Shown here one piece after another: positions 1 to 64,000 of a DNA stretch of 64,000 bases. The DNA is taken from contig CAZESD010000001.1 in NCBI GenBank assembly GCA_964514945.1, positions 40,246 through 104,245 of the forward strand, in the 5' to 3' direction. The notes beneath the pieces were generated by a model. The model was not told where the DNA came from. It was given only the letters and a program-made list of their open reading frames with translations, and did no database searches. Origin of the DNA: Candidatus Hadarchaeota archaeon. Lineage in GTDB: Archaea > Hadarchaeota > Hadarchaeia > Hadarchaeales > Hadarchaeaceae. A program made the translations under genes and the position numbers. Position 1 is the stretch's first letter, and the number at the start of each line of letters is the position of its first letter.

Positions 1-273
1 CAAGTATTTTTTGCCTTCTTCGAGCAACTTCTCGCCTTTCTTTGTTATTCTGTAGTATTTGCGTGCGGGCTTTCCTCGCTGTTCGCGCCACTCCTTCGCC
101 ACATAGCCCTTGCGCTGGAGGCGGTAGAGCACGACGTACGAGGTAACGGTAGGTGGTTTCCACCCGAATCGCTTCTGCGTCTCCTGTCGCAGCTCGTACC
201 CGTACATCGGGCGCTCTTTCAGCAACTTCAGGAAGTAGGGCCAGACCAGTTCAGCGGTCGTCTTCTTTTTCAT
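1..273 (-). CDS. PadR-family winged-helix transcriptional regulator (first 91 codons; C-terminus lies beyond the window start)
   Basis: Not in the ORF track because there is no stop in the window. Reverse-strand ATG at 271-273. Translation MKKKTTAELVWPYFLKLLKERPMYGYELRQETQKRFGWKPPTVTSYVVLYRLQRKGYVAKEWREQRGKPARKYYRITKKGEKLL carries the PadR pattern (MYGYEL ... Y..L.RL...G.V ... RKYY.IT..G). Confidence 0.75.
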   Translation of the reverse strand, partial: MKKKTTAELVWPYFLKLLKERPMYGYELRQETQKRFGWKPPTVTSYVVLYRLQRKGYVAKEWREQRGKPARKYYRITKKGEKLLEEGKKYL

Positions 274-359
274 TCTCGCTATAGCCACAGGAAAACCCAC
301 TTTGTTTCAGCCGGAAAGCTTAAATAGTAAATTCCCCGAGATATTTCCTAGGTTGAAAT

Positions 360-740
360 ATGGTTGTAACAACAATACGATGTCAAAGTTGTGGCTACGA
401 GTGGAAACCTAGAGGGAAAAGCAAGAGATGCCCCTCCTGTCTTCGCATGTTGGGAGAAACTAAGGCCCGCAAGTGGGAGCGGTCGGCGGCAAAATTGGCG
501 GAACTGCTTGCTTTTCGCGGTTGGAGAGTGGAGCCCGTTAACGTGAAGAAGGCGGTTGATATACAAGCTGGAAGGGACGGGAAAAAACTCTTCATAGACG
601 TTAAGACAGGTCACAATTATCTTATCCGGAGTTCGCAGCTGAAAAACTTGCTTGACTATCGGAGCAAGACAAACGATGTGGGTTTCGCATGCGAGATGGA
701 CGGAAAGTTTTATCTTCTCATGCTAAAGGAAGTTCTCTAA
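360..740 (+). CDS. Zinc-ribbon fused to an Hjc-like PD-(D/E)xK nuclease (Holliday-junction-resolvase fold)
   Basis: 126 aa. N-terminal CxxC-x13-CxxC ('[20 protein letters not shown]'). The core parallels archaeal Hjc: '[17 protein letters not shown]', 'VDIQAG', 'LFIDVKTG' (E...D...DxK catalytic pattern). Confidence 0.6.
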
Positions 741-769
741 ATCGTCGGGTGACCAAACAACGAGGTGAT

Positions 770-1846
770 ATGATGTCTAAAATAAAAGTGGCAATCGTGG
801 GTGTGGGCAACTGCGCATCGTCATTGGTGCAAGGTGTTGAGTACTACAAGAATGCGCGCGAGGATCAGTTCGTCCCAGGTTTGATGCACGTGAACTTCGG
901 TGGCTACCACATTCGGGACATCGAGTTCGTCGCGGCCTTTGACGTCGACGCAAACAAGGTGGGGAAGGACTTGGCAGAGGCTATCTTTTCACCCCCCAAC
1001 TGCACAATCAAGTTCAGCGACGTCCCGAAGCTGGGGGTTGAGGTCACAAAAGGACCGGTGCTAGATGGCCTCGGCAGATATCTGAAGCCTGTGGTTCCAG
1101 TAGATTCAACACAGAAGCCCGTCGAGGTCGCAAAAGTACTGGAGGACGCAGGCGCTGATGTTCTAATCAGCTACCTGCCAGTGGGGAGTTACGAGGCTTC
1201 GCGTTATTACGCTCAACAAGCGATTGAGACAGGGGTCGGATACATAAATTGCATTCCCGAGTTTCTAGTATCGAGTAAAGAGTGGGGCAAACGGTTCGAA
1301 GACGCTAAGCTGCCTTGCGCAGGCGACGACATCAAGTCTCAAGTTGGAGCGACAATTTTGCACCGTATGCTCGCTAGACTGCTAATCGACCGCGGGGTTA
1401 AGCTGGAGGAGAGTTACCAGCTGAACATCGGCGGAAATTGCGATTTTTTGAACATGCTTGAGGAGGAGCGCCTTAGCTCTAAGCGCGTGAGCAAGACAGA
1501 GGCCGTTTCGAGTCAAGTGCCCTACGAAGTGCCACTTAGGATCGGCCCCAGCGATTACGTTCCATTCCTCAAGGACAACAAAGTGTGCTACATTCACATG
1601 CGGGGACGAAAGTTCGGGGATGTGCCGCTCGCCATAGACGTGAAGCTCTCCGTCGAGGACTCCCCGAACAGCGCCGGTGTGGTTATTGATGCCATTCGTG
1701 CGGTGAAGCTTGCGCTTGATCGTGGCATCGGCGGGCCACTTATCGGTGCTTCAGCTTACTTTTTTAAACATCCGCCAGTGCAAATGGCAGATACTGAAGC
1801 GAAAAAAGCGGTTGAAGATTTCATCGCTGGCAAAAGGGAGAGATGA
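770..1846 (+). CDS. ino1: myo-inositol-1-phosphate synthase (short archaeal/bacterial type)
   Basis: ORF 689..1846 trimmed to ATG 770, with GGTGA just upstream; the longer form overlaps the previous gene. NAD-binding N-terminus '[21 protein letters not shown]' and full-length collinearity with the MIPS family. Confidence 0.9.
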
Positions 1847-2754
1847 TGAGAAATCTTGAATTTGATGTCGTCGTGGTTGGGCACGTTGCAATCGATGTCA
1901 ACGTGCTGCCATGGGGGGTCATAGAGAATGCACTCGGTGGTGCCCCGACTTATGCTGGGCTAGCGTTCGTTGCACTGAAAAAAAATGTTGGAGTCGTTTC
2001 AAAGGTTGGAGTTGATTTTTTGGAAAAGTTTCCACCAATATATCGCAAGTTTGGTCTCGATACCGAAGGCATTTTAGTTGGTGGAGAACACACGACCACA
2101 TTTGAAAACACTTACGATGAAGCAGGCAATCGTACACAAGTTTGCAAGCATATTGCACTGAAGATATCACCAGATGATATTCCCACAGCGTATGAGAACG
2201 CTCACAGTTTTTACATTTCACCAATAGCTGGCGAGATAACTCCCGAATTACTCAAGGCGCTCAAACGCGAAACGAATTTAGTCATGCTCGATCCCCAAGG
2301 GATTTTCAGGCGGATAAGCGGCGATGGAAAAGTGGAGATTGAACCTCGAGATGACCTAACAGACTTTTTGAAGCACGTTGATGTGATAAAAATAGGAAAA
2401 GAAGAAGCCAAAGCGTTGCAAGGCGAGGTGAAAGAAATTTTGGAAGAGCTGCGAAATATGGGGCCGAAAATCGCCATCCTGACAAAAGCTGAAAAGGGCT
2501 ATGCTGTGCTTTCGGATGAAGGGTTCGAGGAGGTCGACGCCATAAAAGTCGATGCGAAAGACCTAACAGGCGCGGGTGATGTTTTTGGGGCTGCTTTTTT
2601 GTCGAAGTATTTGCAGACGCACGGGGTTTCAGAGTCGGCAAAATTTGCGAACGCGGCCGCTGGTCTAAAAATAAGGTACAAGGGGCCTACGGGTTTCCCC
2701 CCCGAGAAAGAGGTTCTAGAAGCCTTTAGTAGGTTCGGGCAATCAGCACATTAG
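1843..2754 (+). CDS. PfkB/ribokinase-family carbohydrate kinase (substrate unknown; inositol kinase is one possibility)
   Basis: 303 aa. C-terminal PfkB signature '[13 protein letters not shown]'. ATGA start/stop overlap with the MIPS gene at 1843-1846. Confidence 0.8.
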
Positions 2755-4156
2755 CTTTCGCCCGTTTTGAGCAAATTGGGCAAACTCCAGTCGGGGCCTT
2801 ACCACCGAATTCCTCTCCAAGCAAGTCCCCATCCGTTTTTTCCTCGAGTGCCTTTCCGCATGCCTCTTCCCCGCACCAGGGCACGCGAGCTATCCCTCCG
2901 CGTTTTTCCATCATCCGCTTTACCGTCCCCATGTCGGAAGCGCTCTTCACAGACTCGTGAAAGAGCCTCCACGCTCGATCGTGTATATCACTGGTAATTC
3001 CCTCGAGCAGTTGCTTGACTTTGGTCTCGAGCACCTCCCTAGCTATTGCCTGCTTTTCACCCGTGTCGCGCCTGACCGCAGTCACCTGATTCTTCTTCAC
3101 ATCTTCGGGCCCTATCTCAAGCCTCAGCGGCACCCCGCGGCGTTCCCAATAGTAAAATTTGTTACCGGGACGGAGGTCGCGCTCGTCGAGGTGAACCCTC
3201 AAACCGGCCGCCGTGAGTTCATTCTTGATTTTGGTCACAATCTTCTCAATTGGCGCTTTCTCAGCCTTGTAGAGGATTGGCACGATCACGACCTGAATTG
3301 GTGCAATATTAGGGGGCAAGCACAGGCCAATGTCATCTCCGTGGGCCATTACCACTGCAGCTATCACCCGCTCCGAAATGCCATAGCACGTTTGATAGAC
3401 GTGATGGTGCTTCCCGCTGGGGGTTTCGTATTTAAGATCATACACCTTCGCGAAGTTCTGCCCGAGGTTGTGGACCGTACCCACCTGCAGCGTCCGCCCA
3501 TCTGGGGCTAACGTGTCGAATGCGAGTGAATACTCTGCGCCGGCGAAGGTGTCCCACGGGGGGCGCTTGGTCACGACATACGGCACGCCAAGTTCATCAA
3601 AGAAGCGCTTGTAAATTTGCACCGCTTCCTGCACCTGTGCTTCTGCCTCCTCGCGCTTGACGTGGGCGGTGTGGGCCTCCTTGAAAGTCGTCACCTCCCG
3701 CAAGCGAATCATCGGTTTGGTCATTTTCGTCTCATAGCGGAAGATGTTGACGATCTGGTAGATTTTGATCGGGAGGTCGGCGTGGGAACGAATCCAGAGC
3801 GCGAACATGGGATAAATGGAGGTTTCGCTCGTCGGACGAAGCGCGAGTTTGACATCGAGCTTGTCTCGCCCACCGTGCGTCACCCAATAGACCTCGTTTT
3901 CGAATCCTCGGATGTGTTCAGCCTCTTTTTTGAAGAGGTTTTCGGGGATTAAAAGTGGAAAAAGCACTTCTCGGTGCCCAGCTTGCTCCAACAAACTACG
4001 AATTATCGCGAGCACTTTGTTGCGCAACTGCAGCCCGTGGGGGAGCCAAACGTAGAGTCCTTTGACAGGGTATCGGGTTTCCATGATATCGGCGCTGCGC
4101 AAAATGCCGCTGAACCACTCGCTAAATTTCTTTTGCCAAAGCTCTCGTTTTGCCAT
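2726..4156 (-). CDS. proS: Prolyl-tRNA synthetase, archaeal/eukaryal type
   Basis: 476 aa. Class II motifs ('RPTSETSIYPMF', 'FRYETK', 'GTVHNLGQNF') and a C-terminal Zn-binding domain ('WCGEEACG ... CPICSK'). Confidence 0.93.
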   Translation of the reverse strand: MAKRELWQKKFSEWFSGILRSADIMETRYPVKGLYVWLPHGLQLRNKVLAIIRSLLEQAGHREVLFPLLIPENLFKKEAEHIRGFENEVYWVTHGGRDKLDVKLALRPTSETSIYPMFALWIRSHADLPIKIYQIVNIFRYETKMTKPMIRLREVTTFKEAHTAHVKREEAEAQVQEAVQIYKRFFDELGVPYVVTKRPPWDTFAGAEYSLAFDTLAPDGRTLQVGTVHNLGQNFAKVYDLKYETPSGKHHHVYQTCYGISERVIAAVVMAHGDDIGLCLPPNIAPIQVVIVPILYKAEKAPIEKIVTKIKNELTAAGLRVHLDERDLRPGNKFYYWERRGVPLRLEIGPEDVKKNQVTAVRRDTGEKQAIAREVLETKVKQLLEGITSDIHDRAWRLFHESVKSASDMGTVKRMMEKRGGIARVPWCGEEACGKALEEKTDGDLLGEEFGGKAPTGVCPICSKRAKANVLIARTY

Positions 4157-4350
4157 TCTACCACCTTGGGATAATCACCAATCGCAATTTAAGTAATTAT
4201 CCGAAGCGCTACTAAAAAAGCAACTTTTTGTGTTGGCGATGGTTAGTGTGGGCTGATCCTCCGAAGCGTTAGCCAACGCCTGTTCGAGCTAGCTGGCCTC
4301 CGTCGTCGTTATAACTATTTTCTCGTCCCTGCGCAAAAAAATATCCCATA

Positions 4351-5418
4351 TCATGCCGTGAGCGGCTTTCGACCCTCTTTTGTTACTAAGAACATATCCT
4401 CCCAACGCGATCCGCCGACATTTGGGATATAGATGCCCGGTTCGACTGTGATGACCATTCCTTCGCGCAAGATGTCTTTTGAGTCTGGAGCAAGGCCCGG
4501 GGGCTCGTGAACCTCCATTCCGACGCCATGCCCCGTACCGTGCGGGGAGAACTTGGCGTAGCCGGCACACGAGATGATTCCGCGAGCGGCTTTATCCACG
4601 TCACTGGTTTTAGCACCGCTGCGAACACTATTAATCGCTGCATTTTGAGCTTGTCTGACTAACTTGATTAATGTAAGCTGTTTTTTTGTCGGCGAAAGCG
4701 CAAAAGTTCGTGTCATGTCTGAGGCGTAACCCTTGTAAACGGCGCCTAGATCGACGACGACAAGCTCCCCTCGTCGCAAGCGCTTTCGCGTCGCGCTGGC
4801 GTGGGGCAACCAAGAATTTCTGCCGGAAGCGAAAATCGTTGGAAATGATGTTCCCTCAGATCCGGCCACCCGCATCTCGCGCTCGGCCTCCGCAGCAACC
4901 TCTAACTCGGTTCGGCTGACCGCAATCGACTCCGCGGCGCAACGCATGCCTTTTGTGGCTATCTTCGCGGATCTCCGCAGTAAGGATACTTCCTCTCTCG
5001 ATTTTATCTTACGAAGTTCGAGCATAAGTTCGGGTAGTTCGCGATAACTTGCCATGTAAGCAGCTCGCAACTTTCGTATGAACTCCTTCCTCGAGTGATC
5101 GTAGCCCACTGCTCGAGCGCCTAGCTCTTGCATGCAATTGGCGACGAGTTGCCAGGGTTTACAAAAACTTACCCGCTCTCCACGGCGCAGAGGAGCTTTC
5201 CAGCCAGAGAAAGCTCGAACGTCGCGAATCCAGCCCTCTCTCTTGGCTTGGTCGAACTCGAGCCTGCTGCATATGAGCAAGGGGGACCCATCGGTGGGGA
5301 CGATTACCGCCTTTGCCGCCGTCGTGCCCGCCAAGTAACGAGTGCTTTGGACTACTAAAAACGCGTCCAGCCCACGTTTAATGAGTTCATCCTTCAATTT
5401 TTCAACACGCTTTTTCAA
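4351..5418 (-). CDS. M24-family Xaa-Pro aminopeptidase/dipeptidase
   Basis: 355 aa, TTG start. Metal-ligand motifs 'VVVDLGAVYKGYASDMTRT', 'HGTGHGVGMEVHEPP', 'GMVITVEPGIY', 'RWEDMFLVT'. Confidence 0.85.
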   Translation of the reverse strand: MKKRVEKLKDELIKRGLDAFLVVQSTRYLAGTTAAKAVIVPTDGSPLLICSRLEFDQAKREGWIRDVRAFSGWKAPLRRGERVSFCKPWQLVANCMQELGARAVGYDHSRKEFIRKLRAAYMASYRELPELMLELRKIKSREEVSLLRRSAKIATKGMRCAAESIAVSRTELEVAAEAEREMRVAGSEGTSFPTIFASGRNSWLPHASATRKRLRRGELVVVDLGAVYKGYASDMTRTFALSPTKKQLTLIKLVRQAQNAAINSVRSGAKTSDVDKAARGIISCAGYAKFSPHGTGHGVGMEVHEPPGLAPDSKDILREGMVITVEPGIYIPNVGGSRWEDMFLVTKEGRKPLTA

Positions 5419-5465
5419 ATACCAACCCGCTCAAGCTTTAGGAGGCTAGGTAAAAATGTTCTCCG

Positions 5466-5996
5466 ATGGCCGCTCGCAAACTCGAGTTGAAACGGCGTTA
5501 CGGCGAAACAGCGTTCATGTACGAACGACGTTACGAGCAAATCCAACGCGAGAAGTACGAAATCGTCACCAAGAATCTCCCCCGGGTTAGTAAAGTTCTT
5601 GACTTGGGTTGCGGCACGGGGATGCTCTTAAGCGAACTCGCGCGGCGAAGTGAGTTCGTGGTTGGCATAGATTCATCTCCGGAGATGCTGGAGCTGGCGA
5701 GAAAAAGGAAAGATGGCGCGACGCTCGTGCTCGCGGATGCCGATTACTTGCCATTCGCCAATAGCAGCTTTGATGCGGTAGTCTCGGTAACTCTGCTTCA
5801 AAACATGCCGGATCCAGCTGCTACGGTGAGAGAAGTCGCACGAGTGGTAAAGCCCGGGGGGATTGTAATCATTACTACTCTCAAGCACAAACACTCGCTG
5901 GGCGAGCTTGAGTGCTGGGTTCGGGCCGCTGGTTTCAAGCTGCTCAATTCAGGTGAAGTTGGTGGGGAAGATGTCTTCTGTATCGCAAGACGATAG
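5466..5996 (+). CDS. Class I SAM-dependent methyltransferase
   Basis: 176 aa. Motif I 'VLDLGCGTGML', post-I 'GIDSSPEM', 'LVLADADYLPF'. Confidence 0.8.
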   Translation: MAARKLELKRRYGETAFMYERRYEQIQREKYEIVTKNLPRVSKVLDLGCGTGMLLSELARRSEFVVGIDSSPEMLELARKRKDGATLVLADADYLPFANSSFDAVVSVTLLQNMPDPAATVREVARVVKPGGIVIITTLKHKHSLGELECWVRAAGFKLLNSGEVGGEDVFCIARR

Positions 5997-6156
5997 CTGA
6001 AGTCAACGTGCCTTTAAGTTTAAAATTTTATCTACTTTTATGAAACTTGGTAGCGCTTCTTCCTCTACCCGCTTCCATTGCGAAATCGAATCTGTGCTCA
6101 AGGGGTTCATAACCCAAGTTTTTATGCTTTTGACATAAACTTTATCGAGGGAGCGG

Positions 6157-6699
6157 TTGAAGCTAGCAATCATCGTAATCGACATGCTCAACGATTTTGT
6201 CGGTGGAAAGTTGGGATTCGAGCGAGCAAAGGCGATAGTCCCTAACATCAGACGTTTGCTTGATTTTGCACATGAACGAGGAATTCCAGTGATTTACGTC
6301 TGCGACGCCCACTCACCCGAGGATCCCGAACTCAAACTATGGGGGGAGCACGCGATGGCTGGGAGCGAGGGGGCACAGGTGGTGCCCGAGCTCAAGCCCA
6401 CGAAAAATGACAGTATTATAGAGAAGAGCACTTACGATATCTTCTTTAATACTGACATGGATGAGATGCTTCGCGGGATAGGTGTGAAGAGGCTCGTGCT
6501 AACTGGCGTGGTGACGGAAATCTGCGTACAAAACTCCGCCGCCGGGGCATTCCTCCGGGGTTATGAGATAGCGGTGCCAGAGGATTGCGTGGCCTCGCCA
6601 GACGAGAGTGTCAACCGCACCTCGCTCGAGTACATGAAGCGCGTTTACGGAGTGAATGTAACCAATTCGAATGAACTCATTAAAAGCGTGGGGGGATGA
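6157..6699 (+). CDS. pncA: Isochorismatase-family cysteine hydrolase, probably nicotinamidase
   Basis: 180 aa, TTG start. 'AIIVIDMLNDF' (Asp) and 'LVLTGVVTEICV' (nucleophile Cys). It lies directly upstream of a nicotinate phosphoribosyltransferase. Confidence 0.72.
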   Translation: MKLAIIVIDMLNDFVGGKLGFERAKAIVPNIRRLLDFAHERGIPVIYVCDAHSPEDPELKLWGEHAMAGSEGAQVVPELKPTKNDSIIEKSTYDIFFNTDMDEMLRGIGVKRLVLTGVVTEICVQNSAAGAFLRGYEIAVPEDCVASPDESVNRTSLEYMKRVYGVNVTNSNELIKSVGG

Positions 6700-6700
6700 A

Positions 6701-7894
6701 GTGCGAGCTTTCCATGTGGCGTCGGATGAAGAAATCAAGCGAGGCAAAACGACTGATGTTTACTTCGCACGCACCAAGCAAATCCTCGATGTCAAAAAGT
6801 TAAGCAAGGCCAAAGTCGTTGCAGAGGTCACAGCGAACAACCTGCCGCGGGGGTGGCCGTGGAGCGTGCTCTGTGGGGTCGATGAAGTCGCCAAGCTCTT
6901 CGAAGGTCGCTCCGTCGATGTTTACGCAATGCCAGAGGGAAGCGTCTTCCGCCCGCAGGACTACCGTGGGATGCGAATGCCAGTGGTGGTGATCGAGGGC
7001 CCCTACGGGGAGTTCTGCGAGCTCGAGACACCCTTGCTGGGGTTGCTCTGTCAAGCTTCGGGGGTGGCGACGATGGCAGCTAGGCTAAGAAAAATCGTTG
7101 GCACCAAACTTCTCATGTCTTTTGGTATTCGGAGAGCGCACCCGGCAATCGCCCCCATGCTCGACCGCGCTGCCTACATTGGGGGGTTCGATGGGGTTTC
7201 GAGCTTGGTGGGAGCGAAGGCAATCGGGAAGGAACCGATGGGCACGATGCCCCACTCCTTGATAATAGCTTTCGGCGATCAGGTCAAGGCTTGGCGAGCA
7301 TTCGACGAGGTGATGCCCCCCAAAGTGCCCCGGATAACGCTCGCGGACACCTACTTTGATGAAAAAATTGAGTCACTCATGGCAGCTGAGGCACTCGGCA
7401 AGCGGTTGCACGGCGTTAGGCTCGATACCCCAAGCTCAAGGAAAGGTGATCTTGCGGAGATAGTCCGGGAGGTCCGGTGGGAGCTCGATACCAGAGGCTA
7501 CGGCCACGTCAAGATAATGGTCTCCGGTGGGATCGATGATGATAACATAAGGGGTCTGGCCGAGGCCGGAGCTGATGGTTTTGGTGTAGGGACTTCGCTA
7601 ACCAATGCACCGACAATCGATTTCGCGATGGACATTGTCGAGCTTGAGGGCAAACCAGTTGCAAAACGCGGCAAACTTGGAGGCTTAAAACGAGTGTGGA
7701 GGTGCCCCAAATGCTTGACGGATGTGCTCCTGCCCGCTCGTGAGTCGTCTCCTGAGTGCCCGAGCTGCGGAGGGAGAACAAAACAAGTTTTAATTCCCTT
7801 GATTAAAAAAGGAAAAATCGTTGGAAAGCTTCCTTCGGTCAATGAGATACGGAAGCGAGTTCTTGCGCAACTCGAAAAATTGGGACCGCTTTAG
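6701..7894 (+). CDS. pncB: Nicotinate phosphoribosyltransferase, archaeal type with C-terminal zinc knuckle
   Basis: ORF 6671..7894. Start moved to GTG 6701 (2 nt after the pncA stop) because 'VRAFHVASDEEIKRGKTTDVYF' matches archaeal NAPRTase N-termini. Motifs 'FGIRRAHP', 'GTMPHSLI', 'RLDTPSSRKG', 'MVSGGID'. Tail 'CPKC...CPSCGG'. Confidence 0.82.
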   Translation: MRAFHVASDEEIKRGKTTDVYFARTKQILDVKKLSKAKVVAEVTANNLPRGWPWSVLCGVDEVAKLFEGRSVDVYAMPEGSVFRPQDYRGMRMPVVVIEGPYGEFCELETPLLGLLCQASGVATMAARLRKIVGTKLLMSFGIRRAHPAIAPMLDRAAYIGGFDGVSSLVGAKAIGKEPMGTMPHSLIIAFGDQVKAWRAFDEVMPPKVPRITLADTYFDEKIESLMAAEALGKRLHGVRLDTPSSRKGDLAEIVREVRWELDTRGYGHVKIMVSGGIDDDNIRGLAEAGADGFGVGTSLTNAPTIDFAMDIVELEGKPVAKRGKLGGLKRVWRCPKCLTDVLLPARESSPECPSCGGRTKQVLIPLIKKGKIVGKLPSVNEIRKRVLAQLEKLGPL

Positions 7895-7904
7895 GGGGGC
7901 AACG

Positions 7905-8714
7905 ATGGACATTATAAAAGAAAGAAAGAACCTATCAGAAGCAAGACGAATCGTGGTTAAGATTGGCACGAGCAGTATCACCGACAAACGCTCCAGACTC
8001 GACCCCAGCAAGGTCGGGAAGCTCGTCGAGGAGACCATGAGACTGCGCGCGCGCGGAAAGGAGATCATCATCGTCTCGTCTGGCGCAATAGGGGCAGGTG
8101 TGGGGCGCATTAATTTAGAACGCCGGCCGAGAAAGATGTCCTCATTGCAGGCGGCTGCGGCAGTCGGGCAAGGGGTTCTAATGCAGGTCTACTCGAAATA
8201 TTTTGGAGAATACGAGCAACCAGTTGCACAAATGTTGTTGACAGGGGAGGATTTCACAAAACCCAAGCGTTACCAAAATTTCAAAAACACCCTCGCGACC
8301 TTGCTGAAATGGGGTGTGGTGCCTATCGTGAACGAGAACGACTGCGTAGAGGTCGAGGAAATAAGGCTTGGCGATAATGACACCCTCTCGGCGCACGTGA
8401 CGGTGGGATCCGGGGCCGATCTTCTCATAATACTTTCGGATGTAGGAGGACTTTACAGGGGCTACCCCAAGAAGAGAAAGCGGGGAGATCTCATCCGAAC
8501 CATCAAGCGGGTTACGCGAGAGGTCGAGCGGCTTGCGAGCAGGAATTTCCGTGGCTTTGGCGGCATGCGCACAAAGATTAGGGCTGCAAAAATGGTGACG
8601 AAAGCAGGAATACCTGTGGTGATAGCTAATGGTGAGGAGAAAAACGTGCTTGAGCGAGTGATGGCGGGTGAGGAAATAGGCACGCTCTTTCTGTCTGAGA
8701 GGAGGAAAAAATGA
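7905..8714 (+). CDS. proB: Glutamate 5-kinase (no PUA domain)
   Basis: ATG 7905 inside ORF 7821..8714. 'RIVVKIGTSSITD', 'IIVSSGAIGAG', 'GDNDTLSA'. Confidence 0.9.
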   Translation: MDIIKERKNLSEARRIVVKIGTSSITDKRSRLDPSKVGKLVEETMRLRARGKEIIIVSSGAIGAGVGRINLERRPRKMSSLQAAAAVGQGVLMQVYSKYFGEYEQPVAQMLLTGEDFTKPKRYQNFKNTLATLLKWGVVPIVNENDCVEVEEIRLGDNDTLSAHVTVGSGADLLIILSDVGGLYRGYPKKRKRGDLIRTIKRVTREVERLASRNFRGFGGMRTKIRAAKMVTKAGIPVVIANGEEKNVLERVMAGEEIGTLFLSERRKK

Positions 8715-10051
8715 ATTCGGTCATCTCAAAAGCGATGGCTGCTCGCAGAGCATCGCTCAAACTCGCAAACATTACAACCAAGAAAAAAAATACGGCACTT
8801 CTAAAAATCGCGTCCGCCATCTCTAAACACAAAAAAGCATTATTGAGGGCAAATGCTGAGGATGTTGAGAATGCTGAGCGTCTCTTAGCGCGGGGGAAAC
8901 TCTCCAAGGCGTTCGTCCAGAGGCTCAAGCTTAGCGATCACAAGCTGCACGATGTTGCTGAGATGGTGCGAAGCGTCGCGAGGCTCGAGGATCCTGTAGG
9001 AAAAACACTTTACGTGATGGAGCTCGACCGCGGCCTAGAATTGTACAAGGTGTCATGCTCGATTGGGGCGATTGGGGCAATATTCGAGGCGAGGCCCGAT
9101 GTGCTACCCCAACTGTCAGCTCTCTGCCTCAAGTCGGGGAATGCCGTAATCTTAAAAGGAGGTAAAGAGGCAAGGCATTCGAATGAAGCGTTTTTTGAAC
9201 TTATCCGCAGTACCGCCGAGCGTGCAGGGCTTCCACGCGGATGGATTCAGCTCATTGAGGCAAGACGAGAAGTACGGGAGCTGCTCAAACTTGATGAGCA
9301 TATAGACTTGCTCGTCTCGCGTGGAAGCAAGGAGTTCGTGAAGTACATCCAGGCTAACACCAGTATACCTGTGCTTGGTCACGCTGAGGGGATATGTCAC
9401 ATCTACGTTGACAGGGAAGCAGACTTGAGGCAGGCCTTAAATGTATGTTATGATTCTAAGGTTCAGTATCCTGCCGTGTGTAACGCTGTTGAAACCCTCT
9501 TAGTGCATCGTGAGATAGCCAAGCGTTTTCTTCCACCATTAGCTAGGCGGTATAAGGAGGCAGGGGTCGAGATCAGAGGATGTGAGCGAACGAGGAAAAT
9601 CCTGCGTAACATCAAGAAAGCGACAGAAACAGATTGGAAAACGGAGTACCTCGATCTGGTAATTTCAATTAAAATTGTGGGCAGCGTCGATGAGGCGATT
9701 GGCCACATCAATACATATGGTTCCAAACACACCGATGCAATAATCACCAGAAACGGGAAAACTGTACTCAAGTTCCTGACCGGGGTCGATTCTTCAAGTG
9801 TGATGCTCAACGCATCTACACGGTTCAGTGACGGATATCGCTACGGACTGGGGGCGGAAGTTGGGATAGCTACAGGCAAGATTCACGCACGGGGACCTGT
9901 TGGATTGGGTGGACTGACTACCTCAAAATATTATTTGCTGGGTGAGGGGCAAACGGTCGCCACCTACCTCGGCCCAACCGCGAAACCGTTTACCCACCGA
10001 GCGCTCTCGAAGCGCTGGAGTCACATCACGCGGGCCCTAAAGAAGCAGTAA
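8711..10051 (+). CDS. proA: Gamma-glutamyl phosphate reductase
   Basis: 446 aa ALDH fold. 'VILKGGKEA' and catalytic region 'YPAVCNAVETLLVH'. ATGA overlap with proB at 8711-8714. Confidence 0.92.
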   Translation: MNSVISKAMAARRASLKLANITTKKKNTALLKIASAISKHKKALLRANAEDVENAERLLARGKLSKAFVQRLKLSDHKLHDVAEMVRSVARLEDPVGKTLYVMELDRGLELYKVSCSIGAIGAIFEARPDVLPQLSALCLKSGNAVILKGGKEARHSNEAFFELIRSTAERAGLPRGWIQLIEARREVRELLKLDEHIDLLVSRGSKEFVKYIQANTSIPVLGHAEGICHIYVDREADLRQALNVCYDSKVQYPAVCNAVETLLVHREIAKRFLPPLARRYKEAGVEIRGCERTRKILRNIKKATETDWKTEYLDLVISIKIVGSVDEAIGHINTYGSKHTDAIITRNGKTVLKFLTGVDSSSVMLNASTRFSDGYRYGLGAEVGIATGKIHARGPVGLGGLTTSKYYLLGEGQTVATYLGPTAKPFTHRALSKRWSHITRALKKQ

Positions 10052-10062
10052 TCGGTGCTATC

Positions 10063-10548
10063 GTGAAGTTCAAAAAAGTAGCCGTCGGCGGGACATTTGA
10101 CTATCTGCACGATGGGCACGAAACGATTTTGGCTAAAGCGTTCGAGGCGGGGGGGTGCGTGCTCGTGGGCATCTGCTCGGACGAGATGCAGCTCCTGCTT
10201 CAAAAGGACTCGGCCGGCATTCAGCCGCTCGATATGCGAAAGCAGGCGTTGGAGGCGCTGCTGCGTTCCAAGGGATGGCTCGAGCGGGCAGATGTGGTGG
10301 TGATTTCTGACACGTTCGGCCCCACTGTGGAGGACCCCGAGCTCGAGGCGATAGTGGTGAGCCCCGAGACCCGGAGGCGCGCTGAAGAGCTGAACAAGCT
10401 CAGGGGATCGCGTGGACTGCCGCCACTCAAAATCATCGAGATCCCCTTTGTGCTGGCCGAAGACGGGAAGCCGATCTCGTCGATAAGAGTCCGATATAGG
10501 GAAATTGACACTCATGGCAAAGTGTTGAAGCATTCTCAGGTGGCCTAA
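10063..10548 (+). CDS. Archaeal-type phosphopantetheine adenylyltransferase (cytidylyltransferase fold)
   Basis: 161 aa, GTG start. 'VAVGGTFDYLHDGH' (HxGH nucleotidyltransferase motif). Context is directly upstream of coaBC. Confidence 0.8.
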   Translation: MKFKKVAVGGTFDYLHDGHETILAKAFEAGGCVLVGICSDEMQLLLQKDSAGIQPLDMRKQALEALLRSKGWLERADVVVISDTFGPTVEDPELEAIVVSPETRRRAEELNKLRGSRGLPPLKIIEIPFVLAEDGKPISSIRVRYREIDTHGKVLKHSQVA

Positions 10549-10597
10549 GAGACAAGTGTTTAAATTATGCAAATCTTGTTTAATCAAAGGTGAGCCA

Positions 10598-11815
10598 ATG
10601 CATCCCTCACATGACATCAAAGGCGCAAAAGGGAAGGAACTCGAAAGGCAAAAGATAGTACTTTGCATAACGGGAAGCGTGGCAGCCGTTAAATGCCCAG
10701 AACTTGCCAGAGAACTCATGCGTCATGGTGCCGATGTGCGGACATGCATGACGTTCAGTGCGACAGGGTTGATAACACCCCAACTCATGCACTGGGCGAC
10801 CGGCAACGAGGTTGTTACCGAGATAACCGGCAAGATCGAGCACATCGAGTTGGTGCAGTGGGCCGACCTAGTGTTAGTTGCCCCAGCTACCGCGAACACA
10901 TTGGGAAAGATGGCGCACGCGATTGACGACACACCTGTAACCTCGGTGGTCTCCGTAGCTTTGGGTCTAAAAAAGCCCATTGTCGCAGTTCCGGCGATGC
11001 ACGAATCAATGTACCGGCACAAGCTGTTTCAGGAGAATTTGGCGAAGCTCCGTTCAGCGGGCGTGCATGTACTCGAACCAAGAATCGAGGAAGGGAAAGC
11101 AAAATTGGCGAGCGTCGAGGAGATCGTGCAGTCCGTCATCGAGCTCTTGGGCCCCCACGATATGGAGGGTATGCGAGTGCTCGTTACCGCGGGTCCAACG
11201 GTTGAACCAATAGACCCTATCAAATTCATTACCAACCGAAGTTCGGGCAAGATGGGCGTGGCCGTGGCCCGAGTCGCGGCCTCTCGGGGTGCGGAGGTGA
11301 CGCTGATTTATGGCCCGGGGACGGAGGCACCACCCTCGAACGTAAAAGTCGTGCGCGTTCAGACCACCCGAGAAATGTGTGAGGCCTTCAAGCATGATCT
11401 AAAATCACCTCATGATATCATCGTTTCCACCGCGGCCGCACAGGATTTCGTAATAGAGCGACCAGCGGAGCAGAAACTTAGGCATTCCGAATCGCCAACG
11501 CTCAAGCTAGTTCCAGCACCCCGCGTGCTCGATGAGGCACGAAAACTCGCGCCAAATGCTTTTGTAGTGGGGTTCAAGGCGGAGTTTAACGTGAACGATG
11601 AGGAACTCCTAGCAGCCGCGAGGGAAAAGCTGGACGAGGGGCTCGACATGGTCGTAGCAAATGATGTGGCAAGGCCGGGAGCCGGGTTTGGCTCTGAGAC
11701 CAACGAAGTCATAATCGTAATGTCCTCTGGTTCTAAAGTAATGTGCGCGACGAAGGTTGAGATAGCTAAGGCAATTCTGGATGCTGCGATGGCGAGGCTT
11801 CGAGGGCGTGGCTAA
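10598..11815 (+). CDS. coaBC: Bifunctional phosphopantothenoylcysteine decarboxylase / phosphopantothenate-cysteine ligase
   Basis: ATG 10598 (GGTGA upstream) inside ORF 10556..11815. Flavoprotein half 'IVLCITGSVAAVK', 'PATANTLGKMAHAIDD'. Ligase half 'VLVTAGPTVEPIDPIKFITNRSSGKMG'. Confidence 0.9.
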   Translation: MHPSHDIKGAKGKELERQKIVLCITGSVAAVKCPELARELMRHGADVRTCMTFSATGLITPQLMHWATGNEVVTEITGKIEHIELVQWADLVLVAPATANTLGKMAHAIDDTPVTSVVSVALGLKKPIVAVPAMHESMYRHKLFQENLAKLRSAGVHVLEPRIEEGKAKLASVEEIVQSVIELLGPHDMEGMRVLVTAGPTVEPIDPIKFITNRSSGKMGVAVARVAASRGAEVTLIYGPGTEAPPSNVKVVRVQTTREMCEAFKHDLKSPHDIIVSTAAAQDFVIERPAEQKLRHSESPTLKLVPAPRVLDEARKLAPNAFVVGFKAEFNVNDEELLAAAREKLDEGLDMVVANDVARPGAGFGSETNEVIIVMSSGSKVMCATKVEIAKAILDAAMARLRGRG

Positions 11816-12723
11816 TGCGGAAGGCATCTGCTTTCGTGCCAGCTCACATCTCCGGTTTTTTTCAGGTGTGTGAGGCGAGTGATCCGGAGCAAATGGGATC
11901 GCGTAATTGTGGCCCTTGCCTTGATATCGGCGTGCTCACTGAGGTCAAAATTGAACCAGCCACTCGAACTAGCGTAAACGTGCTTATAAACAATAAAAGG
12001 ACACCCACAGCAGAGACGACTTTGGCGGCAATTGAGAAGCTCTTGAGAATTGTGCGTGAACCGCTTGAGGTCAAAATAGCTCATTCATGCCAAGTGCCGA
12101 TAGGTGCGGGGTATGGAGCGAGTGGTGCTGGAACATTCGGCGCCGTTCTGGCCCTCTCTAAAGCTTTGGGGTTGCGTTTGTCGCGCAAGAGGCTTGCGGC
12201 GATCGCACATGTCGCTGAAGTGACCTGTCACACGGGGCTTGGTGACGTGGGTGCGCAAGCACTCGGCGGGCTGGTAATCGGGCTAGAGCCAGGTGCCCCC
12301 CCACATGGCAGGTGGAAGCAAATCCGCCTCCCGAAAGATGTAAAGGTGGTTTGCGGCACTTTTACCGGGCTGCCGACGGCGAAGCTTTTGCGCGAGGAAG
12401 AATTTCGTGAGCGTTCGAAGCGGCTCGGTGGTTTAGCTATGAAAAAATTGTTAGAAAGACCCACTCTCCAAAATTTTATGAAGGTGTCGCGTGAATTTGC
12501 AGAAAGGCTCGAGCTTTTAAACGATGAACTTCGCACGTTGATCGAAGCTGTTTCAGAAACGGGTGCAATTGGAGTGAGCCAAGTGATGCTAGGGAAAGCA
12601 GCATTTGCACTGGTGAAGGAGAAGAAGCTGGAACAGGTAACTCGCACATTTCTCGAGTTCCTCGAGCCCAGTGCTGTTAACGTCGCAAGCGTGAACCGAA
12701 CAGGCGCTAGGTTGCTCAGTTAA
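11815..12723 (+). CDS. GHMP-family kinase, probable archaeal pantoate kinase
   Basis: 302 aa. N-terminus 'AFVPAHISGFFQV' and GHMP motif 'PIGAGYGASGAG'. TAATG overlap with coaBC. Confidence 0.7.
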   Translation: MRKASAFVPAHISGFFQVCEASDPEQMGSRNCGPCLDIGVLTEVKIEPATRTSVNVLINNKRTPTAETTLAAIEKLLRIVREPLEVKIAHSCQVPIGAGYGASGAGTFGAVLALSKALGLRLSRKRLAAIAHVAEVTCHTGLGDVGAQALGGLVIGLEPGAPPHGRWKQIRLPKDVKVVCGTFTGLPTAKLLREEEFRERSKRLGGLAMKKLLERPTLQNFMKVSREFAERLELLNDELRTLIEAVSETGAIGVSQVMLGKAAFALVKEKKLEQVTRTFLEFLEPSAVNVASVNRTGARLLS

Positions 12724-13256
12724 AATCTATCCTCGCGTACAATCTTGCTCAGCGGCATGCGCTGCGGCGGGCTCGGTTTCTCAGCTGGTTTGCCGATTGG
12801 CACAATGGCGAGGGGCCTCACACCCACAGGGGCTTTGATTACCTCCGCAACAGCATCCTCATTAAATGCCCCGATCCAGCATGTCGCGTAACCAAGCGCG
12901 TAAGCGGCTAGATGTATGTTTTGTGTTGCCGCGGCTGTATCTTGGATGCAATAGAGTTCCTTACCTCTCCTACCGTAACGTTGAGAGGTGCGGGCGACGT
13001 TCGCGCACACAACGATGGCTACCGGCGCCTCCGCGATGAAAGTCTGCCCGAGCGCTGCGCGCGCCAACCGCTCTTTTTGGGTTTGGTCTTTCACAATGAC
13101 TAGTTCGAGGGGCTGGCAGTGTCCCGCGCTAGGGGCGTGCTGCGCAGCCTCAAGAATTTTTTTCAGGTCCCCTTCCTTAACGAGGTCGGGTCTAAACTCG
13201 CGTACGCTCCGTCTGCCTTTGATTGCTTCGAAAACGTCCATCCAGACCCTAAGCAT
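12720..13256 (-). CDS. Nitroreductase-family FMN oxidoreductase
   Basis: 178 aa. 'AIKGRRSVREF', 'APSAGHCQP', 'AAATQNIHLAAYALGY'. Confidence 0.85.
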   Translation of the reverse strand: MLRVWMDVFEAIKGRRSVREFRPDLVKEGDLKKILEAAQHAPSAGHCQPLELVIVKDQTQKERLARAALGQTFIAEAPVAIVVCANVARTSQRYGRRGKELYCIQDTAAATQNIHLAAYALGYATCWIGAFNEDAVAEVIKAPVGVRPLAIVPIGKPAEKPSPPQRMPLSKIVREDRF

Positions 13257-13266
13257 TTAAGCTTCG

Positions 13267-13557
13267 GTGAACGTAAAAAGAATTTGGCATGGTGAAATGG
13301 TCGAAACCTCTGAGCTTGACTGGATAGTTCAAAAGACCACCGAGCTGCTTTCCGACAAGGTGAGGGACGCTCCGCTCACCGACCGCGACATCGAGCTGGC
13401 ATTTGAGATGTTTGCGAAGCCGAGGCTCGAGCGCCTCTCCAATGCTTTCAAGAGCGATCTCGAACGAAGACAGGCGCAAGATTTTATCATGATGAAACTC
13501 CAAGAGCGGGCGAAGCAGCTCAACGCGGAGCATTGGCAGAAAACAGAAGAAATATGA
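13267..13557 (+). CDS. Hypothetical small helical protein
   Basis: 96-aa ORF with a GTG start and no recognisable motif. It fills an otherwise empty gap, and its codon usage looks like the neighbours. Confidence 0.35.
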   Translation: MNVKRIWHGEMVETSELDWIVQKTTELLSDKVRDAPLTDRDIELAFEMFAKPRLERLSNAFKSDLERRQAQDFIMMKLQERAKQLNAEHWQKTEEI

Positions 13558-13608
13558 TAATTTATCGTCAGTTTTGAGTAGCATAAATAAGACGCGACAT
13601 TCAAAACT

Positions 13609-13881
13609 CTAAAGAAACGGTAGGTGCCCGGCCCACAACCAATAAGTGATGATGATGCATAGTACGACCGCCACGAAGAGACCAGCCCCCCATTTTTTGG
13701 CCTGAGCCTTGAAGAAGATATAGCCGAAGAGGCCGCTGCCGACCATGGCTAGGATGAGCACGATGCTGAGCACAATTTGCCCTATCAACCTACTCAATGA
13801 ACCGAAATAGTCCGTGAGGGCGATGACGGGTAGTACGATGATGAGGAGAACCACTCCTGCTAATATCAGCCACCCACGCAA
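13609..13881 (-). CDS. Small integral membrane protein (about 3 TM segments)
   Basis: 90 aa with three long hydrophobic stretches ('WLILAGVVLLIIVLPVIAL', 'IVLSIVLILAMVGSGLFGYIFF', 'GLFVAVVLCIIITYWLW'). Confidence 0.45.
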   Translation of the reverse strand: MRGWLILAGVVLLIIVLPVIALTDYFGSLSRLIGQIVLSIVLILAMVGSGLFGYIFFKAQAKKWGAGLFVAVVLCIIITYWLWAGHLPFL

Positions 13882-13956
13882 TCTTTCACCTATTTTGCTT
13901 ATTCGTTGAACTTTTAAAAGGTTAACCTAGAGGGACTGTAAGAACTGGTGAAAAAA

Positions 13957-15723
13957 ATGCCGAGAATTGCCGTCATCAACCGAGAGTCATGCCAGCCCAA
14001 ACGGTGCTTGCTCGAGTGCTACCGCTACTGCCCGGGAGTTCGAACCGGTGACGAGACTGTGATTATCGACGAACGAACGGGCAAACCCGTGATTTCGGAG
14101 GAGCTATGCACGGGCTGCGGAATATGCGTGCACAAGTGCCCGTTTCGCGCGATTTCGATAATCAATCTGCCTCAAGAACTTGAGGGGCGCTGCATCCACC
14201 GCTACGGGCCCAATGGATTCGCCCTCTATGAGTTGCCCATCCCCCGAGCGGGCAAGGTCACGGGGCTCGTCGGGCAAAACGGGACAGGTAAAACCACTGC
14301 GCTTGAGATTCTGGCGGGAAAGCTTGGCCCCAACCTTGGCTTGCAGGAGGCAGCGCTGCCGAGGGTCCTAAACGAGTTCTTCAAGGGTTCTGAGCTACAG
14401 GCTTACTTCGCCCGAATCGAGCGGGTAAAGCTAGCATACAAACCCCAGGCGATCGATGGACTTCCAAAGGTGGTGCGAGGGAAGGTCGGCGAGCTTCTCG
14501 CGAAGGTGGATGAACGAAACGTGGCAGGGGAGCTGACAGAATCACTTGAGCTGAACGAGGTTCTCGACCGCAACATCAAGCTTCTCAGCGGAGGCGAGCT
14601 CCAACGCCTAGCGATCGCCGCAGCAGCCGCGCGGAATGCGGACATCTATTACTTCGACGAGCCGAGTTCGCACCTCGATGTTTATCAACGCCTCAACGCG
14701 GCGCGCGTCATTCGAAGGCTCGCGGAGGCTGGAAAAGCCGTGATCGTTGTGGAGCATGATCTCGCGATGCTCGACTACATGTGCGACTACGTGCACGTTC
14801 TCTACGGCAAACCAAGGGCCTACGGCGTCGTGTCATCACCACGGGGGGTCAGGGTTGGGATAAACGTCTTCCTCGATGGCTACCTGCGTAAGGAGAATGT
14901 GAGGTTCAGGCGAGAATCCATCCGTTTTGAAGTTCGACCTCCATCAAAAGCTCGTGTTGCTGGGCGGGCAATGTTTAGCTACCCAAAACTCAAAAAACGC
15001 TTTAAGGGATTCGAGCTTGAGGTCACGCCGGGCAGCGTTTATGCCGGTGAGGTTGTCGGCGTGGTTGGCCCAAACGCCATAGGCAAAACCACCTTCGTAC
15101 GCATGCTTGCAGGGGAGCTCAAACCGACGGTCGGGAAGCTCGATTCTAAGCTCGCGGTCGCCCACAAGTCACAGTACCTGGAGATTGAGTTTGAGGGAAC
15201 CGTGGAAGCTTGGCTGCGCGAGTTGCTCGGCGATTTTGACCCGACCTTCAATCCCGAGATCCTGCAACCGCTCGAGGTGAAGCCCTTGCTCGAGCGAAGA
15301 GTAAAGGATCTGAGCGGGGGCGAGCTCCAACGCGCCGCGATCGCCGCATGCTTGGGACAGCCAGCCGATCTCTACTTGATCGACGAGCCCAGCGCTTACC
15401 TTGATGTCGAGCAGCGCCTGCAAATGGCGCGTGTGATAAGGCGGGTGATTGAGAAGCGCGAGGTTGCTGCATTCGTGGTCGATCACGATGTGCTGAGTGT
15501 CGACTTCATCTCCGACCGTTTGCTTGTCTTCACGGGGGAGCCGAGTCGGGTTGGCAAAACCCACGGTCCCCTCGGAATGCGTGAGGGGATGAATCGATTC
15601 CTGCGTGAGGTCGGGGTCACCTTCCGACGGGACCCTCAGACGGGCAGGCCCCGAGCAAACAAGCCGGAAAGCAGCCTAGATCGGGAACAGAAGGAAAAAG
15701 GAGAGTACTTTTATTTGAGTTAG
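13957..15723 (+). CDS. abcE1: ABCE1 / RNase L inhibitor-type ribosome recycling ATPase
   Basis: ATG 13957 (GGTGA upstream) in ORF 13948..15723. N-terminal FeS clusters ('CQPKRCLLECYRYCP', 'CTGCGICVHKCP'). Two NBDs: Walker A 'GQNGTGKTT' and 'GPNAIGKTT', with 'LSGGELQR' twice. Confidence 0.93.
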   Translation: MPRIAVINRESCQPKRCLLECYRYCPGVRTGDETVIIDERTGKPVISEELCTGCGICVHKCPFRAISIINLPQELEGRCIHRYGPNGFALYELPIPRAGKVTGLVGQNGTGKTTALEILAGKLGPNLGLQEAALPRVLNEFFKGSELQAYFARIERVKLAYKPQAIDGLPKVVRGKVGELLAKVDERNVAGELTESLELNEVLDRNIKLLSGGELQRLAIAAAAARNADIYYFDEPSSHLDVYQRLNAARVIRRLAEAGKAVIVVEHDLAMLDYMCDYVHVLYGKPRAYGVVSSPRGVRVGINVFLDGYLRKENVRFRRESIRFEVRPPSKARVAGRAMFSYPKLKKRFKGFELEVTPGSVYAGEVVGVVGPNAIGKTTFVRMLAGELKPTVGKLDSKLAVAHKSQYLEIEFEGTVEAWLRELLGDFDPTFNPEILQPLEVKPLLERRVKDLSGGELQRAAIAACLGQPADLYLIDEPSAYLDVEQRLQMARVIRRVIEKREVAAFVVDHDVLSVDFISDRLLVFTGEPSRVGKTHGPLGMREGMNRFLREVGVTFRRDPQTGRPRANKPESSLDREQKEKGEYFYLS

Positions 15724-15745
15724 TGCTAGCTTTGATGGGGGCTGG

Positions 15746-16015
15746 ATGGGGGTCACTGAGGACATTAACTGGCTTAAATATGACGACGAAGGCGTGGGAA
15801 AAGTTTTTATGCTAATTGCCAATAAGGGAGGCGCTAAGCTCCGAGAACTCCGCGAACTTTTCGGTACCGAGGACTGGTGGCCCGTAAAGAATCATTTGCG
15901 TGCCCTCACCGACCGGAATTTAGTCATCGGAGTTGAGGAAACTTACAAGCTGACTGAAAATGGACGAAAGGTGCTCGAAGGATTTAAGGCAATGGAATAC
16001 GTCGAGCCAGTTTAA
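15746..16015 (+). CDS. Small winged-helix DNA-binding-like protein (hypothetical)
   Basis: 89 aa. 'AKLRELRELFG...VKNHLRALTDRNLV...YKLTENGRKVL' resembles an ArsR/MarR-like wHTH. Confidence 0.4.
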   Translation: MGVTEDINWLKYDDEGVGKVFMLIANKGGAKLRELRELFGTEDWWPVKNHLRALTDRNLVIGVEETYKLTENGRKVLEGFKAMEYVEPV

Positions 16016-16254
16016 ACTGAAATTGCTGAAACATTTCCCCCTTTGATTAAAAGAAGTTTATGTTTAACAGCGGGCCCCTCGCTTGAGAGCTCCTCAGCCT
16101 CCTCGAGCACGAGATTCATATGTGCGTCATACTGAGTCAGCTTGCCGCGAAATCTCCGGCCGTCTTTTGCGCTGACCACTACGGTGACATTCAGGAATTT
16201 CTCAAGGTCGACCTGCGTTTCTTTCTCGGGTTCTGCCCGCGCTTCTTCCGCCAT
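16012..16254 (-). CDS. Archaeal Sm-like (LSm) protein
   Basis: ORF 16012..16431 trimmed to ATG 16254 ('MAEEARAEP...'). Sm1/Sm2 core 'VVVSAKDGRRFRGKLTQYDAHMNLVLEEAEE ... LLLIKGGNVSAISV'. The longer form would overlap the radA start. Confidence 0.8.
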   Translation of the reverse strand: MAEEARAEPEKETQVDLEKFLNVTVVVSAKDGRRFRGKLTQYDAHMNLVLEEAEELSSEGPAVKHKLLLIKGGNVSAISV

Positions 16255-16374
16255 CAAATACCCAATTGATGCTCGGTCTGCCCCTTTATAAGCTTTATAA
16301 ATTACTTTCGGCGACCTCTCTCCCCTAAAATCACTTAAAACATATGTACAAGAGAGGCGCACGGAGGTGGTCGA

Positions 16375-17307
16375 TTGATTGAATTTGAGGAACTTGAAGG
16401 GGTCGGGCCGGCGATTGCGGAGAAACTTCACTCGGCCGGCTACGATTCGTTGGAGCGCCTAGCAGTAGCCACCACGGGCGAGCTGATGGAGGCCGCTGAG
16501 GTGGGAATGCGAGTGGCGGTGAAGGTGATAAATGCCGCCCGCGATGCGGTGAACATGGGATATGAAAAAGCGAGCGAGGTGATGGAACGGCGGAAGCACC
16601 TCGGGTACATCTCGATGGGGAGCCCCGCACTCGACAAGATAATTGGCGGGGGAGTCGAGACCCAAGGTGTGTTTGAGGTATTCGGTGAATTTGGGTCTGG
16701 GAAAAGCCAACTGGCCCATCAGCTCTGCGTCAACGTGCAGCTCCCGCCAGAGCAGGGAGGGCTAAGGGGAAAAGCTCTCTACATCGACACCGAAAATACA
16801 TTCAGGCCCGAGCGCATTGCGCACATGGCGCGTGCAGCAGGGCTAGACCCTGAGGTAGTACTTGAGAACATTTACATCGCTCGAGCGCGCACGACCGATC
16901 ACCAGATGCTTCTGGCCGAGAAGATCCAAGAGATGGCGAAGGAGGGAGATGTGAAACTTGTCGTGATAGACTCGCTCACCTCGCTCTTCCGGGCCGAGTA
17001 CTGCGGGCGGGGCGCGCTTGCTGAGCGGCAGCAGAAGCTGGGGCGTCACATTGCGGCGCTGCACAAGATTGCGGAGCTGAACGATCTCGCGGTTTTCGTG
17101 ACGAACCAAGTGATGGCGAGGCCTGACATGTTCTTCGGTGACCCGACCAAGCCCATCGGAGGACACGTGCTAGGACATGCGATGACCGCGCGGGTCTACC
17201 TGCGGAAGAGCAAGGCGAACACTCGGGTCGCCAAGCTCATAGACCATCCCGGGTTGCCTCCGGAGAGCGCGACATTCCAAATAGTCGAGGCGGGAATCAG
17301 GGATTGA
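16375..17307 (+). CDS. radA: RadA recombinase
   Basis: 310 aa, TTG start after GGAGGTG. N-terminal HhH '[17 protein letters not shown]', Walker A 'GEFGSGKSQ', Walker B '[12 protein letters not shown]'. Confidence 0.95.
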
Positions 17308-17366
17308 GTTCGAAAATTTAGGGGGCGGTGCTGCGGGGGAGAACTTTTGGTCTTTGAGTAGCTCGT

Positions 17367-18560
17367 TTACCTGATTGATGCTTTGGTTTCTGCATGCGGG
17401 GGCTTCAATGTTGTTATCATAAGCAACGCTGCCACGAACGAAAGCACCGCAGCGAAAGCGAATGCAGCCCATGAACCGATAACTTGCCAAAGCACTCCTG
17501 CGATGACACTGGCTGGAAATAAGGCCAATCCGGTAGCGGTGTGGAAGGCTCCCATCGCAGTCCCCCAAAGTCGTGGGGCGATCAAGTCGGCGACATAAGC
17601 GCGTTGGACTCCCACAACTAAGCCCATAAAAACACCGTAGAATGCGAACAACGGTAGTGCTTGCCATGCGCTGGTTGCCAAAGCCAACCCCACGGAAGTG
17701 AAGCCGAAAATACAATAGCCCGAGGCGATCACAGGACGCCTCCCTATGCGGTCGGACAGCATGCCAGCTGGAAGCGAGACCAAAGCATAGACCACGTTGA
17801 AGAGCATGTAGAGAAGCACCACCTGCCCGGTCCCTAGCCCAAGCTCAGAGGCTCGGAGGATCAGAAATGCCCAGCTTAGGTTCCCTAGCGAGAATAAAGT
17901 AACAACTGCGAGGTAGCGCCTGAAACTTGAGCTGAGCGAGCCAAGGCCAGCCTTAAATGATAGCTTGGGGGTCCGCTTTCTCCTCACCTCACGTGCGAAG
18001 AACACGAGGACGGCGACCGCTATTATTGCTGGAATCGAGGCGAGCAGGAAGATGTCCCTGAATCCAAAGAAGAGCAGGAGCAGGAACGCGAACGCTGGGC
18101 CCAAAATCGCGCCAATCGTGTCGAGGGCACGGTGAAATCCGAATGCTTTTCCCCTAATGTTTGGTGCGCATGAGTCTGCGAGCAGAGCATCCCGGGGAGA
18201 GGTCCTGATCCCCTTTCCAACTCGATCCATAAACCGCACCCCGAGCGCATGGGCCCATGTGCTGGCAAGGGCGAGGAATGGTTTGACGACGGTGGAGAGC
18301 CAGTAACCTCCGAAGATCAAGGGCTTCCGCTTGCCGATGCGGTCTGACCACCATCCCGAGAAAACTTTGAGAAGGCTCGCCGCGCTTTCCGCTAGCCCCT
18401 CGATGAGCCCCAGCACGGCCGGAGCAGCGCCGAGAACCTGGACAGTAAAGATGGGGAAGAGAGGCAGCATCATCTCGGTGCTTACGTCAGTGAGCAAGCT
18501 GACGATCCCGAGCACGATGACGTTGAACCCCAACCCTGTAAAAAATCCCCGCCGTCTCAT
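17367..18560 (-). CDS. MFS transporter
   Basis: 397 aa, about 12 TM. MFS loop motif 'GWWSDRIGKRKP' and a second-half repeat 'GMLSDRIGRRP'. Confidence 0.85.
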   Translation of the reverse strand: MRRRGFFTGLGFNVIVLGIVSLLTDVSTEMMLPLFPIFTVQVLGAAPAVLGLIEGLAESAASLLKVFSGWWSDRIGKRKPLIFGGYWLSTVVKPFLALASTWAHALGVRFMDRVGKGIRTSPRDALLADSCAPNIRGKAFGFHRALDTIGAILGPAFAFLLLLFFGFRDIFLLASIPAIIAVAVLVFFAREVRRKRTPKLSFKAGLGSLSSSFRRYLAVVTLFSLGNLSWAFLILRASELGLGTGQVVLLYMLFNVVYALVSLPAGMLSDRIGRRPVIASGYCIFGFTSVGLALATSAWQALPLFAFYGVFMGLVVGVQRAYVADLIAPRLWGTAMGAFHTATGLALFPASVIAGVLWQVIGSWAAFAFAAVLSFVAALLMITTLKPPHAETKASIR

Positions 18561-18583
18561 TCGTCCACAACTCAGGGAGGATT

Positions 18584-20443
18584 TCAGCTTCCGACGAATA
18601 TCGGGCGCATCGAGAGCAATCTTGACAGGACCAGAGGTCTGAAAGGCATGCCCTTGGTCTTTTTGGCGACCTCGGTGGATAAGCTCTTAACGGTCATCGA
18701 TTTGAGCGCCTTCTTCCCCCGGACCCTCACAGGTAATTTTTTCCTTTTCAACTCTTTGTCACCGAGTACGACGATCAAATTAACCCATTCGCGCTCGGCG
18801 TCCCGCACCTTCTTTGAAACGGTCTCGGCCCGATCATCGATATCAACTCGGATGCGAGCCTTTTCCAGAGTATCCGCGATTCGCTCACAAGATTTGATGT
18901 GGCGGTCGGCCAGCGGGATAATTCTGACTTGGGTTGGCGAGAGCCAGAGCGGCAAGCTTGGGGCCTTCCCAGTCTTTTGTGCCTTTGCCGCTTCCTCCAG
19001 CGTTGCGTACATCCACCGCTCGATCGAACCCATGGAGGAATGTAAAATTATGCACCCTTTCTTTTCTCCGCGCTCATCCACGTACCGGATGTCGTAGCGC
19101 TCGGAGTCTTCCATGTCGAATTGAACAGTTGCGAGCTGGGCATTTCCTCCAACCGAGTCGATCACCTGAAACTCGTGCTTGAGCACCCAGTAATGCTTGC
19201 GTTCTGATAGCAGCTCGATGAGGGCCGGGCGCTTGACGAGTTTAAGCAGCCGCACGAAGAAGGACTTGTTTTGTCGGTAGAACTCCTCGATGGTGCGAAA
19301 CGCCACAACATAATCTACCTCCATCGACTCGGTCATCTTGGCATAGATTTTGAAGAGCCGCTCGTACTCCTCCATTCCCTGCTTCAGGTCGCGGCAGAAG
19401 CAATGTATATCGGGCATGGTGAATGCCCGGAGGCGCTTGAGCCCCACGCACTCCCCGCTCTGCTCCAGCCGATACGAGGGCGAGAGCTCGAATATCCGCA
19501 CCGGCATCTGGCGGTAGCTCATTACGGTATTTTTCATCATCTTGAACAACCCGAAATCCCCTGCGAACCGGAGGAGGAGCGTTCGGTTCGGGAGCTTGAT
19601 CTTGTAATCCTTCTGGTAGAAGCGCGCGGCCTGCTCTGCGATGTCCGGCTCGTCAGCGCGGTAGAGCACCGGGGTCTCGATCTTGCTGGCCCCGAGTTCG
19701 TCCGCGAGCTGGATTGCCAACTCTTCCAGCAGCCCCTTGATGAGCGCCCCTTTCGGATAGAAGCGGAAGTGTCCGGCGTCGCTTGCGGGTTCGTAGTCGA
19801 CCAGCTCCAAGCGCCGCATCAGCTTGATGTGGGCGGGCTCCTCCCCAGGCTTGCGTCCGAGCTCCTCGCTGAACACGAACTGACGGAGCGAGGGATTTTC
19901 CACGAGGGGTTTGCAGGCCTCGATGTTCGAGAGGTCGAGCTCGTGTTCCTCTCCATCGGGGGTGAGGATTATTCGTTTGCTTGGGACGGCCTCCGGGGCT
20001 CGGGCCTCGGCTTCCATGGCTTCAGCGGTTATCGTCCGTGAGAGCTCGGAGAGCGGGTGCCCTTTGCAGCTGAGCCTGAACGCCTTGTACCAGCCGAAGG
20101 GCAGGCGGTGGACCTCCAAACCCAGCTCGCGCAGCGTGTCGCGGGTGGCGTCGAGCAGTTTGATGGCGACCTTTGGGGGTGCGAGCGAGGAGCTGAGGTG
20201 GGCATATGGGTAGAGGGCAACCCTTTTTGCTTCGACCTTTCTGGCGACCTCCGCGATTTCCCGGGCGGCGTTCTTCGATACCCCTTCGACGTTACTTCCG
20301 TCCTTCTCCTCTGCGGCTGTAAAGACCACTAGTACCTCTTCAAGGCGCCCGGAGCGGCGGTCGGGCGGGACCTCCTCCGCCACGGGTGTGCGCTGCTTCA
20401 CCTCGAACTCCAGGAAATCTGAGTGAATCAACAGAACCCTCAA
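18584..20443 (-). CDS. thrS: Threonyl-tRNA synthetase, archaeal type with N-terminal DTD-like editing domain
   Basis: 619 aa, TTG start after GGTGA. N-terminus 'MRVLLIHSDFLEFEV ... YPYAHLSSSLA ... CKGHPLSELSRTI' is the archaeal editing domain. It is followed by a class II core and an anticodon-binding domain. Confidence 0.93.
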   Translation of the reverse strand: MRVLLIHSDFLEFEVKQRTPVAEEVPPDRRSGRLEEVLVVFTAAEEKDGSNVEGVSKNAAREIAEVARKVEAKRVALYPYAHLSSSLAPPKVAIKLLDATRDTLRELGLEVHRLPFGWYKAFRLSCKGHPLSELSRTITAEAMEAEARAPEAVPSKRIILTPDGEEHELDLSNIEACKPLVENPSLRQFVFSEELGRKPGEEPAHIKLMRRLELVDYEPASDAGHFRFYPKGALIKGLLEELAIQLADELGASKIETPVLYRADEPDIAEQAARFYQKDYKIKLPNRTLLLRFAGDFGLFKMMKNTVMSYRQMPVRIFELSPSYRLEQSGECVGLKRLRAFTMPDIHCFCRDLKQGMEEYERLFKIYAKMTESMEVDYVVAFRTIEEFYRQNKSFFVRLLKLVKRPALIELLSERKHYWVLKHEFQVIDSVGGNAQLATVQFDMEDSERYDIRYVDERGEKKGCIILHSSMGSIERWMYATLEEAAKAQKTGKAPSLPLWLSPTQVRIIPLADRHIKSCERIADTLEKARIRVDIDDRAETVSKKVRDAEREWVNLIVVLGDKELKRKKLPVRVRGKKALKSMTVKSLSTEVAKKTKGMPFRPLVLSRLLSMRPIFVGS

Positions 20444-20535
20444 TTGCTCACCGCGTGCACTTGAATCCCTAAATTTAATAAACTATCCCCAAAACGGTTC
20501 TGTTGAATCTGAGGGTGTTGCATTTGCGGTGTTGA

Positions 20536-20766
<231 letters not shown>

Positions 20767-20824
20767 GTAAGGATGCATTCAGCATATCTCGAATTGCTTA
20801 GATTTGGGATGTGTAGAACCCATT

Positions 20825-21682
20825 CTAAATAGTCGCTAAGAACACTCCCGCGAACACGATAGCCATTCCACAAATCGCTTTTTTAGAGGGCCGTTCTCTA
20901 ACGAGAAGAATACTGAGCAGAAAGCCGAAGGGTATCACGGCGCCGGCGACAGGTGCCAGCACGCTTGCTTTTTCCATTCCCAATGCACCCAGAAACAGGA
21001 GGGGGCCGATGAAAAAACCGAGGATGCCAGAGAGAACGCTCAGCTTCAACCCCCTTTTGTCGAACTTTATACCGGTCCCAATGTGACTGACACCCATTGC
21101 GATATTGCAGGCCACCGCTGCGGAGATCACCCTAACCGCGAGAAGTGTGCCCACAGTCATTCCTTCATTGAGGCAAAATTTCATGGGGGCGATCGCCGAA
21201 CCCCACATGATTGCCACCAAAAAAGCCAGAGGCACCATCCCCTTCCAGCCGTCTGTTTCCTTCCCTTTCGGTGCCAGGAAGTATGCTCCAAGAACCACGA
21301 AGGCAGCCGATACAAGAATGAGTGGCGTAATCCTCTCGCCCAAAAACAAAAATGCAGCGAGAACCCCCCATACTGAGTGGGAATTGCCGATGGGTAAAAC
21401 CCTGTGGACAGCGCCCCTATTCACTAAATAAAAGTACAACTCACATGCCGCGAACCAAGAAATTACTCCGACGAGGATTCCTATCACGGTTAAAAATAGT
21501 CCTGGATAGCTCAAACTATTGGTCAATAAAGCAAATAGAATAATCAAAGGCGCAACTAAAGTTGGCCTGATGGCGTTAAAGACAGATACATCCAACCTCC
21601 TCAAAGCTAACTTGCCAATCGTTTGATCTGCTCCCCAGCAAAGGGATGCGGCTAGTGCAAGTGCAAGTGCGAGCGAATTCAT
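20825..21682 (-). CDS. DMT/EamA-family transporter (paralog 1)
   Basis: 285 aa, about 10 TM, two EamA halves. Collinear with 24673..25536, e.g. 'RGAVHRVLPIGNSHSVWGVLAAFLFLGE' versus 'REAVHRIAPISNTQPLWGVLAAVLLLGE'. Confidence 0.85.
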   Translation of the reverse strand: MNSLALALALAASLCWGADQTIGKLALRRLDVSVFNAIRPTLVAPLIILFALLTNSLSYPGLFLTVIGILVGVISWFAACELYFYLVNRGAVHRVLPIGNSHSVWGVLAAFLFLGERITPLILVSAAFVVLGAYFLAPKGKETDGWKGMVPLAFLVAIMWGSAIAPMKFCLNEGMTVGTLLAVRVISAAVACNIAMGVSHIGTGIKFDKRGLKLSVLSGILGFFIGPLLFLGALGMEKASVLAPVAGAVIPFGFLLSILLVRERPSKKAICGMAIVFAGVFLATI

Positions 21683-21947
21683 GATTCAGATGTGAGTTTG
21701 GGTATTTTTAAAATTTGTGTGCACAGCTAAAAAAGTGCAGTCGAAAGTTAATAGTGAATCTTAGTAAGATGTATTGGCGTAACTCAAAGGATAAACCACC
21801 TATTCACTCCGTGAGATGCCAATAGTATGCCAGCGGGAAGACGAAGACTGAAAGGACTCTCCACAATCGTGGCAAAAAGATTAAGCAAGTTAATGTATCT
21901 GGTACTTTGCCTTTTATCGAGATGTCTGCTCTTGATTTTGTTATTCT

Positions 21948-23276
21948 TTAGGTCAGGATAGGTTTTATTCCCAAAATCTCACAGAAATCCAAAAGTTCTG
22001 ATTTAAAATTCCCATACGCCATATGCAAATGATTTGATCTTATGTTCTGTAAAAATTCCTTCGGGTCCCCATCGAGTTTAATGAAAGCGTGGGGCCATTT
22101 TCCCCTTGCCTCCTTGAACTTCTCTTTAGATTGTTCGAATGATTCCCCTGATGCTATCTGCATTACATATGCCCCTCCCACCCTACTAAGCCTTGCCAAA
22201 GTTACCTTTCCTTTCCTGCAGCAGAACACCGTTGTCGCGCCACGCTTTTTGCCCATGTATTCATATTGTAGTCCCCAGTCCACATCTTTTTTATCTCTAG
22301 CAAGCGTGGTTGCGGCGGCCCCACAGTTTACCAGCCTCAAGACCCCTTGTTCCATATCGATATGGTTCACATCTGCGAAAAGTACCGGACCATCGGCAAG
22401 TATATGCATGATTTGCATGGTCAATGCAGCGTTTATATCTGCTTCACAAGCGGTTACTATCCCATCGTCATTAAGCAAGGAGATGCCCAAGCAACATGAA
22501 ACATAGTTGTCGATCATCTCAGGTTGGCATTTCACGCCTATGAAATCGAATTTCTTCTCATGAACTATTTTTTTAAGAGCCATGTATAACTTAATCGATT
22601 TCATCATTATCTCGTCTGGCGGTTCTATTCTACCGTACTCCTTCTTTATCTTTTCATAAAATTCCCGCGCCGCCTCATCTGAAATCTGAGTTGCTAATAA
22701 CCACAACTGATATTGATCAACGTGTTCTATCTCCACCCCGAATATACGCTTGACCTGTGCCATGTCCACCATCGCGGTATACATGCCCATCGAACGTCCA
22801 CCGATGAGGCCAAAATTTGAACCTTTAAGTTTGTTTACAACCATTGCCGCTCTTGCATACGAAACGATGCTTTTTAGTGCTTCTTGATCGTCGGGCAGTC
22901 CATATACGAACTTGTGTTTAATACCAATCTCATCCAGAGATCCATGAACTATCCCACCCCCCACCAGCGAAAAGGACTGCGGGTCCGCCATCGCCCATAA
23001 TACGAACGGCATTCTGACTTCCTGTGTCGCTGTGACAATCGTTGGGGGATATACCCAAGTCCCAATAAGATAAATCAAACAGTCCGCTCCTTTATCTCTA
23101 AGTTCTTTCGCGGCTGAAACAGTCTCCTCAGTACTCAATGAAATATCCTTATGATGAACCACATCAAGTCCTGCGTTCTTTAAGCTATCAATAGCAGCTA
23201 AATGAAAATTTTCAGCCAAATCTAGTCTCTCTCTTGGTAAGGATAACGTGATCAATCCTACTTTAGGCAGCGGCAT
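21948..23276 (-). CDS. L-fucose/L-arabinose isomerase-family sugar isomerase
   Basis: 442 aa. N-terminal 'KVGLITLSL' Rossmann-like domain. The C-terminal part ('GVKCQPE...TACEADINAALTMQIMH...DVNHID...LVNCGA') is typical of FucI/AraA-like isomerases. Confidence 0.7.
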   Translation of the reverse strand: MPLPKVGLITLSLPRERLDLAENFHLAAIDSLKNAGLDVVHHKDISLSTEETVSAAKELRDKGADCLIYLIGTWVYPPTIVTATQEVRMPFVLWAMADPQSFSLVGGGIVHGSLDEIGIKHKFVYGLPDDQEALKSIVSYARAAMVVNKLKGSNFGLIGGRSMGMYTAMVDMAQVKRIFGVEIEHVDQYQLWLLATQISDEAAREFYEKIKKEYGRIEPPDEIMMKSIKLYMALKKIVHEKKFDFIGVKCQPEMIDNYVSCCLGISLLNDDGIVTACEADINAALTMQIMHILADGPVLFADVNHIDMEQGVLRLVNCGAAATTLARDKKDVDWGLQYEYMGKKRGATTVFCCRKGKVTLARLSRVGGAYVMQIASGESFEQSKEKFKEARGKWPHAFIKLDGDPKEFLQNIRSNHLHMAYGNFKSELLDFCEILGIKPILT

Positions 23277-23334
23277 CCTATCGATAGTGTTGTTAACTTA
23301 GGCTTTTATTTCACTTTTGGATACTTGAACGCTT

Positions 23335-23351
23335 ATTGTTAAGTTAACAAT
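23335..23351. promoter_or_regulatory. 17-bp perfect palindrome ATTGTTAAGTTAACAAT in a divergent promoter region (candidate operator)
   Basis: Arms ATTGTTAA/TTAACAAT around a central G. A related half-site TTGTTAACTTA lies at 23290-23300. A TATA-like 'AATATAAAA' follows at about 23364. It sits between the isomerase (-) and MFS (+) starts. Confidence 0.35.
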
Positions 23352-23390
23352 ACTCTTATTCACTAATATAAAATGGACTTGGGGGCTTAG

Positions 23391-24608
23391 ATGACAGAAT
23401 TAAAAGTACATGATTCCGAGAGGGACCAAAACATTAAACTCATTAAATTGTTTTATTTTTTGTATATAGCTGGATGGGGTGCCTTTTCGATTTTCTTTCC
23501 GGTTTATCTTGTAGAACGCGGTATTTCCCTGGCGCAGGTGGGGATAATAATGGCGGTCCCGATGATAATCGGGGTCTTTATGAGTATCATGTGGAGCTCC
23601 TTTTCCGACGCTATCGGAAGAAGAAAACCTTTTTTAATACAGTCGTCCATTCTAATGGCATTGTTCACATTTGCAATTACACTGTTATACTCGTTCGAAG
23701 GGTTTCTCATTTTGGGGGTGTTCAAGGCTCTTTTCATTCCTATGGCGGAAGGATTGATAGTAACGAGTTTATTTAGATTGTCCGATTATCGCGGGAGAGC
23801 CACAGCCTATTCAGGTTTCGCGATATGGGGATCCGTTGGATGGGCCATCGCGACCGCGCTCGCAGGTGTTGCGGCCTGGGTTTTTGGGATAACGGCGGTT
23901 TTTTATTTAGCAAGCCTGTTGTTCGTCGTCGCGACAATCGTTTATCTTCGAGTTCCAGAACCTAGAGAAATTGAGGGGTTCCCCAAAACATCTGCACGCA
24001 GCTCGGTGCGACCACGCATTATCACGAGCTATTTTGCCCCAATACGCGAACTCTTAACGAATAAGAAAATGGTAATCCTTCTCTTGGCTTCCCTCCCCTT
24101 ATTTGCGGCGATAAATGCGGCTTCGCGGTTCTTTCCCATTTATCTGGAGTCCTCCGGAGCCTCGCCCATACTTATAGGCCTCGCTTTCACGTTTCCTGCC
24201 ATCCTAGAGATCCCGGTTTTTATTCGCGTGGGGAAACTATCCGATAAAATCGGTGCAAGAAAACCTTTGCTCATTTTCTCCGCAGCGGTGTACAGTCTGC
24301 TCTTTTTCCTTGTTTTGTTGACTTCAAATCCCGTTCTACTTTTATTGATACATTCATTACTCACACCATTCGCATGGGCTCCTTTAATTACCGGTTCTTC
24401 TACTTTAGTTTCGGAAATTGTGCCACGAGATAAATGGGTTACAGGACAGAATTTATACACAATCTGGCTGTGGTCTATAGGTGGTATCATCGGCCCCCTT
24501 ATCGGTGGATTCACTTCGGATGCGTGGGGGTTGCCGATTATGTTCGCCATTGCTTCAGTGTTTGCGGTAGTGTCGGGGGTATTCTTTAGAGGGATCAGAG
24601 AAAAATAA
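23391..24608 (+). CDS. MFS transporter
   Basis: 405 aa, 12 TM pattern. 'SFSDAIGRRKP' and 'GKLSDKIGARKP' loop motifs. Confidence 0.85.
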   Translation: MTELKVHDSERDQNIKLIKLFYFLYIAGWGAFSIFFPVYLVERGISLAQVGIIMAVPMIIGVFMSIMWSSFSDAIGRRKPFLIQSSILMALFTFAITLLYSFEGFLILGVFKALFIPMAEGLIVTSLFRLSDYRGRATAYSGFAIWGSVGWAIATALAGVAAWVFGITAVFYLASLLFVVATIVYLRVPEPREIEGFPKTSARSSVRPRIITSYFAPIRELLTNKKMVILLLASLPLFAAINAASRFFPIYLESSGASPILIGLAFTFPAILEIPVFIRVGKLSDKIGARKPLLIFSAAVYSLLFFLVLLTSNPVLLLLIHSLLTPFAWAPLITGSSTLVSEIVPRDKWVTGQNLYTIWLWSIGGIIGPLIGGFTSDAWGLPIMFAIASVFAVVSGVFFRGIREK

Positions 24609-24672
24609 TCGGATTAGACTAGCGTCCTGTTTCGCATAAAGGTTGATAAACCAAGCTATCACGAGTATTAAC

Positions 24673-25536
24673 ATGATTCCGTTAGCTTTTGCACTTGCTT
24701 TTGGAGCGACCATCTGCTGGGGTCTGTCCCAGATAGCAGGAAAGCTAGCTTCGAGGAGTGTGGAGGTGCCCGTTCTCAATGCAGTTAGAACATCATTCGC
24801 TTTAGTACTGGTCATCCTATATCTTCTGTCGACGGAAGGCTTGGGCTACGTCCGAGCAGAGCTGATATTAGTGGCAACCTTCACTGGGGTAATCGGATGG
24901 TTCGCGGCGCCCATGTTGTTCTACTATTTAATGCAGAGAGAAGCCGTCCACAGGATTGCGCCTATTAGCAATACCCAGCCCTTGTGGGGGGTTTTAGCTG
25001 CAGTGCTGCTCTTGGGCGAGGAAGCGAAGTCCACAATCTTTTTATCAGTCGCTTTGGTGCTTCTCGGATCATATTTTCTGGCTCCCACGGAAGGACCGAG
25101 CAAGTCGAGACGTTGGAATCCAAAACTCCTCCTGGCTCTTCTAGTAGGCGTTATGTGGGGTATCGCGATTGTCTTGAATAAATACGGTCTTAGCGGAGGA
25201 ATGTCACCGGCAATATTTCTCCTTGTGGGAACAGTTTCCGCGTCGGCAGCTTGCAATATCGCGATGTTCGCTCACCGCGCTAAGAAGAGGGTAAACTTCA
25301 ACGGGAGGGGTGTAGGGTTTAGCATTCTATCCGGTGCCCTCGGCCTTTTCGTGGGACAAATTCTGTGGCAACATGCGCTGAAGATCGAAAAGGCGAGCGC
25401 ACTCTCCCCTGTGGTTGGAGCCTTGGTACCGCTTGCCTTTATCTTTAGCATATTGCTCCTGAGGGAGAGGCCCACCAAAAGGGCGATCCTAGGTATGATT
25501 GTCGTGTTTACAGGGATATCCTTGGCGACTATGTAG
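24673..25536 (+). CDS. DMT/EamA-family transporter (paralog 2)
   Basis: ORF 24643..25536 trimmed to ATG 24673 because 'MIPLAFALAFGATICWG' aligns with the paralog N-terminus 'MNSLALALALAASLCWG'. C-terminus 'LRERPTKRAILGMIVVFTGISLATM' versus 'VRERPSKKAICGMAIVFAGVFLATI'. Confidence 0.85.
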   Translation: MIPLAFALAFGATICWGLSQIAGKLASRSVEVPVLNAVRTSFALVLVILYLLSTEGLGYVRAELILVATFTGVIGWFAAPMLFYYLMQREAVHRIAPISNTQPLWGVLAAVLLLGEEAKSTIFLSVALVLLGSYFLAPTEGPSKSRRWNPKLLLALLVGVMWGIAIVLNKYGLSGGMSPAIFLLVGTVSASAACNIAMFAHRAKKRVNFNGRGVGFSILSGALGLFVGQILWQHALKIEKASALSPVVGALVPLAFIFSILLLRERPTKRAILGMIVVFTGISLATM

Positions 25537-25658
25537 GACTGTTTTGAAATTTGAGAAATCAGTCACGAAAAAGTATGTTTTTACATCTGAATTTTCAAAA
25601 TAAGTGTAAAAGTGCCACCATCGTCCATCAAGAACGCCATGAAGACTCAACGCGATTC

Positions 25659-26474
25659 TCAACCCCGTGTATCACCGTAACTTATCAATTTTATTTTTCT
25701 ATTTTTTATTATTCGTTTAATCCTTTTGCTGGTTAACGCCTTGGTTTCTGCCGCTCTGTGGGCGGCCACATGTTTAAGTTCACTAGGATCAACCGCTTTC
25801 ATCGCTCTCATTTCAGGGGTATCCAGCCCCGGATGGTTGCCAATTAGCCAGAGACCGGGGGTAAGTTTCTTAAGAACACCTACTAAGACCTTTTCTTTCT
25901 TTAGAGGTGAAACATCATAGGTGGGGAACCATTCTCCACGTTTTTCTCCCAAATCGCCAGAGATGGGTAATTTGTACTCTGCGGCAAGCTTCTTTACAAT
26001 CGCCTTCAGTTCTGGGGAAAATTTTGCCACGTGCATATGATTAGATAAATGTGAGATATTTACGCCTTTTTTCAACGCTAGTTCGATTTGAGCCCTAAGC
26101 TCTTTTTCGACTTCAACCAGCTTCGGTCTAGCCGCCAAGAAGTACGGCTTACTCGGAAAGAAATGACCATCGTTATCAACTAAACTAGGTACTTCAGCTA
26201 CTGGCAGTACTGGCCCCCACGAGTAAAACTGCCATTCGCTGGTCAGAACCAAGTGCAATCCAATATCAAGCTTTGGATTTTTTCTGGCTATCTCGACTGC
26301 TTCATTGAACCAAGGGGGTGTAACCATTATCTCAGCTGAAGTTAAAATGCCCTCCTTATACACTTTTTCAAAAGCTAAATTGACACTGTGGCAAAAGCCC
26401 AAATCGTCACACCTGACGATAAGCTTGATTTCATCGCTAGAGTTTTCGGCTTCAGCGCCGCCGTCGCTATCCAA
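25659..26474 (-). CDS. YdjC/ChbG-family carbohydrate (chitooligosaccharide-type) deacetylase
   Basis: 'LIVRCDDLGFCHSVNLAF' and 'IGLHLVLTSEW' match YdjC motifs. Start placed at TTG 26474, 5 nt after GGAGGTGAT; the track start GTG 26483 lies inside the SD. Confidence 0.8.
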   Translation of the reverse strand: MDSDGGAEAENSSDEIKLIVRCDDLGFCHSVNLAFEKVYKEGILTSAEIMVTPPWFNEAVEIARKNPKLDIGLHLVLTSEWQFYSWGPVLPVAEVPSLVDNDGHFFPSKPYFLAARPKLVEVEKELRAQIELALKKGVNISHLSNHMHVAKFSPELKAIVKKLAAEYKLPISGDLGEKRGEWFPTYDVSPLKKEKVLVGVLKKLTPGLWLIGNHPGLDTPEMRAMKAVDPSELKHVAAHRAAETKALTSKRIKRIIKNRKIKLISYGDTRG

Positions 26475-26610
26475 AGGTATCACCTCCTTAAACCTGTTGT
26501 CAAAGTGCTATATGTCTTTCAATCCTATGGTAGTCTTGTTAAATTTAATAAGATTCACTCATAAAAATTAGTAGCTAGAGTGGAGGAAGGTAAAAATCCA
26601 GAGGTGAAAA
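26449..26610 (-). repeat. Promoter/SD-leader cassette, copy A (upstream of the ydjC-like gene)
   Basis: Shares three blocks with 31151-31333. (1) The SD/start block 'GGTTTAAGGAGGTGATAC.TTTGGATA.CGAC' (reverse strand). (2) The TATA block 'TTATTAAATTTAA'. (3) An upstream block with 'AGGT(A/G)AAA' twice, at 26588-26595 and 26602-26609. Confidence 0.7.
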
Positions 26611-26672
26611 ACAATCTAAAACCCCTCGCCGATTTGTGTTTGGAAAATTCGCCGTGTTTCGAGAAGGGACTT

Positions 26673-28433
26673 CTAAACTTTTTCTCTCGAACACACCGCC
26701 ACGAAAAACCAAATCGCATGAACAATCCACTGCTCGGTCCATCGCCAGGCATATTTGTAAGAATTCTTTAATTTATAGTTTATAGATTCCGGTAGAAAAT
26801 CTATATCTCTTTCATCGTGAAAACCGGCCGTTATGCCGTTAACGATACCGCCTGGGGCATTTTGAAATCTCGGACGGAAATCTGGGGGATTTCTACCGAA
26901 GCCGTGGAGCATGCAAACACCAAAAGGATTCAGTCCCAGTACCCAGTTCAACTGGTTTCTGGCGTACTCCTCCAACTTCTCAGAAAAGGCCTCATCCCCT
27001 TTGAAAAGGACGCTTGCCAGGTATGCTGCGGTAGCTAACGAGGCGATGCGTCCGTTTTCCCCCTGCCACCAGTAACCGGACTCGTTTTCGTGCGGCATGA
27101 AAAAGGATGAGCGTGGTTTCTTGTCTACAGGTTTCACATACTGCCTTGCGTACCCAAATGGATTCACAACCTCTTCCGTAATCTTCAGTTCAAATTCCAG
27201 AGAAGCTCTGATTTTCTCTAACACCTCCTCTCTCAACGGTGAATCTTTGTCGACTTCCAGAAATCTGATCAGCGATGCAACGGGGAAGCCCGCCTCAGTG
27301 GCATGGTAATATGGCCGCTCCCCCTTGTCATCCGCCCTCCACCAACCCGAGTAATTAGAATCTGAAGATAGCCTATCCAAGAGAGATCGGGCCCGTCTTC
27401 TAGCAGCCAGAACAAATCTCTCTTCTCCTGTGGCGTTAAACAATTCTGATGCCGCTAACAACGCGCAATAATCATCTATAATATTTTCTTTCCCATCTGG
27501 CAGATACTCAATATTTTTTTCTTCCAGGTGATCAAAAGCTCTAATAGCTCCTTCCAAGTATTCCTCACTTTTGTAATCAGAGGACTCTCCCAAGGTACTT
27601 GCCCTCGCCAGCGCGGCGATTGCAACGCCACCCCCCTGTCTGTAGCCCACCTTGTACTTATCAGTTTTTTTATAGGAAATAGGCCCCCAGTTTATAAGTG
27701 CGCATATCTCCCTCGGGCCGGTCCTCTTGAACTGTTCGTCAAATACACTCAGGTAAAAGTAACCCTCCTTGTCCAGTATGCGCATCAGAAAATCTGCTCC
27801 ATAGAGGGCCTCTTCAATCAAACGAACCTTCAAATTTCCACCGAGGGGATGCTTGTACCCCAGCAATCTTTCTAGGGAATCGATCAATCCCCACACAACA
27901 AGGGGCGTCTGCTGGGTGTTCATATAGCGATTGAGGTGGCTAAGGTGTTTACTTACATCCCCGGCAGCATCGTACCAGCCACCGTGCACGTCCACCCGGT
28001 CTTTCCTTGACCCAACGAATTGCACGCTGTGGTCCGCCCTGTCGTACTTACCGGAACACCGCTGAGATTTAAAGTAAAATAGGATGTCTGATAAAGTTTT
28101 TTTCTGTAGAATATTTTCAGCAATTTCGAACGATCTTGAGCGGTATTCTTTCTCCCCCGCATTTATCAAAATATAGAAAAAACCAGTACCCTCAAAGTCC
28201 GAAAAGTCCAAGGTCCAGAAATTCCAGTCCTTCCAACTATCTACGTGTCCAGCGCGATGTATCTTTCCTTTGAAAACAGCCTTCCCGCTATCTTCATCTA
28301 CGAGACTGAACTTCGTTAACCCTGAATCCTCTGGTGCCTCAATCACCGCTCTCTTTTTGCCGGCTCTTTCATATCCGACATAATCTACAAAGATTTTCAA
28401 TTGATCCCTCCAGTCTAGGTTTTCTATCTGCAA
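26673..28433 (-). CDS. GH9-family glycoside hydrolase with N-terminal Ig-like domain; cytoplasmic (no signal peptide)
   Basis: 586 aa. 'VDVHGGWYDAAGDVSKH' (the GH9 GGWYDAGD region) and C-terminal 'NWVLGLNPFGVCMLHGFG...GGIVNG'. The N-terminus is hydrophilic. Confidence 0.78.
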   Translation of the reverse strand: MQIENLDWRDQLKIFVDYVGYERAGKKRAVIEAPEDSGLTKFSLVDEDSGKAVFKGKIHRAGHVDSWKDWNFWTLDFSDFEGTGFFYILINAGEKEYRSRSFEIAENILQKKTLSDILFYFKSQRCSGKYDRADHSVQFVGSRKDRVDVHGGWYDAAGDVSKHLSHLNRYMNTQQTPLVVWGLIDSLERLLGYKHPLGGNLKVRLIEEALYGADFLMRILDKEGYFYLSVFDEQFKRTGPREICALINWGPISYKKTDKYKVGYRQGGGVAIAALARASTLGESSDYKSEEYLEGAIRAFDHLEEKNIEYLPDGKENIIDDYCALLAASELFNATGEERFVLAARRRARSLLDRLSSDSNYSGWWRADDKGERPYYHATEAGFPVASLIRFLEVDKDSPLREEVLEKIRASLEFELKITEEVVNPFGYARQYVKPVDKKPRSSFFMPHENESGYWWQGENGRIASLATAAYLASVLFKGDEAFSEKLEEYARNQLNWVLGLNPFGVCMLHGFGRNPPDFRPRFQNAPGGIVNGITAGFHDERDIDFLPESINYKLKNSYKYAWRWTEQWIVHAIWFFVAVCSREKV

Positions 28434-28509
28434 TCTCTTTCAGCATTTTTCATCTGTGTTTCATTTGGATTTGTACGTATTTAGCCCTTGCTCCACGCTT
28501 TGGTTAGGC

Positions 28510-29160
28510 GCTCAGCCAACGTTTCAGCTGGATCGAGCCCCCGCTGCTTGTAGCAGAATGTTGCAGGCTGCCGATCGGGAGACTAGAAGAGGCAACTGGC
28601 AGTTTCGAAACAAATTGATTGGAAGATTGATAGAACTCAAAGGAAAAACCCTTGGGATAATTGGGTTCGGGAAGATAGGTCGAAGAGTCGCAGAGATCGC
28701 ATCTAGTATCGGGATGAATGTCAAATACTATGACCCGTATGTTGTGGAACGGGGGGGAAGTTCAGAAAAGTGGGGTTTGAAGAGCTCCTCAGAACGTCGG
28801 ATGTCATATCGGTTCACGTCCCATTGACAAGTGGAACTCACCATCTGATCAGTGAAAGAGAGTTGGGGCTCATGAAGAACTCCGTTATACTCGTCAACAC
28901 ATCGGGGGGTTATAGACGAAAAGGCACTTGTTAAGTTTTTAAAGAGCGGAAAAATTCACGCTTTCGAAACCGATGTGTTTGAGGTGGAACCACCAGACCC
29001 GAGTTCCCCTCTTTTTACATTCGAAAATACGGTAATCAAGCCGCACATGGCAGCCTTCACGGGGGGGCATTTCACGATATGTCGGTGATCGCAGCGGAAG
29101 AAACGGCAAAAATATTGAAGGGCCTGCCCCCCAACCCGCTTTTTATCCTTAATAGGGGGG
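28510..29160 (+). pseudogene. D-isomer-specific 2-hydroxyacid dehydrogenase, N-terminally truncated and frameshifted three times
   Basis: NAD-domain 'GKTLGIIGFGKIGRRVAEIA', then 'FEELLRTSDVISVHVPLTSGTHHLI...ILVNTSGG', 'VIDEKALVKFLKSGKIHAFETDVFEVEPP...KPHMAAFTGG', 'AFHDMSVIAAEETAKILKGLPPNP'. These lie in successive frames. The shifts fall at G-runs 28751-57, 28904-09 and 29061-67. The N-terminal substrate domain is absent. Confidence 0.8.
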
Positions 29161-29363
29161 ATTGCAGAAAAAATCGGACGATTATAGTTCTTCTCTTTGG
29201 CGTAGATATAATATCCCCCCTGTCCATAAGAGGCGAGGCATCCTAAAAAGCAAGAATCAGGGGGTGAAACTCCCTGATAACCCCCGTCCTTCATCACCAC
29301 CCGCAAGGAATGAGGATTTCTGGCAAACTTTGTAAAGAAATCTTGAATTAATTAATGACTCAC

Positions 29364-30398
29364 TTAAGCAGGATCTCTTATTAACGGACAAGTCGCACAG
29401 CGTGGTCCTCCCTGAGCTTTCTCTAACTCCAGCATGTCATGTTTGATCACCTCGATCCCTTGTTTCTCAAGGGTCTTCGTGGTCTTATTTGATATATGTG
29501 ATGCAACAATCTTCCCTGGTCTAAGGACTAATACATTCACGTCGAAAACACCTGCGCCAGTTGGGATGATTTTGATCCCCAACTCCTTCAACTTTTCACG
29601 GAAACTATATGGCACGTAGGGATTGACTAAAGCTAAGTTTTTTCCAACCATACCTAAAAAGCCATCGATGTGAGTCTGATGGTCTGGAATGTCCATCCGG
29701 ATCAAATTTATTCCGAGAACCCTCAGTACTTCTTCAACTTGTCGTGCTCCCTCCTCGTTTGTTGCAGCACTGCGCCCTACAACTGCATTTTCCTCATTAA
29801 GAAGCGCAAAATTGCCTCCTTCAAAAACTCCTGTGCCATGTATGGTACGTAGTATCGGCACTCCTAAAGATGCTATTTTCTTAGCTACAAGACTTTCTTC
29901 TCCTCTTCTATATTTCTGGGCCATCCGGCATATTATTACTCCACCTTTAACAGCAACAGCATAATCTCTACTCATACAAGCCATAACATGACTACCAGGG
30001 GATACCGTCCCTTCCAGATTTATTACTTCAATTCCCTCATTTCGCATGATTTCTACTAACCTATCATGTTCTTCTTGCATTTTAGGTACATCAGGTAAAT
30101 CCTTACCGGGCCAAAGCCAATTACCTTCTGGATCATATCTCCATCCTACTTTTTCATCGTAAGGACTGTCCGCAGTAACAAATTTAAATTCCTCCTCTCT
30201 TGGTCTGTGAACTAAAACCACTCTTAATATACCTACCTCGTCTGATACCCCCCACTTTCTACCCCAGACCTGTTTTAGCATTTCTTCATCTTCGAACGGT
30301 GGCTCTGGTTTACTCCCAAATATTCCCTTCTCCATCCATAATCGCCAATTAGGATTAGAAGAATCCCAAGCAAAAGCACCTTTTTCTTCACTCATCAT
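29364..30398 (-). CDS. Amidinotransferase / arginine-deiminase-superfamily (guanidino-group-modifying) enzyme
   Basis: 344 aa. C-terminal nucleophile motif 'GGPRCATCPLIR'; 'FEGGNF' and 'HIDGFLGMV' are typical of the pentein fold. AGGAGGT SD. Confidence 0.65.
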   Translation of the reverse strand: MMSEEKGAFAWDSSNPNWRLWMEKGIFGSKPEPPFEDEEMLKQVWGRKWGVSDEVGILRVVLVHRPREEEFKFVTADSPYDEKVGWRYDPEGNWLWPGKDLPDVPKMQEEHDRLVEIMRNEGIEVINLEGTVSPGSHVMACMSRDYAVAVKGGVIICRMAQKYRRGEESLVAKKIASLGVPILRTIHGTGVFEGGNFALLNEENAVVGRSAATNEEGARQVEEVLRVLGINLIRMDIPDHQTHIDGFLGMVGKNLALVNPYVPYSFREKLKELGIKIIPTGAGVFDVNVLVLRPGKIVASHISNKTTKTLEKQGIEVIKHDMLELEKAQGGPRCATCPLIRDPA

Positions 30399-30522
30399 AC
30401 TAACCTCCTGGTATAATCTTCACTATAGGGTTTTATAAGAAGTTTGCGGCAAAAATTTTTTGATTAATTATTTGCGATATCACCAAAAATTGAGTCTTCA
30501 GGAGCGCATAGCTAAATACATA

Positions 30523-30966
30523 CTATAGTTTAAATTCCTCTATCCGTATTTTCTCCTGTCCGCCCATCCTTATCCTTTTTCCTATATCCGCGATTTTTTC
30601 AACTTCCCCTATCTCGGCGAAGACGTTGACGTCGACCGTTTGATCGACAGACTTTCGGGGCCGGCTCTTTCCGTAAAATATGCAGAAGGCGGTATGTCCT
30701 TTGCCCAACGAGGGCAGGGCCTGCGGGGATATGACCGCAACGTCTCCCGGTTTCACTTCGTTGGTTGAGTTTTCATACTCCAGCCTCCCAGAAATGGGAA
30801 ATTCGTTAAAAAATATTTCCTCCCCCGCCCACATGGCGTGAACCACCTTGTTCTCGACCGGCAAAGAAGCCAAAACCGCTCTGCACGTTCTGGGCGCCCT
30901 GTCTTCCAGTAATGTTGCGGTCACGCTCCCGCCGCGTTCGAACCTCAGCAATATCCGCCTAGCCAA
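30523..30966 (-). CDS. DUF3830-like cyclophilin-fold protein
   Basis: 147 aa, TTG start. 'ATLLEDRAPRTCRAVLASLP...HAMWAGEEIF...ENST...PGDVAV' follows the pattern I recall for DUF3830. Confidence 0.55.
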   Translation of the reverse strand: MARRILLRFERGGSVTATLLEDRAPRTCRAVLASLPVENKVVHAMWAGEEIFFNEFPISGRLEYENSTNEVKPGDVAVISPQALPSLGKGHTAFCIFYGKSRPRKSVDQTVDVNVFAEIGEVEKIADIGKRIRMGGQEKIRIEEFKL

Positions 30967-30977
30967 CTGCTATCCCT

Positions 30978-31178
30978 TCATATCATGTGCTCTGTCCTTA
31001 TTATAATCTGGTCCTGGAGGGCACGGGGGAGCTGGGTAAAACGGGCCTTCTTGATGAATGCACTTGCTCGCCTAAGGCGGCTGGGATCCATCTCTACGTC
31101 CTCTGGATTACCATGCCTCAGAACACATTCGACAGACATTCTAGAGTTTTTGGCCTCAGCTTCATCGTCGTTATCCAA
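30978..31178 (-). pseudogene. Duplicated 5' fragment of the beta-lactamase-like serine hydrolase gene (66-codon dead-end ORF)
   Basis: 'LDNDDEAEAKNSRMSVECVLRHGNPEDVEMDPSRLRRASAFIKKA' is nearly identical to the N-terminus of 39547..40710. At the nt level, 31046-31160 versus 40576-40690 differ at only a few positions. After that it diverges and stops 12 nt before the DUF3830 start. Confidence 0.7.
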
Positions 31179-31333
31179 AAGTATCACCTCCTTAAACCTC
31201 CCAGTTGAATATCTCGATGAGCGCGTCCTAGGAATTATGTTAGTAGTAGCTCGGTTCTTTAAATTTAATAAGATATCCACTCTTATAAAAATTTAGCTAG
31301 GTTGGAGGAAGGTGAAAATATACAGAGGTGAAA
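31151..31333 (-). repeat. Promoter/SD-leader cassette, copy B
   Basis: Same SD/start block, TATA block (31258-31272) and upstream 'AGGTGAAA' x2 (31310-31317, 31326-31333) as copy A. Confidence 0.7.
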
Positions 31334-31371
31334 GAATGAAACCTACAAGCATATCCGCAAAAAGGATCACT

Positions 31372-31449
31372 TTCCCCGATGATACAAGCAGTTAATCGCT
31401 AATAATGGCTTTGCCTTTTTATCAAGTACCGCCGGTTAAAGACTGTGGA
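31372..31449 (+). pseudogene. 3'-terminal remnant of a GH1 beta-glucosidase gene (copy 2, more decayed)
   Basis: 31393-31428 'TACAAGCAGTTAATCGCTAATAATGGCTTTGCCTTT' ([12 protein letters not shown]) matches 20728-20763 'TACAAGCAGCTAATCGCGAATAACGGCTTCACTTTC' ([12 protein letters not shown]). An in-frame TGA lies immediately upstream. Confidence 0.55.
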
Positions 31450-31541
31450 AATCCTTATCCCTAAAAGTGTTTTGAGGGGATTTAAGTTTAATTTCATCGA
31501 AAGTTCATAGATTTTGGGGAAAGAAGAGGGATTGATGTAGG

Positions 31542-32249
31542 ATGGCGAAAGAAAAAAAGGAAGGTCTGGTAAAGGACCTAGCCGAGAAAGCGAAACGAGG
31601 AGAGCTCAAACCGGAAGGGGCAAAGAAAGAGGTATTGAGAAGAGGGCTTCGCTACGTACAGTATAAACGGGGTTCATATAAATTCAAATACCACTTAATC
31701 TCCCCTCTTTTGGCGATACTCGGAACCGTTCTTTGCGTCCTCCCCTTTATAGCAAAGCAAACGGGATGGGGAGAGTTGAGTTCCTTCGCCCAGCTATCTT
31801 CGATAGATTTTCCGTTAATCGTGAAGATTTTGGTATTTGCCTTTTTCATTACCCTCTTTACTGTAGGGAGGTATGCATCACATTTAAGAAAGAAGAAGGG
31901 GGGCACCAGCGACAGACGCGAAACTATAATCTTCATCAGGGAAGGCCCGTACAAGATTATGCGACACCCAGAAGAACTCCCGTTCGCACTGATCCTTCTT
32001 TTTGTCACGATTGTCCTTAGTGGGGGGATCCCCTTTACCGTCCTTTCGATAATAGGCAACGTTCTTTTTTTCATCGGTTTTTACTACGATGCTAAGGGGG
32101 AAGACGAATTTAACGTGCTAAAATGGGGGAACGCGTACAGGCGGTATCAGAGGGAAGTCCCAATGTTTAACTTCATCTTGGGAATATGGAGATTGGCTGG
32201 GGGAAAAGAAAGGCAAAAAAGCGGGAAATTCGTTAAGGACAGCTCATAG
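31542..32249 (+). CDS. ICMT/PEMT-like membrane methyltransferase-family protein
   Basis: 235 aa with several TM segments. 'EGPYKIMRHPEE' resembles the GPY..VRHP.Y motif of isoprenylcysteine carboxyl methyltransferase-like proteins. Confidence 0.6.
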   Translation: MAKEKKEGLVKDLAEKAKRGELKPEGAKKEVLRRGLRYVQYKRGSYKFKYHLISPLLAILGTVLCVLPFIAKQTGWGELSSFAQLSSIDFPLIVKILVFAFFITLFTVGRYASHLRKKKGGTSDRRETIIFIREGPYKIMRHPEELPFALILLFVTIVLSGGIPFTVLSIIGNVLFFIGFYYDAKGEDEFNVLKWGNAYRRYQREVPMFNFILGIWRLAGGKERQKSGKFVKDSS

Positions 32250-32308
32250 AAGTAACTCACAAAATTCGGATACCTGTGTAAATAGTTTAGAAAAAAAATA
32301 AAAAAAGA

Positions 32309-32325
32309 GGGAGATTGTTTCTCCC
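32309..32325 (-). terminator. Intrinsic-terminator-like hairpin plus T-run downstream of the binding-protein gene
   Basis: The reverse strand reads GGGAGA-AACAA-TCTCCC followed by TCTTTTTTTATTTTTTTT, about 10 nt after the stop at 32335-32337. Confidence 0.5.
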
Positions 32326-32334
32326 CTTGCTTTT

Positions 32335-34170
32335 CTATACCCGCTTCGCAGCCAAAAGTGCTATTACTACGAGGACTACGACTCCAATGCCTATGTAAGT
32401 CCAAGGTATCTCTGCTGCTTCTTCCTCTTCTTCTTCTGCTGCTTCGAGACCCATTATTATCTGCGGGAGGTGTTGTTCTGCCCATGTGCACGTGGTTCCT
32501 GGACCTGGGTTATCAACGGTAGGCCAGTTAGTCCAGTAGGTTGTATTATATCTGCTCCATGTAATTTGGGTGTAGAGCGGTATGTACGGAAGTTCTGGGA
32601 CGACTATCGATTGTATTTCCTTAGCTAGTGCTATTGATTCAGTACTTCCGATTTGGACGGTCCACATCTCGTCGATCAATGCACTGACCTCGTCGTAGTT
32701 TGGAGATGCGGAGTAACCGCAGTTCCCCGGCGTCGCTGGTTCTCCCGCAAACAATGCGGCGTAGGCATTAACAGGGTACGCAGGTCCGATGGATGGGAAT
32801 CCGGCTGCCCAAGTAAAGTCCGACCAACAGAAGTCCTGTGCCAGCCAGCTGTCCACCACGACACCCCAATCCTGTATGTTTGACTCCGCCACTATTCCGA
32901 TGTCTGCGAGACTATCACAGATCAGCTCAGTCATCATATTGACATCCGTCCAGCCCGTAATAGTGTTTATCTGCCATGGACCTATTGGGTTCCCGTCCCA
33001 AGTCCAGCCTTCTTCAACGCTTCCTGTGCAGTGCTCCTGTAAGATTTCTATCGCTTTTTCTAAGTCATGTGGGATGATCTCTGCCCCGTATGTTTCTACT
33101 ATTAAGTCGGAATCAATGTATTGGTCTCCTAATGCTGTTTCGGGCTTAATGTACGATGCGGATGCCGGCGGGACAAGTCCTTCTTGGGACACCCAAGTTA
33201 TTTGATCTAGGTCGATGCCGTACGCCACAGCCTGTCTTAGCCAAGGCTCAGCGAGTTCGGGGTGCTCCGTGCTCTGCATGTTCGGAACCATGAATATGGA
33301 ACCAGCTGTGCAGAAGATGTTTCCATCTGGGTTCATTTTATCCCAAGTCTCTACATCGGGGTGGGTCATGACGTATTGGTAGGAGCCAGCTAGGAAGCCA
33401 TCGCTCCAGTCTATTGTCCCCTCATCAAAAGCGCTTTGCTGCGGCCCAGGGCCAATAAATACTAACACCATAACGTATTTCGGCTCTGGCTGGCCAAATA
33501 TCTCGTTGCCCCACCAATCATCGATTCTTTCAAACACGTTTCTAGTAAACTCTATAAGACATGGCGTATACGGGCCCGAGCCGTTTATATCGGCAATGTC
33601 CTCGTTCATAAACTCTGCAATTGTGTCTCCATATTCAGCCAAGATTGGTTCCCATCTTGCTTTGGGAAGTATCCGCGTAGTGGGCAGGGCATTGGGGACC
33701 ATGACGTTACGCTCTTTGCCAGGTGCCGCATTAAAGTGTACGGTTTTTTCATCAGCAGCTGTTATTGACTCTACAACCGTCGGATCTAATACACCAAGTG
33801 TCTCAAAGGAGAATACAACATCCTCTGCAGTTACCGGTGTACCATCGCGCCAAGTAGCCGTGGGTTGAATATCGACTATACACGTTGATCCATCGCTGGA
33901 CCACTCAAAACTTTCGGCCAACCACGGTTCTAGCAGACCCGTGTGATAACTGTACCAAAACAGTGGCATATACACTAGGCCCGAGAATCTGTTCATCGTG
34001 GGGCCGTAGGGATTAAAGCCCAAACCACAGTACGAGTCGTCACCGCCCATAGCCACTGTGTCTTCCCTTGGGAACTCTTGTTGGGCCTGAACAGTGCTAA
34101 TAGCAGTTACCGTTAGACTTATTAATATCAGCGGAATACTAAGTAAAGTGGCCAATTTCATTTTTTCCAT
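32335..34170 (-). CDS. ABC transporter substrate-binding protein, family 5 (Dpp/Opp type), with C-terminal membrane anchor
   Basis: ATG 34170 (GGAGGT upstream) in ORF 32335..34209. Signal peptide 'MEKMKLATLLSIPLILISLTVTAISTVQA'. C-terminus 'EAAEEEEEEAAEIPWTYIGIGVVVLVVIALLAAKRV' is an acidic linker plus a TM helix. Confidence 0.85.
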   Translation of the reverse strand: MEKMKLATLLSIPLILISLTVTAISTVQAQQEFPREDTVAMGGDDSYCGLGFNPYGPTMNRFSGLVYMPLFWYSYHTGLLEPWLAESFEWSSDGSTCIVDIQPTATWRDGTPVTAEDVVFSFETLGVLDPTVVESITAADEKTVHFNAAPGKERNVMVPNALPTTRILPKARWEPILAEYGDTIAEFMNEDIADINGSGPYTPCLIEFTRNVFERIDDWWGNEIFGQPEPKYVMVLVFIGPGPQQSAFDEGTIDWSDGFLAGSYQYVMTHPDVETWDKMNPDGNIFCTAGSIFMVPNMQSTEHPELAEPWLRQAVAYGIDLDQITWVSQEGLVPPASASYIKPETALGDQYIDSDLIVETYGAEIIPHDLEKAIEILQEHCTGSVEEGWTWDGNPIGPWQINTITGWTDVNMMTELICDSLADIGIVAESNIQDWGVVVDSWLAQDFCWSDFTWAAGFPSIGPAYPVNAYAALFAGEPATPGNCGYSASPNYDEVSALIDEMWTVQIGSTESIALAKEIQSIVVPELPYIPLYTQITWSRYNTTYWTNWPTVDNPGPGTTCTWAEQHLPQIIMGLEAAEEEEEEAAEIPWTYIGIGVVVLVVIALLAAKRV

Positions 34171-34309
34171 TTTATTACCTCCTTTTTTGTTAACACACTC
34201 GATACTCATTTCTTCGTTATTTAAAGGTTGTGGACTTTTAGTAAATATTATTAAAATAAAGCCTTAATCTCGTCTGGAAACTTTAAAGGTATGTAAAATA
34301 AATGAAAAA

Positions 34310-35371
34310 ATGGGGGAAAACATGGGCATTAAAAAACTGTTAGCCCCGATTGAAAAATCATTTGCCAAAAGACCATTTGCTAGGTTTCTCACCAAGAAAC
34401 TACTTTTTTTGCTTATTGCTATTTTCCTTTCGTTTACCCTCTTGTTCATTCTTCCTTATCTTATGGCCTCAAATCCTGTGGACCTGATGATTACTCGGCT
34501 GTCACAATATCAGGATGTTACCAGATTAGAAGCCCTGCGTGAGCAATATATTGCATTATTTGGGTTAGATAAGCCTCTCATCGATCAGTACGGTCTCTTT
34601 TGGAACAGAGTTCTAACCATGAATTTCGGGCCCTCAATTGCTTACAACATGCGGAGCGTAGGATCCTTAGTTGGAAGAGCTTTAGTTTGGACGTTAGCCC
34701 TTATCATCCCCGTGTTAATACTTACAGTCATAGTCGGTAATTCTATAGGGGCTAGGGTCGCATTTTCCAAAAGTAGGTTTCTCCACGCCTTTTATACCTT
34801 CGCGGTGTACCTGAATTCGTCGCCCTATTATTGGTTTGGATTGCTTCTCGTGTTCGCCTTTGGGATTCACTTAAAATTGTTTCCTATTTACGGGGGGTAT
34901 TCTCCGTTTGTGATACCTTCTTTTAGCCTTACATTTTTCCTAGATGTGGCATACCACTGGGTTCTACCATTTCTCTCTCTGTTCATTGCGGGTATAGGTG
35001 GTTGGGCTATGGGCATGAGGGCAATGACGATTTACGAGAGGGGATCGGATTACGTATATTACTCCGAACAGATGGGCTTTACAAAAAGTAAATTAAGAAA
35101 GTATGCGCAGAGGAATGCTATTCTACCCCTGATTACTGGAGTTCCAGCATATTTCGGCACCCTTGTAGGGCAGACCCTGCTGGTTGAATATGTTTTTGGG
35201 TGGCCAGGACTGGGAACTCTAATGTTTGAGTCCGTACATGCCATAGATTATCCCCTAATGCAAGGCATTTTTGTGTTCACAGTGCTTGTGGTGTTGGTTG
35301 GTAACTTTTTGATAGACATACTTTACGGCTTTATAGACCCGCGTATCCGGACGGGCTATGTGGGTGGTTAG
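34310..35371 (+). CDS. ABC transporter permease (DppB/OppB-like)
   Basis: 353 aa, 6 TM, with a BPD-transporter EAA-like loop region ('YSEQMGFTKSKLRKYAQRNAILP'). Confidence 0.9.
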   Translation: MGENMGIKKLLAPIEKSFAKRPFARFLTKKLLFLLIAIFLSFTLLFILPYLMASNPVDLMITRLSQYQDVTRLEALREQYIALFGLDKPLIDQYGLFWNRVLTMNFGPSIAYNMRSVGSLVGRALVWTLALIIPVLILTVIVGNSIGARVAFSKSRFLHAFYTFAVYLNSSPYYWFGLLLVFAFGIHLKLFPIYGGYSPFVIPSFSLTFFLDVAYHWVLPFLSLFIAGIGGWAMGMRAMTIYERGSDYVYYSEQMGFTKSKLRKYAQRNAILPLITGVPAYFGTLVGQTLLVEYVFGWPGLGTLMFESVHAIDYPLMQGIFVFTVLVVLVGNFLIDILYGFIDPRIRTGYVGG

Positions 35372-35373
35372 CT

Positions 35374-36213
35374 ATGCCTACCAGAATGGAACTACTTGCG
35401 AAAAATCGGAAATTTAAAATCTGTTTAGCCATCGTCCTTGCCATCCTCGCTCTTGGAATTATAGGTCCATTTTTCACCCGAGATCCGTCAGAATGGCTTG
35501 CAGGTGACACGTGGGAACCTCCATCCTTTAAATTCTTATTGGGCACCGACATGGGTGGTAGAGATGTTTTTGCCCAACTTTGCGTGGGCATTCGTGATTC
35601 ACTTTGGGTGGGCGCTCTTGCTGGGGCACTCGCACTGGGAATTGCAATTTCAATGGGGGGGATCCTTGCGTATAAAAAAGGATTGATAGACGAAGGAGCG
35701 AATCTTGTTACAAATATATTCTTGGTTCTCCCTCAGTTAATTATTTTGGTAGTTATGGCCTCGCTTCTTGTAGGCAGAAGCCTAATCACAGTCGCGATAT
35801 TGATAGCACTATTCTCATGGCCTTGGATGGCGAGAAATATGAGATCTCAAGTTCTAAGTTTGAGGGAGAGAAAATTCGTGGATTTAGCTCGAATTTCCGG
35901 GAAAAGCGATTTTACAATAGTGGTGAAAGAAATTTTGCCAAATATGCTGGCATACGTTTTTTTGGTGTTTATTATGGCCACCGGCTGGGCCGTGGTAATG
36001 GAGTCTAGCATAAGTGTGATAGGTTTGGGGCCCACTACAGGTTTCACATTAGGAAAGATGCTTCGACTTGTTATCGAGTGGGATGCAATCAGACTGGGAG
36101 CATGGTGGTACTTCATCCCCCCCGGGCTCATTATAGTCATGTTCACTGGAACTCTTATGATGATTACTTCAGTTATCGATGACGTACTGAACCCTAAGGT
36201 GCGGACGGAGTGA
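35374..36213 (+). CDS. ABC transporter permease (DppC/OppC-like)
   Basis: 279 aa. 'FLLGTDMGGRDVFAQL' N-terminal OppC motif and 'DLARISGKSDFTIVVKEILPN' loop. Confidence 0.9.
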   Translation: MPTRMELLAKNRKFKICLAIVLAILALGIIGPFFTRDPSEWLAGDTWEPPSFKFLLGTDMGGRDVFAQLCVGIRDSLWVGALAGALALGIAISMGGILAYKKGLIDEGANLVTNIFLVLPQLIILVVMASLLVGRSLITVAILIALFSWPWMARNMRSQVLSLRERKFVDLARISGKSDFTIVVKEILPNMLAYVFLVFIMATGWAVVMESSISVIGLGPTTGFTLGKMLRLVIEWDAIRLGAWWYFIPPGLIIVMFTGTLMMITSVIDDVLNPKVRTE

Positions 36214-36272
36214 TAAATTTACTCGGGGATTGTTTATCGTGATAACTAAGAACATGAGGGGAGGAATAAAAA

Positions 36273-37262
36273 ATGAATAAAACTCTTCTCCAAGTCAAAG
36301 ACCTCAAAGGCTACTACAGAGGCACGTTTGGCGTCGTCCATGCTGTGGATGGTGTTTCACTTAAAGTCAGTGAGGGCGAAAGAATTGGTATCGCTGGTGA
36401 ATCTGGGTGCGGGAAATCTACCTTTGCGCAACTTGTCACCGGTACTACAACGCCCCTATTGCATTATGAGGGTGGCGAAGTCAAAGTCAATGGTTTTGAT
36501 GTCTGGAAGATTTCCCCCGAAAAATTAAGAAAAGATGTTAAATGTAAACTCATATCCTATGTGCCTCAAGCTATGTTAAATTCTCTAAATCCAGTTAAAA
36601 AAGTTAGGGAGTTCATTGCGGACATGTTAAAAGAACGTACTGGGCGGAAACACTCCGTCAATGAAGTCCGCGAAATGGCGGCCGACCATTTCGAGAGGTT
36701 GGGCCTAGATAAGCATGTTCTCGATGTTTATCCGCACGAACTCAGTGGAGGCATGACGCAAAGAGCTATCACGGCAATATCAACGCTGGCAAATCCGAAA
36801 CTTTTGATTACGGATGAACCCACCTCAGCCCTTGATGTGACCTCTCAGAAACGAATGATAGAACTGATGATAGATATACAGAGAAAGGGGATAATAAAAA
36901 GTCTTATGTGTATCTCCCACGATTTGTCCGCCCTGAATCAACTGTGCGATCGGATTATAATCATGTACGGTGGAAAATTCGTGGAAAGTGGAAAGATGGA
37001 CGAGGTCGTAAATAACCCTCTTCACCCTTATACTCGCGCGCTGATGGATTCTCTGTTGCCTCTCGAACGGCAAACAAAGAATAAATCGTTGACGAGTATA
37101 CCGGGGGTAGTTCCCGATCTGAGAAATCCTCCGCCCGGATGCAGGTTTCATACCCGGTGTGAAAAATTCATGGAGATATGCAGATCTAAGAATCCCCCAA
37201 CTATCGAGAAAAAAGGCAGAAGTGTTAAGTGCTGGCTTTACAGCAGGGGTCGATTGAAATGA
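36273..37262 (+). CDS. ABC transporter ATP-binding protein (DppD/OppD-like)
   Basis: Walker A 'GESGCGKST', signature 'LSGGMTQR', Walker B 'LLITDEPTSALD', C-terminal oligopeptide/dipeptide domain 'HPYTRAL...PPGCRFHTRC'. Confidence 0.9.
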   Translation: MNKTLLQVKDLKGYYRGTFGVVHAVDGVSLKVSEGERIGIAGESGCGKSTFAQLVTGTTTPLLHYEGGEVKVNGFDVWKISPEKLRKDVKCKLISYVPQAMLNSLNPVKKVREFIADMLKERTGRKHSVNEVREMAADHFERLGLDKHVLDVYPHELSGGMTQRAITAISTLANPKLLITDEPTSALDVTSQKRMIELMIDIQRKGIIKSLMCISHDLSALNQLCDRIIIMYGGKFVESGKMDEVVNNPLHPYTRALMDSLLPLERQTKNKSLTSIPGVVPDLRNPPPGCRFHTRCEKFMEICRSKNPPTIEKKGRSVKCWLYSRGRLK

Positions 37263-38053
37263 AGAAAAACACGCTTTTGGAGGTCAAAAATTTAACAAAG
37301 CTCTACACCTCAGGCTACATCCGGACAGCTGAAGTAATAGGCGCAAAAAATGTATCATTTAACATGAAAAAAGGTGAGATATTTTGCCTAGTGGGCGAAA
37401 GCGGTAGCGGCAAGACTACCGTGGGCAATATAATTTTGAGATTAATTAAACCAAGCAGCGGTAAAGTTCTTCTCAATGGCAAGGATGTTTTTTCATATGA
37501 TAAACGAGTTTACTGGAGAAAAGTACAGGCTGTCTTCCAGGACCCCTACTCGTCATTTAACTTCTTTTATAATGTCGATAAACCTCTAAACGACGCATTT
37601 GACCTCCTCGATAATTCTCCTTCCAAGGATGAAAGAAAGAAGATCATCAGGTCTACTCTAGAAACGATTGGGATGAATCCAGATGAAATTCTAGGGAGAT
37701 ATCCCCATCAATTGAGCGGAGGACAGATGCAGCGAATCCTAATCGCGAGAGCTCTGATCACCGGTTCTGATTTGTTGGTGGCCGACGAGTTGACAAGCAT
37801 GATAGACGCGTCGACCCGTGTCGCGGTCCTGAACGAACTCTTACGATTGAAGAAAAACGAGAAAATGTCGGTATTGTTCATAACGCACGATCTGGCGCAG
37901 GCATATTTCATCGGCGATAGGATAGCGATAATGAGGAAAGGAGAGATAGTTGAGAGGGGCCCGGTCAAAAAGGTCATCTTCAATCCAAAACATCCGTACA
38001 CAAAGGAGCTAGTTGCGAGCGTGCCGCCACTCCATGAAAAATGGGAGTTGTAA
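37259..38053 (+). CDS. ABC transporter ATP-binding protein (DppF/OppF-like)
   Basis: ATG 37259 (ATGA overlap with the upstream stop) inside ORF 37229..38053. 'GESGSGKTT', 'LSGGQMQR', 'LLVADELTSMID', 'HPYTKEL'. Confidence 0.9.
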   Translation: MKKNTLLEVKNLTKLYTSGYIRTAEVIGAKNVSFNMKKGEIFCLVGESGSGKTTVGNIILRLIKPSSGKVLLNGKDVFSYDKRVYWRKVQAVFQDPYSSFNFFYNVDKPLNDAFDLLDNSPSKDERKKIIRSTLETIGMNPDEILGRYPHQLSGGQMQRILIARALITGSDLLVADELTSMIDASTRVAVLNELLRLKKNEKMSVLFITHDLAQAYFIGDRIAIMRKGEIVERGPVKKVIFNPKHPYTKELVASVPPLHEKWEL

Positions 38054-38099
38054 GATGGAAAGCAACTTCTTTATCTGTTTTTTTAATACTTCAAGAGAG

Positions 38100-39461
38100 T
38101 TAAAGGCTAGAGGAAGACTTTTTAGAGAAGAAGAATTCATAGGCATTGTCTCTCAGCAATTTTTGGGCTAGATGAACGGCTTGTTTTTCAGTAAGAGAAC
38201 CTTCTTCAACTTTTTCCGTAAGTACTCTTGAAATGTTTTCCCTGGCAATCACAGAATGGCCGTAGACACCTTCTGCATGGATGTAGTCCCCCCCGAAACC
38301 GAAGATTTTATTCCAAGGAACCGTGTCCAACCATTCGGCTAAGGCTTGCCTTGCTCTATAGGGGGAGATTATGTGGAGCCAGCACATATCGATGTAGACA
38401 TTTTGGAAGGTCTTAGCTAGGACAGTTAACTCACCCGTATAGGGGTATGACCCGTGAAATATGTCGAATCTGACTTTTTGATATTCTCTGAAGAGGTTGG
38501 TTAGGAGGGTTGGGTTGGAGTTGGTGATTATGTTCTCGTTTCCTTCTTGAATTCCCGTATGGATCTGTATGGGAAGGCTCTTCTTCTCCGCTAATTGGAT
38601 TATTTTGTGCACCATAAAATCCTGTAATGGCTTGGTTTCTTTCAGAGAGAGCCCCTCAGGCACTTCTTTACTATTTATAGTGATCGGTTTTTCCACTTTG
38701 AAAAATTCTTGGTTAAATATGTTGGCGAAGACCTCTTCAGCCTCTCTTTGAGAGATTTTGTCAAAACGGAGTTTTCTCATATAGGCTAGACCTATTTTGA
38801 CGCCGGCTATCATCTTTGATGCTTTGTTAAACTCAAGTTCTAGGGCTTGGATGAAATCGGAAAATGAATGAATGGGTTTACCACACCGCTTTCCTAAAGT
38901 CTCGAAGTCCATCCTCTCTTTAGCCATAACGAAGTCGTCGAACCTCGCAACTGGGGCGAAAAACCTTCTATCAACATCCTCTAAGGGGGCGGATAGGCTA
39001 TCTAAAATGGATATATCAATTCCAGACTTATCTTTTAGTATCCACTGGTAAAGTCCCAACTTGTTCGCTTCCTCCATCCGCGATGCGAGTTTCTTGTAGG
39101 TATCTTTGCTGATTCCGTCTACGCCGTAAAGATCCCTTACGGCTATGTTTATGGCTCTCGTATAACCCGTATTTTGAATCATCTCCCCAAAAGGTTTGAA
39201 TATTTTCCATCTCTCTTCTAGGGAAAGTCTTGGGTCTCGAACCTTCTCTAGTTCTTCCAGCGACATTCCTGAAGAAACAAGATCGGATGAAGTATATTGT
39301 GCAAGTAATATTTCAAACAGATCGGGTTTTTTAGCTATTCGCTCCTTCTCCTGTAAGAGGTGTTCATGGGTGTCGACGATTCGAACCTTATCAACAGCCT
39401 CTTTAATAGTTCGGTAAAGCGCAGGAGTACTTTTTATAAAATCACCAAACCCCATATACAT
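38100..39461 (-). CDS. Amidohydrolase-superfamily TIM-barrel metalloenzyme (uronate-isomerase-like architecture; function unknown)
   Basis: 453 aa. N-terminal metal motif 'IVDTHEHL', later 'IQIHTG' and 'GFGGDY'. About the same length as uronate-isomerase-like members. Confidence 0.55.
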   Translation of the reverse strand: MYMGFGDFIKSTPALYRTIKEAVDKVRIVDTHEHLLQEKERIAKKPDLFEILLAQYTSSDLVSSGMSLEELEKVRDPRLSLEERWKIFKPFGEMIQNTGYTRAINIAVRDLYGVDGISKDTYKKLASRMEEANKLGLYQWILKDKSGIDISILDSLSAPLEDVDRRFFAPVARFDDFVMAKERMDFETLGKRCGKPIHSFSDFIQALELEFNKASKMIAGVKIGLAYMRKLRFDKISQREAEEVFANIFNQEFFKVEKPITINSKEVPEGLSLKETKPLQDFMVHKIIQLAEKKSLPIQIHTGIQEGNENIITNSNPTLLTNLFREYQKVRFDIFHGSYPYTGELTVLAKTFQNVYIDMCWLHIISPYRARQALAEWLDTVPWNKIFGFGGDYIHAEGVYGHSVIARENISRVLTEKVEEGSLTEKQAVHLAQKLLRDNAYEFFFSKKSSSSL

Positions 39462-39546
39462 AAGGAAAGGTTATAAAATTGAGAGTTTGTCCTAAAATTA
39501 CCACCTTCTTTTTTGATTCTAACGAGTGCTGCATCTATCCCGCCCC

Positions 39547-40710
39547 CTAGCCAATGATTGAGGAAGCAATGATGTTATGGAATAGCGGTCTGATTCGAAG
39601 GATCGCTTCGTTCTCCCTCGTAGGGTGAACCCTATTCGTCATAAGGACCGTGATAAGCTTGTTTACTGGGTCGGCCCACAGAGAAACTCCAGGGAAACCA
39701 GTATGCCCGAAAGTCAAGGGGGACAACAATTCGCCAGCTTGGGATCCTTTCTCCGCCTTGACACCCCACCCTAAACCCCTAGGTTCCTCCAGCCCTACCG
39801 TGTGATTCTTGGTCATCAAATCAACAGTTGAGGGGCTGAGAATTCTGTTGTGCCCATACGCCCCCATATTGAGAAATGTTTGGCCAAATATGGCGAGGTC
39901 TTGGGCGGTAGAGAAAAGTCCAGCATTGCCACTTACTCCCCCCATGCCGAAAGCGTTTTCGTCGTGGACCTCCCCTACGAGAATGCGCCCCCGCCAGCTA
40001 CATCTCTCGGTCGCCGCGATTCTATCCCTCAACTTTGCCGGAGGAGTGAAGAGGGTATCCTTCATCCCCAAGGGTGAGAAGATTTCTCTTCTGGAAAAGG
40101 ATGCTAGGCTCTCACCTGCAACTTTCTCTATGATGAACGCCAATAAGATAAACCCTAAGCAACTGTAACTAACCTTACTGCCGGGAGGACATTCCAGTTC
40201 CACATGACATATTTCTCTTAGAAAATCTTCCCTAGTTTTGCACCGCTTATATAGCTGAATTGGATCAGGGATACCGGCTGTGTGTGTTAACAAATTGTGT
40301 AATGTGGTTTTTTCCTTTCCCCCTCCAGTGTACTCTGGAATATAGAGGTTTACGGGGTCGTCCAGCAAAACCTTTCCTTTTTCAAGTAGAATCATCAAGG
40401 ATGTTGCTGTAGCCACCGGTTTGGTCACCGATCCGATATCGAAAATGGTATCTAATTTCATAGGTTTAGAGAGTTCCGAGGGTATAGATACCGCCTCCCC
40501 GCAAGCTTCGTGTGCCACTACCGTGCCGTTACGTGCTACCAAAAACACAGCCCCGGGAAAAGCTTTTTCAGAAATGGCATTCTTGATGAATTCACTTGCT
40601 CTCCTAAGGCGGCTGGGATCCATCTCCACGTCTTCTGGATTACCATGCCTCAGAACACATTCGACAGACATTCTAGATTTTTTGGCCTCAGATTCAACAT
40701 CGCCGCCCAA
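39547..40710 (-). CDS. Beta-lactamase-family serine hydrolase (PBP/esterase/D-aminopeptidase-like)
   Basis: Catalytic 'IGSVTKPVA' (SxxK), 'SYSCLGF' (YxN-like) and 'FGHTGFPG' (HxG). Start placed at TTG 40710 after GAGGTGAT; the internal ATG ('MSVECVL') is an alternative. Confidence 0.8.
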   Translation of the reverse strand: MGGDVESEAKKSRMSVECVLRHGNPEDVEMDPSRLRRASEFIKNAISEKAFPGAVFLVARNGTVVAHEACGEAVSIPSELSKPMKLDTIFDIGSVTKPVATATSLMILLEKGKVLLDDPVNLYIPEYTGGGKEKTTLHNLLTHTAGIPDPIQLYKRCKTREDFLREICHVELECPPGSKVSYSCLGFILLAFIIEKVAGESLASFSRREIFSPLGMKDTLFTPPAKLRDRIAATERCSWRGRILVGEVHDENAFGMGGVSGNAGLFSTAQDLAIFGQTFLNMGAYGHNRILSPSTVDLMTKNHTVGLEEPRGLGWGVKAEKGSQAGELLSPLTFGHTGFPGVSLWADPVNKLITVLMTNRVHPTRENEAILRIRPLFHNIIASSIIG

Positions 40711-40800
40711 AGATATCACCTCGTTAAACCAAGTGCTAAACACCCTCTAATGAAATTTAAAGTTTTTCAATTCTCCAAACTAAGTAATCTAGTTGAGTAT
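40576..40800 (-). repeat. Promoter/SD-leader cassette, copy C (diverged promoter, near-identical 5' coding block to copy B)
   Basis: SD/start block 'GGTTTAACGAGGTGATATCTTTGGGCGGCGAT'. Weaker similarity to A/B further upstream ('GAAATTTAAAG', 'TAATCTAGTTGAG', 'GTGAAATA'). Confidence 0.55.
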
Positions 40801-40877
40801 TAAGAGTCTTCGCTACGTGAAATAAGCAAACTTAAATTTAGCGACTTTGAAGATTTGAAAGGAGAAAGGATGGGATA

Positions 40878-41888
40878 ATGGAACAAATAAAATTCGGTTT
40901 GGTCGTCCCCCAAGGCTGGAGGTTGGATTTGTCCGAAGATTTTTCGCCCAATGATCAATTTGAATCTATCGTCCGAACGGCAAGAAATGCTGAACACCAG
41001 GGATATGATTCGATATGGCTTTACGATCACTTCCACACGATGCCGAAGATTGAGAATCGATCGGTTTTTGAATGCTGGATGACTCTCACGGCCCTAGCAG
41101 CAGAAACGGATAAGGCGAAGCTGGGCCAAATCGTGACTTGCAATTCCTACCGGAACCCGTCCTTGCTTGCAAAACAGGCTTCGGTACTAGACGTCATTTC
41201 GGGAGGTAGGCTGATTTTTGGAATAGGTGCCGGGTGGTACGAGCACGAGTATCTCGGCTACGGCTACGATTTCCCAAGAGCGGCCAAAAGAATAGGTATG
41301 CTCGATGAGGCGGTCGAGATAATCAAACGAATGTGGACCGAGCCCGTGGTCGATTTCGAAGGGAAGTATTACAAGCTTCACGGAGCGATAAACTACCCCA
41401 AGCCAGTTCAAAAGCCGAGGCCCCCCATCCTGATCGGGGGAGGCGGGGAAAAGCTGACCCTACGTGTGGTGGCAAAGCATGCAGATATCTACAACCTTGG
41501 GGGAGGAACGCCGGATGACTTCGAAAGAAAAGCCCACATATTACGAGAACATTGTGCCCGTGTTAAAAGGGACCCGAACGAAATCGAGCTGAGCCTCCAT
41601 ACGGAAGTGATAATAGGAGAAACTGAAGCGGAAGTTCAGCAACTAGTGCAGGAACTCATCGAGGAGGGGTTGAATAAAAGTTATCGAGGGAAGGGAGTTT
41701 GGGAACCCACATCCAAGGAGCAATTCCTCCGGGGTAGTATCGTAGGGACGCCTGAGCAATGCGCCGAGCAGCTCAAAAAATTCGTGGAGCTCGGGGCAAC
41801 CTATTTCATCTTATACTTCGACAAAATCCTTGAGCGAGAAACTCACAAGCTTTTCGCGAAAGAAGTTATCCCGCTCATCAAATCATGA
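40878..41888 (+). CDS. Luciferase-like monooxygenase (LLM) class, probably F420-dependent oxidoreductase
   Basis: 336 aa. 'IKFGLVVPQGW', 'YDSIWLYDHF', 'LIFGIGAGWYEHEY', 'PPILIGGGGEKLTLRVVAKHADIYN' match the TIGR03560-like F420-dependent LLM pattern as I recall it. Confidence 0.75.
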   Translation: MEQIKFGLVVPQGWRLDLSEDFSPNDQFESIVRTARNAEHQGYDSIWLYDHFHTMPKIENRSVFECWMTLTALAAETDKAKLGQIVTCNSYRNPSLLAKQASVLDVISGGRLIFGIGAGWYEHEYLGYGYDFPRAAKRIGMLDEAVEIIKRMWTEPVVDFEGKYYKLHGAINYPKPVQKPRPPILIGGGGEKLTLRVVAKHADIYNLGGGTPDDFERKAHILREHCARVKRDPNEIELSLHTEVIIGETEAEVQQLVQELIEEGLNKSYRGKGVWEPTSKEQFLRGSIVGTPEQCAEQLKKFVELGATYFILYFDKILERETHKLFAKEVIPLIKS

Positions 41889-41955
41889 ACTCAGTTCTTT
41901 AGTGCTTTGAGCTGCATGTGGATAGGCCTGAATCTGGGGGTCAAAAAAAGAAAAG

Positions 41956-42645
41956 TTACAATCCCTGTCTCATGTTGTCTATCTCTTCCCAAGTTATGCT
42001 GTCCTCTCCTTGGCCTACCCAATCTGTTATAATGTAAGTCGTGCCTTTCAAGCCGCGATTCTTGAAGATCGGATACGCGTTAGTATAGATGGATTTATAG
42101 ACGCCGTCGAAAGTAACCACTACCGTCGCTTTGCCTTCTGTGGCAGTATTCCAATAGTCGTATGCCTCCTTCATCGTCATAACCGTTAGTTGACCAGCAT
42201 TTTGTTTTTGAACGAGGTAGTCTGCTAATTGTGTAAGTATTGCAGGCTTTGCGCCATACTTGGGGGCGGGGTCAATCACCCTGTGAGTGAATATAGTTAG
42301 CAACGCATTACTCGCTATGCATTGATCCACCCATCTTTTGATAGTCCTCCAACTTGTGTACCCTCTTATCTCTGCACACTTCAATTCAAACCAGTCTGGT
42401 ACAGGATAAGTCTCCATGTTACCCAATACTATTCTGCCACTTTTTCGATATTCTGCAACTATTGATTTGACTGTGGCGTTATACTTTCCGTAAGGGTATG
42501 CATGGTGTTCTGGTATGGGCAAACCCATTGCTTGGAAGGAAGAGTTTACCTTCTCCAGTTCCGCGCGAATTTCAGCATCGGTCAATTTAGGAAGGCGCGG
42601 GTGGGTGGAAGTGTGGCACTGGAAGTCCCATCCTAGTCCGAACAA
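41956..42645 (-). CDS. CE4/NodB-type polysaccharide deacetylase with permuted motif order
   Basis: 229 aa, TTG start after AGGGGAG, T-run after the stop. 'HTSTH' (aa 11-15), 'AYPYG' (49-53), 'VPDW' (82-85) and 'LLTIFTH' (115-121) are followed by 'VVVTFDG' (175-181). The last belongs at the N-terminus in canonical CE4. Confidence 0.65.
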   Translation of the reverse strand: MFGLGWDFQCHTSTHPRLPKLTDAEIRAELEKVNSSFQAMGLPIPEHHAYPYGKYNATVKSIVAEYRKSGRIVLGNMETYPVPDWFELKCAEIRGYTSWRTIKRWVDQCIASNALLTIFTHRVIDPAPKYGAKPAILTQLADYLVQKQNAGQLTVMTMKEAYDYWNTATEGKATVVVTFDGVYKSIYTNAYPIFKNRGLKGTTYIITDWVGQGEDSITWEEIDNMRQGL

Positions 42646-42800
42646 CTTTTTCAGCTCCCCTTTAAATTATTCATTAAGTATCCGCACTCATAAATTTAAA
42701 TTTTGTTATTTTTTACTATTTTTAAATTAAATGACCTAGAACGGCGCTTTTGTTTCCGTAAAAGTTTAATTAACGTCAAACTTGATTACAATGGGATTCT

Positions 42801-43829
42801 ATGAAGTCTAGAAGAACGGCGCCTCACAAGGATACGAAGCCAGCGAGCGAATCGTATGCGATAGGAGTTGATGTCGGTGGCACAAAAATTGCTTCAGCAC
42901 TGATGAGCTCAAAGGGCAAAATTGTTTTCCGCATCGAGGAGCCTACCACTACGGAAGATACAATAGACGCGGTGTTGTTCCAAATAGCAAAGTTAATCAA
43001 AAAAGTAATGGATCGATCAAGAGCAAGTGGGTTAAAAATCAAGGGGATCGGCATCGCATGTGCAACACTTGTGGAAAAATATGACGACAAAATTAGATGG
43101 TCATCGAACATTCCACAAATACAAGGCTCGACCCTGAAGAACTTTCTACGAAAAAATCTCGGTACTTCGCTCCCGATATTTGCGGTACACGACCACGTTA
43201 CACCGGTGCTTGGCGAACAATGGGTAGGTGCCGCCCGCGGGGCGAAAAATGCGATTTACATCATTCTGGGGACGGGCATAGGAAGCAGTATACTTATCGA
43301 CGAAAAACCGTACGACGGAGTTGGGCTTGCGGGTTCAATAGGATGGATGTTGCTTGGGCCCAACTTCATGGATAAAATTTACGATGAGGGCTGTTTTGAG
43401 AGCCTCTGTTCCGGCACGGGCATCGCTAGGAGAACCATTGAAGAAATACGCAAAGGGTCCAAGACGATGTTGATGGATATGGTGAATAATAAGATCGATG
43501 CCATAACCTCTAAATTGGTATTTGAGGCCGCAAGGAAGGGTGACTCGCTTGCCCTGAAAATTGTACGAGAAACCGCGACATATGTGGGCATTGTTGTGTC
43601 AAACCTCATCAGCACCCTAGCCCCGGAAGTGGTCATCATTGGAGGCGGAGTGGGGCAGTCCGCTGACCTGTTGATGAACCGCATAAAAAAAATCGTGGGG
43701 CTTTATTCACAGCCTTACTTGGCCAAAAAAGTTAAAGATAAAAAAATCAGGATAGTGCCCTCGTCGCTGGGGCCCGACGCCTCATTGTATGGGGCAGCAA
43801 AACTGGTATTTATATATGCGCATGGTTAG
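42801..43829 (+). CDS. ROK-family sugar kinase (glucokinase / N-acetylhexosamine kinase type)
   Basis: 342 aa. 'IGVDVGGTKIASALM', 'LGTGIGSSILI', and 'GGGVGQS' near the C-terminus. Confidence 0.85.
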   Translation: MKSRRTAPHKDTKPASESYAIGVDVGGTKIASALMSSKGKIVFRIEEPTTTEDTIDAVLFQIAKLIKKVMDRSRASGLKIKGIGIACATLVEKYDDKIRWSSNIPQIQGSTLKNFLRKNLGTSLPIFAVHDHVTPVLGEQWVGAARGAKNAIYIILGTGIGSSILIDEKPYDGVGLAGSIGWMLLGPNFMDKIYDEGCFESLCSGTGIARRTIEEIRKGSKTMLMDMVNNKIDAITSKLVFEAARKGDSLALKIVRETATYVGIVVSNLISTLAPEVVIIGGGVGQSADLLMNRIKKIVGLYSQPYLAKKVKDKKIRIVPSSLGPDASLYGAAKLVFIYAHG

Positions 43830-43887
43830 ATACTTTATTCCGAAATGGCGTGAGCGTTCTTTAATCTATTGACCAAAAATGCATCTC

Positions 43888-45255
43888 TTATTTAATAGGG
43901 TTTAGAATATTATTCGGATCAAAGAGCTTCTTTATCCCTTCCATCAACTGTATTTCCTTTTCAGATAAGCAAAGATTAAGATCTTCGATTCTGATTTTTC
44001 CTATCCCATGCTCACCTGTTATAATTCCCCCCAAATCGATGGCTGTTTTATAAATTTCCTTTTTCAACTTTTTGACGTAATCTAGATCCTTTCCTTTTTC
44101 TATCATTATATGCGAATGTAAATTACCATCCGCTGCATGTCCATACGTCGGGATATATGCATTAACTTTCTCAGCAATTTTTTCTATCGCGTCCATAAGT
44201 TTTCCCATATTGGCGGGTGGCACCGTCACATCTAGGATATCGGCAACTTCGGGCTTTAAGGCGGTGTAAATGTTACTCCTTATGTCCAGAATTCTATCCT
44301 GTTCTTCTCTTGACTCGGCGATCAAGGGCTCGAGGGAGTTGTTCTCTTGGCATGTCGCTGATATTTTCTCACTTTCTGAATATACTTCATCTATTCCGGC
44401 ACCCGCCACTATTACTATAAGAAAAGCATTTCCCTTTTCACATGGCCATTTTTTGCCCAGATGTTTAGCCGATTTTTTTATCGTGTCCTTTTCCACATAC
44501 TCTATAGCTAAAGGAATTACCCCCCTCTGCAGGATTTTTGGAACGGTGTTTAACGCATCATACCGGTTATCATATGGCACAATTAGTGTTGCAGTAGCCC
44601 CAAATTTTGGATATAGCCGAAAAATTGTTTTAGTTACTACACCCAATGTTCCTTCGCTTCCGATTATCAAATGCATTAGGTTATACCCGGTATTATTTTT
44701 TAATAACTTTCCCCCTAAATTCACTATTTCACCTGTAGGAAGCACGACTTCAACGCCTTTTACGTAATTTCTTATAATCCCGTATTTCACTGCTCTTGCT
44801 CCACCAGCATTACATACCACGAGTCCCCCCACCTGAGCTCCTTCATCTCCAGGGTGCGGTGGGAAGAGCATGTCAGCTTCCTCTGATGCTTTTAATAATT
44901 TTTCAAGCGTTACCCCCGCCTCGACAACTGCCATCATGTTTTCCTTATCTATCTCAATTTTGTCTATTCTCTCGGTGGAGAGGATTATGCCATCTTTAGT
45001 AGGGATGGCCCCCCCTACAAGCCCAGTTCCTCCGCCCCTGGGAAAAACTGGGATCTTTTTCTCACTGGCGAGTTTCAGGATTTTGGATATCTCTTGAGCG
45101 TTTGCGGGTTTTACCAAAACAACCTCGGCAGCGGGTTGGGGTCTGACAGAGGCGGCGGTCTCATCTATCAAATAATCCTCCATCTGTTCTCTTTTAGTTA
45201 CAACCCACTTTTTCCCCACGATCTCCCGCAGGTCCTTTTCAATTTCTTTTATCAA
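43888..45255 (-). CDS. FAD-linked oxidase (GlcD / D-lactate dehydrogenase family; LctD-like)
   Basis: 455 aa. FAD_binding_4 'PVFPRGGGTGLVGGAIP', C-terminal 'GGIITGEHGIGKIR' and 'DPNNILNP'. Confidence 0.85.
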   Translation of the reverse strand: MIKEIEKDLREIVGKKWVVTKREQMEDYLIDETAASVRPQPAAEVVLVKPANAQEISKILKLASEKKIPVFPRGGGTGLVGGAIPTKDGIILSTERIDKIEIDKENMMAVVEAGVTLEKLLKASEEADMLFPPHPGDEGAQVGGLVVCNAGGARAVKYGIIRNYVKGVEVVLPTGEIVNLGGKLLKNNTGYNLMHLIIGSEGTLGVVTKTIFRLYPKFGATATLIVPYDNRYDALNTVPKILQRGVIPLAIEYVEKDTIKKSAKHLGKKWPCEKGNAFLIVIVAGAGIDEVYSESEKISATCQENNSLEPLIAESREEQDRILDIRSNIYTALKPEVADILDVTVPPANMGKLMDAIEKIAEKVNAYIPTYGHAADGNLHSHIMIEKGKDLDYVKKLKKEIYKTAIDLGGIITGEHGIGKIRIEDLNLCLSEKEIQLMEGIKKLFDPNNILNPIK

Positions 45256-46253
45256 CTCAACACCTTGTTTTTATTTTTTCTTATTTCATCAATCAGTTTA
45301 GGTACTACCTCGTACAAATCTCCGACTATGCCATAATCGGCCACTTTAAATATTGGAGCCGAGGGGTCTGTGTTTATTGCTACAATTATATCGGAATCCC
45401 TCATGCCAGCTAAGTGCTGAGGTGCGCCAGATATACCACATGCAACATAGAGCTTTGGTTTTACCGTGTTTCCGCTGAATCCAACTTGATGTTCCCTTCC
45501 TATCCACCCCTCATCCACCAAAGGTCTACTGGATCCAACGACTCCACCTAAAAAATCAGCCAGTTCACGCAGAATTTTGAAATCATCTGGTTTTTTTAAC
45601 CCTCTTCCACCCGAGACGATGATATCCGCTTCCGTTATGTTGACTTCTCCTGCTTTTTCTTTCTTTAAAATCTTCATTCCGCTATTCTCAATAAACTCCG
45701 CATCTTTCATTATTATTTCTCCTTTTCTGGTTGGATCCCTCTCCCTTTTCTTCATTACTTTATATCTAACCGTAGACATTTGAGGTCTTGTTTTGGTCTT
45801 TATGTAAGCGAGGATATTGCCGCTAAATGCGGGTCGAATCTGGATTAAATTCCCTTCTTCATCCACCTTTAAATCAATACAATCAGCCGTCAATCCTGTT
45901 TTTAACGCCACTGCTATCCTTGGCCCCAAGGACCTTCCGAGATGAGTCGCTCCGAGTAGAAATATCTCGGGCTTTTCTTCCTTCACCAAATTCACTATAT
46001 TCTGTTTATAACAAATCACGTCAAAATTTTTAAGAGATGGATGGTCGTGCAAAAATATTTTATCCGCCCCATGGTAAATCAGTTCATTAACTTCATTTTT
46101 CATTTGAAAGCCTAGTAAAACGCAGGAAAGCTCTACGCCCAACTTATCTGCAATATCTCTTCCTTTACCCAACAACTCGTATGAAACTGGATGGATTTTT
46201 CCATCTTCCTGCTCCGCAAAAACCATTACTCCTTTATATTCGCCCATTATCAT
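45252..46253 (-). CDS. etfA: Electron transfer flavoprotein alpha subunit (FixB/bifurcating-type)
   Basis: 333 aa. 'GLTADCIDL...IQIRPAFSGN', 'VSGGRGL', 'VGSSRPLVDEGW', 'QVGFSGNTVKPKLYVACGISGAPQH'. 4-nt overlap with the oxidase gene. Confidence 0.9.
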   Translation of the reverse strand: MIMGEYKGVMVFAEQEDGKIHPVSYELLGKGRDIADKLGVELSCVLLGFQMKNEVNELIYHGADKIFLHDHPSLKNFDVICYKQNIVNLVKEEKPEIFLLGATHLGRSLGPRIAVALKTGLTADCIDLKVDEEGNLIQIRPAFSGNILAYIKTKTRPQMSTVRYKVMKKRERDPTRKGEIIMKDAEFIENSGMKILKKEKAGEVNITEADIIVSGGRGLKKPDDFKILRELADFLGGVVGSSRPLVDEGWIGREHQVGFSGNTVKPKLYVACGISGAPQHLAGMRDSDIIVAINTDPSAPIFKVADYGIVGDLYEVVPKLIDEIRKNKNKVLS

Positions 46254-47080
46254 ACCTTCAATACTTTTTCTAATTCCTCCACAAACTTTTTCGCCGCTTC
46301 ATCTGGCGTTCCCCTAAAAATTTTTCCTCGCCTACCCTCTACAGACGGAATTGTGATCTTGTATACGCTAGTCGGTGACCCCGTTATCCCAAATTTATTC
46401 CTGTCAGCGCCATTTGCGAGATCGTTCATACTCCAAATTTCAATTTCAGATTTTCTTGCTTTTAATTTATCCCGTAAAGATGGGAGCCTAGGTTCGTTGA
46501 TATCCTTTGTCACCGTGATCAACCCAAGGGGCTTAAATTCCGTCAAGTAACGATATTCTCCCCTCTGCGATACAACGACAAATCCCTCTTTTTCACATTT
46601 TTTTATTTCAGAAACATAAGCGATGTGCGGAATACCCAGATGTTCCGCGACTTCAGGCCCTACTTGACCTGTGTCCCCATCAACGGTTTTTTCTCCGCAA
46701 ATGATAAGATTAAAATTTCCTAATTTTTTAATGGCACTAGCGAGAGTATATGAAGTAGCCAACGTGTCAGCGCCTCCAAACTTCTTGTCTGTGAGCAAAA
46801 TGGCTCTATCGGCCCCCCTAGCCAAGGCATCTCTCAGCGCTGATTCCGCTTGGGGAGGCCCCATGCTGACCACGGTTACTGTGCCTCCTAATTCCTCCTT
46901 GATTTGGACGCCCGCCTCCAGAGCGTTTAGGTCGAAAGGATTAGGCTCAGCTTTTGCTGAACTTCTGTCCAGCGTCCCCTTTTCAGTATCAAATTTTACT
47001 TCCTCGATATCAGGGACTTGCTTAAGAAGTACGATTATGTTGGACCTTTCATTTGCTGTCTCGCCGGAATTGTGAATCAT
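46250..47080 (-). CDS. etfB: Electron transfer flavoprotein beta subunit (FixA/bifurcating-type)
   Basis: 276 aa. 'IIVLLKQVPD', 'NPFDLNALE', 'ICGEKTVDGDTGQVGPEVAEHLGIPH'. GGAGGT SD. 4-nt overlap with etfA. Confidence 0.9.
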   Translation of the reverse strand: MIHNSGETANERSNIIVLLKQVPDIEEVKFDTEKGTLDRSSAKAEPNPFDLNALEAGVQIKEELGGTVTVVSMGPPQAESALRDALARGADRAILLTDKKFGGADTLATSYTLASAIKKLGNFNLIICGEKTVDGDTGQVGPEVAEHLGIPHIAYVSEIKKCEKEGFVVVSQRGEYRYLTEFKPLGLITVTKDINEPRLPSLRDKLKARKSEIEIWSMNDLANGADRNKFGITGSPTSVYKITIPSVEGRRGKIFRGTPDEAAKKFVEELEKVLKV

Positions 47081-47129
47081 GGCAATACCTCCCCAGTTCG
47101 ATTCCGTTTTGTTTCATAAGTTTTAAAGT

Positions 47130-47906
47130 GTGAGGAATAAAAAGAGTGTGGGTGAGAATTTGAGAACCGAATATTTATATGAATCCTACTTTGACGAGAC
47201 AGAGAAAGTACTGATGAAGATAAGGAAAACACAACAAGAAAACATTCTGAAAGCTGCAGAATTAGTTTCAGAGTGCATTAAAAACGACGGGTTGGTCCGT
47301 ACCTTCGGAACAGGGCACTCGCACATTCTAGCCGAAGAGATTTTCTTCCGAGCGGGCACTCTTGCCCCAGTTTCTGCAATTCTTGAGCCATCTTTGATGA
47401 CATATCACGAAGCCATTAAAAGTTCCGCTATGGAACGACTAGAAGGAGTTGGAAAAATTATTGTAGATTACGTTGATCCGGACCCTCAGGACGTATTTAT
47501 TATCATCTCCAATTCAGGTCGGAATCCTGTCCCCATTGAAGTTGCTATGGAAGCCAAAAAGAGGGGGAACAAAATAGTAGCGGTAACTTCTAAAACATAT
47601 AGCAAAAGTGCTCCGTCCCGACATTCCAGCGGTAAAAGACTGATGGATGTCGCAGATGTGGTTCTAGATAACTGTGGAGAAATAGGAGACGTTGCTGTTA
47701 AAATACCCGGTTTAGAGCAAGGTTTAGGGCCCACATCTACGATTACGAGTGCTTACCTGCTGCACGCAGTTATGGTTCAGGCCACGTCTAACCTGTCAAA
47801 AATAATGAAAGAACCTCCTATTTTCTGGAGCGCAAACCTACCCGGAGGAATGGAAAAGAACCGAAAAATAATCGACAAATATCGGAACAAAATTAGGAAT
47901 TGGTAG
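47130..47906 (+). CDS. SIS-domain protein, UPF0309 family (paralog 1; function unknown)
   Basis: 258 aa. 'GLVRTFGTGHSHILAEEIFFRAGTLAPV', 'IISNSGRNPVPIEVAMEAKKRGNKIVAVTS', 'SRHSSGKRL'. The start is uncertain (GTG 47130, GTG 47145 or TTG 47157) because a TATA-like 'AAGTTTTAAAG' sits at about 47116. Confidence 0.75.
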   Translation: MRNKKSVGENLRTEYLYESYFDETEKVLMKIRKTQQENILKAAELVSECIKNDGLVRTFGTGHSHILAEEIFFRAGTLAPVSAILEPSLMTYHEAIKSSAMERLEGVGKIIVDYVDPDPQDVFIIISNSGRNPVPIEVAMEAKKRGNKIVAVTSKTYSKSAPSRHSSGKRLMDVADVVLDNCGEIGDVAVKIPGLEQGLGPTSTITSAYLLHAVMVQATSNLSKIMKEPPIFWSANLPGGMEKNRKIIDKYRNKIRNW

Positions 47907-48003
47907 CGGCAAAATCACTTAGAAGTTCACGAATTAGTAATAATACATCCCTAATATATTTAAGAGGAAAAAGAAAATAGATTGTTATAAATTACGAAAA
48001 AAA

Positions 48004-48384
48004 GTGGAGGTGAAAGCATTGGAAAATTTTATGAAAAAGTTGAAGAAGTGGGAGCCTACTCGTAGGAGATCAACACAAAACGAAGTTTCCATCGATAAAA
48101 TAGGCATCGATTTATTTGCCTGGGCCGTTGGACATTTCAAGGGATACAAAGGAGCGGACCTGTACATAGACGACAAAATGAGCTTGCTAGGGATAAAACC
48201 AGTCGCGAAAGGACAGCGGAGCTTGATTTCAAAAGCAGAGGGGAACGGATTTTTTGTTTCCTGCACCTCACTCATGAGACAAGCCGGTGTGAATGGAAGG
48301 AAAAGGGTCAAAGCCAAATGGAACGAGAGGGAGAAAATGTTGCTCGTTTACCTGAAAGGCCGCCCCGGAGAGAAAACCAATTAA
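48004..48384 (+). CDS. Hypothetical protein
   Basis: 126-aa ORF with a GTG start and no motif I can name. It is basic and has a plausible upstream TATA ('CTAATATATTTAAG'). Confidence 0.35.
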   Translation: MEVKALENFMKKLKKWEPTRRRSTQNEVSIDKIGIDLFAWAVGHFKGYKGADLYIDDKMSLLGIKPVAKGQRSLISKAEGNGFFVSCTSLMRQAGVNGRKRVKAKWNEREKMLLVYLKGRPGEKTN

Positions 48385-48630
48385 GAGTTCATCAATTGTT
48401 GGCACTTGCCCCTGCAGAAAAAAGGAGAAGGGGGCGGGCGAGCCCCATTGGGATGAGAATCCTATCGATGGAGAAATCTTCCGAGTCTCCTGTATTTAAC
48501 CCCAATCGGTGCCCGCCCAAGCCAATGGAGAGTTGGGGAAGAATGTGGCTAAGAGGATTGAGGAGATCGAGAGGCTTCTAAAGACAGGTGCCTGAGCAAA
48601 ATTATTGAAAAGTATTCTGCCGATTTATTT

Positions 48631-48843
48631 TTAGTCGCCCGTAATAGTTTTTCCAATTTTTTTATCAAAAAAGTAGGCTTTATCCCAGTCAAAGCCTATC
48701 CACGCGTTTTCACCTATCTCTTGTTTGAAATTCAATCCAGTTCTCAATTTTAAGTAAGTATTTCCCATCTCTACAGTAACTAACTTTTCATTCTTTTCCA
48801 CTCTCTTATTTTGTATCCAGAACTCAATGCTCTCTCTTGCCAC
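48631..48843 (-). pseudogene. Isolated C-terminal TOBE-domain fragment of a MalK/UgpC-type sugar ABC ATPase
   Basis: 70 aa. '...LVTVEMGNTYLKLRTG...ENAWIGFDWDKAYFFDKKIGKTI' matches only the regulatory C-terminal domain. No NBD lies upstream, and it overlaps the nagB upstream region. Confidence 0.55.
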
Positions 48844-48942
48844 TATTGTGAATGGGGAGTGTTCTACGAAAGAACTTTATTTAAATATCGGGCACGATTT
48901 GTTTATGCGAGGTTTGGAAAAGAAAACGGGGGTCGAAACAAC

Positions 48943-49683
48943 ATGCCGATTGAAGTTTTCACCACAAAGGACTATGATGAGCTCAGCAAGAGGGCGGCTG
49001 AGATCATCGCAGATGCCATAAGAAACAAACCGAACTCGGTTCTTGGATTGGCCACCGGAAGCACCCCCATTGGCTGCTACCGCGAGTTCGTCCGCATGCA
49101 TAAGGAGGAAGGACTTGACTTCTCAAGGGTTGTGACATTCAACCTAGACGAGTATATTGGGTTACCACCAACCCACCCCCAAAGCTACCGATATTTCATG
49201 AATGAAAACCTCTTCAACCATGTAAACATCAAAATAGAGAATACGCATGTTCCGAATGGTCTATCAGACGATCTCCAGAGGACTTGCAAGGAGTTTGAGG
49301 AAGCCATTAAGAAGTTTGGTGGAATCGACCTCCAACTCCTAGGTATAGGAACCACCGGACACATAGCATTCAATGAGCCAGGTTCACTATTCGACTCTAG
49401 AACTAGGGTTGTGAACGTCTCGGAGCAAACGATAAAAGATAATGCGCGATTTTTCAAATCCATTGATGAGGTGCCCCGTCAAGCAATCTCCATGGGAACT
49501 GGCACCATCATGGAAGCGAGGAAAATCATTCTCCTAGCAAGCGGTGGGGGAAAGGCGGATGCGGTTGCCAAGTCAGTTAAGGGACCAGTAACAGAAGAGG
49601 TACCTGCGTCGATTCTCCAGACTCACCCTAACTGTACATTTATTATTGACGAAGCAGCGGCTTCTAAACTTGAAAGTATTTAA
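48943..49683 (+). CDS. nagB: Glucosamine-6-phosphate deaminase
   Basis: ATG 48943 inside ORF 48811..49683. 'VLGLATGSTPIG', 'TFNLDEYIGL', 'DLQLLGIGTTGHIAFNEPGS', 'AISMGTGTIMEARKIILLASG'. Confidence 0.9.
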   Translation: MPIEVFTTKDYDELSKRAAEIIADAIRNKPNSVLGLATGSTPIGCYREFVRMHKEEGLDFSRVVTFNLDEYIGLPPTHPQSYRYFMNENLFNHVNIKIENTHVPNGLSDDLQRTCKEFEEAIKKFGGIDLQLLGIGTTGHIAFNEPGSLFDSRTRVVNVSEQTIKDNARFFKSIDEVPRQAISMGTGTIMEARKIILLASGGGKADAVAKSVKGPVTEEVPASILQTHPNCTFIIDEAAASKLESI

Positions 49684-49723
49684 AAGATATAAAAAATAGC
49701 CTCCATAATTAAAAGAGGCAACC

Positions 49724-50929
49724 ATGTTGAAGGGTAATTTAATAATAGGCCAGTCCGGCGGTCCGACCTGCGTAATCAACGCTAGTTTATGTGGTGTAAT
49801 TCAAGAAGCAAAGAAACACAGGGGAATAGAGGAAATACACGGAATGCGTTTCGGCATCGAGGGGTTCATGAAGGAGAACATCGTCAATCTCCGGTATGAA
49901 GACGAGGAGACTATTGATGGGCTGCGGGACACCCCATCCGCCGCTTTGGGATCCTCCCGTCACAAACTCAAGAATGATGATCTCTCTCGAGTCCTTGAGG
50001 TGCTCAAAAAATATGATATCAGGTATTTTTTTATGATCGGCGGCGACGACACCATGGATACGATTCGCAGGGTTGAAGAATATTGCGCCAGAGAGGGATA
50101 TGAAATCGTCTGTGTGGGAATACCCAAAACTGTAGACAACGACCTTTTTGGTACAGACCATGCTCCGGGCTTTCCAACAGCGGCGAGATTTATAGCCCTC
50201 TCGGTAAAACAGGGGGGAATTTTAGCCAGGGACATGCAAAAGGTGGACCAGTTTGTCATATATCAATCAATCGGTAGGGACGCCGGCTGGCTTGCTGCCT
50301 CGGCGGCCGTTGCTAAAGAAAAAGGATCGGACGCCCCCCATCTTATCATAATTCCAGAGAGACCGCTGAACAAGGAAAAATTCCTAGTAGAGGTCAAAAA
50401 ATTTTACGACAAATACGGCTTTGTATCCATAGTATGTGGCGAAGGAATCACCTGGGAGGACGGCACCCCCATCTCAGGATCTGTCATCAAGGACAAATTC
50501 GGAAATATCGAATTTGGGGCGATGGGTGGAACCTCCGCAGCTATGATTCTGCACAGAATAATCTCCTCTGAATTCGGTTGGCGCGGGGAATTTCAAATTA
50601 CCGAATCTCTGCCGATGTGCTGCGCAGATAGGATGGTTGAAGTAGATCGCGAGGAGGCTTATCTCGTCGGCGCGCAGGCTGTAAAATTAGCCGTTGAAGG
50701 AAAATCTGGCGTAATGGTCACCTTGGAAAGAAAGAGTAACCGTCCTTATCTATGCCAAACTGGGACGATCTCTTTGGAAGAAGTGGCAATGAAAACCAAA
50801 CCGATGCCGGACAATTATATTTCTAGCGACGGCTTTTTCGTTACCAGTAAATTTCTTGATTACATAAAACCTTTGGTCGGGGAAATTCCTCATTATGCTG
50901 AATTGAAAGCCAAAGCAGTAACAAAATGA
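49724..50929 (+). CDS. pfp: PfkA-family 6-phosphofructokinase with PPi-type signature residues
   Basis: 401 aa. 'IIGQSGGPTCVINAS', 'FFMIGGDDT' (Asp where ATP-PFKs have Gly), 'VGIPKTVDNDL' (Lys). Confidence 0.8.
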   Translation: MLKGNLIIGQSGGPTCVINASLCGVIQEAKKHRGIEEIHGMRFGIEGFMKENIVNLRYEDEETIDGLRDTPSAALGSSRHKLKNDDLSRVLEVLKKYDIRYFFMIGGDDTMDTIRRVEEYCAREGYEIVCVGIPKTVDNDLFGTDHAPGFPTAARFIALSVKQGGILARDMQKVDQFVIYQSIGRDAGWLAASAAVAKEKGSDAPHLIIIPERPLNKEKFLVEVKKFYDKYGFVSIVCGEGITWEDGTPISGSVIKDKFGNIEFGAMGGTSAAMILHRIISSEFGWRGEFQITESLPMCCADRMVEVDREEAYLVGAQAVKLAVEGKSGVMVTLERKSNRPYLCQTGTISLEEVAMKTKPMPDNYISSDGFFVTSKFLDYIKPLVGEIPHYAELKAKAVTK

Positions 50930-50946
50930 GTAAAAGCGAGGAATAA

Positions 50947-51909
50947 ATGACAATGTCAAATTATTCTGTTGAAATAGGAGATAAATTTGACAAACTAATA
51001 AACAAAAAGAAAAATTGCCAAGTAGTTGTCAAAAGATTGGGGGCCGAGGTAATCAGTTATCGGGTGTGGGATAAAGATAACAAAATAACGCTTCCTTTAC
51101 TGTGGAATGACAATAACGATTCTCCTCCGCCAGAAGGGGGATGGAAAAATCATGCTACGGTCCTTTTTCCTCACGTAGGAGGGCTTAAAAACAATGAGAG
51201 TTGGCTTGGCAATATAAAAATCACCAGCCGGGGCAATCACGGTTTTGCTCGTCATTCCACTTTTAAAGCAGTCGATTATGGTAACGACAACTCCGCGCGC
51301 ATTCACTACCGCCTCAAGGCAAACGATGAGACAAGAAGATACTATCCTTTCAATTTCAGGTTGGATATCATTTACTCTTTGAGGGGGAATGAATTTTCTG
51401 CTGAGTTTGAAGTCACCAACATGGAAGAGGGGAGAGATATTTTTTTCTCCCTAGGTTGGCACCCCGGCTTTAGTACATCTTTTCCTGACCTCGGGGGCAA
51501 AAAAGAGGACTGGCAGATAATTTTTAAAAAAGGGAGATATCGGCGTTACCTCAACAACGAGAATTGCAGATTAACCGGAGAAACTGAAGATTTGGACATA
51601 GCCGGCTCTTTTAGCTGGAGTGAAGAAGAACTTGAAAGTACGATCATGTTGGAAATAGAAAAGAAGGAACTCCGCAATTGTGAATTCTACAACCCCAAAA
51701 TCAAAAGGGGAGTGAAGATCAATTTTGAGGAATTTCCCTTTTTGGCTATCTGGTCGGAAGTGGGCCGCAAATTTATTTGTCTGGAACCTTGTCAGGGGCT
51801 CGATGATCGTGAAATGCAGGAAAGTTTTGATCAAAAGGTGGGTATTGTAAGACTTGGAGCTTCAGCAAGCAAAAAATGGCGAGCGGATATTAGACCTATA
51901 ATTTCCTGA
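50947..51909 (+). CDS. Aldose 1-epimerase (galactose mutarotase-like) family protein
   Basis: 320 aa. 'FPHVGGL', 'GNHGFARHSTF', 'SLGWHPGF'. Confidence 0.7.
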   Translation: MTMSNYSVEIGDKFDKLINKKKNCQVVVKRLGAEVISYRVWDKDNKITLPLLWNDNNDSPPPEGGWKNHATVLFPHVGGLKNNESWLGNIKITSRGNHGFARHSTFKAVDYGNDNSARIHYRLKANDETRRYYPFNFRLDIIYSLRGNEFSAEFEVTNMEEGRDIFFSLGWHPGFSTSFPDLGGKKEDWQIIFKKGRYRRYLNNENCRLTGETEDLDIAGSFSWSEEELESTIMLEIEKKELRNCEFYNPKIKRGVKINFEEFPFLAIWSEVGRKFICLEPCQGLDDREMQESFDQKVGIVRLGASASKKWRADIRPIIS

Positions 51910-52106
51910 AGATTGTTAGCGAGCTCATTTGAAATACGAGTTCATCTGCGCGCATGGACTTGATCAACCCTGCGCAGTTTTCAGTTTCTGGCGTGCTCTT
52001 TGACCATCTTGGAGTTCTTTTTGAGTTTGACAACAGTCGAGTTTCTCGCTTTTAAGTTCTGCCTCCTAAAACCATCAAATAAAGAGGCGATAAAACATGG
52101 CAGTAA

Positions 52107-54299
52107 TCAAACCTGTTCGATTTTCAGTACGCAAACCTCTTGCGGTTCTAATTCTCGCTTAATTCGGAGGCCATTATCGTAGCTCCAATTTACCTCTGTC
52201 TGGTTGGGTAGGTCCAAAATCCTATATTTTCCTTCGGGGAGTCGCAAGCGAAAACTTACACTAGATTTTTTGTCATCATGGTTGAAGCCAAACAAGAACG
52301 TGTATCCTGCACCTTCCAATATCAGCCCTTCTACTTTTCCCCCATCTATATCCACTAGGGGCTCGACACCGGCCCATTTAAAGAGACCTTTCAGAAACTT
52401 TCCGTTTTCCTCAGCTCGAACTTTTTCATAAACCCCGCTGATCAACGAGCCTATCAATACCGCCTTGCCTTTGCCATAGCTGTTGATTATGATTGCCGGC
52501 AAACCGTTTTCAAAACGCGCCAAGATTTTTGCAGTATCCTTCAATGGTTCTAGGGCCTCTTCATAACCCGCTCCTGAGATCTCTATTTTTCCTGATAAAG
52601 ACGACATCTCTTGCACCGACTCTACCCACAGTTTCAGCTTTTGCCTCTCGAGTATCCATTTCTCCCTGCAACCGAAAACCTCGTGCAGACCAAGACCCGG
52701 TATCACTTCAGAACATTGCCCTTTTTCATCGCTCCACCCGGGTCGGACTTCCGCCACCAATTTCCCGCCCTGACGAACAAATTCCTTCACACCTTCAGCG
52801 ATTTCAGATGTCATCATGATGGAGAAAGGCATAAAGATGAGTTTGTAATTTTTCACGTTCCCCTTGGCAAAATCATTGATGTGGATGAAATCTACTGGAA
52901 TGTTCTCCTCCAATAGGGCACGATAGATACCTGTCAACGACGAAGATACAATATTTACAATCTCGTCGGCTCGCTCCCTAGAACAAGCCAGCATGATGTA
53001 GGAATAGATGTTGTATACGATACCAACTTCTGCCTGTGGGGGCTTGGCGTTTAAAAATAAATCCATGTTCTGGTTGACGATCCTCGCAACTTTTCCAGCT
53101 GCCCGAGCCCGTTCTGTTATGCTCCCATCCAAATTTATCAAGCCGAATCCCGAGGTCTCATACCCGCAGCTCATCGGGTACCAGGCATAGAAGTTCAAAC
53201 CTTTTGTCCCCCTGGCTATTGCGCTCCAAGCCCACATTTGTACATCTTGGGGGGTAACCGGCTCTCCAAAGCGAATTCCCTCTACGCCATTTCCGCCTTG
53301 AAGTTCCCCAAGCCAATAATCCTTTCCCTGAGTGTCGGAAGAAGATCGGGTTGCATCTAAAGCTACTCCACGCCATGCGGAATCAAGCGGCATACTTTCG
53401 CCGATGTGCTTTGGGTAGAGCGATGTTCCCCAAACATCAACCTGCTTGGCCATCTCCCAATCATCTGGACTACCATACCAATTTAGAGGTGGGATGAAAA
53501 CTGAACTGATGGCGGAGTGGCTGGAAACCACATGATCGGGATCGATTTTTTTTACTGTCTGGACTCGCCACTTCAAATCCTCTGCCAGCTTTTCTATGCT
53601 GAAGAGCTGCCAATCCACAAGGTCCCGCCAAGTTGATAACGTCACATACTTCGGTGGAATTACCTCATTCCAGTCTCGATAGACACGATACCAAGATCTG
53701 TTCAGGCTACTTATGTCGCCGTAACGTTTTTCCAACCAACGACGAAATCGCTCTTGGCTATGACGGCAATAACAGACCCAACCAACCGCTCTAGGAAGCC
53801 AGTCGAGCCAAGTCCAACTGACCACATGCGGCTCACTCCAAACATCCCAGCCGTAAAAATTTGGATGGTCCTTCACTCGCTCGGCCACTTTTTGCATGAA
53901 GAGCTCTGCTTCTTTTCTGACATCCGGATGATCGCAACAAAATCCCGGTGAGGCCTGCGAGTCGATCACGTCACCGCTTTGTGCTTGAAAGCGTGAATCG
54001 GGAAAAAGAGAGGCGATCCAGTTGGGCGCCGAGTCTAGGTACAGCTGGATGATTACCTTTAATTCGTTTTTCTCTGCCAAATCCATAAGACGGTCTATGA
54101 AGCCCAAATTCCAAACCCCGGGTTCGGGCTCTGCGGTTGCCCAATCAACCCAGTATTTCACGGCGTTGAAACCGAGTTTTTTCATGTTTTCGATGTCTCT
54201 CTGAGCAATTTTGTAGCTTTCTTCAGTGGATGGGGCGAGCATTGGCGCACGTGCTTTACCTTCGCCGTACCACACAGAAATGGGAAAGAAATCTGCCAT
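52107..54299 (-). CDS. GH42/GH35-like glycoside hydrolase (beta-galactosidase / exo-beta-D-glucosaminidase GlmA-like); cytoplasmic
   Basis: 730 aa. TIM-barrel N-domain 'GFNAVKYWVDWATAEPEPGVWN...VIIQLYLDSAPNW...HPNFYGWDVWSEP'. Central trimerisation-like domain 'FVRQGGKLVAEVRPG'. No signal peptide. Confidence 0.72.
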   Translation of the reverse strand: MADFFPISVWYGEGKARAPMLAPSTEESYKIAQRDIENMKKLGFNAVKYWVDWATAEPEPGVWNLGFIDRLMDLAEKNELKVIIQLYLDSAPNWIASLFPDSRFQAQSGDVIDSQASPGFCCDHPDVRKEAELFMQKVAERVKDHPNFYGWDVWSEPHVVSWTWLDWLPRAVGWVCYCRHSQERFRRWLEKRYGDISSLNRSWYRVYRDWNEVIPPKYVTLSTWRDLVDWQLFSIEKLAEDLKWRVQTVKKIDPDHVVSSHSAISSVFIPPLNWYGSPDDWEMAKQVDVWGTSLYPKHIGESMPLDSAWRGVALDATRSSSDTQGKDYWLGELQGGNGVEGIRFGEPVTPQDVQMWAWSAIARGTKGLNFYAWYPMSCGYETSGFGLINLDGSITERARAAGKVARIVNQNMDLFLNAKPPQAEVGIVYNIYSYIMLACSRERADEIVNIVSSSLTGIYRALLEENIPVDFIHINDFAKGNVKNYKLIFMPFSIMMTSEIAEGVKEFVRQGGKLVAEVRPGWSDEKGQCSEVIPGLGLHEVFGCREKWILERQKLKLWVESVQEMSSLSGKIEISGAGYEEALEPLKDTAKILARFENGLPAIIINSYGKGKAVLIGSLISGVYEKVRAEENGKFLKGLFKWAGVEPLVDIDGGKVEGLILEGAGYTFLFGFNHDDKKSSVSFRLRLPEGKYRILDLPNQTEVNWSYDNGLRIKRELEPQEVCVLKIEQV

Positions 54300-54307
54300 T
54301 TTTATTC

Positions 54308-55057
54308 TTACCTTTCTTTCATCATTTTTCTGTAAGCTTCAAACACTTCTTCATTATGAGTCTTGGGTATTTCTTCAATATTTGGTGAGACAAAAACTTT
54401 TAGAGGTACGCCTTTATCAACTAGGATTTTTGCCACCTCCGCCACCAAAGCCATGGCGATGACAACTCCAGCCACCGTGGAGCCGGCCGCAAATGGCTCT
54501 CGCTGCCCGTCTATTTTCACCAGTGCATCCTCCAGCGGCACACAATTGTCAATCGTGATATCCGCTATATCGCATAGCCTATTTCCGCGGTGAGTGACGG
54601 AAGCTTTCTTCTGATTTTCCATCGAAGTAACCGCGACCACGAAGAGACCTGCTTTCTTGGCCCCAAGTGCCATCTCAACAGGCACAGCATTGATGCCCCC
54701 GTGAGAGAAAACCAACATGACGTCTTTGTCCTTAAGCTTATTACGTTTGAGAAGTATGCTGGCATAGCCCTTTTGACGCTCCAGCCAGAGCAATTCCTGA
54801 ACTCCCCCTGGACCGATTATATTGAACCACATTAGCCGCGGATCCAGCAACGGATGAAAGCCGACATAGCTGCCATAGCGGGGGAAGATATCGAGGACTG
54901 GTATCACTGAATGTCCGCTACCAAATAGATGGATAACTCCTCCTTGTGCAATGGAATTCGCCATGACCCGAGCGGCTTTTTTAATATGCTCGGATTGAGT
55001 TAAACGAATTTTTTTCAGAATCTCCTTGATAGCCTCAAAGTATTGGTCAGCTGTCAT
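54308..55057 (-). CDS. SIS-domain protein, UPF0309 family (paralog 2; function unknown)
   Basis: 249 aa. 'GVIHLFGSGHSVIPVLDIF', 'FSHGGINAVPVEMALGAKKAGLFVVAVTS', 'THRGNRL'. Its stop is 8 nt before the GH42/35-like start, so they form an operon. Confidence 0.75.
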   Translation of the reverse strand: MTADQYFEAIKEILKKIRLTQSEHIKKAARVMANSIAQGGVIHLFGSGHSVIPVLDIFPRYGSYVGFHPLLDPRLMWFNIIGPGGVQELLWLERQKGYASILLKRNKLKDKDVMLVFSHGGINAVPVEMALGAKKAGLFVVAVTSMENQKKASVTHRGNRLCDIADITIDNCVPLEDALVKIDGQREPFAAGSTVAGVVIAMALVAEVAKILVDKGVPLKVFVSPNIEEIPKTHNEEVFEAYRKMMKER

Positions 55058-55390
55058 GATCTACCCCCCAAATTTAAGTTCCCCAGTAGTTTACTGTCTA
55101 AGTTATAAAAAGTTTGTGCACTACAGGACTTTGCGCATAAAAATCAAACTTATTTTAAATTTTATTTCAAATTTATGCTTCATAAGCTCTAATTGAAAAG
55201 CGATTCCGGCAGAAATATTTTTAATAAGCAGGAGCCAACTCCAACAAGGATATAAAAGTGAAAATAGATTACTTGAGCCCTCTATGGGCAAGCTCTAACA
55301 TGCCAAGCGGAGAAAAAATGAATGATTCATATGTAAAGAAATATGGGCACGACAGGATTCACCATATGTAAATTTTATGGGGGTGATCAA

Positions 55391-56548
55391 TTGAGGTCTT
55401 TTTCCTTATCCGCTGGCGAGATACTTACTCCTTATAAAAAAATAAAAAATGGCGTTGTCACGATAGAGAACGGCATAATAACGGACGTCAGGGAGCGGGG
55501 AACCGAAAAAATCTCTTCAGATTTCTCCGAATCGATAATTGTTCCCGGTTTTATAGATGTACATATCCACGGGATCGCAGGTGTAGACGTGATGGACGCC
55601 ACGGTTGAGTCAATGGATAAGATGAGAAAATCATTAGTAAATCATGGCGTAACTGCCTTTTGTCCCACTTCGGATACGGCTCCTCTCGATCATATAAAGA
55701 AGGCTTTGAAAACTATTAATGTTAGTAAAAAATCCAATGCTAGAGCGCTTGGAGCACACTTGGAGGGCCCCTTCCTAAGCCCAGAAAAACCCGGCGCGAT
55801 GATAGCCGAAGATTTACGAACGCCGAACATAGATGAGTTTGATGCACTCTGGAATACATCAAAAAAATCCATTAAGTTAATAACGATAGCTCCCGAAGTA
55901 CCCGGAGCAATCAAACTCATAAAACATGCATCCTCACTAGGCGTTACAGTATCCCTTGGTCATTCAAACGCCACATACGAAGAAACATTAGCTGGCATAA
56001 GGGCGGGAGCAACTCATGCTACTCATTTGTTTAATGCCATGCGTGCGTATCATCATAGAGAACCGGGGATTTTAGGGGCTGTTTTGGAAAATCCCAAAGT
56101 TTCGGTGGAGCTTATTATGGATTTTGTTCATGTGCATCCATCAATAACCCGGTTAGTCTGCAAGTTAAAACCAAAAGATAAAGTTATCCTCATAACGGAT
56201 GCTATACGGGCCACAGATATGCCTGATGGCGTATATGAGAACAGATATGAATTGCATGTGAAGAATGGCGAAGTTAGGCTTCCCGATGGTACGCTAGCTG
56301 GAAGCACTTTAACTTTAGATAAAGCCTTACGCAATTTAGTATTTGAACTTGAGATATCACTTAAGGACGCCGTAACCATGATGACAGTAAACCCCGCCAA
56401 GGACATAAGAGTCGACGATGAAGTCGGAAGCATCGAAGTTGGAAAGCGTGCGGACCTTGTGATTTTAGATAAAAACTTAAATGTAATGAAGACGATTGTC
56501 GGTGGCGAGATTGTATTTGAGAACTTGAAACCCAAGAGGTTTAGATAA
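55391..56548 (+). CDS. nagA: N-acetylglucosamine-6-phosphate deacetylase
   Basis: ORF 55343..56548. TTG 55391 is preferred (GGGGGTGAT 4 nt upstream). 'VPGFIDVHIHG', 'GAHLEGPFLS', 'SLGHSNATY', 'THLFNAM', 'LITDAIRA'. Confidence 0.85.
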   Translation: MRSFSLSAGEILTPYKKIKNGVVTIENGIITDVRERGTEKISSDFSESIIVPGFIDVHIHGIAGVDVMDATVESMDKMRKSLVNHGVTAFCPTSDTAPLDHIKKALKTINVSKKSNARALGAHLEGPFLSPEKPGAMIAEDLRTPNIDEFDALWNTSKKSIKLITIAPEVPGAIKLIKHASSLGVTVSLGHSNATYEETLAGIRAGATHATHLFNAMRAYHHREPGILGAVLENPKVSVELIMDFVHVHPSITRLVCKLKPKDKVILITDAIRATDMPDGVYENRYELHVKNGEVRLPDGTLAGSTLTLDKALRNLVFELEISLKDAVTMMTVNPAKDIRVDDEVGSIEVGKRADLVILDKNLNVMKTIVGGEIVFENLKPKRFR

Positions 56549-56641
56549 ACCTGGGATCCTAATTTAGGCCAATTTTAAACAATTTCTCTTGCCTTATTAT
56601 TCCTTGAAATCAAATTATGCAAGTTCCAAAAAAAAAGAAAA

Positions 56642-56662
56642 GGGGGAGATCACATCTCCCCC
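56642..56662 (-). terminator. Perfect 9-bp hairpin plus T-run (intrinsic-terminator-like) on the reverse strand
   Basis: GGGGGAGAT-(CAC/GTG)-ATCTCCCCC. On the reverse strand it is followed by TTTTCTTTTTTTTT (plus-strand A-run 56627-56641). Confidence 0.55.
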
Positions 56663-56679
56663 ACTATTCAACCTCCAAT

Positions 56680-56790
56680 TTACACCCAGTTTACCATGTT
56701 ATCGATCATTGCCCAGGTCAGACGATCTGCCGTGTCGTCCCACGCCGAATTTTCTATGACGCTAGTGATGATGTAGCTCGTGCCGGCCAC
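56680..56790 (-). other. 36-codon reverse-strand ORF or gene remnant ending just before the hairpin
   Basis: GTG...TAA frame reads 'MAGTSYIITSVIENSAWDDTADRLTWAMIDNMVNWV'. It is a local GC-richer patch inside an AT-rich spacer, too short for the ORF track, and I recognise no family. Confidence 0.25.
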
Positions 56791-57012
56791 CCCTTTGTAC
56801 GCATTTCGTTATATTTTAATGTTTTAAATATCTTTTTTTCCTAGCAAAAGCAAAAAAATCGCTCATCAAAATGCGTTTTTATTACTTTTTCTTAAATTTT
56901 AAACATAAATTTTTATAAAATTACTATTATTATCCAAAAATTGACCTAAATAATATAAATAATAATTAAATAGTAAAAAAACAAAATACCTATGCAAAAT
57001 TAAAAAGGAGGT

Positions 57013-57123
57013 ATGAAAATTAAACCATTAAAATCTCTAGCGTCTTTAGTAGTAGTAGCAATTGTATCTAGCCTTGCATTTTACTCGATAGCATTCCTGC
57101 CCCCATTATCTTTTATTTTTTGA
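57013..57123 (+). CDS. Candidate small hydrophobic peptide (36 aa)
   Basis: Strong SD AAGGAGGT directly upstream of the ATG. 'MKIKPLKSLASLVVVAIVSSLAFYSIAFLPPLSFIF' is a basic N-terminus plus one TM-length hydrophobic stretch. Too short for the ORF track. Confidence 0.35.
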   Translation: MKIKPLKSLASLVVVAIVSSLAFYSIAFLPPLSFIF

Positions 57124-57299
57124 AGATTCCCCAAGCTTTTTAAAAACTTTTTTCACCATGTTTGTCGAATAAACCTCTAGGATAACAAAATCCGCGCAAA
57201 GATAGTCTTCATTCTAGGTACCTCGCTGACTAGCCGACATATGTATGCCGCTTGAGGGCAGCGAGTTTAAGCTATCAAGTGAAAACAAATCTGGTGTTC

Positions 57300-58073
57300 A
57301 TGAAACGATTTTGCTACAGGTGTGGCGCACTCGAAGCACAACAAGGCCCATTGATCCAAGGCCTGTGCCAGCGTTGCTTCGCCGAGGAGAACCGTCTCCT
57401 CCAAGCACCGGCGGAGCTTGAGGTCACGGTCTGCGGACGATGTGGGGCCCACTTGCTTGGAAAGAGATGGCATGAGGCGGAGGGGGGAGACGCCATCGCT
57501 AACGCAATTAGGGCGACCGTTCTCTCGAACCTAAAAGTTGCACGCCTGAGTGACGCGGGGACGAAGTTCTTCCACCCACGTGAGGTGCCTGAACTCGAGC
57601 TCTGGGTCGAGCCAAAACTAGCCGAGAGAGTAATCAACGTCAGGGCAAAAGGGAAAGTTCACGAGCTTCAGGTTAAGCCCCAGTTAGATGAAGCACGTAT
57701 AAAATTCATGCTCAAGCGGAGTACCTGCGATGTGTGCGGCCTCAAGAGTGCCCGCCACTACGAGGCGATCCTGCAAGTGCGAGGGAAGCTCACGAAGGAA
57801 AAGAGCTCTGAAGTCAAAAAAATACTTCAGCGACTCGCCATGAATGCAAGCAAACGAGAGCGAAATGCATTCATCGCCAAAGTCGAGGAGCGGCGGGAGG
57901 GTTTCGATCTCTACGTGAACCCAGTGAGCTTGGCGAGGCAAATGGCGTCGATGCTCAAATTGGAGTTTGGGGCCGAAATTAAAGAGAGCGCAAAGCTCAT
58001 AGGTCAAACCCGAGATGGCCGCCGAAAGTTTAGGTTCTCTATTCTCGTTAGGCTTCCGAGCGAAAAGAATTAG
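57300..58073 (+). CDS. NMD3-family protein (archaeal homolog of the 60S export adaptor)
   Basis: ATG 57300 inside ORF 57252..58073. N-terminal Zn clusters 'CYRCG...CQRCF...CGRCG'. NMD3 core 'ILQVRG'. Confidence 0.85.
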   Translation: MKRFCYRCGALEAQQGPLIQGLCQRCFAEENRLLQAPAELEVTVCGRCGAHLLGKRWHEAEGGDAIANAIRATVLSNLKVARLSDAGTKFFHPREVPELELWVEPKLAERVINVRAKGKVHELQVKPQLDEARIKFMLKRSTCDVCGLKSARHYEAILQVRGKLTKEKSSEVKKILQRLAMNASKRERNAFIAKVEERREGFDLYVNPVSLARQMASMLKLEFGAEIKESAKLIGQTRDGRRKFRFSILVRLPSEKN

Positions 58074-58114
58074 TTTTAAGCGGGGGAAAATCATAGCTTT
58101 TAAGGAGTGATTAG

Positions 58115-59794
58115 ATGGTCGAGCTAACGGGCTCAAAAGCGCTGTTCGAGGCGCTGAAGGCGGAGGGTGTAAAGCACATCTTCGGCATCCCGGGCGGGGC
58201 GATAATCCCGATTTACGATGCCCTCTACGATGTGCACGAGATTCGGCACATTCTAACGCGGCACGAGCAAGGCGCGGCGCACGCGGCCGATGGATATGCC
58301 CGGGCGCTTGGGAAGCAGGGAGTTTGCATGACGACCTCTGGACCCGGGGCGACGAACCTCACAACGGGCATCCTGAATGCCTACATGGACAGCTCGCCCG
58401 TGGTCGCGATAAGCGGACAGGTTCCAGCTCGAGCTCTAGGCACTGACGCTTTTCAAGAGGCAGATATGCTCAGCGTGATGTTGCCCATAACCAAGCACAA
58501 CTTCATCATCCACCGCGCCGAAGAGTTACCAAGCGTCGTCAAGCTTGCTTTCAAAATCGCAATCACGGGCAGGCCTGGCCCCGTGCACATTGACTTACCG
58601 AAAAGCGTGCAGGTGAGCAAGGCCAACTTTAAAATCCCTGCCAAGGTCAAGTACGAGAGGCCCCCAAAGCCGGCGCCTGAGGCTGGACAAATAAAAAAGG
58701 CGGTTGATATGCTCACCAAGGCCGAGCAACCAGTGATTTACGCGGGCGGGGGCGTGATATGGTCAAGTGCCTCGGCCAAGCTGGTTGAACTTGCAGAACT
58801 GCTCGGCGCTCCAGTGACGACTTCGCTGCTGGGCAAAGGATTGATACCTGAAGACCACCCGCTCGCGTTGGGGATGTTGGGGATGCATGGGCGGATGGCT
58901 GCGAACCTTGCGGTGACCGAGTCAGATGTGCTACTTGCTGTCGGGACACGTTTCAGCGATCGCTCCACTGGAGATGTGCGCTGCTTTGCCCCAAAGGCTA
59001 AGATTATCCACATCGACATCGACCCAGTTGAAATCGGCAAGAACGTTCGCGTTGACCTGCCGATAATCGGTGATGCGAAGCGATCATTAACTGCGATAAT
59101 CAAAGGACTTCGCTCCCACGCGAGACGAGGACGGACAAGCAAATGGATTGAGCGAGTAAAAAAGTTGCGCAGAGAGCTTGCTCCTAGAATGGACTACGAT
59201 GAGATCCCCATCAAACCACAGCGCGTCATCAAGGAGATAATGAGCGTACTCGATGAGAATGCTATTATAGTGACTGAGGTGGGACAGTGTCAGATGTGGA
59301 CCGCACACTTCTGTGTGGTACGGAAGCCCCGACACTTCATCTCCTCGGGTGGTTTAGGTACGATGGGTTTCGGATTCCCGGCCGCGATGGGTGTAAAGGT
59401 TGCGCGCCCGAAGTGCAATGTTGTAAACATCGCGGGGGACGGAAGCTTTCTGATGAACTCCCAAGAGCTGGCGACGGTTGTGGAGAACAAGATAAACGTT
59501 GTTTCGTGCATCTTTAACAATCGCTACTTGGGAATGGTCAAACAGTGGCAAGACATGTTCTTCCAAAAGCGCCGTTCCGCTACCTGTCTTGGTAAGGTAC
59601 CCGACTTCGTGAAACTCGCTGAAGCATACAACGCTTGGGGCGATCGTGCGACAAGACCGAGCGAGGTGGCACCAAAGCTGCGCGAGGCTCTGCGCTGTGG
59701 AAAGCCAGCGGTACTCGACATCCCGATTGACCCCGACGAACACGTTTTGCCGATGGTCCCCGCAGGAGGAAGAATCGACCAGATGTTAACATAG
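58115..59794 (+). CDS. ilvB: Acetolactate synthase large subunit
   Basis: 559 aa ThDP enzyme. 'HEQGAAHAADGYAR', 'GPGATNL', 'GLGTMGFGFPAAMG', 'GDGSFLMNSQEL'. Confidence 0.93.
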   Translation: MVELTGSKALFEALKAEGVKHIFGIPGGAIIPIYDALYDVHEIRHILTRHEQGAAHAADGYARALGKQGVCMTTSGPGATNLTTGILNAYMDSSPVVAISGQVPARALGTDAFQEADMLSVMLPITKHNFIIHRAEELPSVVKLAFKIAITGRPGPVHIDLPKSVQVSKANFKIPAKVKYERPPKPAPEAGQIKKAVDMLTKAEQPVIYAGGGVIWSSASAKLVELAELLGAPVTTSLLGKGLIPEDHPLALGMLGMHGRMAANLAVTESDVLLAVGTRFSDRSTGDVRCFAPKAKIIHIDIDPVEIGKNVRVDLPIIGDAKRSLTAIIKGLRSHARRGRTSKWIERVKKLRRELAPRMDYDEIPIKPQRVIKEIMSVLDENAIIVTEVGQCQMWTAHFCVVRKPRHFISSGGLGTMGFGFPAAMGVKVARPKCNVVNIAGDGSFLMNSQELATVVENKINVVSCIFNNRYLGMVKQWQDMFFQKRRSATCLGKVPDFVKLAEAYNAWGDRATRPSEVAPKLREALRCGKPAVLDIPIDPDEHVLPMVPAGGRIDQMLT

Positions 59795-59803
59795 GTGAGT
59801 AAG

Positions 59804-60283
59804 ATGAGGACCCGAATTTTTTCTGTGCTCTGCGAAAACGTCCCCGGAGTGATGATGCGGATATCACGCACCTTCACTCGGCGCCAGATCAACCTAGATT
59901 CGATCACAGTAGGAATCGAGCCTACCGGATTGGCACGAATCATCCTGATGTTCAAGGAAGACGACCGCATGGCCGAGTTCATGCGCAGGGTGCTAGTCCG
60001 CTTGGAGCCCATCTTGGATGTTGAGGTAATCGAGCCTGAGCGAAGCATCGTTCGAGAGGTGACGCTGTTAAAGACACGAAAACTGAATAATAAACAACTA
60101 TTGCGGATGGTTCAGCAAATCGAGCAGGCGGGTGGTCGGGTGCTTGAGTCCAAGGACAATAAGGTAATCGCTGAACTCAGCGGAGAGCATGACGAAATCG
60201 AACGTGTAATTAAAGCATTGGGCTCAAAATTACTGAAAGAGGTTGCTCGCTCGGGACAAGTTATTATATCGCGTGTAGGATAG
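59804..60283 (+). CDS. ilvN: Acetolactate synthase small (regulatory, ACT-domain) subunit
   Basis: ATG 59804 (GGTGA upstream) in ORF 59795..60283. 'FSVLCENVPGVMMRISRTFTRRQINLDSITVG'. Confidence 0.88.
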   Translation: MRTRIFSVLCENVPGVMMRISRTFTRRQINLDSITVGIEPTGLARIILMFKEDDRMAEFMRRVLVRLEPILDVEVIEPERSIVREVTLLKTRKLNNKQLLRMVQQIEQAGGRVLESKDNKVIAELSGEHDEIERVIKALGSKLLKEVARSGQVIISRVG

Positions 60284-60299
60284 ATTATGGAGTGATGGT

Positions 60300-61286
60300 A
60301 TGGCGAAGATTTATTACGACCAGGACGCCGACCTGAGTGTACTCAAAGACAAGACCATAACAATCATAGGATACGGCAACCAAGGGCAGGCGCAATCCAA
60401 CAACCTCCGTGATTCCGGCTGCAAAGTGATTATTGGAAGCATAAAGGACCCAAGTTATGATAAAGCAGTAGCCGATGGATTTGAGGTCTATGATATCGCC
60501 GAAGCTGCGCGGCGGGGAGACATCGTTCATATGCTTATTCCCGACGAGTACCAGGCACAAGCTTACCTTGAGCATGTTTCTCAACAAATGAAAAAAGGTA
60601 AGGTGCTTTGCTTCAGTCACGGGTTCAACATCCACTTCAAACAGATCATTCCGCCCAACGATGTCGATGTGATCATGATTGCTCCGAAGGCACCGGGAGC
60701 GATCCTACGACGCATGTACCAGCAGGGTTCTGGGACACCGGGGTTGCTCGCGGTCGCCCAAGATCCCAGTGGCCAAGCGAAGCAGATTGCCCTAGCGCTC
60801 GCGAAAGGAGTTGGACTAACTCGAATCGGGGTGGTCGAGACAACATTCAAAGAGGAAGTTGAGACCGATCTCTTTGGGGAGCAAGTCGTGCTCGTGGGCG
60901 GAGTCTCGGAGCTAATGAAAGCTGGGTTTGAAACTTTAGTTGAAGCCGGATATCAGCCAGAAATAGCGTATTTCGAGTGCATCAATGAACTCAAGCTAAT
61001 CATCGACCTCGTTTACGAGCATGGAATCGAGGGGATGATGAAGGCCGTCAGTAACACCGCAGAGTATGGTGGCAGAATTAGGGGCAAGTGGGTAATCGAC
61101 GAACGCGCTCGTGAAGTGATGAAGAAGATCCTCGCGGATGTCCAAAGTGGCAAATTTGCGAAAGAATGGGTAGCTGAAAGTCAGGCGAAAATTCCAAACC
61201 TGCAGAAAATGCGTGAGGCTGCGAAAGAGCACCTCGTTGCAAAGGTTGGGCGAGATTTACGCAAGTGGGCCGGCATCGAAAAATGA
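60300..61286 (+). CDS. ilvC: Ketol-acid reductoisomerase (class I)
   Basis: 328 aa. 'IGYGNQGQAQSNNLRDSG', 'FSHGFNIHF', 'IAPKAPG', 'ETDLFGEQ'. Confidence 0.95.
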   Translation: MAKIYYDQDADLSVLKDKTITIIGYGNQGQAQSNNLRDSGCKVIIGSIKDPSYDKAVADGFEVYDIAEAARRGDIVHMLIPDEYQAQAYLEHVSQQMKKGKVLCFSHGFNIHFKQIIPPNDVDVIMIAPKAPGAILRRMYQQGSGTPGLLAVAQDPSGQAKQIALALAKGVGLTRIGVVETTFKEEVETDLFGEQVVLVGGVSELMKAGFETLVEAGYQPEIAYFECINELKLIIDLVYEHGIEGMMKAVSNTAEYGGRIRGKWVIDERAREVMKKILADVQSGKFAKEWVAESQAKIPNLQKMREAAKEHLVAKVGRDLRKWAGIEK

Positions 61287-61354
61287 TAAACGTATTTTTG
61301 TATCAGGAAAATTAAATAAAGCTTAAAGATGAAGCCTTCTAGGGGGTGGGGTCG

Positions 61355-63013
61355 ATGAAGCTTCGCAGCCGAGAGGTAGTTTCAGGTCTTGAAGGTTTAC
61401 CCCGACGTGCACTTCTAAAAGCCGATGGTTTAACCGACGCAGACATCGAACGCCCTTTTGTAGCGATAGCAAACTCTTACAACAATGTGATCCCTGGGCA
61501 CCTGCACCTCCGAGAACTGGGCGAGGCAGTTGCAGCTGGCATTCGTGCGGCTGGGGGGACACCTTTCGAGTTCAATACCATCGGCATATGTGATGGTATA
61601 GCGATGGGCACGCAAGGTATGTGCTTTTCGCTCCCTTCACGAGAGGTAATAGCTAACAGCCTAGAGCTCATGTTGGAAGCTCATCGTTTCGATGCGGTAG
61701 TCTCCATTGCGAGCTGTGACAAAATCGTGCCTGGTATGCTCATGGCTCTCGCACGAGTTAACATTCCTGCGATTATGCTCACGGGGGGCCCGATGGTGCC
61801 CGGGAGGTGGCGGGGAAAACGTTTGGATGTCATAAGTGCATTCGAAGCAGTCGGGGCGGTTAAAGCTGGAAAGCTTAGCAAGCACGAGGCGAGAGAGATA
61901 GAGGATCGATGCTGCCCTGGTTGTGGCTCCTGTGCTGGCCTATTCACTGCGAATACTATGGCATGTTTGACTGAAGCGCTTGGGATGTCGCTGCCGGGAA
62001 CTGGTACCTCGCACGCTATAGACGCAAAAAAGAGACGCCTCGCAAAGCAGAGTGGCAAGCAAGTCATGGAGTTGTTGCGGCGCGGTATAACGTCTCGCAA
62101 GATTCTGACTCGTTCAGCTTTCGAAAATGCTATTATTGTCGACCTAGCGCTTGGGGGCTCAACTAACACTGTGCTTCATTTACTCGCGATCGCTCACGAT
62201 GCCGGCATCAAGCTTTGTTTAGACGTGTTCGATAGACTCAGCCGTCACACACCGCACATATGCAATCTGCGACCAAGCGGTGAGCACTATATGCTTGACC
62301 TAGAGCGGGCGGGCGGAGTGCCAGCACTCGTGAAGAGACTAGGTAAATTAGTTCGAGGAAGTCCGCTCACGGTCACGGGACGCCGAGTTCGGGATAATTT
62401 GAAATTTATGAAATTTTACGACTCTAAAATTATCAGACCGTTGACGAAGCCGTATCACCGCGAGGGTGGTATAGCGATCCTTTATGGCAACCTCGCCCCC
62501 AAGAGTGCGGTTGTCAAGTACGCTGGAGTAAGCCCGCGCATGTTACACCACCGTGGCCCCGCACGCGTTTTCGATCGCGAAGAGGATGCAACTAAGGCCA
62601 TTTTGAGCAAGCGAATCAAACACGGTGATGTCATCGTCATCCGCTACGAGGGGCCAAAGGGTGGTCCGGGGATGCGCGAGATGCTCGCCCCGACAGCTGC
62701 GGTCATTGGTATGGGGTTGGGTGACTCAGTCGCACTTATCACGGACGGCAGGTTCTCGGGTGGCACACACGGCGCGTGTATTGGACATGTCTCACCCGAA
62801 GCTGCAGAAGGTGGCCCAATAGCCATTGTGCAGGACGGTGACAAGATATTGATTGATATCAAACGGCGCAAGCTAGAACTGGTTTTGCCCGAGGCTGAGA
62901 TTAAGGCTAGACTTGAACGGTTCAAACCTCCCAGACCGCGGATTAAGAAAGGTTACCTCGCGCTTTATTCGCGCATCGTCAGCTCCGCAGTCGAGGGAGC
63001 GATTTTAAAGTAG
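61355..63013 (+). CDS. ilvD: Dihydroxy-acid dehydratase
   Basis: ATG 61355 in ORF 61346..63013. '[11 protein letters not shown]', '[15 protein letters not shown]', '[13 protein letters not shown]'. Confidence 0.95.
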
Positions 63014-63163
63014 CGATAAATCCTAGATGTCTTGTAAAGAGCCACGTCGAAAATCTAAGTATCTCCGACCCTTTGGTTGGGTAAATAAAAAGATTATATA
63101 TGTAAAAATCTAAGAATACAAAGTTAAACGGTATAAGGGAAACATTTGGTGGAAAGTGTTCAC

Positions 63164-64000
63164 ATGAGCATGACCATAACTGAGAAAATTTTTGCTCGAG
63201 CTTCGGATAGAAAAAGCGTTAGCCCTGGTGAAATCGTCGAGGCAAAAATCGATGCGGCGATGGTACATGATCTCACAGGCCCTTTAGCTATCCATATATT
63301 TCGCGAGATAGGCGCCGCTAAGGTTTGGGACCCTAACAAAATTGTCATGGTGTGCGACCACCAAGTTCCAGCGAATTCGATAGATGCGGCACAGAATCAT
63401 ATGGTGTTAAGGAAGTTCGCTTCTGAGCAAAAGATTCAAAACTTTTACGACATATTTGAAGGTATTTGCCACCAAGTTGTCCCTGAAAAAGGTTTTGCGC
63501 TGCCCGGATGTTTGATTGTGGGGGCTGATTCACACACGACAACATACGGCGCGCTTGGATGTGTTTCGACAGGCGTAGGCGCGACTGACATGGCTGCCGT
63601 TTTCGCGGCTGGAAAATTGTGGTTCCGAGTTCCTGAGAACATCAAAATTGTGTTAGAAAAAAAGCTGCCTAAACGAGTGATGGCAAAGGACGTTATTCTA
63701 AAAATAATCGGAGATTTGAGCACAGAAGGCGCAAACTATTGCTCTGTGGAGTTCACGGGTCAAGGTATGCGTAATATCACAATGGACAGCCGCATGACGA
63801 TGTGCAACATGGGAGTGGAAATGGGGACAAAGAACGCGATCGTACCCCCGGATGAAGTAACAAAAAAGTACCTTGCAGGGCGGGCCAAGCAGCGTTATAG
63901 CGCAGTGTATAGCGATTCGGGTGCTCAATACATAGAAACATACACATACGATTTGTCTGAGCTTGAACCCCAAGTTGCATGTCCCCACAGCGTGGATAAT
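63164..64000 (+). CDS. leuC: 3-isopropylmalate (or homoaconitate) dehydratase large subunit, 3'-truncated by the window end
   Basis: Not in the ORF track (no stop). ATG 63164, open for 279 codons to the window end. 'MTITEKIFA', 'VHDLTGP', 'VCDHQVP', 'GICHQV', 'VGADSHTTTYGALG'. Confidence 0.88.
   Translation, partial: MSMTITEKIFARASDRKSVSPGEIVEAKIDAAMVHDLTGPLAIHIFREIGAAKVWDPNKIVMVCDHQVPANSIDAAQNHMVLRKFASEQKIQNFYDIFEGICHQVVPEKGFALPGCLIVGADSHTTTYGALGCVSTGVGATDMAAVFAAGKLWFRVPENIKIVLEKKLPKRVMAKDVILKIIGDLSTEGANYCSVEFTGQGMRNITMDSRMTMCNMGVEMGTKNAIVPPDEVTKKYLAGRAKQRYSAVYSDSGAQYIETYTYDLSELEPQVACPHSVDN

Follow-up and report, generated by a model that had tools for sequence, protein, structure and literature searches.

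The chitin route of Thermococcus uses Dac, GlmA and GlmD. The deacetylase KpChbG converts (GlcNAc)2 to GlcNAc-GlcN (PMC9402603), and the group formed by VP2484, PBPRA0520 and VC0615 cleaves (GlcN)2 but not (GlcNAc)2 (PMC6096475). In GH35 and GH42 enzymes, the Asn of the Asn-Glu motif binds the C2-OH of galactose and was described as conserved in all β-galactosidases of both families, whereas the motif is Asp-Glu in GlmA, and in the GH2 glucosaminidase CsxA the acid/base residue is preceded by Ser. NagS catalyzes the dehydration of GlcNAc-6P at C3. A relationship of NagS to MurQ has been described, and β-elimination is the chemistry known for both of these SIS_2 relatives. It was reported in the NagS paper that homologues of 26-36% identity were inactive on GlcNAc-6P, the substrate there being GlcNAc-6P and not MurNAc-6P. 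The operon context of PBP4B and AmiE has also been described (PMC5061867).

Here, a 64,000-nucleotide stretch of DNA (the window) from a Hadarchaeota-like archaeon was analyzed. It contains a low-GC island of ~37 kb, from ~20.5 to 57.2 kb (GC 0.446 vs 0.538 and 0.517 in the flanks), and the drop in GC at ~20.5 kb places its beginning 5 kb ahead of the start given in the original prediction. The island consists of ~14 transcription units in alternating orientation plus pseudogene relics (Table 1); it is a mosaic and not one designed system. ORF calls and Pfam placed the genes named in the prediction at, or a few codons from, the coordinates proposed for them, and the pentein-fold protein, LLM oxidoreductase, CE4, amidohydrolase, serine hydrolase and two SIS proteins were all recovered by Pfam.

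Table 1. Features of the island and the profile or comparison on which each assignment rests (scores in bits vs curated cut-off).
Feature	Position	Strand	Basis
EamA transporter	20825-21682	-	Pfam; this and the next three genes lie left of the originally predicted range
Fucose-isomerase-like aldose/ketose isomerase	21948-23276	-	Pfam
MFS transporter	23391-24608	+	Pfam
EamA transporter (second)	24643-25536	+	Pfam
YdjC-family carbohydrate deacetylase	25659-26483	-	PF04794, 176 bits, full profile
Putative GH9 exo-β-D-glucosaminidase with CelD_N, cytoplasmic	26673-28433	-	PF00759
2-Hydroxyacid dehydrogenase fragment	28456-28827	+	Pfam/NCBIfam
Pentein/arginine-deiminase-fold protein	29364-30398	-	Pfam/NCBIfam
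DUF3830 cyclophilin-like protein	30523-30966	-	Pfam/NCBIfam
Relic of serine-hydrolase 5' end with leader	30978-31280	-	Repeat family, N-terminal peptide comparison
Family-5 (Dpp/Opp-type) substrate-binding protein, sugar-binding branch	32335-34209	-	PF00496
ABC permeases	34310-35371, 35374-36213	+	Pfam
ABC ATPases, oligo_HPY tail	36273-37262, 37229-38053	+	Pfam
Amidohydro_2 metal hydrolase, second gene of serine-hydrolase unit	38100-39461	-	Pfam, weak matches
PBP4B/AmiE-like β-lactamase-fold serine hydrolase	39547-40743	-	PF00144, 230 bits
F420-dependent LLM-class oxidoreductase	40878-41888	+	PF00296; TIGR03560 277 vs 231
CE4 polysaccharide deacetylase	41956-42645	-	PF01522 in two stretches
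ROK-family sugar kinase, no DNA-binding domain	42801-43829	+	PF00480, 169 bits
GlcD-like FAD-linked 2-hydroxyacid dehydrogenase	43888-45255	-	Pfam; TIGR00387 345 vs 568
EtfA	45252-46253	-	Pfam
EtfB	46250-47080	-	Pfam
SIS_2/UPF0309 a-type (SIS2_a)	47130-47906	+	NF002805 308 vs 135
NagB	48943-49683	+	TIGR00502 321 vs 237
PPi-dependent phosphofructokinase (PFK)	49724-50929	+	NF010675 431 vs 273
Aldose-1-epimerase-family protein	50947-51909	+	Pfam
GH42-fold glycosidase with GH42M, cytoplasmic	52107-54299	-	Pfam GH42, 170 bits
SIS_2/UPF0309 b-type (SIS2_b)	54308-55057	-	NF002805 270 vs 135
NagA, GlcNAc-6-phosphate deacetylase	55343-56548	+	TIGR00221 354 vs 226
CE4 relic, last 38 codons	56683-56796	-	tblastn 79% identity, E=9e-15

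We consider it moderately probable that the island serves the catabolism of chito-oligosaccharides together with a MurNAc (peptidoglycan) branch; apart from those of NagA, NagB and PFK, and of GH9 through its close homology, the substrates are those that we infer. β-Linked hexosamine oligosaccharides would be taken up and then broken down in the cytoplasm through two converging branches. In the chito branch, an oligosaccharide would be imported by the sugar-type Dpp/Opp ABC importer, one acetyl group removed by YdjC (and possibly by CE4), GlcN released by the GH9 exo-glucosaminidase, and the monomers phosphorylated by ROK, after which NagA and NagB would yield fructose-6-P and the PPi-PFK fructose-1,6-bisphosphate. 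In the MurNAc branch, muropeptides would be stripped of peptide by the PBP4B/AmiE-like serine hydrolase, the amino-sugar disaccharide split by the GH42-fold Ser-Glu glycosidase, the sugars phosphorylated by ROK, and the 3-O-lactyl group removed by a UPF0309 SIS_2 protein through β-elimination, giving GlcNAc-6-P and D-lactate, which the GlcD-like dehydrogenase with EtfAB would oxidize to pyruvate. If this is true, amino-sugar fragments of chitin, and probably also of bacterial cell walls, feed archaeal glycolytic intermediates.

For uptake, the binding-protein gene is divergent from the permease and ATPase genes (34310-38053). In a simple hydropathy scan, residues 19-37 scored as a signal-like N-terminal segment and residues 603-621, behind an acidic linker, as a membrane helix at the C-terminus, in agreement with the C-terminal membrane anchor originally proposed. 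In PDB the protein matched 2O7I/3I5O, 4JSD, 4PFT/4PFU, 1VR5 and 1ZTY; the top solved relatives are Thermotoga 'oligopeptide' and mannoside binding proteins (E=7e-54 to 1e-35), and the Vibrio chitin-oligosaccharide binding protein matched at E=2e-14. These Thermotoga proteins bind cellobiose, laminarin and mannosides. As binders of neutral β-glucans and mannans, the nearest solved relatives speak against the two-branch reading. The place of the protein in the sugar-binding branch of family 5 suggests, as predicted, an importer for sugars.

The GH9 protein aligns over its full length with 3H7L (VP2484, 2e-164), 5DGQ (PBPRA0520) and 6GDT (VC0615), with E=1e-159 to 1e-164, and its DAxGD motif and C-terminal catalytic Glu align with those of the Vibrionaceae exo-β-D-glucosaminidases. 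By sequence it belongs to this characterized group, from which its probable substrate is taken by close homology, and the original exo-glucosaminidase candidacy is supported. Homologs are also present in the chitin-named haloarchaeon Natrarchaeobius chitinivorans. The YdjC protein matched 8JQE (1e-40) as well as 2I5I, 2E67 and ChbG 7VI8, and lies under the ChbG equivalog cut-off (101 vs 227); we propose that it removes one acetyl group from (GlcNAc)2 or a similar disaccharide. Since the GH9 group acts on (GlcN)2 and not on (GlcNAc)2, the adjacent YdjC makes the deacetylase-first logic of the original prediction plausible; a point against it is that the two genes lie apart in a 78%-identical relative. 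No N-terminal hydrophobic segment was found in GH9, GH42 or YdjC by the hydropathy scan, and domain scans showed no GH18/GH19 chitinase domain in any of the window ORFs covered, as expected from the prediction that both glycosidases lack signal peptides and that no secreted chitinase is encoded in the window. In CE4 the motif order is permuted: HxxxH stands close to the N-terminus, TFDG close to the C-terminus. The CE4 of the Hadarchaeota contig L005, 51% identical, has the same order but TFDD for TFDG.

Both branches end in NagA, NagB and PPi-PFK, all above curated cut-offs, and to this extent the island is the amino-sugar oligosaccharide catabolic island that had been predicted. The NagB ORF is open from 48811, and its real ATG is that of the prediction (48943). 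PFK has the PPi-type motifs GGDD and PKTVDND, and the epimerase-family protein is possibly a hexose or hexose-phosphate mutarotase; the three genes form an operon (48943-51909) with gaps of 40 and 17 nt. NagA is divergent from SIS2_b-GH42, an arrangement also found in L004, L005 and L009. The catabolic enzymes are all bacterial-type, which contradicts the proposed mixture of bacterial- and archaeal-type parts, and in this archaeal genome they were probably acquired horizontally. Unlike the Thermococcus route, the window contains no archaeal-type PIG-L Dac, GH35 GlmA or double-SIS GlmD; the check covered these three enzymes.

The GH42-fold protein belongs to a subfamily with at least 570 loci in GTDB species representatives, in which the acid/base motif W-S-E-P-H is invariant and the nucleophile motif is G-E-L-Q (alignment A1). 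Its best PDB match by sequence has E 1.5e-39; the structural model (pLDDT 89) gave Foldseek TM values of 0.70-0.81 to GH42 and GH164 enzymes at 17-22% identity. It had been called GH42/35-like, but no meaningful affinity to GH35 or GlmA was found: GlmA was rejected as an assignment on 29 bits vs a cut-off of 1500 (NF041127) and on the Ser-Glu motif in place of Asp-Glu, and GlmA chains were absent both from the sequence search and from the listed top 50 Foldseek matches. The Ser before the acid/base residue distinguishes the subfamily from the Asn-Glu β-galactosidases and is common to it and CsxA, and we propose exo-hexosaminidase or exo-glucosaminidase activity for the enzyme. That it is instead an ordinary β-galactosidase acting on Gal-GlcNAc (lacto-N-biose, LacNAc), with GlcNAc passing through ROK/NagA/NagB and the epimerase as a galactose mutarotase, is very unlikely. 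The Pfam score and GH42 fold, the database names of its homologs, the epimerase-family gene converging on GH42 and a weak LBP_M match speak for this, but the C2-OH-binding Asn is replaced by the invariant Ser, characterized GH42 enzymes share no more than 17-22% identity with the protein, neither the window nor the frequent neighbors at 89 loci yielded a galactokinase, GalT or GalE, and the epimerase gene is missing from L005 and the Asgard loci.

SIS2_b, which shares 32% identity with the a-type SIS_2, precedes GH42 by 8 nt. Among 89 GH42-subfamily loci it was present in 43 (median identity 55%) and ROK in 39, so that GH42, SIS2_b and ROK form a trio, although in the window ROK, which is below all NCBIfam cut-offs, stands ~8 kb away. 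GntR/UTRA regulators (20 of 89) and sugar transporters are among the neighbors. In the Asgard loci, with the order NagA / SIS2_b-GH42-ROK, SIS2_b is 81-85% and ROK 76-79% identical to the island proteins; the trio of one Heimdallarchaeote is 85/77/76% identical (SIS2_b/GH42/ROK), its NagA only 39%. The two SIS proteins had been listed as embedded extras of unknown role; both proved to be conserved core partners and distant relatives of NagS.

SIS2_a matched 3CVJ (2e-53) and NagS 9EOL (3e-40), keeps the counterparts of NagS H53, R64, S91, E94, S119, S121 and N228, and has Asp at each of two candidate positions for D179. Membership of the MurQ family by sequence was rejected, as the SIS_2 family profile found no MurQ chain at E<=10. 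One relative, 67% identical, follows AnmK after 33 nt, and a NagA-like gene is close by (L090, a single contig); a 61%-identical one heads the single-strand operon SIS_2-NagA-NagB-Fer4-CCG-GlcD-like dehydrogenase (L096, one contig, outside the Hadarchaeal lineage); and at 6 loci the immediate neighbor of SIS_2 is a BcrAD_BadFG (MurK-type) kinase. The EtfB-EtfA-GlcD-like genes overlap by 4 nt and, in the window and its close relatives, are divergent from SIS2_a; they are adjacent to it also in L005, L092, L093 and L094. The serine hydrolase, whose top NCBIfam match is PBP4B (205 vs cut-off 385), forms with the Amidohydro_2 gene a two-gene unit (38100-40743, minus strand) in which it comes first; over its full length it shares 39% identity with a gene that, in the Thermotogae peptidoglycan cluster L008, is flanked by NagZ-type GH3 and AnmK; NamZ and the GH42/SIS_2/ROK trio are part of this cluster too. 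The MurNAc reading is based on these neighborhoods of SIS2_a relatives (AnmK, MurK-type kinases, the dehydrogenase operon), on the excess of NagA-like genes over NagB at a-type SIS_2 loci (27 vs 4 of 83), on the retained NagS residues, on the EtfB-EtfA-GlcD-like genes and on the PBP4B/AmiE-like hydrolase. Accordingly proposed are a MurNAc-6-phosphate etherase-like lyase for SIS2_a, a D-lactate dehydrogenase/Etf complex for EtfAB and GlcD-like, and a MurNAc-L-Ala amidase or D-peptidase for the serine hydrolase; the Etf/GlcD-like genes could also function in the general metabolism of lactate or glycolate. A point against the MurNAc branch is that Pfam scans of the window revealed none of the canonical genes for peptidoglycan recycling (AnmK, NamZ, NagZ, MurP, MurQ). 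The original prediction did not list the EtfB-EtfA-GlcD-like operon (43888-47080), and it named peptidoglycan substrates only as something to assay.

The same genes could be read, as first proposed, as a pure chitin/chitosan route with redundancy, which is rather unlikely. YdjC/CE4 would deacetylate imported chitobiose, GH9 or the GH42-fold enzyme would be the exo-glucosaminidase, ROK would phosphorylate both GlcN and GlcNAc, and the SIS_2 proteins, which would be GlcN-6P deaminases/isomerases of a third type, would lead with NagA and NagB to fructose-6-P. The serine hydrolase and the Etf/dehydrogenase genes would then be unrelated passengers. GH9 homology and the adjoining YdjC agree with this, as does the resemblance of Ser-Glu to CsxA. 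Most bacterial trio loci have no NagA, NagB or lactate dehydrogenase within 10 kb, as if the trio were self-sufficient for a GlcN dimer, and SIS2_b as GlcN-6P deaminase in a self-contained GlcN route fits them at least as well. PIG-L deacetylases, a parallel to Thermococcus Dac, occur at 6 (by clustering) to 8 (by tblastn) trio loci. At a-type SIS_2 loci NagA-like genes were found in 27/83 and NagB in 4/83, as expected if SIS_2 replaces NagB, and a mannose-type PTS was found with NagA-like and SIS genes, a set that we take to resemble the aga system, AgaA with AgaS. Yet the AnmK-SIS_2 and kinase-SIS_2-NagA units would be left unexplained, the L096 operon has NagB besides SIS_2 and a 2-hydroxyacid dehydrogenase that would have no substrate, NagS did not bind GlcN-6P, the window would hold NagB plus two more deaminases, and a leader is common to the PBP4B/AmiE-like gene and YdjC.

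It is also conceivable, though improbable, that no single system exists and that independently acquired sugar operons and decaying fragments accumulated between thrS and NMD3, at a site prone to recombination, and share neither substrate nor regulation. The alternating units, the relics (dehydrogenase, serine-hydrolase 5' end, CE4), the differing gene content of relatives (L005 lacks PFK and the epimerase gene and has CE4 at another place), the lack of a recognizable regulator gene in Pfam and further scans of window ORFs, and genes with no obvious link (pentein-fold, DUF3830, LLM oxidoreductase, FucI-like isomerase, EamA transporters) are consistent with this. Against it, at least 12 genes map to consecutive steps of amino-sugar catabolism, and a leader is common to two units. 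Compared with Asgard, the Hadarchaeota GH42-to-ROK space holds NagB, PFK, the epimerase-family gene, SIS2_a, the Etf/dehydrogenase genes and a non-coding stretch; every gene inserted there is an amino-sugar, glycolytic or 2-hydroxyacid gene or a member of the epimerase family. Synteny of the block extends to the related Hadarchaeota contigs L005, L011 and L092; the block recurs at 84-94% protein identity in another Hadarchaeon, again beside NMD3, and its core is found again in Asgard genomes; this synteny and recurrence indicate that the clustering is not due to chance. For the favored two-branch reading, the ~14 units, the lack of a recognizable regulator, the gene relics and the TFDG of CE4 mean that co-expression and full functionality are presumed: gene content, families, synteny, neighborhood statistics and conserved catalytic residues were observed directly, and the units may be coupled into one regulon.

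The leader, of 59 nt, was detected by repeat search and alignment in three copies, at 26437-26495 (minus strand; YdjC unit), 31141-31199 and 40673-40731 (serine-hydrolase unit). It spans a GGAGGTGA ribosome-binding site, the start codon TTG and about the first 13 codons; a TATA-like ATCTTATTAAATTTAA lies at 26539-26554, upstream of the first copy, and counts of the leader and TATA-like patterns were compared with shuffles. The second copy belongs to the serine-hydrolase relic, where 31044-31198 is 90% identical to 40576-40730, within a miscellaneous, decayed stretch (28456-31280). The CE4 relic at 56683-56796 has an intact counterpart in L005, where the gene stands between NagA and NMD3. At the left end of the island, the fucose-isomerase-like protein has sulfoquinovose isomerase as its top NCBIfam match (164 bits vs cut-off 700).

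A widespread cassette of three genes, encoding a GH42-fold enzyme with a Ser-Glu motif, a UPF0309 protein of the SIS_2 family and a ROK kinase, is the most interesting feature of this DNA, together with a predicted action of the UPF0309 proteins on MurNAc-6P. The cassette lies in a low-GC block of amino-sugar genes (hereafter the island), in which every gene listed in the original prediction was recovered in place or within a few codons (ORF list, Pfam). That prediction described a mixture of bacterial and archaeal parts. The island is instead a bacterial-type toolkit in an archaeon: all of its catabolic enzymes are of bacterial type, and no PIG-L Dac, GlmA or double-SIS GlmD was found (by Pfam, neither PIG-L nor PF01380 double-SIS proteins occur among the window ORFs). 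The GC content is 0.446 in the island (about 20.5-57.2 kb) vs. 0.538 and 0.517 in the flanks, which carry genes for an archaeal-type ThrRS with editing domain, RadA, an LSM protein, RLI, NMD3 and ilvBNCD. The low-GC block starts 5 kb before the left border originally drawn (GC profile), and the isomerase, MFS and EamA genes of this extension may constitute a separate sugar module.

The closest public relatives are Hadesarchaea/Hadarchaeota MAGs (83-84% identity for the GH42-fold protein). One such locus, L005, has the same ilvDCNB-NMD3 flank, with an NMD3 94% identical to that of the window, followed by CE4, NagA, SIS_2-GH42, NagB, SIS_2, EtfB-EtfA-dehydrogenase and ROK at 84-94% identity. Since its GC contrast (0.513 vs. 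0.453) is also like that of the window, the island has been inherited within the Hadarchaeal lineage, yet is compositionally foreign. The island borders are marked by no tRNA gene and no long flanking repeat, and the scanned ORFs have no integrase or transposase domain. An Rfam scan of the window gave no family at the gathering score, the glmS ribozyme included, and counts from a bacterial promoter and terminator scan equalled the shuffled expectation, the models being of bacterial type and uninformative for an archaeal host. The features discussed are listed in the table.

Window coordinates of the features discussed
Feature	Position	Strand	Remark
Left extension	20825-25536		Two EamA transporters, MFS transporter, fucose-isomerase-like isomerase
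YdjC	25659-26483	-	
Leader, first copy	26437-26495	-	Precedes YdjC
GH9	26673-28433	-	
2-Hydroxyacid dehydrogenase relic	28456-28827	+	123-aa ORF; positions 6-72 of the 178-position D-2-hydroxyacid dehydrogenase NAD-binding domain
Serine-hydrolase 5'-end relic	30978-31280	-	100-aa ORF; 155-nt copy, 90% identical to 40576-40730
Leader, second copy	31141-31199	-	Precedes the relic ORF
Membrane protein	31542-32249	+	235 aa, three helices
Serine hydrolase	39547-40743	-	
Leader, third copy	40673-40731	-	Precedes the PBP4B/AmiE-like gene
CE4	41956-42645	-	
ROK kinase	42801-43829	+	
EtfB-EtfA-GlcD-like operon	43888-47080	-	
SIS2_a (a-type SIS_2)	47130-47906	+	
SIS2_a-NagB gap	47907-48942		About 1 kb
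MalK-like candidate relic	48631-48843	-	70-aa ORF
GH42-fold enzyme	52107-54299	-	
SIS2_b (b-type SIS_2)	54308-55057	-	
CE4 relic	56683-56796	-	Last 38 codons left; 79% identical to L005

NagA (TIGR00221, 354 bits vs. a cut-off of 226) and NagB (TIGR00502, 321 vs. 237; true ATG at 48943) passed their curated cut-offs, and the phosphofructokinase (PFK) passed that of the diphosphate-dependent model (NF010675, 431 vs. 273). The PFK contains the motifs MIGGDDTMDT and PKTVDNDL, of which GGDD and PKT are the PPi-type residues of the PFK family. The binding protein of the ABC importer has a signal-like N-terminus and a membrane helix at the C-terminus after an acidic linker, so that the hydropathy scan backs the C-terminal anchor proposed earlier. 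Among solved structures it comes closest to Thermotoga proteins annotated as 'oligopeptide' and mannoside binding proteins (E=7e-54 to 1e-35), whose ligands are cellobiose, laminarin and mannosides; for the Vibrio chitin-oligosaccharide binding protein the match has E=2e-14. These relatives support a predicted uptake of sugar rather than peptide and do not pinpoint which sugar. The membrane protein adjoining the binding-protein gene has a weak isoprenylcysteine-methyltransferase-like match, and an 84% identical counterpart in another archaeal genome (locus L002, 18363-19040) also lies beside a family-5 binding protein; the two binding proteins are only ~26% identical to each other.

Residues 15-583 of the GH9 enzyme align to residues 5-564 of 3H7L (VP2484) with 552 bits (E=2e-164), the Ig-like N-domain and the long loops of the -2 subsite included; 5DGQ (PBPRA0520) and 6GDT (VC0615; E=2e-159) align similarly at full length, and the matches to endo-acting GH9 enzymes do not go beyond E~1e-4. 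The catalytic residues, D140, D144 and E546 in VC0615 (PMC6096475), are kept (DAaGD and the Glu of WRWtEQW, vs. DAsGD and WRWgEQW in 3H7L). Long loops close the -2 subsite in the exo-beta-D-glucosaminidase group of GH9, and enzymes of the VC0615/PBPRA0520/VP2484 type digest (GlcN)2 fast, are slow on cellobiose and leave (GlcNAc)2 intact (PMC6096475). By close homology, the window GH9 is predicted to be a member of this subgroup that releases GlcN. Its homologues plateau at 50-55% identity in Spirochaetales and haloarchaea, among the latter the chitin-named Natrarchaeobius chitinivorans. The next gene downstream encodes a protein of the YdjC fold family (PF04794, 176 bits, profile positions 1-265 of 266; PDB matches 8JQE, 2I5I, 2E67 and 7VI8), which scores below the ChbG equivalog cut-off (NF002559, 101 vs. 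227 bits, N-terminal ~150 residues only). ChbG, a characterised member of the family, converts (GlcNAc)2 to GlcNAc-GlcN (PMC9402603). The original prediction of a deacetylase-first route is thus strengthened by a GlcN-specific GH9 beside YdjC, and weakened by the ChbG score and by a 78%-identical GH9 relative in which the pairing with YdjC is not conserved. The GH9, GH42-fold and YdjC proteins have no hydrophobic N-terminus (hydropathy scan), and none of the scanned window ORFs carries a chitinase domain, the latter in agreement with what had been noted before.

The CE4 protein and that of L005 (6881-7672) have HxxxH near the N-terminus and a TFDD-type motif near the C-terminus, an order that is circularly permuted. 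The two Asp of the TFDD-type motif are metal-binding or catalytic in CE4; the window protein reads TFDG and may have lost one of them.

The chitin pathway of Thermococcus kodakarensis (ChiA, Dac, GlmA, ADP-dependent kinase, GlmD) shares its logic with the island, and at no step a homologous enzyme. Both would import the disaccharide, de-N-acetylate it in the cytoplasm before a GlcN-specific exo-glucosaminidase cuts it, and then phosphorylate and deaminate the product to give fructose-6-P. The island has YdjC/CE4 where Thermococcus has the PIG-L Dac, GH9 and the GH42-fold Ser-Glu enzyme instead of the GH35 GlmA (Asp-Glu), and ROK and NagB instead of the ADP-dependent kinase and the double-SIS GlmD; it also has NagA, and nothing in the window corresponds to ChiA. 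The chb operon of Vibrio cholerae (VC0611-VC0620) shares the family-5 binding protein with its Dpp-type ABC importer and the full-length GH9 homologue VC0615. That operon also encodes a GH94 phosphorylase, a GH20 hexosaminidase, a glucosamine kinase of another family and a phosphomutase, none of which appeared in the window scans, and it has no YdjC. With the enterobacterial chb system (ChbG, ChbF) the island shares mono-deacetylation by a YdjC-family protein ahead of a glycosidase unable to handle the acetylated sugar. The enterobacterial substrate is phosphorylated by a PTS and cut by a GH4 phospho-beta-glucosidase, whereas the island would use ABC uptake and GH9 cleavage.

The second glycosidase (PF02449, 170 bits; PF08532, 79 bits) had been placed as 'GH42/35-like'; profiles, sequence search and Foldseek assign it a true GH42 fold with no meaningful affinity to GlmA. 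Its catalytic pair, E156 and E332, is invariant in the subfamily, as are the motifs W-S-E-P-H (acid/base), which lines up with NNE of 9TA3, and G-E-L-Q (nucleophile) in 23 aligned members of 43-84% identity. The structure model (pLDDT 89) matches GH42 beta-galactosidases, a GH42 arabinopyranosidase and a GH164 beta-mannosidase at TM 0.70-0.81 (0.72-0.81 for the GH42 structures specifically) and 17-22% identity. Missing is the Asn-Glu motif of GH42 beta-galactosidases, replaced by a Ser-Glu that is invariant in the subfamily. The Asn of this motif, described as conserved in all GH35/GH42 beta-galactosidases, binds the C2-OH of galactose, GlmA has Asp-Glu with an Asp that binds C2-NH3+, and a Ser precedes the acid/base residue in the GH2 glucosaminidase CsxA (PMC6566704). 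Given the invariant Ser-Glu and the comparison with GlmA and CsxA, the name beta-galactosidase is unsafe for this subfamily, and the substrate is likely a sugar modified at C2. That the enzyme is an ordinary beta-galactosidase is very improbable; this reading is weakened by the missing Asn and by the absence of galactose genes from the window and from the common neighbours at 89 loci of the subfamily. A GlmA/GH35 identity was also rejected (NF041127, 29 bits vs. 1500; Ser-Glu, not Asp-Glu), with no GlmA chain in the search of PDB sequences and none in the list of the 50 top Foldseek matches. Relative to GH42 beta-galactosidases there is a ~12-residue insertion right after the acid/base Glu (residues 157-173), which is the sole segment of the model with pLDDT below 50 and may, to judge from the model, be a mobile active-site loop.

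SIS2_a and SIS2_b, 32% identical to each other, both belong to UPF0309/PRK02947 (NF002805, 308 and 270 bits vs. 135). The sole characterised member of UPF0309 is NagS (SCO4393, PDB 9EOL), which is described as MurQ-related, dehydrates GlcNAc-6P at C3, and binds GlcNAc-6P and ManNAc-6P, not GlcN-6P; homologues sharing 26-36% identity had no activity on GlcNAc-6P, and the essential residues include H53, R64, E94 and D179 (PMC12680351). SIS2_a keeps the counterparts of H53, R64, S91, E94, S119, S121 and N228 in the alignment, and D179 maps ambiguously to two candidate positions, both of which are Asp. SIS2_b has His, Arg, Glu and Asn at the corresponding positions, and the counterparts of S91 and S121 are altered. 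NagS orthology, defined by at least 58.7% identity, Streptomycetaceae and nagS-dmdR1 synteny (PMC12680351), was rejected for the two proteins: they share family and fold with the Streptomycetaceae protein, but score only 141 and 104 bits to 9EOL, belong to an archaeal host, and have Etf genes or GH42 as neighbours, without that synteny. Membership in the MurQ family was rejected as well, Pfam assigning SIS_2 (PF13580) with only a weak partial SIS match, and a SIS_2 family profile retrieved no MurQ chain at E<=10 (GmhA and the SIS domain of MurR were weakly found). As the family is not MurQ by sequence, any etherase activity would be analogous to that of MurQ, a separate invention in the SIS superfamily. 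Within the searchable library, nothing relevant was found on 8JQE, Hadesarchaea and chitin, archaeal MurNAc catabolism, archaeal MurQ/AnmK, or UPF0309 other than NagS.

Relatives of SIS2_a were surveyed at 83 loci. NagA-like genes occur at 27 of them and NagB at 4; a BcrAD_BadFG kinase (N-acetylhexosamine/MurK-type) lies directly upstream at 6, a FGGY kinase occurs at 6, a mannose-type PTS at 8-17 depending on the component, AnmK at just 1 and a dehydrogenase at just 3, and tandem SIS_2 paralogues are frequent. One locus (L101) has overlapping genes for permease, SIS_2, BcrAD kinase and NagA. At another, L090, AnmK precedes a SIS_2 of 67% identity by 33 nt and a NagA-like gene is close by, and a third, L096, has a one-strand operon of SIS_2 (61% identical), NagA, NagB, Fer4-CCG and a GlcD-like dehydrogenase; outside the Hadarchaeal lineage, the AnmK link and the dehydrogenase-operon link are each seen on one contig. 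The L096 operon would cover each step from 3-O-(2-hydroxyacyl)-GlcNAc-6-P to fructose-6-P, plus a dehydrogenase for the freed hydroxyacid. With an electron module, Fer4-CCG, that differs from the EtfAB of the window, it is an independent repeat of the SIS_2-dehydrogenase association of the window, L005 and other Hadarchaeal relatives (L092-L094). The simplest substrate that would fit the SIS_2-NagA-NagB-dehydrogenase set is MurNAc-6P, yielding D-lactate.

The SIS_2 cluster of the L090 contig (ENA ERZ27296342 k141_616663) takes its NCBI name from an Elusimicrobiota MAG, but genes for Sec61-beta, deoxyhypusine synthase and a Tsr3-like protein make the contig look archaeal; AnmK in an archaeon is unusual in itself. 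At many a-type loci on metagenome contigs (L106-L108, L119, L120, L128, L136, L141 and others), 2-4 tandem SIS_2 paralogues form a recurrent cluster with a mannose-type PTS, a neutral-ceramidase-like protein, CutC, a HAD phosphatase, a GFO/IDH/MocA oxidoreductase and a NagA-like gene.

The GH42 subfamily has at least 570 loci among GTDB species representatives, in Acidobacteriota, Chloroflexota, Thermotogota, Bacillota, Halobacteria, Bathyarchaeia, Hadarchaeota and Asgard archaea. Neighbours were counted at 89 of these, with crude ORF calling in the comparison loci: b-type SIS_2 (median 55% identity) at 43/89, ROK at 39/89 and a GntR/UTRA regulator at 20/89, CUT1 ABC or MFS transporters and TonB-dependent receptors also being common. 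NagA was found at 8/89, NagB at 5/89 (all archaeal contigs), and a PIG-L deacetylase at 6/89 by clustering or 8/89 by tblastn. These counts bear on the main rival explanation, in which SIS2_b is a third type of GlcN-6P deaminase and the cassette a self-contained route for GlcN dimers. Bacterial loci with the trio mostly have no NagA, NagB or lactate dehydrogenase within 10 kb, and the PIG-L deacetylases there parallel the Thermococcus Dac, so that a deaminase fits the trio loci at least as well as an etherase; it may hold for the b-type copy even with the a-type as etherase. Overall, we regard the deaminase as rather unlikely.

The trio appears to have moved as a unit. Heimdall- and Promethearchaeota have the arrangement NagA / SIS_2-GH42-ROK, in which SIS_2, GH42 and ROK are 85/77/76% and 81/78/76% identical to those of the window and NagA only 39-42%. 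A trio far more alike than the adjoining NagA points to its movement as a cassette between Asgard archaea and Hadarchaeota, which suggests a recent inter-phylum transfer. The GC of the trio, 0.39 in Asgard regions of ~0.36 and 0.45-0.48 in the window, would fit a donor of lower GC. Where GH42 and ROK are neighbours in the Asgard order, the Hadarchaeal lineage has NagB, PFK, an epimerase-family gene, a second SIS_2, the Etf/dehydrogenase genes and a non-coding stretch between them, which we read as functional accretion. Asgard loci with the trio (76-85% identity) come from Heimdallarchaeota (L004, CP070695.1), Promethearchaeota (L009, L012) and Hodarchaeota (L013). The canonical zinc motif of ROK proteins is CxCGxxGCxE; the window kinase, by eye, lacks it and reads ...DEGCFESLCSG..., and the ROK of the Thermotogae trio is also without it.

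A peptidoglycan substrate is hinted at by other genes of the island. The serine hydrolase has the beta-lactamase fold, which AmiE shares, and its best NCBIfam model is PBP4B/YfeW (205 bits, below the cut-off of 385). In E. coli the gene for PBP4B comes third in the murQ-murP operon, and B. subtilis encodes AmiE, a MurNAc-L-Ala amidase, in its murQRP-amiE-nagZ cluster (PMC5061867). The hydrolase is 39% identical, over its full length, to a gene between GH3 and AnmK in a Thermotogae cluster (L008). Further members of that cluster are NamZ, a BcrAD kinase, a dipeptide-epimerase-like MR_MLE gene and the ROK-SIS_2-GH42 trio, with no further SIS gene in 22 kb. A 59-nt leader, with the ribosome-binding site GGTTTAAGGAGGTGATA, a TTG start and ~13 acidic codons, occurs in three minus-strand copies (75-100% identity; 0.13 expected in the window), of which those of YdjC and the relic ORF also have an upstream TATA-like box ATCTTATTAAATTTAA. 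It could be a duplicated promoter-leader cassette, and its presence at both the hydrolase unit and YdjC hints at common control. The tightly overlapping operon for EtfB, EtfA and a GlcD-like FAD dehydrogenase had been overlooked. Acetobacterium woodii, an anaerobe, has a lactate dehydrogenase/Etf complex, LctBCD, with the same etfB-etfA-dehydrogenase order and overlapping genes; unlike LctBCD, the island operon lies between the ROK kinase and a SIS_2 gene, has no adjacent lactate permease or racemase, and encodes a dehydrogenase below the GlcD equivalog cut-off.

MurNAc clusters (E. coli murR/murQ-murP-yfeW; B. subtilis murQRP-amiE-nagZ-namZ) resemble the island in a PBP4B/AmiE-like hydrolase (a candidate one in the island), a SIS-superfamily enzyme beside a sugar kinase, NagA/NagB downstream and a D-lactate route (a proposed one in the island). 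They differ in their SIS protein, which in the island is UPF0309 (PF13580), and in MurQ, MurP, NagZ, NamZ and AnmK, none of which was detected in the window by Pfam (for MurP and MurQ by Pfam alone); tblastn with L008 and L090 proteins likewise found no NamZ, GH3 or AnmK in the window. Archaea are not known to have MurNAc-containing peptidoglycan, so that MurNAc use by this host would be scavenging, not recycling.

These elements can be combined into a mechanism. Oligosaccharides would enter via the ABC importer. In a chitin branch, YdjC (perhaps CE4 too) would take off one acetyl group, GH9 would free GlcN, ROK would phosphorylate the monomers, and NagA, NagB and PPi-PFK would complete the route. 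In a putative cell-wall branch, the PBP4B/AmiE-like hydrolase would trim the peptide, the Ser-Glu GH42-fold enzyme would cut the disaccharide, ROK would phosphorylate the sugars, SIS_2 would eliminate the lactyl ether, and the GlcD-like/Etf complex would oxidise D-lactate. Family memberships, residues, synteny and the counts of neighbours are observed. Beyond NagA, NagB, PFK and, by close homology, GH9, we infer the substrates, and also the co-regulation, from homology and gene neighbourhood. Taken jointly, we tentatively propose that UPF0309 SIS_2 proteins outside Streptomyces are a second, non-MurQ family of 3-O-substituted GlcNAc-6P lyases (MurNAc-6P etherases); that the Ser-Glu GH42-fold proteins are a new family of cytoplasmic exo-hexosaminidases; and that with ROK they form a cassette that hundreds of bacterial species carry and that Asgard archaea and Hadarchaeota have exchanged, here accreting NagB, PPi-PFK and an Etf-coupled D-lactate dehydrogenase, with which an archaeon without peptidoglycan could ferment bacterial cell-wall sugars completely.

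If our reading of the island holds, UPF0309/SIS_2, whose distant homologues were left without a substrate by the NagS authors (2025), would gain a concrete testable function, and a GH42-fold subfamily in at least 570 species-representative genomes, lacking the motif that binds the C2-OH of galactose and annotated throughout as beta-galactosidase, would prove misnamed. Uncultured subsurface Hadarchaeota and relatives in Heimdall-, Hod- and Promethearchaeota would share a bacterial-type cassette that feeds on the amino-sugar necromass of chitin and peptidoglycan, which bears on the sediment diet of these archaea, and the cassette would clearly exemplify transfer between phyla with functional accretion after it. 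If it fails, the island would be a well-documented yet ordinary amino-sugar utilisation cluster.

That the island holds no single system at all is unlikely. Its ~14 transcription units and its relics would suit such a view, as would an unplaceable pentein-fold protein, DUF3830, F420-dependent LLM, Amidohydro_2 and FucI-like isomerase, which gave only weak or generic matches, with no role assignable; the step-by-step coverage of the pathway and the accretion pattern speak against it. The top match of the fucose-isomerase-like protein (442 aa), whose gene is flanked by the MFS and the two EamA genes, was a sulfoquinovose isomerase at a sub-threshold score.

Among the relics, the 2-hydroxyacid dehydrogenase ORF is probably a gene fragment, and the ORF copied from the serine-hydrolase 5' end is no gene of its own but left over from a duplication. 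The gap between SIS2_a and NagB contains no convincing gene, and the equivalent gap of L005 has two small unannotated ORFs; a MalK-like relic suspected there by eye, from the C-terminus of a MalK-type ATPase, was not confirmed, with no match in Pfam. Between NagA and NMD3, L005 has an intact CE4 gene at the position of the 38-codon remnant of the window, and the 700-nt NagA-NMD3 gap of the window is the scar of a deletion.

Follow-up and report, generated by a model that had tools for sequence, protein, structure and literature searches.

Ectopic homologous recombination between repeats is known to produce deletions, duplications and Campbell-type insertions in accessory islands. Proteins are also known to gain N-terminal extensions when a gene recruits an upstream start codon, and to be altered by gene fusion after segmental duplication. 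The nearest described concept for the present locus is promoter reuse or capture in prokaryotes, in the form of the putative mobile promoter (PMP), a highly similar upstream sequence standing before non-paralogous genes of one genome, which has been proposed to rewire expression (Nijveen, Matus-Garcia & van Passel 2012, PMC3575422). As outlined in that article, the NAR survey by Matus-Garcia et al. [quoted passage not shown]

The locus analyzed here lies in a window of 64,000 nt from contig CAZESD010000001.1 of Candidatus Hadarchaeota archaeon, on which a short gene-start module occurs as three copies, A, B and C; the modules are located on the minus strand. Between approximately 21 and 58 kb of the window, the G+C content is 42–48% versus 50.6% for the genome, and the encoded set comprises a YdjC/ChbG deacetylase, GH9, a GH42/GlmA-like hydrolase, a CE4 deacetylase, a ROK kinase, NagA-like and NagB-like enzymes, PFK, SIS proteins, an Opp/Dpp-type ABC importer, an amidohydrolase and a beta-lactamase-fold serine hydrolase. 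This region appears to be an amino-sugar or oligosaccharide utilization island. The ydjC gene and the serine hydrolase gene were each found in 3 of 66 Hadarchaeota species genomes, with a contig-end ydjC fragment in a fourth, all within one genus, and a close orthologue of the DUF3830 gene was detected in no other of these 66 genomes. The source is an archaeal organism, and the window also encodes ABCE1 and a threonyl-tRNA synthetase with an archaea-specific editing domain. GH9 and ydjC are separated by 198 nt, and copy A lies in this gap. ORF B, DUF3830 and a pentein-fold enzyme come after copy B, and the serine hydrolase and the amidohydrolase after copy C. The elements of the three copies and their neighbors are as follows.

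25659–26474, minus strand: ydjC, a ChbG/YdjC-family carbohydrate deacetylase gene including its leader (PF04794, E = 1.5e-51; NCBIfam matches)
26430–26471, minus strand: ydjC leader of 14 codons, DSDGGAEAENSSDE, in frame with the YdjC core that starts IKLIVRCDD
26472–26487, minus strand: predicted ydjC translation initiation region, with the SD GGAGGTGAT at 26479–26487, a 4-nt spacer and TTG at 26472–26474
26495–26525, minus strand: proximal 5′UTR of copy A, homologous to the P2-type ydjC leader region of assemblies G006 and G002 and not to copy B
26526–26615, minus strand: putative promoter region P1 of copy A, conserved in all P1 copies of relatives
26602–26609 and 26588–26595, minus strand: boxes TTTCACCT and TTTTACCT, respectively, in P1 of copy A, whose other elements on this strand are CTAGCTAC and the TATA-like blocks TTTTTAT and TTATTAAATTTAA
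26610–31140, minus strand: 4.5-kb block between the direct repeats A and B, absent from single-module relatives
26673–28433: GH9, in the A–B block
28456–28827, plus strand: 2-hydroxyacid-dehydrogenase fragment, in the A–B block
29364–30398: pentein-fold enzyme, in the A–B block
30523–30966: DUF3830, in the A–B block
30978–31178, minus strand: ORF B, 66 codons, assigned to the A–B block, made of the leader, 33 hydrolase codons and 20 unrelated codons
31141–31199, minus strand: core of copy B, with the SD at 31183–31191, TTG at 31176–31178 and the leader
31200–31337, minus strand: putative P1 promoter and long 5′UTR (U1) of copy B, with boxes at 31326–31333 and 31310–31317
39547–40710, minus strand: beta-lactamase-fold serine hydrolase gene with the putatively grafted leader (PF00144, E = 4.5e-68)
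40669–40671, minus strand: ancestral hydrolase start ATG, where out-group homologues start MS(G/S)K.VLRH
40673–40731, minus strand: core of copy C, with the SD CGAGGTGAT at 40715–40723, TTG at 40708–40710 and 12 leader codons, GGDVESEAKKSR
40732–40834, minus strand: putative P2 promoter and 5′UTR of copy C, with homology to the ydjC promoter of G006 and G002 and no relation to P1
40878–41888: LLM oxidoreductase gene, divergent from copy C

A repeat search of the window delimited the three-copy family to 59 nt, located at 26437–26495 (A), 31141–31199 (B) and 40673–40731 (C), the other two copies being 86% and 75% identical to A (overall range 75–86%). The content common to A, B and C is an SD of 9–10 nt, the TTG and approximately 12 hydrophilic codons up to TCTAG (26437–26441 in A), where the homology of A with both other copies stops; relative to the start codon, the zone of three-way similarity spans about −20 to +40. 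A 24-nt core containing SD and TTG, which is nearly invariant across the three copies, was matched three times when up to 2 mismatches were allowed, versus no match in 100 shuffles. The earlier note on this DNA had proposed a search of the rest of the genome; pattern search and BLAST of the MAG (1.07 Mb, 75% complete) detected no further copies beyond A, B and C. In genome and metagenome collections, a degenerate 28-nt module pattern gave matches confined to Hadarchaeota, every one of which stands before ydjC, the hydrolase or the B chimera. Public records that contain this module bear the label Candidatus Hadarchaeota or Hadesarchaea. The same three-copy layout was observed on an independent 107-kb contig, indicating that it is not an assembly artefact.

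Outside the 59 nt, the extent of the similarity depends on the pair that is compared. Copies A and B share a promoter part (26553–26615 and 31275–31337) with 71% gapless identity over 63 nt, for which the local alignment gave z = 29. The upstream sequence of copy C exhibited no significant similarity to P1 in local alignment (z 0.2–0.3, no better than shuffles). Copies B and C share 155 nt at 90% identity (31044–31198 and 40576–40730), including 96 nt of serine-hydrolase coding sequence beyond the core. The earlier note had described one 5′ module before three units, with the boxes, CTAGCTA and TATA-like blocks among its shared parts. All of its coordinates and strings were verified on the minus strand, as were the start-to-start distances between the paired boxes (14 nt in A and 16 nt in B) and the acidic leaders LDSDGGAEAEN (A), LDNDDEAEAKN (B) and LGGDVESEAKK (C). 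The described module is common to the three units only as regards SD, TTG and leader; the boxes, CTAGCTA and TATA-like blocks are shared by A and B alone.

Compared with PMPs as that article presents them, the module similarly lies before non-paralogous genes of one genome and is tied to no known mobile element. YdjC (PF04794) is unrelated to the hydrolase (PF00144), yet B and C have the above coding stretch in common. In the zone used by the survey, the A/B identity of 71% is below the 80% required, and copy C has nothing there. Unlike the PMPs described in the article, the part of the module present in all copies consists of a ribosome-binding site, a start codon and approximately 12 codons, so that it reaches into coding sequence; the present case further differs from the survey, as summarized there, in being archaeal, in having two unrelated promoter types, and in that break points are visible through relatives.

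An SD-led initiation region, taken as a purine-rich stretch that pairs with the 16S rRNA 3′ end (here the canonical anti-SD) and lies 4–9 nt before an ATG, GTG or TTG opening the ORF, was found in the module. It is composed of GGAGGTGAT, the 4-nt spacer and TTG, in frame with both YdjC and the hydrolase. Six of the 18 genomic occurrences of GGAGGTGAT stand before ORFs, and for this genome it is a rare SD of top strength. The near invariance of the 24-nt core would also agree with a cis-regulatory RNA formed by 5′UTR and leader, such as a riboswitch, a thermosensor, a target of an sRNA or protein, or an anti-SD pairing between box and SD, and box 2 (CACCUUCCUCC) does pair with the SD region in the fold of copy B. 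No Rfam match was obtained in the window at the gathering threshold, however, and the folds were no stabler than those of shuffles (z between +0.25 and +0.8 for UTRs and cores; −0.2 and −1.0 once the boxes were included). In addition, the three copies show no homology among their UTRs, and conservation of the core between species is no better than that of coding sequence. The absence of both a fold and an Rfam match fits an open initiation region and speaks against a structured RNA, which we consider extremely unlikely. Masking of the SD by the boxes (CACCUCC-like) in read-through transcripts was a separate candidate, and was rejected; the pairing in B has z −1.0, and it is absent in A.

From a whole promoter-leader unit reused three times, the earlier note had suggested a common regulator. 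In this reading, selection would keep the module at three sites because one regulator, acting at the TTTCACCT direct repeat or at another shared operator, controls ydjC, the DUF3830 unit and the hydrolase. The box pair is kept in seven P1 copies from different assemblies, including a B copy without the TATA/UTR part; all three units lie within one amino-sugar island; and in G002 both ydjC and hydrolase have P2-type promoters. A location just upstream of TATA-like blocks would also suit the site of an archaeal activator. Against this, the three units are preceded by two unrelated promoters rather than one, copy C lacks the boxes, and the box pair was found at no other site of the MAG. TTTCACCT alone is over-represented, being the reverse complement of the SD-like AGGTGAAA. 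One relative's ydjC retains only a single box, no regulator gene was detected among the 30 island proteins scanned with Pfam, and duplication and recombination suffice to explain the repeats in full. A regulon cassette of this type is therefore unlikely, and the data do not support one regulon spanning the three units here. Recombination alone does not account for the retention of both TTTCACCT boxes in almost every P1 copy. The pair could be a regulator site, or part of a divergent GH1 promoter in G008-like contigs; A and B may be co-regulated via P1, as may ydjC and the hydrolase of G002 via P2. A role of the boxes as SDs, serving small ORFs or genes in the divergent direction, was considered and discarded, as the short ORFs on the opposite strand are not conserved among A, B and G008. 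In P2 of copy C the transcript start would be expected downstream of TTTAAATTT, as in P1 downstream of TTATTAAATTTAA.

The out-group homologues suggest which gene originally possessed the shared start. In homologues of this YdjC subfamily, (I/V)KLIVRGDD is always preceded by further residues, which form a signal peptide in bacterial members and a short hydrophilic tail of variable sequence in cytoplasmic ones; in the present listed ORF, the Pfam YdjC match begins at residue 20. An out-group ydjC at 75% identity has AGGTGATACTTTG followed by the tail MSNDAEAGAQE, and another at 72% identity opens with TTG, carries a tail of 11 residues and stands divergently to an LLM gene. Since out-group YdjCs all have such tails, the SD-TTG-tail segment would be native to ydjC. 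More than 15 out-group serine hydrolases (61–74% identity) start with MS(G/S)K.VLRH, which corresponds to the ATG after TCTAGA in B and C, and the extra tail is present on the hydrolase only in four close Hadarchaeota clusters. Because the out-group hydrolases start at this ancestral ATG and lack the tail, the hydrolase probably received the ydjC module in frame upstream. Homology of approximately 130 nt upstream (z 18.7) was also detected between ydjC of G006 and G002 and the hydrolases of G000, G008 and G002, and the P2 promoter seems to have moved onto the hydrolase together with the module. In the P1 lineage, ydjC cores are 70–73% identical to the hydrolase cores, versus 46–61% for the ydjC cores of G002 and G006; later gene conversion, or the reverse direction for part of the leader, may have taken place.

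Every copy has its tail in frame, and the indels within the tail (6 nt for G008, 24 nt for both the JABUBO and JABUBL contigs) preserve the frame as well. The 24-nt deletion removes the ancestral ATG of the hydrolase, which is replaced by ATT in P0122. Since the ancestral ATG has been lost in some alleles, initiation in these must occur upstream, and we infer that the tail is translated from the TTG. In the hydrolase allele L049, CTG replaces TTG and ATT replaces ATG; this allele may be dead, mis-sequenced or dependent on a non-canonical start. The maintenance of frame, together with a composition (G, A, E, D, K, S, N) maintained across the copies, might suggest that selection has placed the acidic peptide on the N-terminus of several enzymes as a functional tag, with a role in targeting, degradation, solubility or assembly. 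Tail identity is only 36–62%, however, where the enzyme bodies are 77–96% identical, and the tail tolerates deletions of 2 and 8 residues. Out-group hydrolases do without it, and the tails of out-group YdjCs are unrelated in sequence. On inspection, the tails MDSDGGAEAENSSDE and MGGDVESEAKKSR exhibited no hydrophobic stretch, twin-arginine or lipobox of a secretion signal. The tail hence appears to be weakly constrained, and its faster evolution relative to the body argues against a sequence-specific tag, making this reading very unlikely.

Copy B possesses parts resembling each of the other two copies. The flank beyond its P1 is orthologous to the ydjC-upstream flank of the relatives L024 and L051, and at its informative sites it resembles A from the SD as far as codon 4, and mostly C from approximately codon 5 on. 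The hydrolase-derived part of ORF B extends over 31044–31139, beginning at the hydrolase's ATG (31137–31139), and no Pfam match was obtained for ORF B. Its TGA ends 11 nt before the TTG of DUF3830 (30964–30966), and the stop overlaps an SD-like GAAGGGA. Copy B thus seems to be a recombinant between a ydjC module and a hydrolase module that was later truncated, and ORF B most likely acts as a leader ORF coupled translationally to DUF3830. In the closely related 107-kb contig JABUBO010000005, approximately 115 nt of the TATA/UTR part of B are deleted, and the boxes and core are kept. A mosaic structure was also seen in copy A, where the upstream edge of P1 (26609–26611) coincides with the edge of the GH9 segment, and the blastn homology to ydjC of G002 and G006 starts at 26523, in agreement with local and multiple alignment.

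The evidence for recombination was drawn from about 12 related Hadarchaeota assemblies, in which synteny breaks and mismatches between tail and body identity fall at the module. G002, G006 and an out-group contig have the LLM gene divergent from ydjC, and G000, G008 and L049 have it divergent from the hydrolase; the switch between the LLM-side sequence and the hydrolase-type P2 is located at the 5′ edge of the P2 repeat, at 40820–40834 in the window. The region upstream of ydjC comes in three kinds across the assemblies.

P2: G002 and G006
P1 plus a B-type UTR up to the SD: G008, JABAOC, JABAOH and Ga0172365
P1 plus a short UTR, the last 30 nt being P2-like: G000, JABUBO, L050, L051 and L052

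In contigs L051 and L024 the block is missing, and a single module links the outer flank of B to ydjC. In a four-way alignment, L051 turns from B-type to A-type within the boxes, and L024 does so within the SD and first leader codons. Such single-module alleles match a repeat-mediated deletion with differing crossovers, although integration of a circle would fit equally. P0001 has a body that is 96% identical yet a G006-type tail from codon 4, and P0005 has a body of 81% identity yet a tail identical to that of G000. GH9 is placed between ICMT-like and SBP genes in G008-like contigs and beside copy A in G000, and is 96% identical between these, with neighbors at approximately 88%. Recombinational shuffling of 5′ ends, which the earlier note had described as cassette-like, is strongly supported by this comparison of assemblies. 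Concerted evolution within genomes was considered separately and ruled out; the core sequences group by gene, not by genome.

The same sequence before unrelated genes, with edges that coincide with rearrangement junctions, might also be produced by a small mobile element, MITE-like or IS-derived, that carries an outward promoter and transposes before genes. This is hardly credible here, since no copy has terminal inverted repeats, no transposase or integrase is found among the island proteins scanned, and there are three copies in the MAG and two target genes in the collections. Moreover, the extent of homology varies between copy pairs, as is the case for recombination and not for a fixed element. 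An integron-like cassette was likewise not indicated, as the 30 island proteins scanned with Pfam include no integrase and the crossovers vary along the repeat.

As a whole, the locus is probably explained by a duplicated and recombining ydjC 5′-end module that was grafted onto the hydrolase. The repeats would be dispersed copies of one gene's 5′ end inside an accessory amino-sugar island, arising via duplication and homologous recombination. In the ancestor of the subclade, the ydjC module and P2 would have been copied in frame upstream of the hydrolase's own ATG, so that translation of the hydrolase would now begin at the grafted TTG and add a short tail. At a later step, copy B may have been formed from a ydjC-type and a hydrolase-type module, carrying 33 hydrolase codons with it, and at present it would function as a leader ORF, probably coupled translationally to DUF3830. 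Module copies would thus supply start signals for transcription and translation, and as direct repeats of 60–200 bp they would also be substrates for ectopic homologous recombination that inserts, deletes and re-joins neighboring genes.

Two processes are probably combined here, namely the ectopic homologous recombination of short repeats and the lengthening of an N-terminus through an imported start. Similar to known cases of repeat-mediated recombination, direct repeats of 60–200 bp surround a 4.5-kb block, and single-copy alleles exhibit different crossovers. Unlike the usual cases, the repeats are gene starts, not IS or rRNA/tRNA genes, so that each exchange also swaps a promoter, a UTR or N-terminal codons. 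Similar to known cases of start recruitment, the hydrolase has gained an in-frame upstream start and residues, and the ancestral ATG is lost in some lineages; in contrast to them, the extension appears to have been imported from another gene with its SD and promoter, not derived from the hydrolase's own upstream DNA. This is a clear but fairly ordinary reuse of a promoter and 5′ end, and neither a new mechanism nor a new regulon. It nevertheless provides a well-resolved case, from an archaeal phylum without cultured members, of how expression signals may reach an accessory gene by the copying of a neighbor's entire translation start with a few codons, followed by decay of the recipient's own start codon, and of how module copies may become recombination hot spots that reshuffle a sugar-utilization island among close relatives. 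A more far-reaching proposal is that of an "expression adaptor", that is, a selected SD-TTG-tail module with P1 or P2 serving as a docking site that domesticates horizontally acquired genes, the TTTCACCT repeat being the operator of a shared activator. If so, new genes for amino-sugar utilization or cell-wall degradation would join an existing regulatory and translational context by recombination at the module, but we regard this as decidedly doubtful.

For annotation, the module would place the starts of ydjC and the hydrolase at the TTG, versus the GTG or ATG assigned by gene callers, and ORF B would be a chimeric remnant, not a new gene.

The region at approximately 21000–58000 of the window behaves as an accessory island, which was possibly acquired horizontally. 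Its G+C content is 42–48%, down from 51–57%, and the genome mean is 50.6%. Of 66 Hadarchaeota species genomes, only 3 carry the serine hydrolase and only 3 carry ydjC, while a fourth genome has a fragment of ydjC at a contig end; a close orthologue of the DUF3830 gene was not found in any other of these 66. GH9 exhibits 95.6–96% identity between this MAG and contigs resembling the related genome G008, as compared with approximately 87–90% for the adjacent genes (window 26611–28425 versus contigs L027/L029), in which GH9 occupies a different location, flanked by an ICMT-like gene and an SBP gene. This higher identity than that of its neighbours, together with the different location, suggests that GH9 was recently exchanged or relocated between the two lineages. 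Furthermore, comparison of window 25600–25700 (reverse strand) with L029 270–339 revealed that the final codons of ydjC and approximately 25 nt 3′ of the gene are homologous to the DNA directly 5′ of the GH1 start codon in the G008-like contigs (ATCGCGTTGAGTCT(T/C)CATGGC). The homologue in these contigs is inverted and adjoins P1, the promoter with the box pair present at copies A and B, which hints at an ancestral ydjC–GH1 tandem and an inverted duplication.

The block bounded by copies A and B contains the following ORF of 123 amino acids, located in an approximately 930-nt gap between GH9 on one side and a pentein-fold gene on the other.

28456–28827, forward strand, 2-hydroxyacid/phosphoglycerate dehydrogenase fragment

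Its similarity is limited to residues ~110–180 of these dehydrogenases, and the ORF is a gene fragment; such a partial match in this gap suggests debris of decay or rearrangement. Copy B itself was altered in L026 (JABUBO010000005.1), a relative of ~97% identity, of which positions 1400–1560 are orthologous to window 31200–31310. Approximately 115 nt were deleted there, including CTAGCTA, both TATA-like blocks, and the entire UTR, so that the boxes are joined to TCTATATTAAAGG and the SD, creating a new TATA-like string ~27 nt 5′ of the TTG. CTAG is approximately two-fold under-represented across the MAG (2138 observed against ~4190 expected from base composition), yet each module carries 2–3 such sites (CTAGCTA, CCTAGG, and TCTAG), the last being the end point of the ydjC/hydrolase homology.

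The serine hydrolase allele of L049 (Ga0172363_10086390, positions ~300–420) carries CTG in place of the TTG start of the other copies and ATT at the position of their ancestral ATG; its ORF remains open. This may represent a non-canonical start, a dying gene, or a sequencing error. Several homologues of the window hydrolase (39547–40710), with 45–47% identity, are fusions with GH3 beta-N-acetylhexosaminidase domains (PF00933/PF01915), and its top NCBIfam match is PBP4B. These similarities suggest that the enzyme acts on muropeptides or amino-sugar oligomers and processes them, which would agree with the remaining gene content of the island.

Follow-up and report, generated by a model that had tools for sequence, protein, structure and literature searches.

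A UPF0309 protein of a Hadarchaeota archaeon as a candidate non-orthologous MurNAc-6-phosphate etherase

Described enzymes related in fold or chemistry

MurQ (EC 4.2.1.126), an enzyme of the SIS fold, converts MurNAc-6-phosphate (MurNAc-6P) to GlcNAc-6-phosphate (GlcNAc-6P) and D-lactate, and the second half of this reaction, run backwards, is the reaction of NagS. The latter enzyme is the only characterized member of UPF0309. NagS (SCO4393), from Streptomyces coelicolor, is a GlcNAc-6P 2,3-dehydratase with solved structures (9eol, 9f7o, and 9f7v), which removes O3 from its substrate by beta-elimination at C3, leaving the 2,3-ene (PMC12680351). Its orthologs, at least 58.7% identical to it, are confined to Streptomycetaceae and are always encoded next to and divergently from dmdR1, and homologs from other phyla, about 30% identical to NagS, did not dehydrate GlcNAc-6P; MurNAc-6P is not among the substrates whose tests were reported (PMC12680351). 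Searches of the literature on UPF0309, on archaeal AnmK and MurQ, and on the use of amino sugars by Hadarchaeota yielded nothing relevant besides this paper, and nothing in the abstract and outline of a 2026 preprint about an atypical route for MurNAc in mycobacteria points to UPF0309.

UPF0309 relatives number at least 2,500 at E <= 1e-10, and they are now annotated variously as 'sugar isomerase domain-containing protein', 'SIS domain-containing protein', 'uncharacterized phosphosugar-binding protein', or 'phosphoheptose isomerase'. The heptose isomerase label is also carried by BH3325 of Bacillus halodurans (3cvj, 'putative phosphoheptose isomerase'), a structural-genomics entry for which the label is annotation only and for which we know of no assigned function.

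This study concerns a UPF0309 protein, SIS1, from a Hadarchaeota archaeon. On balance, and with some reserve, we take SIS1 for a MurNAc-6P etherase that is not orthologous to MurQ but does the job of MurQ in an archaeon. This reading is favored because of the chemistry of NagS, the linkage of UPF0309 genes to kinases, the recurrence of lactate modules, the absence of MurQ, and the counts of neighboring genes.

The SIS gene and its neighbors

SIS1 (47130..47906, plus strand), the candidate MurNAc-6P lactyl etherase, lies within a low-GC accessory amino-sugar island of the window (the whole 64-kb stretch of DNA that was analyzed). Its longest open reading frame runs from GTG 47130 to 47906 and encodes a single-domain sugar-phosphate enzyme of 258 amino acids, in which the motif FGTGHSH occupies residues 59-65 (numbering of the 258-aa frame). 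Membership in UPF0309/SIS_2 is firm: the protein matches Pfam SIS_2 (PF13580) at E = 1.9e-47 (161.2 bits against a cut-off of 27) and NCBIfam NF002805/PRK02947 (UPF0309) at 307.8 bits against 135. Among solved structures, its closest relative is BH3325 (3cvj; 42% identity, 1.6e-53), followed by NagS (9eol, 'UPF0309 protein SCO4393', 3.3e-40). When the AlphaFold model (pLDDT 81.7) is compared by Foldseek, the TM is 0.84-0.88 with 3cvj and 0.83 with 9eol, and it falls to about 0.6 for the match after these. The original prediction of an SIS protein at this position, and one not orthologous to MurQ, is thus borne out: frame, motif, and family models agree with the 9eol match, and the MurQ model NF003915 scores only 22.7 bits against a cut-off of 168. 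Structure and profile comparisons nonetheless place MurQ, along with GmhA, as the nearest fold outside SIS1's own family.

The nine residues that were mutated in NagS all recur unchanged in SIS1: H53, S54, R64, S91, and E94 of NagS are H63, S64, R74, S99, and E102 of SIS1, and S119, S121, D179, and N228 are S127, S129, D187, and N236. The two proteins have family, fold, and active site in common, and by analogy their chemistry is expected to be alike, deprotonation at C2 followed by loss of the substituent at C3. They would differ in the leaving group, water in the case of NagS and, as proposed, D-lactate in the case of SIS1, and in role, a toxicity signal for NagS and nutrition for SIS1, which sits in a catabolic cluster. 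The orthologs of NagS are set apart from SIS1 by identity (33% between the two proteins), host (archaeal), and divergent neighbor (etfB).

One might therefore read SIS1 as an enzyme like NagS, acting on GlcNAc-6P or ManNAc-6P as a dehydratase, as a C2 epimerase, or in reverse as a hydratase that salvages the 2,3-unsaturated 'chromogen I' 6-phosphate, with lactate not a product. The identity of the catalytic and substrate-contacting residues speaks for this, as does NanE, which directly adjoins the SIS gene in 7 loci and lies no more than four genes away in 10. The residues, however, are near-invariant across UPF0309, even in the homologs reported to be inactive on GlcNAc-6P, and so do not discriminate between functions. 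The reading also leaves unexplained the coupling to kinases resembling AnmK or MurK and the recurrent D-lactate dehydrogenase modules described below, and the product of NagS is toxic in Streptomyces (PMC12680351), a poor fit with a catabolic operon. We consider a NagS-like activity of SIS1 unlikely.

A profile comparison of SIS1 with MurQ reaches only 63% probability over 119 columns. In that alignment, the sequence ERLEG of SIS1 (E102/E105) falls on EGAED of MurQ (E111/E114), but the position of MurQ Glu83 is taken by Thr77, which counts against the etherase reading. Both Glu83 and Glu114 (E. coli numbering) are, we take it, catalytic in MurQ.

The start of SIS1 probably lies downstream of GTG 47130. 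The public gene call begins at GTG 47148 (252 aa), homologs are 245-248 aa long, and a Shine-Dalgarno-like GGGTGA (47150-47155), unchanged when the window is aligned with loci L001, L006, and L091, stands just 5' of TTG 47160; GTG 47148 or TTG 47160 is probably the true start. The original prediction separated SIS1 from the divergent gene etfB by 49 bp. The divergence stands, while the distance (47081-47129) is a minimum set by the longest frame; given the later start, the spacer is probably 67-79 bp. The control region, read from the sequence as 47081..47159, contains a TATA-like TTTTAAA (47121-47127), which may mark a promoter, and, on the minus strand, a ribosome-binding site for etfB, GGGGAGG (47088-47094).

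Transcribed away from SIS1 is the lactate dehydrogenase/ETF operon that had been described for this site, and its three genes are as described. EtfB (46250..47080, minus strand; Pfam ETF, 1.4e-42), the small ETF subunit, carries the motif DGDTGQVGP, which we take to be typical of bifurcating ETFs. EtfA (45252..46253, minus strand; Pfam ETF and ETF_alpha) is the large subunit, of the bifurcating type, and best matches CarE (6fah, 1.5e-102) and then LctC (7qh2_A, 1.2e-87) in the PDB. The third gene (43888..45255, minus strand; FAD_binding_4 and FAD-oxidase_C) encodes a predicted LctD-like FAD-dependent D-lactate dehydrogenase, whose top PDB match is LctD of Acetobacterium woodii (7qh2_C, 4e-97; the next match 2.6e-65) and which falls short of the glcD model TIGR00387 (344.7 against a cut-off of 567.9). 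Sequence does not separate D-lactate from glycolate or other D-2-hydroxyacids as its substrate. Overlaps of 4 bp at each junction make etfB-etfA-lctD a translationally coupled operon.

The operon shares three subunits and their order with the electron-confurcating LctBCD complex of A. woodii (7qh2), which supplies the top match for the oxidase and the second for EtfA. It differs in that the alignment of EtfA with LctC starts only at about residue 70 of the latter, so that EtfA is without the N-terminal extension, presumably a ferredoxin-type domain. The complexes differ also in setting: LctBCD belongs to an operon with lactate permease and racemase, whereas the complex in the window is attached to an amino-sugar cluster. 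The divergent arrangement of SIS1 and etfB is found again in L006 (94% identity), L091 (86%), and L001 (83%). These, with the window, represent one lineage, so the recurrence by itself weighs little.

On the other side of SIS1, directly downstream, is an open reading frame of 126 aa (48004..48384, plus strand), matched in the same position by an 82% identical counterpart in L006 and kept also in L175; a search of Pfam gave it no significant match. Next come NagB, glucosamine-6-phosphate deaminase (48811..49683, plus strand; NF001684, 347.5 bits against 326; TIGR00502, 321 against 237), with a likely start at ATG 48943 and a Pfam match that begins at residue 56, and a PPi-dependent 6-phosphofructokinase (49724..50929, plus strand; NF010675, 430.9 bits against 273). 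NagA, N-acetylglucosamine-6-phosphate deacetylase, lies at 55343..56548 (plus strand; TIGR00221, 354.2 bits against 225.65). Between these are a second UPF0309 paralog, SIS2 (54308..55057, minus strand; NF002805, 269.7 bits), 33% identical to SIS1, and, in the same operon after a gap of 8 bp, a GH42-like glycosidase with weak GlmA-like features (52107..54299, minus strand; Glyco_hydro_42, 1.3e-49; Glyco_hydro_42M, 4.7e-22; GLMA_2nd, 4.8e-5). Relative to NagS, SIS2 has Leu at the position of S91 and Gly at that of S121. Its orthologs stand beside a SIS1-type gene in L001, L089, L172, and L174.

Perhaps, then, SIS1 is an isomerase-deaminase, an analog of NagB or GlmD acting on GlcN-6P or on a derivative of muramic acid or galactosamine. 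Deaminases of the SIS fold exist (GlmD, AgaS, and NagB-II), and GlmD, we believe, adjoins a GlmA-like glycosidase in Thermococcus, much as SIS2 does here. Many UPF0309 loci, moreover, lack a classical NagB while encoding NagA and a GntR/UTRA regulator together with a kinase or a PTS. Yet a classical NagB adjoins SIS1 in the window, L001, L089, L172/3, and L174, and in L106 the adjacent gene encodes a deaminase-like protein with two SIS domains. UPF0309 has no invariant lysine, and SIS1 keeps the residues by which NagS holds the GlcNAc moiety. NagS, for its part, did not bind GlcN-6P or Fru-6P to any significant degree (PMC12680351). A deaminase is quite unlikely.

Upstream of the lactate operon is a sugar kinase of the ROK family (42801..43829, plus strand; Pfam ROK, 2.1e-49), best matched in the PDB by glucokinases and adjoining the lactate dehydrogenase gene also in L006 (87% identity). 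No other gene of the window is a candidate for producing an amino-sugar 6-phosphate. The 64-kb window contains no homolog of AnmK, MurK, or MurQ, and the lack of the two kinases counts against an etherase. Farther off are a beta-lactamase-fold serine hydrolase resembling PBP4B/YfeW (39547..40743, minus strand; PF00144, 4.5e-68; NF002968 PBP4B, 204.7 bits against a cut-off of 385), possibly an amidase or peptidase on muropeptides, and an ABC transporter of the Opp/Dpp type (SBP_5, two permeases, and two ATPases, recognized by SBP_bac_5 and by translations; 32335..38053), a candidate importer. Homologs of the hydrolase adjoin genuine MurQ in Erysipelotrichaceae (L035, L056, L064, L076, and L077), as yfeW adjoins murQ in E. 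coli. This type of transporter recurs within the AnmK-SIS operons of L089, L172, and L174, and its ATPases adjoin SIS1 in L006. A search of the window against Rfam yielded no RNA family.

The original prediction had also listed most of this context: the second paralog, NagA, NagB, a beta-lactamase-like serine hydrolase (the PBP4B-like protein), an amidohydrolase (of the Amidohydro_2 type), and an enzyme of the pentein fold. All of these genes are present. Its assignment of the pentein and Amidohydro_2 proteins to the processing of stem peptides fares less well, since neither has a homolog in any of about 170 related loci, and both were rejected as conserved parts of the pathway.

UPF0309 neighborhoods across genomes

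Whether the genes around SIS1 are meaningful may be judged from the company that UPF0309 genes keep elsewhere. The original prediction stood or fell with an association to amino-sugar or lactate genes, and such an association is present in a survey of about 150 homologous loci. Over the 148 loci for which neighbors were counted, the most common are NagA (26), mannose-type PTS (18-21), BadF kinase (17), AnmK (10-11), and NanE (10), genes whose products supply or use up N-acetyl-amino-sugar 6-phosphates.

The clade of SIS1 comprises nine lineages with at least 61% identity. In all nine, a homolog of a kinase that forms MurNAc-6P is encoded beside the SIS gene or within a few genes of it, AnmK in five (L001, L004/5, L089, L172/3, and L174) and a BadF-type, MurK-like kinase in four (L002/3, L088, L171, and L016), and NagA or NagB is found in most. 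The kinase of L173 passes the NCBIfam equivalog model for AnmK (455.6 bits against 387), and that of L088 has as its top solved relative the MurNAc/GlcNAc kinase MurK (8zo3, 2.5e-33; the next match 1.8e-14). Against the etherase reading, the AnmK-like kinases score about equally well against E. coli AnmK and fungal levoglucosan kinase (LGK), and a PDB search with the L001 kinase gives 258 bits for LGK and 204 for AnmK. The same pairing of genes occurs in a separate clade of high-GC bacteria, where anmK precedes the SIS gene in 6-7 loci, all those with upstream sequence present, and overlaps it by 4 bp in L112-L114. By chance, a single-copy gene would be expected to adjoin the SIS gene in an estimated 0.1 loci or so of the 148. 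No homolog of MurQ was found in the window, in loci of the SIS1 clade, or in the anmK-linked loci of this bacterial clade.

Three lineages of the SIS1 clade have D-lactate dehydrogenase-like modules in the same cluster, and the modules are of two types, linked to ETF or to Fe-S proteins. In L173, a single operon encodes AnmK, NagA', SIS1, NagA, NagB, EtfB, EtfA, and an FAD oxidase, 40-47% identical to their counterparts in the window. The same core is found in L089, where Fer4, CCG, and an FAD oxidase come after it. This oxidase shares 34% identity with the window's, and LctD is again its top PDB match. Two distinct electron-acceptor modules attached to one pathway point to a D-2-hydroxyacid as product.

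It could still be that the pairing with the lactate dehydrogenase is uninformative, SIS1 being an accessory to the catabolism of chitin or GlcNAc, and LctD-EtfAB serving fermentative or environmental lactate. The island does have genes of the kind used on chitooligosaccharides (YdjC/ChbG-like, GH9, GH42/GlmA-like, and CE4), the exact divergent layout is limited to one lineage, and most UPF0309 loci are without lactate genes. Nevertheless, the dehydrogenase-like modules recur in operons of two further, distant lineages, where they consist of ETF proteins well diverged from the window's (the 40-47% identity of L173) or have a different, Fe-S partner, and linkage to kinases like AnmK or MurK is specific to a muramic-acid route, not to chitin. 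This explanation, too, is improbable.

The etherase reading does not extend readily to all of UPF0309. In Erysipelotrichaceae, other clades occur as tandem triplets next to genuine MurQ, so the family as a whole is not simply a substitute for MurQ, and in several relatives of SIS1 the partners of the SIS gene are NanE and a kinase of the FGGY family, a hint of other substrates. A search for residues that both AnmK-linked clades share and the other proteins do not have found none in the active site. Two helix residues alone, E141 and R145, set the clades apart from the rest, and the sequence therefore provides no signature of the substrate. The core of the first interpretation nonetheless stands, now joined by NagS chemistry, kinases of the AnmK and MurK types, and dehydrogenase-like modules, while the part given to the pentein and Amidohydro_2 proteins falls away.

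A route for bacterial cell-wall sugar and its counterpart in murein recycling

For the substrate of SIS1, the release of lactate, and the coregulation of the two promoters, we infer the following. SIS1 would open the ring of MurNAc-6P and take the C2 proton by means of His63, Arg74, Glu102, and Asp187, after which the 3-O-D-lactyl group would be expelled by beta-elimination. The 2,3-unsaturated intermediate would be rehydrated to GlcNAc-6P by SIS1 or possibly by its paralog SIS2. NagA and NagB would then convert GlcNAc-6P to Fru-6P, bound for glycolysis by way of the PPi-dependent phosphofructokinase, and the D-lactate released would be oxidized to pyruvate by the divergently transcribed LctD-EtfAB complex. 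With both promoters in one region of 67-79 bp, production of D-lactate could be coupled to its removal.

A broader proposal is conceivable, and we offer it more tentatively. UPF0309 proteins may be widespread C3 beta-eliminases acting on 3-O-substituted N-acetylhexosamine 6-phosphates. MurNAc-6P etherase activity would be ancient and would take the place of MurQ in a number of lineages, bacterial as well as archaeal, with the dehydratase NagS as a derived form. A complete catabolism of anhydromuropeptides would be at work in Hadarchaeota and related uncultured archaea: import by an Opp-type transporter, trimming by an amidohydrolase or PTE, then AnmK or MurK, the UPF0309 etherase, and NagA with NagB, with a D-lactate dehydrogenase built in. 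Subsurface archaea could then live on the necromass of bacterial cell walls.

If SIS1 is indeed an etherase, a large and almost wholly uncharacterized family gains a testable function, and the removal of the lactyl ether is explained in organisms that have AnmK or MurK and no MurQ nearby. Archaea devoid of murein would carry a dedicated pathway for a sugar of bacterial cell walls, with a bearing on the turnover of carbon and nitrogen from microbial necromass in subsurface sediments. NagS, which was recently presented as an enzyme without precedent, would be an offshoot of a family of etherase-type lyases.

The net reaction proposed for SIS1 would be that of MurQ, its nearest structural neighbor outside UPF0309, reached with a smaller protein (about 250 residues against about 300) and a catalytic set that includes His, Arg, and Asp. 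UPF0309 genes also have the same partners as MurQ: AnmK or MurK is encoded upstream, NagA and NagB lie downstream, and there is a YfeW-like protein of the beta-lactamase fold. The SIS1 clade shows this association, the window itself only NagA, NagB, and the ROK kinase. Bacterial recycling of peptidoglycan proceeds through AmpG or Opp, AmpD, NagZ, AnmK, MurQ, NagA, and NagB. Since the archaeal host has no murein of its own, its pathway would be one of scavenging rather than recycling. Set against the bacterial pathway, the operons of L089 and L172-L174 combine, within a single transcription unit, an importer of the Opp type with AnmK, NagA, and NagB, and the UPF0309 gene occupies the place of MurQ. 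No homologs of AmpD, NagZ, or LdcA were identified in this comparison; instead there are a PTE-family hydrolase and a second NagA paralog, and the D-lactate dehydrogenase is built into the operon.

The SIS1 gene and the chemistry of its family

SIS1, the gene under study, encodes a UPF0309-family protein consisting of one SIS domain (Pfam SIS_2, E = 1.9e-47; NCBIfam NF002805/PRK02947, 307.8 bits, cut-off 135), 258 amino acids long in its longest reading frame, from GTG 47130 to 47906 on the plus strand. The original prediction paired it divergently with etfB across 49 bp; the pairing stands, but the spacer is a lower bound set by that longest frame. The public gene call starts at GTG 47148, homologues have 245-248 amino acids, and GGGTGA at 47150-47155, directly before TTG 47160, is invariant in the window and three related contigs, from which a spacer of 67-79 bp appears more likely. 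The spacer includes GGGGAGG (47088-47094, minus strand), which is the ribosome-binding site of etfB, and a TATA-like TTTTAAA (47121-47127) that we infer to be a promoter. Downstream of SIS1 come a 126-aa reading frame without a family match (48004-48384, plus strand; conserved in two related contigs, L006, at 82% identity, and L175) and about 560 bp (48385-48942) without a convincing reading frame or Rfam match, followed by the likely NagB start at 48943.

SIS1 matches the solved structures 9eol, 9f7o, and 9f7v ('UPF0309 protein SCO4393', that is, NagS of Streptomyces coelicolor) at 3.3e-40. A 2025 study described NagS as a dehydratase of GlcNAc-6P, which takes off O3 and introduces a C2=C3 double bond to form 6P-chromogen I; ManNAc-6P is also a substrate, the essential residues are H53, R64, E94, and D179, with S91 and N228 important as well, and the authors' SIS tree places NagS beside MurQ (PMC12680351). 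All nine positions mutated in NagS are identical in SIS1 (H63, S64, R74, S99, E102, S127, S129, D187, and N236). MurQ, the MurNAc-6P etherase, eliminates D-lactate from C3 of its substrate, leaving the same 2,3-unsaturated intermediate, which is then hydrated to GlcNAc-6P. By analogy, NagS would run the second half-reaction of MurQ in reverse, and the elimination of a lactyl ether would then be natural chemistry for a UPF0309 enzyme.

The shared residues would also suit a rival reading, that SIS1 is itself a NagS-like dehydratase, hydratase, or epimerase. Compared with NagS, SIS1 is no orthologue, whether judged by identity, taxon, or synteny, and homologues of about 30% identity from Clostridium, Paenibacillus, and Acidothermus had no dehydratase activity on GlcNAc-6P; no report of a trial with MurNAc-6P was found in the NagS study (PMC12680351). 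A second rival, an isomerase-deaminase in keeping with the SIS fold, is to be set beside the absence of significant binding of GlcN-6P or Fru-6P by NagS (PMC12680351).

Nor does SIS1 belong to the MurQ family, in agreement with the original prediction: it scores 22.7 against the MurQ model (cut-off 168; GmhA model, 26, cut-off 265), it aligns only weakly with the MurQ profile (119 columns, 63% probability), and Glu83 of MurQ has no counterpart. Its predicted structure (pLDDT 81.7) gives TM 0.84-0.88 to 3cvj and 0.83 to NagS, with MurQ (1nri, 4m0d, 4s12) and GmhA next after a large gap. The second paralog of the window, SIS2 (54308-55057, minus strand), is unlike NagS at the positions of S91 and S121; this co-conserved protein may hydrate the intermediate, take a different substrate, or heterodimerise.

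Kinases and dehydrogenases beside the SIS1 clade

A neighbour-joining tree and later look-ups gathered a SIS1 clade of nine lineages (61-94% identity). To our knowledge, two kinases form MurNAc-6P, AnmK and MurK, and the clade's neighbourhoods thus place a homologue of one or the other beside or near the SIS gene in all nine lineages. In the lineage of the window, L006, L091, and L001, the SIS gene diverges from the ETF-LDH genes; in L001, NagB, NagA, and a pair of AnmK genes are present as well. BadF kinases occur in L002 and L003 (with ROK, NanE, and a binding protein), in L171 (BadF kinase, SIS, PIG-L deacetylase, FGGY kinase), in the MSBL1 archaeon L088 (4 bp before SIS), and in the Acetothermia locus L016 (SIS, BadF kinase, NagA). 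In three Hadarchaeaceae (L004, L005, L007), AnmK precedes SIS by 33 bp, with a sugar ABC transporter and NagA. L172 and L173 carry, on one strand and with gaps mostly of 1-51 bp, GntR, SIS2, SBP5, OppB, OppC, PTE, AnmK, NagA', SIS1, NagA, NagB, EtfB, EtfA, and FAD oxidase; L089 has this same core but ends in Fer4, CCG, and FAD oxidase, and L174 has it up to NagB, where the contig ends.

The L173 kinase passes the NCBI AnmK equivalog model (455.6 against 387), and the best solved relative of the L088 kinase is the MurNAc/GlcNAc kinase MurK (8zo3, 2.5e-33; next 1.8e-14); the AnmK-like kinases are about equally like levoglucosan kinase. The 64-kb window holds a ROK kinase only, neither AnmK nor MurK, while its 83% identical relative L001 has both AnmK genes in the cluster. 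No MurQ homologue was found in any SIS1-clade locus.

In the window, etfB (46250-47080), etfA (45252-46253), and the FAD oxidase gene (43888-45255) overlap by 4 bp in a translationally coupled operon, with etfB first. Among solved structures, the oxidase is closest to the lactate dehydrogenase subunit LctD, from the Ldh-EtfAB complex of Acetobacterium woodii (7qh2_C, 4e-97; next 2.6e-65), and EtfA to CarE and LctC, both bifurcating ETFs. A third and less likely rival is that SIS1 lies next to these genes by coincidence, as the exact divergent pairing is confined to one lineage; the association with LDH itself, however, recurs in others. In L173, ETF-LDH genes 40-47% identical to those of the window follow NagB in the same operon, and L089 has in that position a GlcF-like Fe-S protein (Fer4 and CCG) and an FAD oxidase that shares only 34% identity with that of the window and again has LctD as its best PDB match. 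That two non-orthologous dehydrogenase modules join one AnmK-SIS-NagA-NagB core is best explained if the pathway yields a D-2-hydroxyacid. FAD dehydrogenases of the GlcD family are, as far as is known, specific for D-substrates, in keeping with the D-lactyl group that muramic acid carries.

Two further features mark the four AnmK operons (L172 5667-8919; L173 1190-6412; L174 4443-9700; L089 6805-12012). A phosphotriesterase-family (PTE) hydrolase gene lies directly 5' of AnmK, and SIS1 is flanked by two NagA paralogs, each about 42% identical to the window NagA, one of which may take a muramyl compound or a peptide-linked precursor, not GlcNAc-6P, as its substrate.

UPF0309 neighbourhoods at large

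The survey took in 80 loci from species-representative genomes, 80 from metagenomes, and several contigs of close homologues, using ORF calling, BLAST labels against reference proteins, neighbour clustering, and Pfam on cluster representatives. The original prediction had proposed such a survey, and an association with amino-sugar genes emerged. Within four genes, among the 148 loci with a UPF0309 ORF, NagA was found at 26, mannose-type PTS IIA and IIB at 21 and 18, a BadF-type sugar kinase at 17 (13 directly adjacent), AnmK at 10 (eight directly adjacent) and, by tblastn, at one more (L120), NanE at 10, a GntR/UTRA regulator at seven, and canonical MurQ at six. Gene context thus links UPF0309 firmly to N-acetyl-amino-sugar 6-phosphate metabolism.

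A separate bacterial clade comprises six metagenomic contigs of 60-69% GC (L112, L113, L114, L123, L132, L149), their SIS proteins 63-93% identical to one another, and L120, a seventh member with AnmK recognized by tblastn. In all seven, anmK lies immediately 5' of the SIS gene, the stop and start codons overlapping by 4 bp in L112-L114; the other neighbours are unrelated between contigs. For a single-copy gene, the number of loci estimated to show such adjacency by chance is about 0.1 among 148. As a pair, the two genes resemble an anmK-murQ module.

Other contexts hint at further substrates. Erysipelotrichaceae (L035, L056, L064, L076, L077, L026, L031, L055, L058, L066, L072) carry three tandem paralogs, each in its own clade, with a mannose-type PTS, NagA, a YfeW-like beta-lactamase-fold gene, a GFO/IDH/MocA oxidoreductase, and often genuine MurQ; the triplets suggest hetero-oligomers or several related substrates, and their position beside MurQ means that UPF0309 must include other specificities and is not simply redundant with it. 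In five bacterial loci (L090 9928-14325, L094, L102, L106, L142), the UPF0309 gene is directly followed by NanE, an FGGY-family kinase, and NagA. NanE is a ManNAc-6P 2-epimerase, a notable context given that NagS accepts ManNAc-6P, and hints that some members make or use that compound. A BadF-type (MurK/NagK-like) kinase gene directly 5' of a single UPF0309 gene forms a two-gene module in Verrucomicrobiota, Poribacteria, and Abyssobacteria (L028, L030, L039, L040, L043, L045, L046, L050, and L025, a MAG of the mucin degrader Akkermansia muciniphila).

The amino-sugar island and the preferred reading

A Hadesarchaea MAG contig (L006) has a 94% identical SIS1 homologue in the same arrangement, a homologue of 67% identity has a cluster member bearing the name Candidatus Hadarchaeaceae, and the genes of the window include those for RadA, NMD3, and a ThrRS editing domain of archaeal type. 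SIS1 belongs to a low-GC island some 35 kb long (from around 21 to 57 kb), where GC content is 42-48% and that of the flanks 49-57%; ThrRS/EamA border it on one side and NMD3/ilvBNCD on the other. The syntenic relative L175 (1-20540; 80-93% nucleotide identity) is missing window positions 23818-45418, 49698-52090, and 53213-55656 and retains only fragments of etfB, etfA, SIS1, GH42, and NagA; these losses mark the island as accessory, able to decay as a unit, and decaying in the L175 strain.

The predicted amino-sugar context is borne out: NagA, NagB, and a PPi-dependent PFK all pass curated cut-offs. The island also holds the ROK kinase, SIS2 in an operon with a GH42/GlmA-like glycosidase, YdjC and CE4 deacetylases, a GH9 enzyme, an Opp-type ABC transporter, and a beta-lactamase-fold protein of PBP4B-like type. 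Three proteins had been put forward as processing stem peptides. The beta-lactamase-fold protein finds some support in its likeness to PBP4B/YfeW, and its homologues adjoin MurQ in Firmicutes loci and E. coli; the pentein and Amidohydro_2 proteins find none.

At 25659-28433 (minus strand), a YdjC/ChbG-like carbohydrate deacetylase stands beside a GH9 enzyme that has a CelD_N domain and appears to be intracellular, a pair that resembles the bacterial pairing of chitobiose deacetylase and GH9 glucosaminidase; with the GH42/GlmA-like gene it suggests a deacetylate-then-cleave route for GlcNAc-containing oligosaccharides. The CE4 frame (41956-42645, minus strand) looks permuted or composite, since the C-terminal half of the CE4 models corresponds to its N-terminal part and their N-terminal half to its residues 153-214, and may be a tandem-pair remnant or a rearranged gene. 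At the island edge, beside MFS and EamA transporters, an L-fucose-isomerase-fold protein (21948-23276, minus strand) has the sulfoquinovose isomerase SftI as its best NCBIfam match, though its 163.7 bits fall far short of the 700 required.

The data show to which family SIS1 belongs, that its catalytic residues are identical to those of NagS, what its neighbours are, and that the linkage extends across genomes; its substrate, the release of lactate, and co-regulation with the divergent operon are inferred. With moderate confidence, we consider SIS1 most likely to be a non-orthologous MurNAc-6P lactyl etherase. Its GlcNAc-6P would pass to NagA, NagB, and PFK, and its D-lactate to LctD-EtfAB. 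In the literature searched, no paper was found that connects muramic acid with UPF0309 or archaeal catabolism with AnmK. SIS1 would thus work as MurQ does without belonging to its family, and, if this reading holds, the reaction and the logic of the pathway would be known, while a different SIS family, an archaeon without murein, and a built-in D-lactate dehydrogenase would be new.
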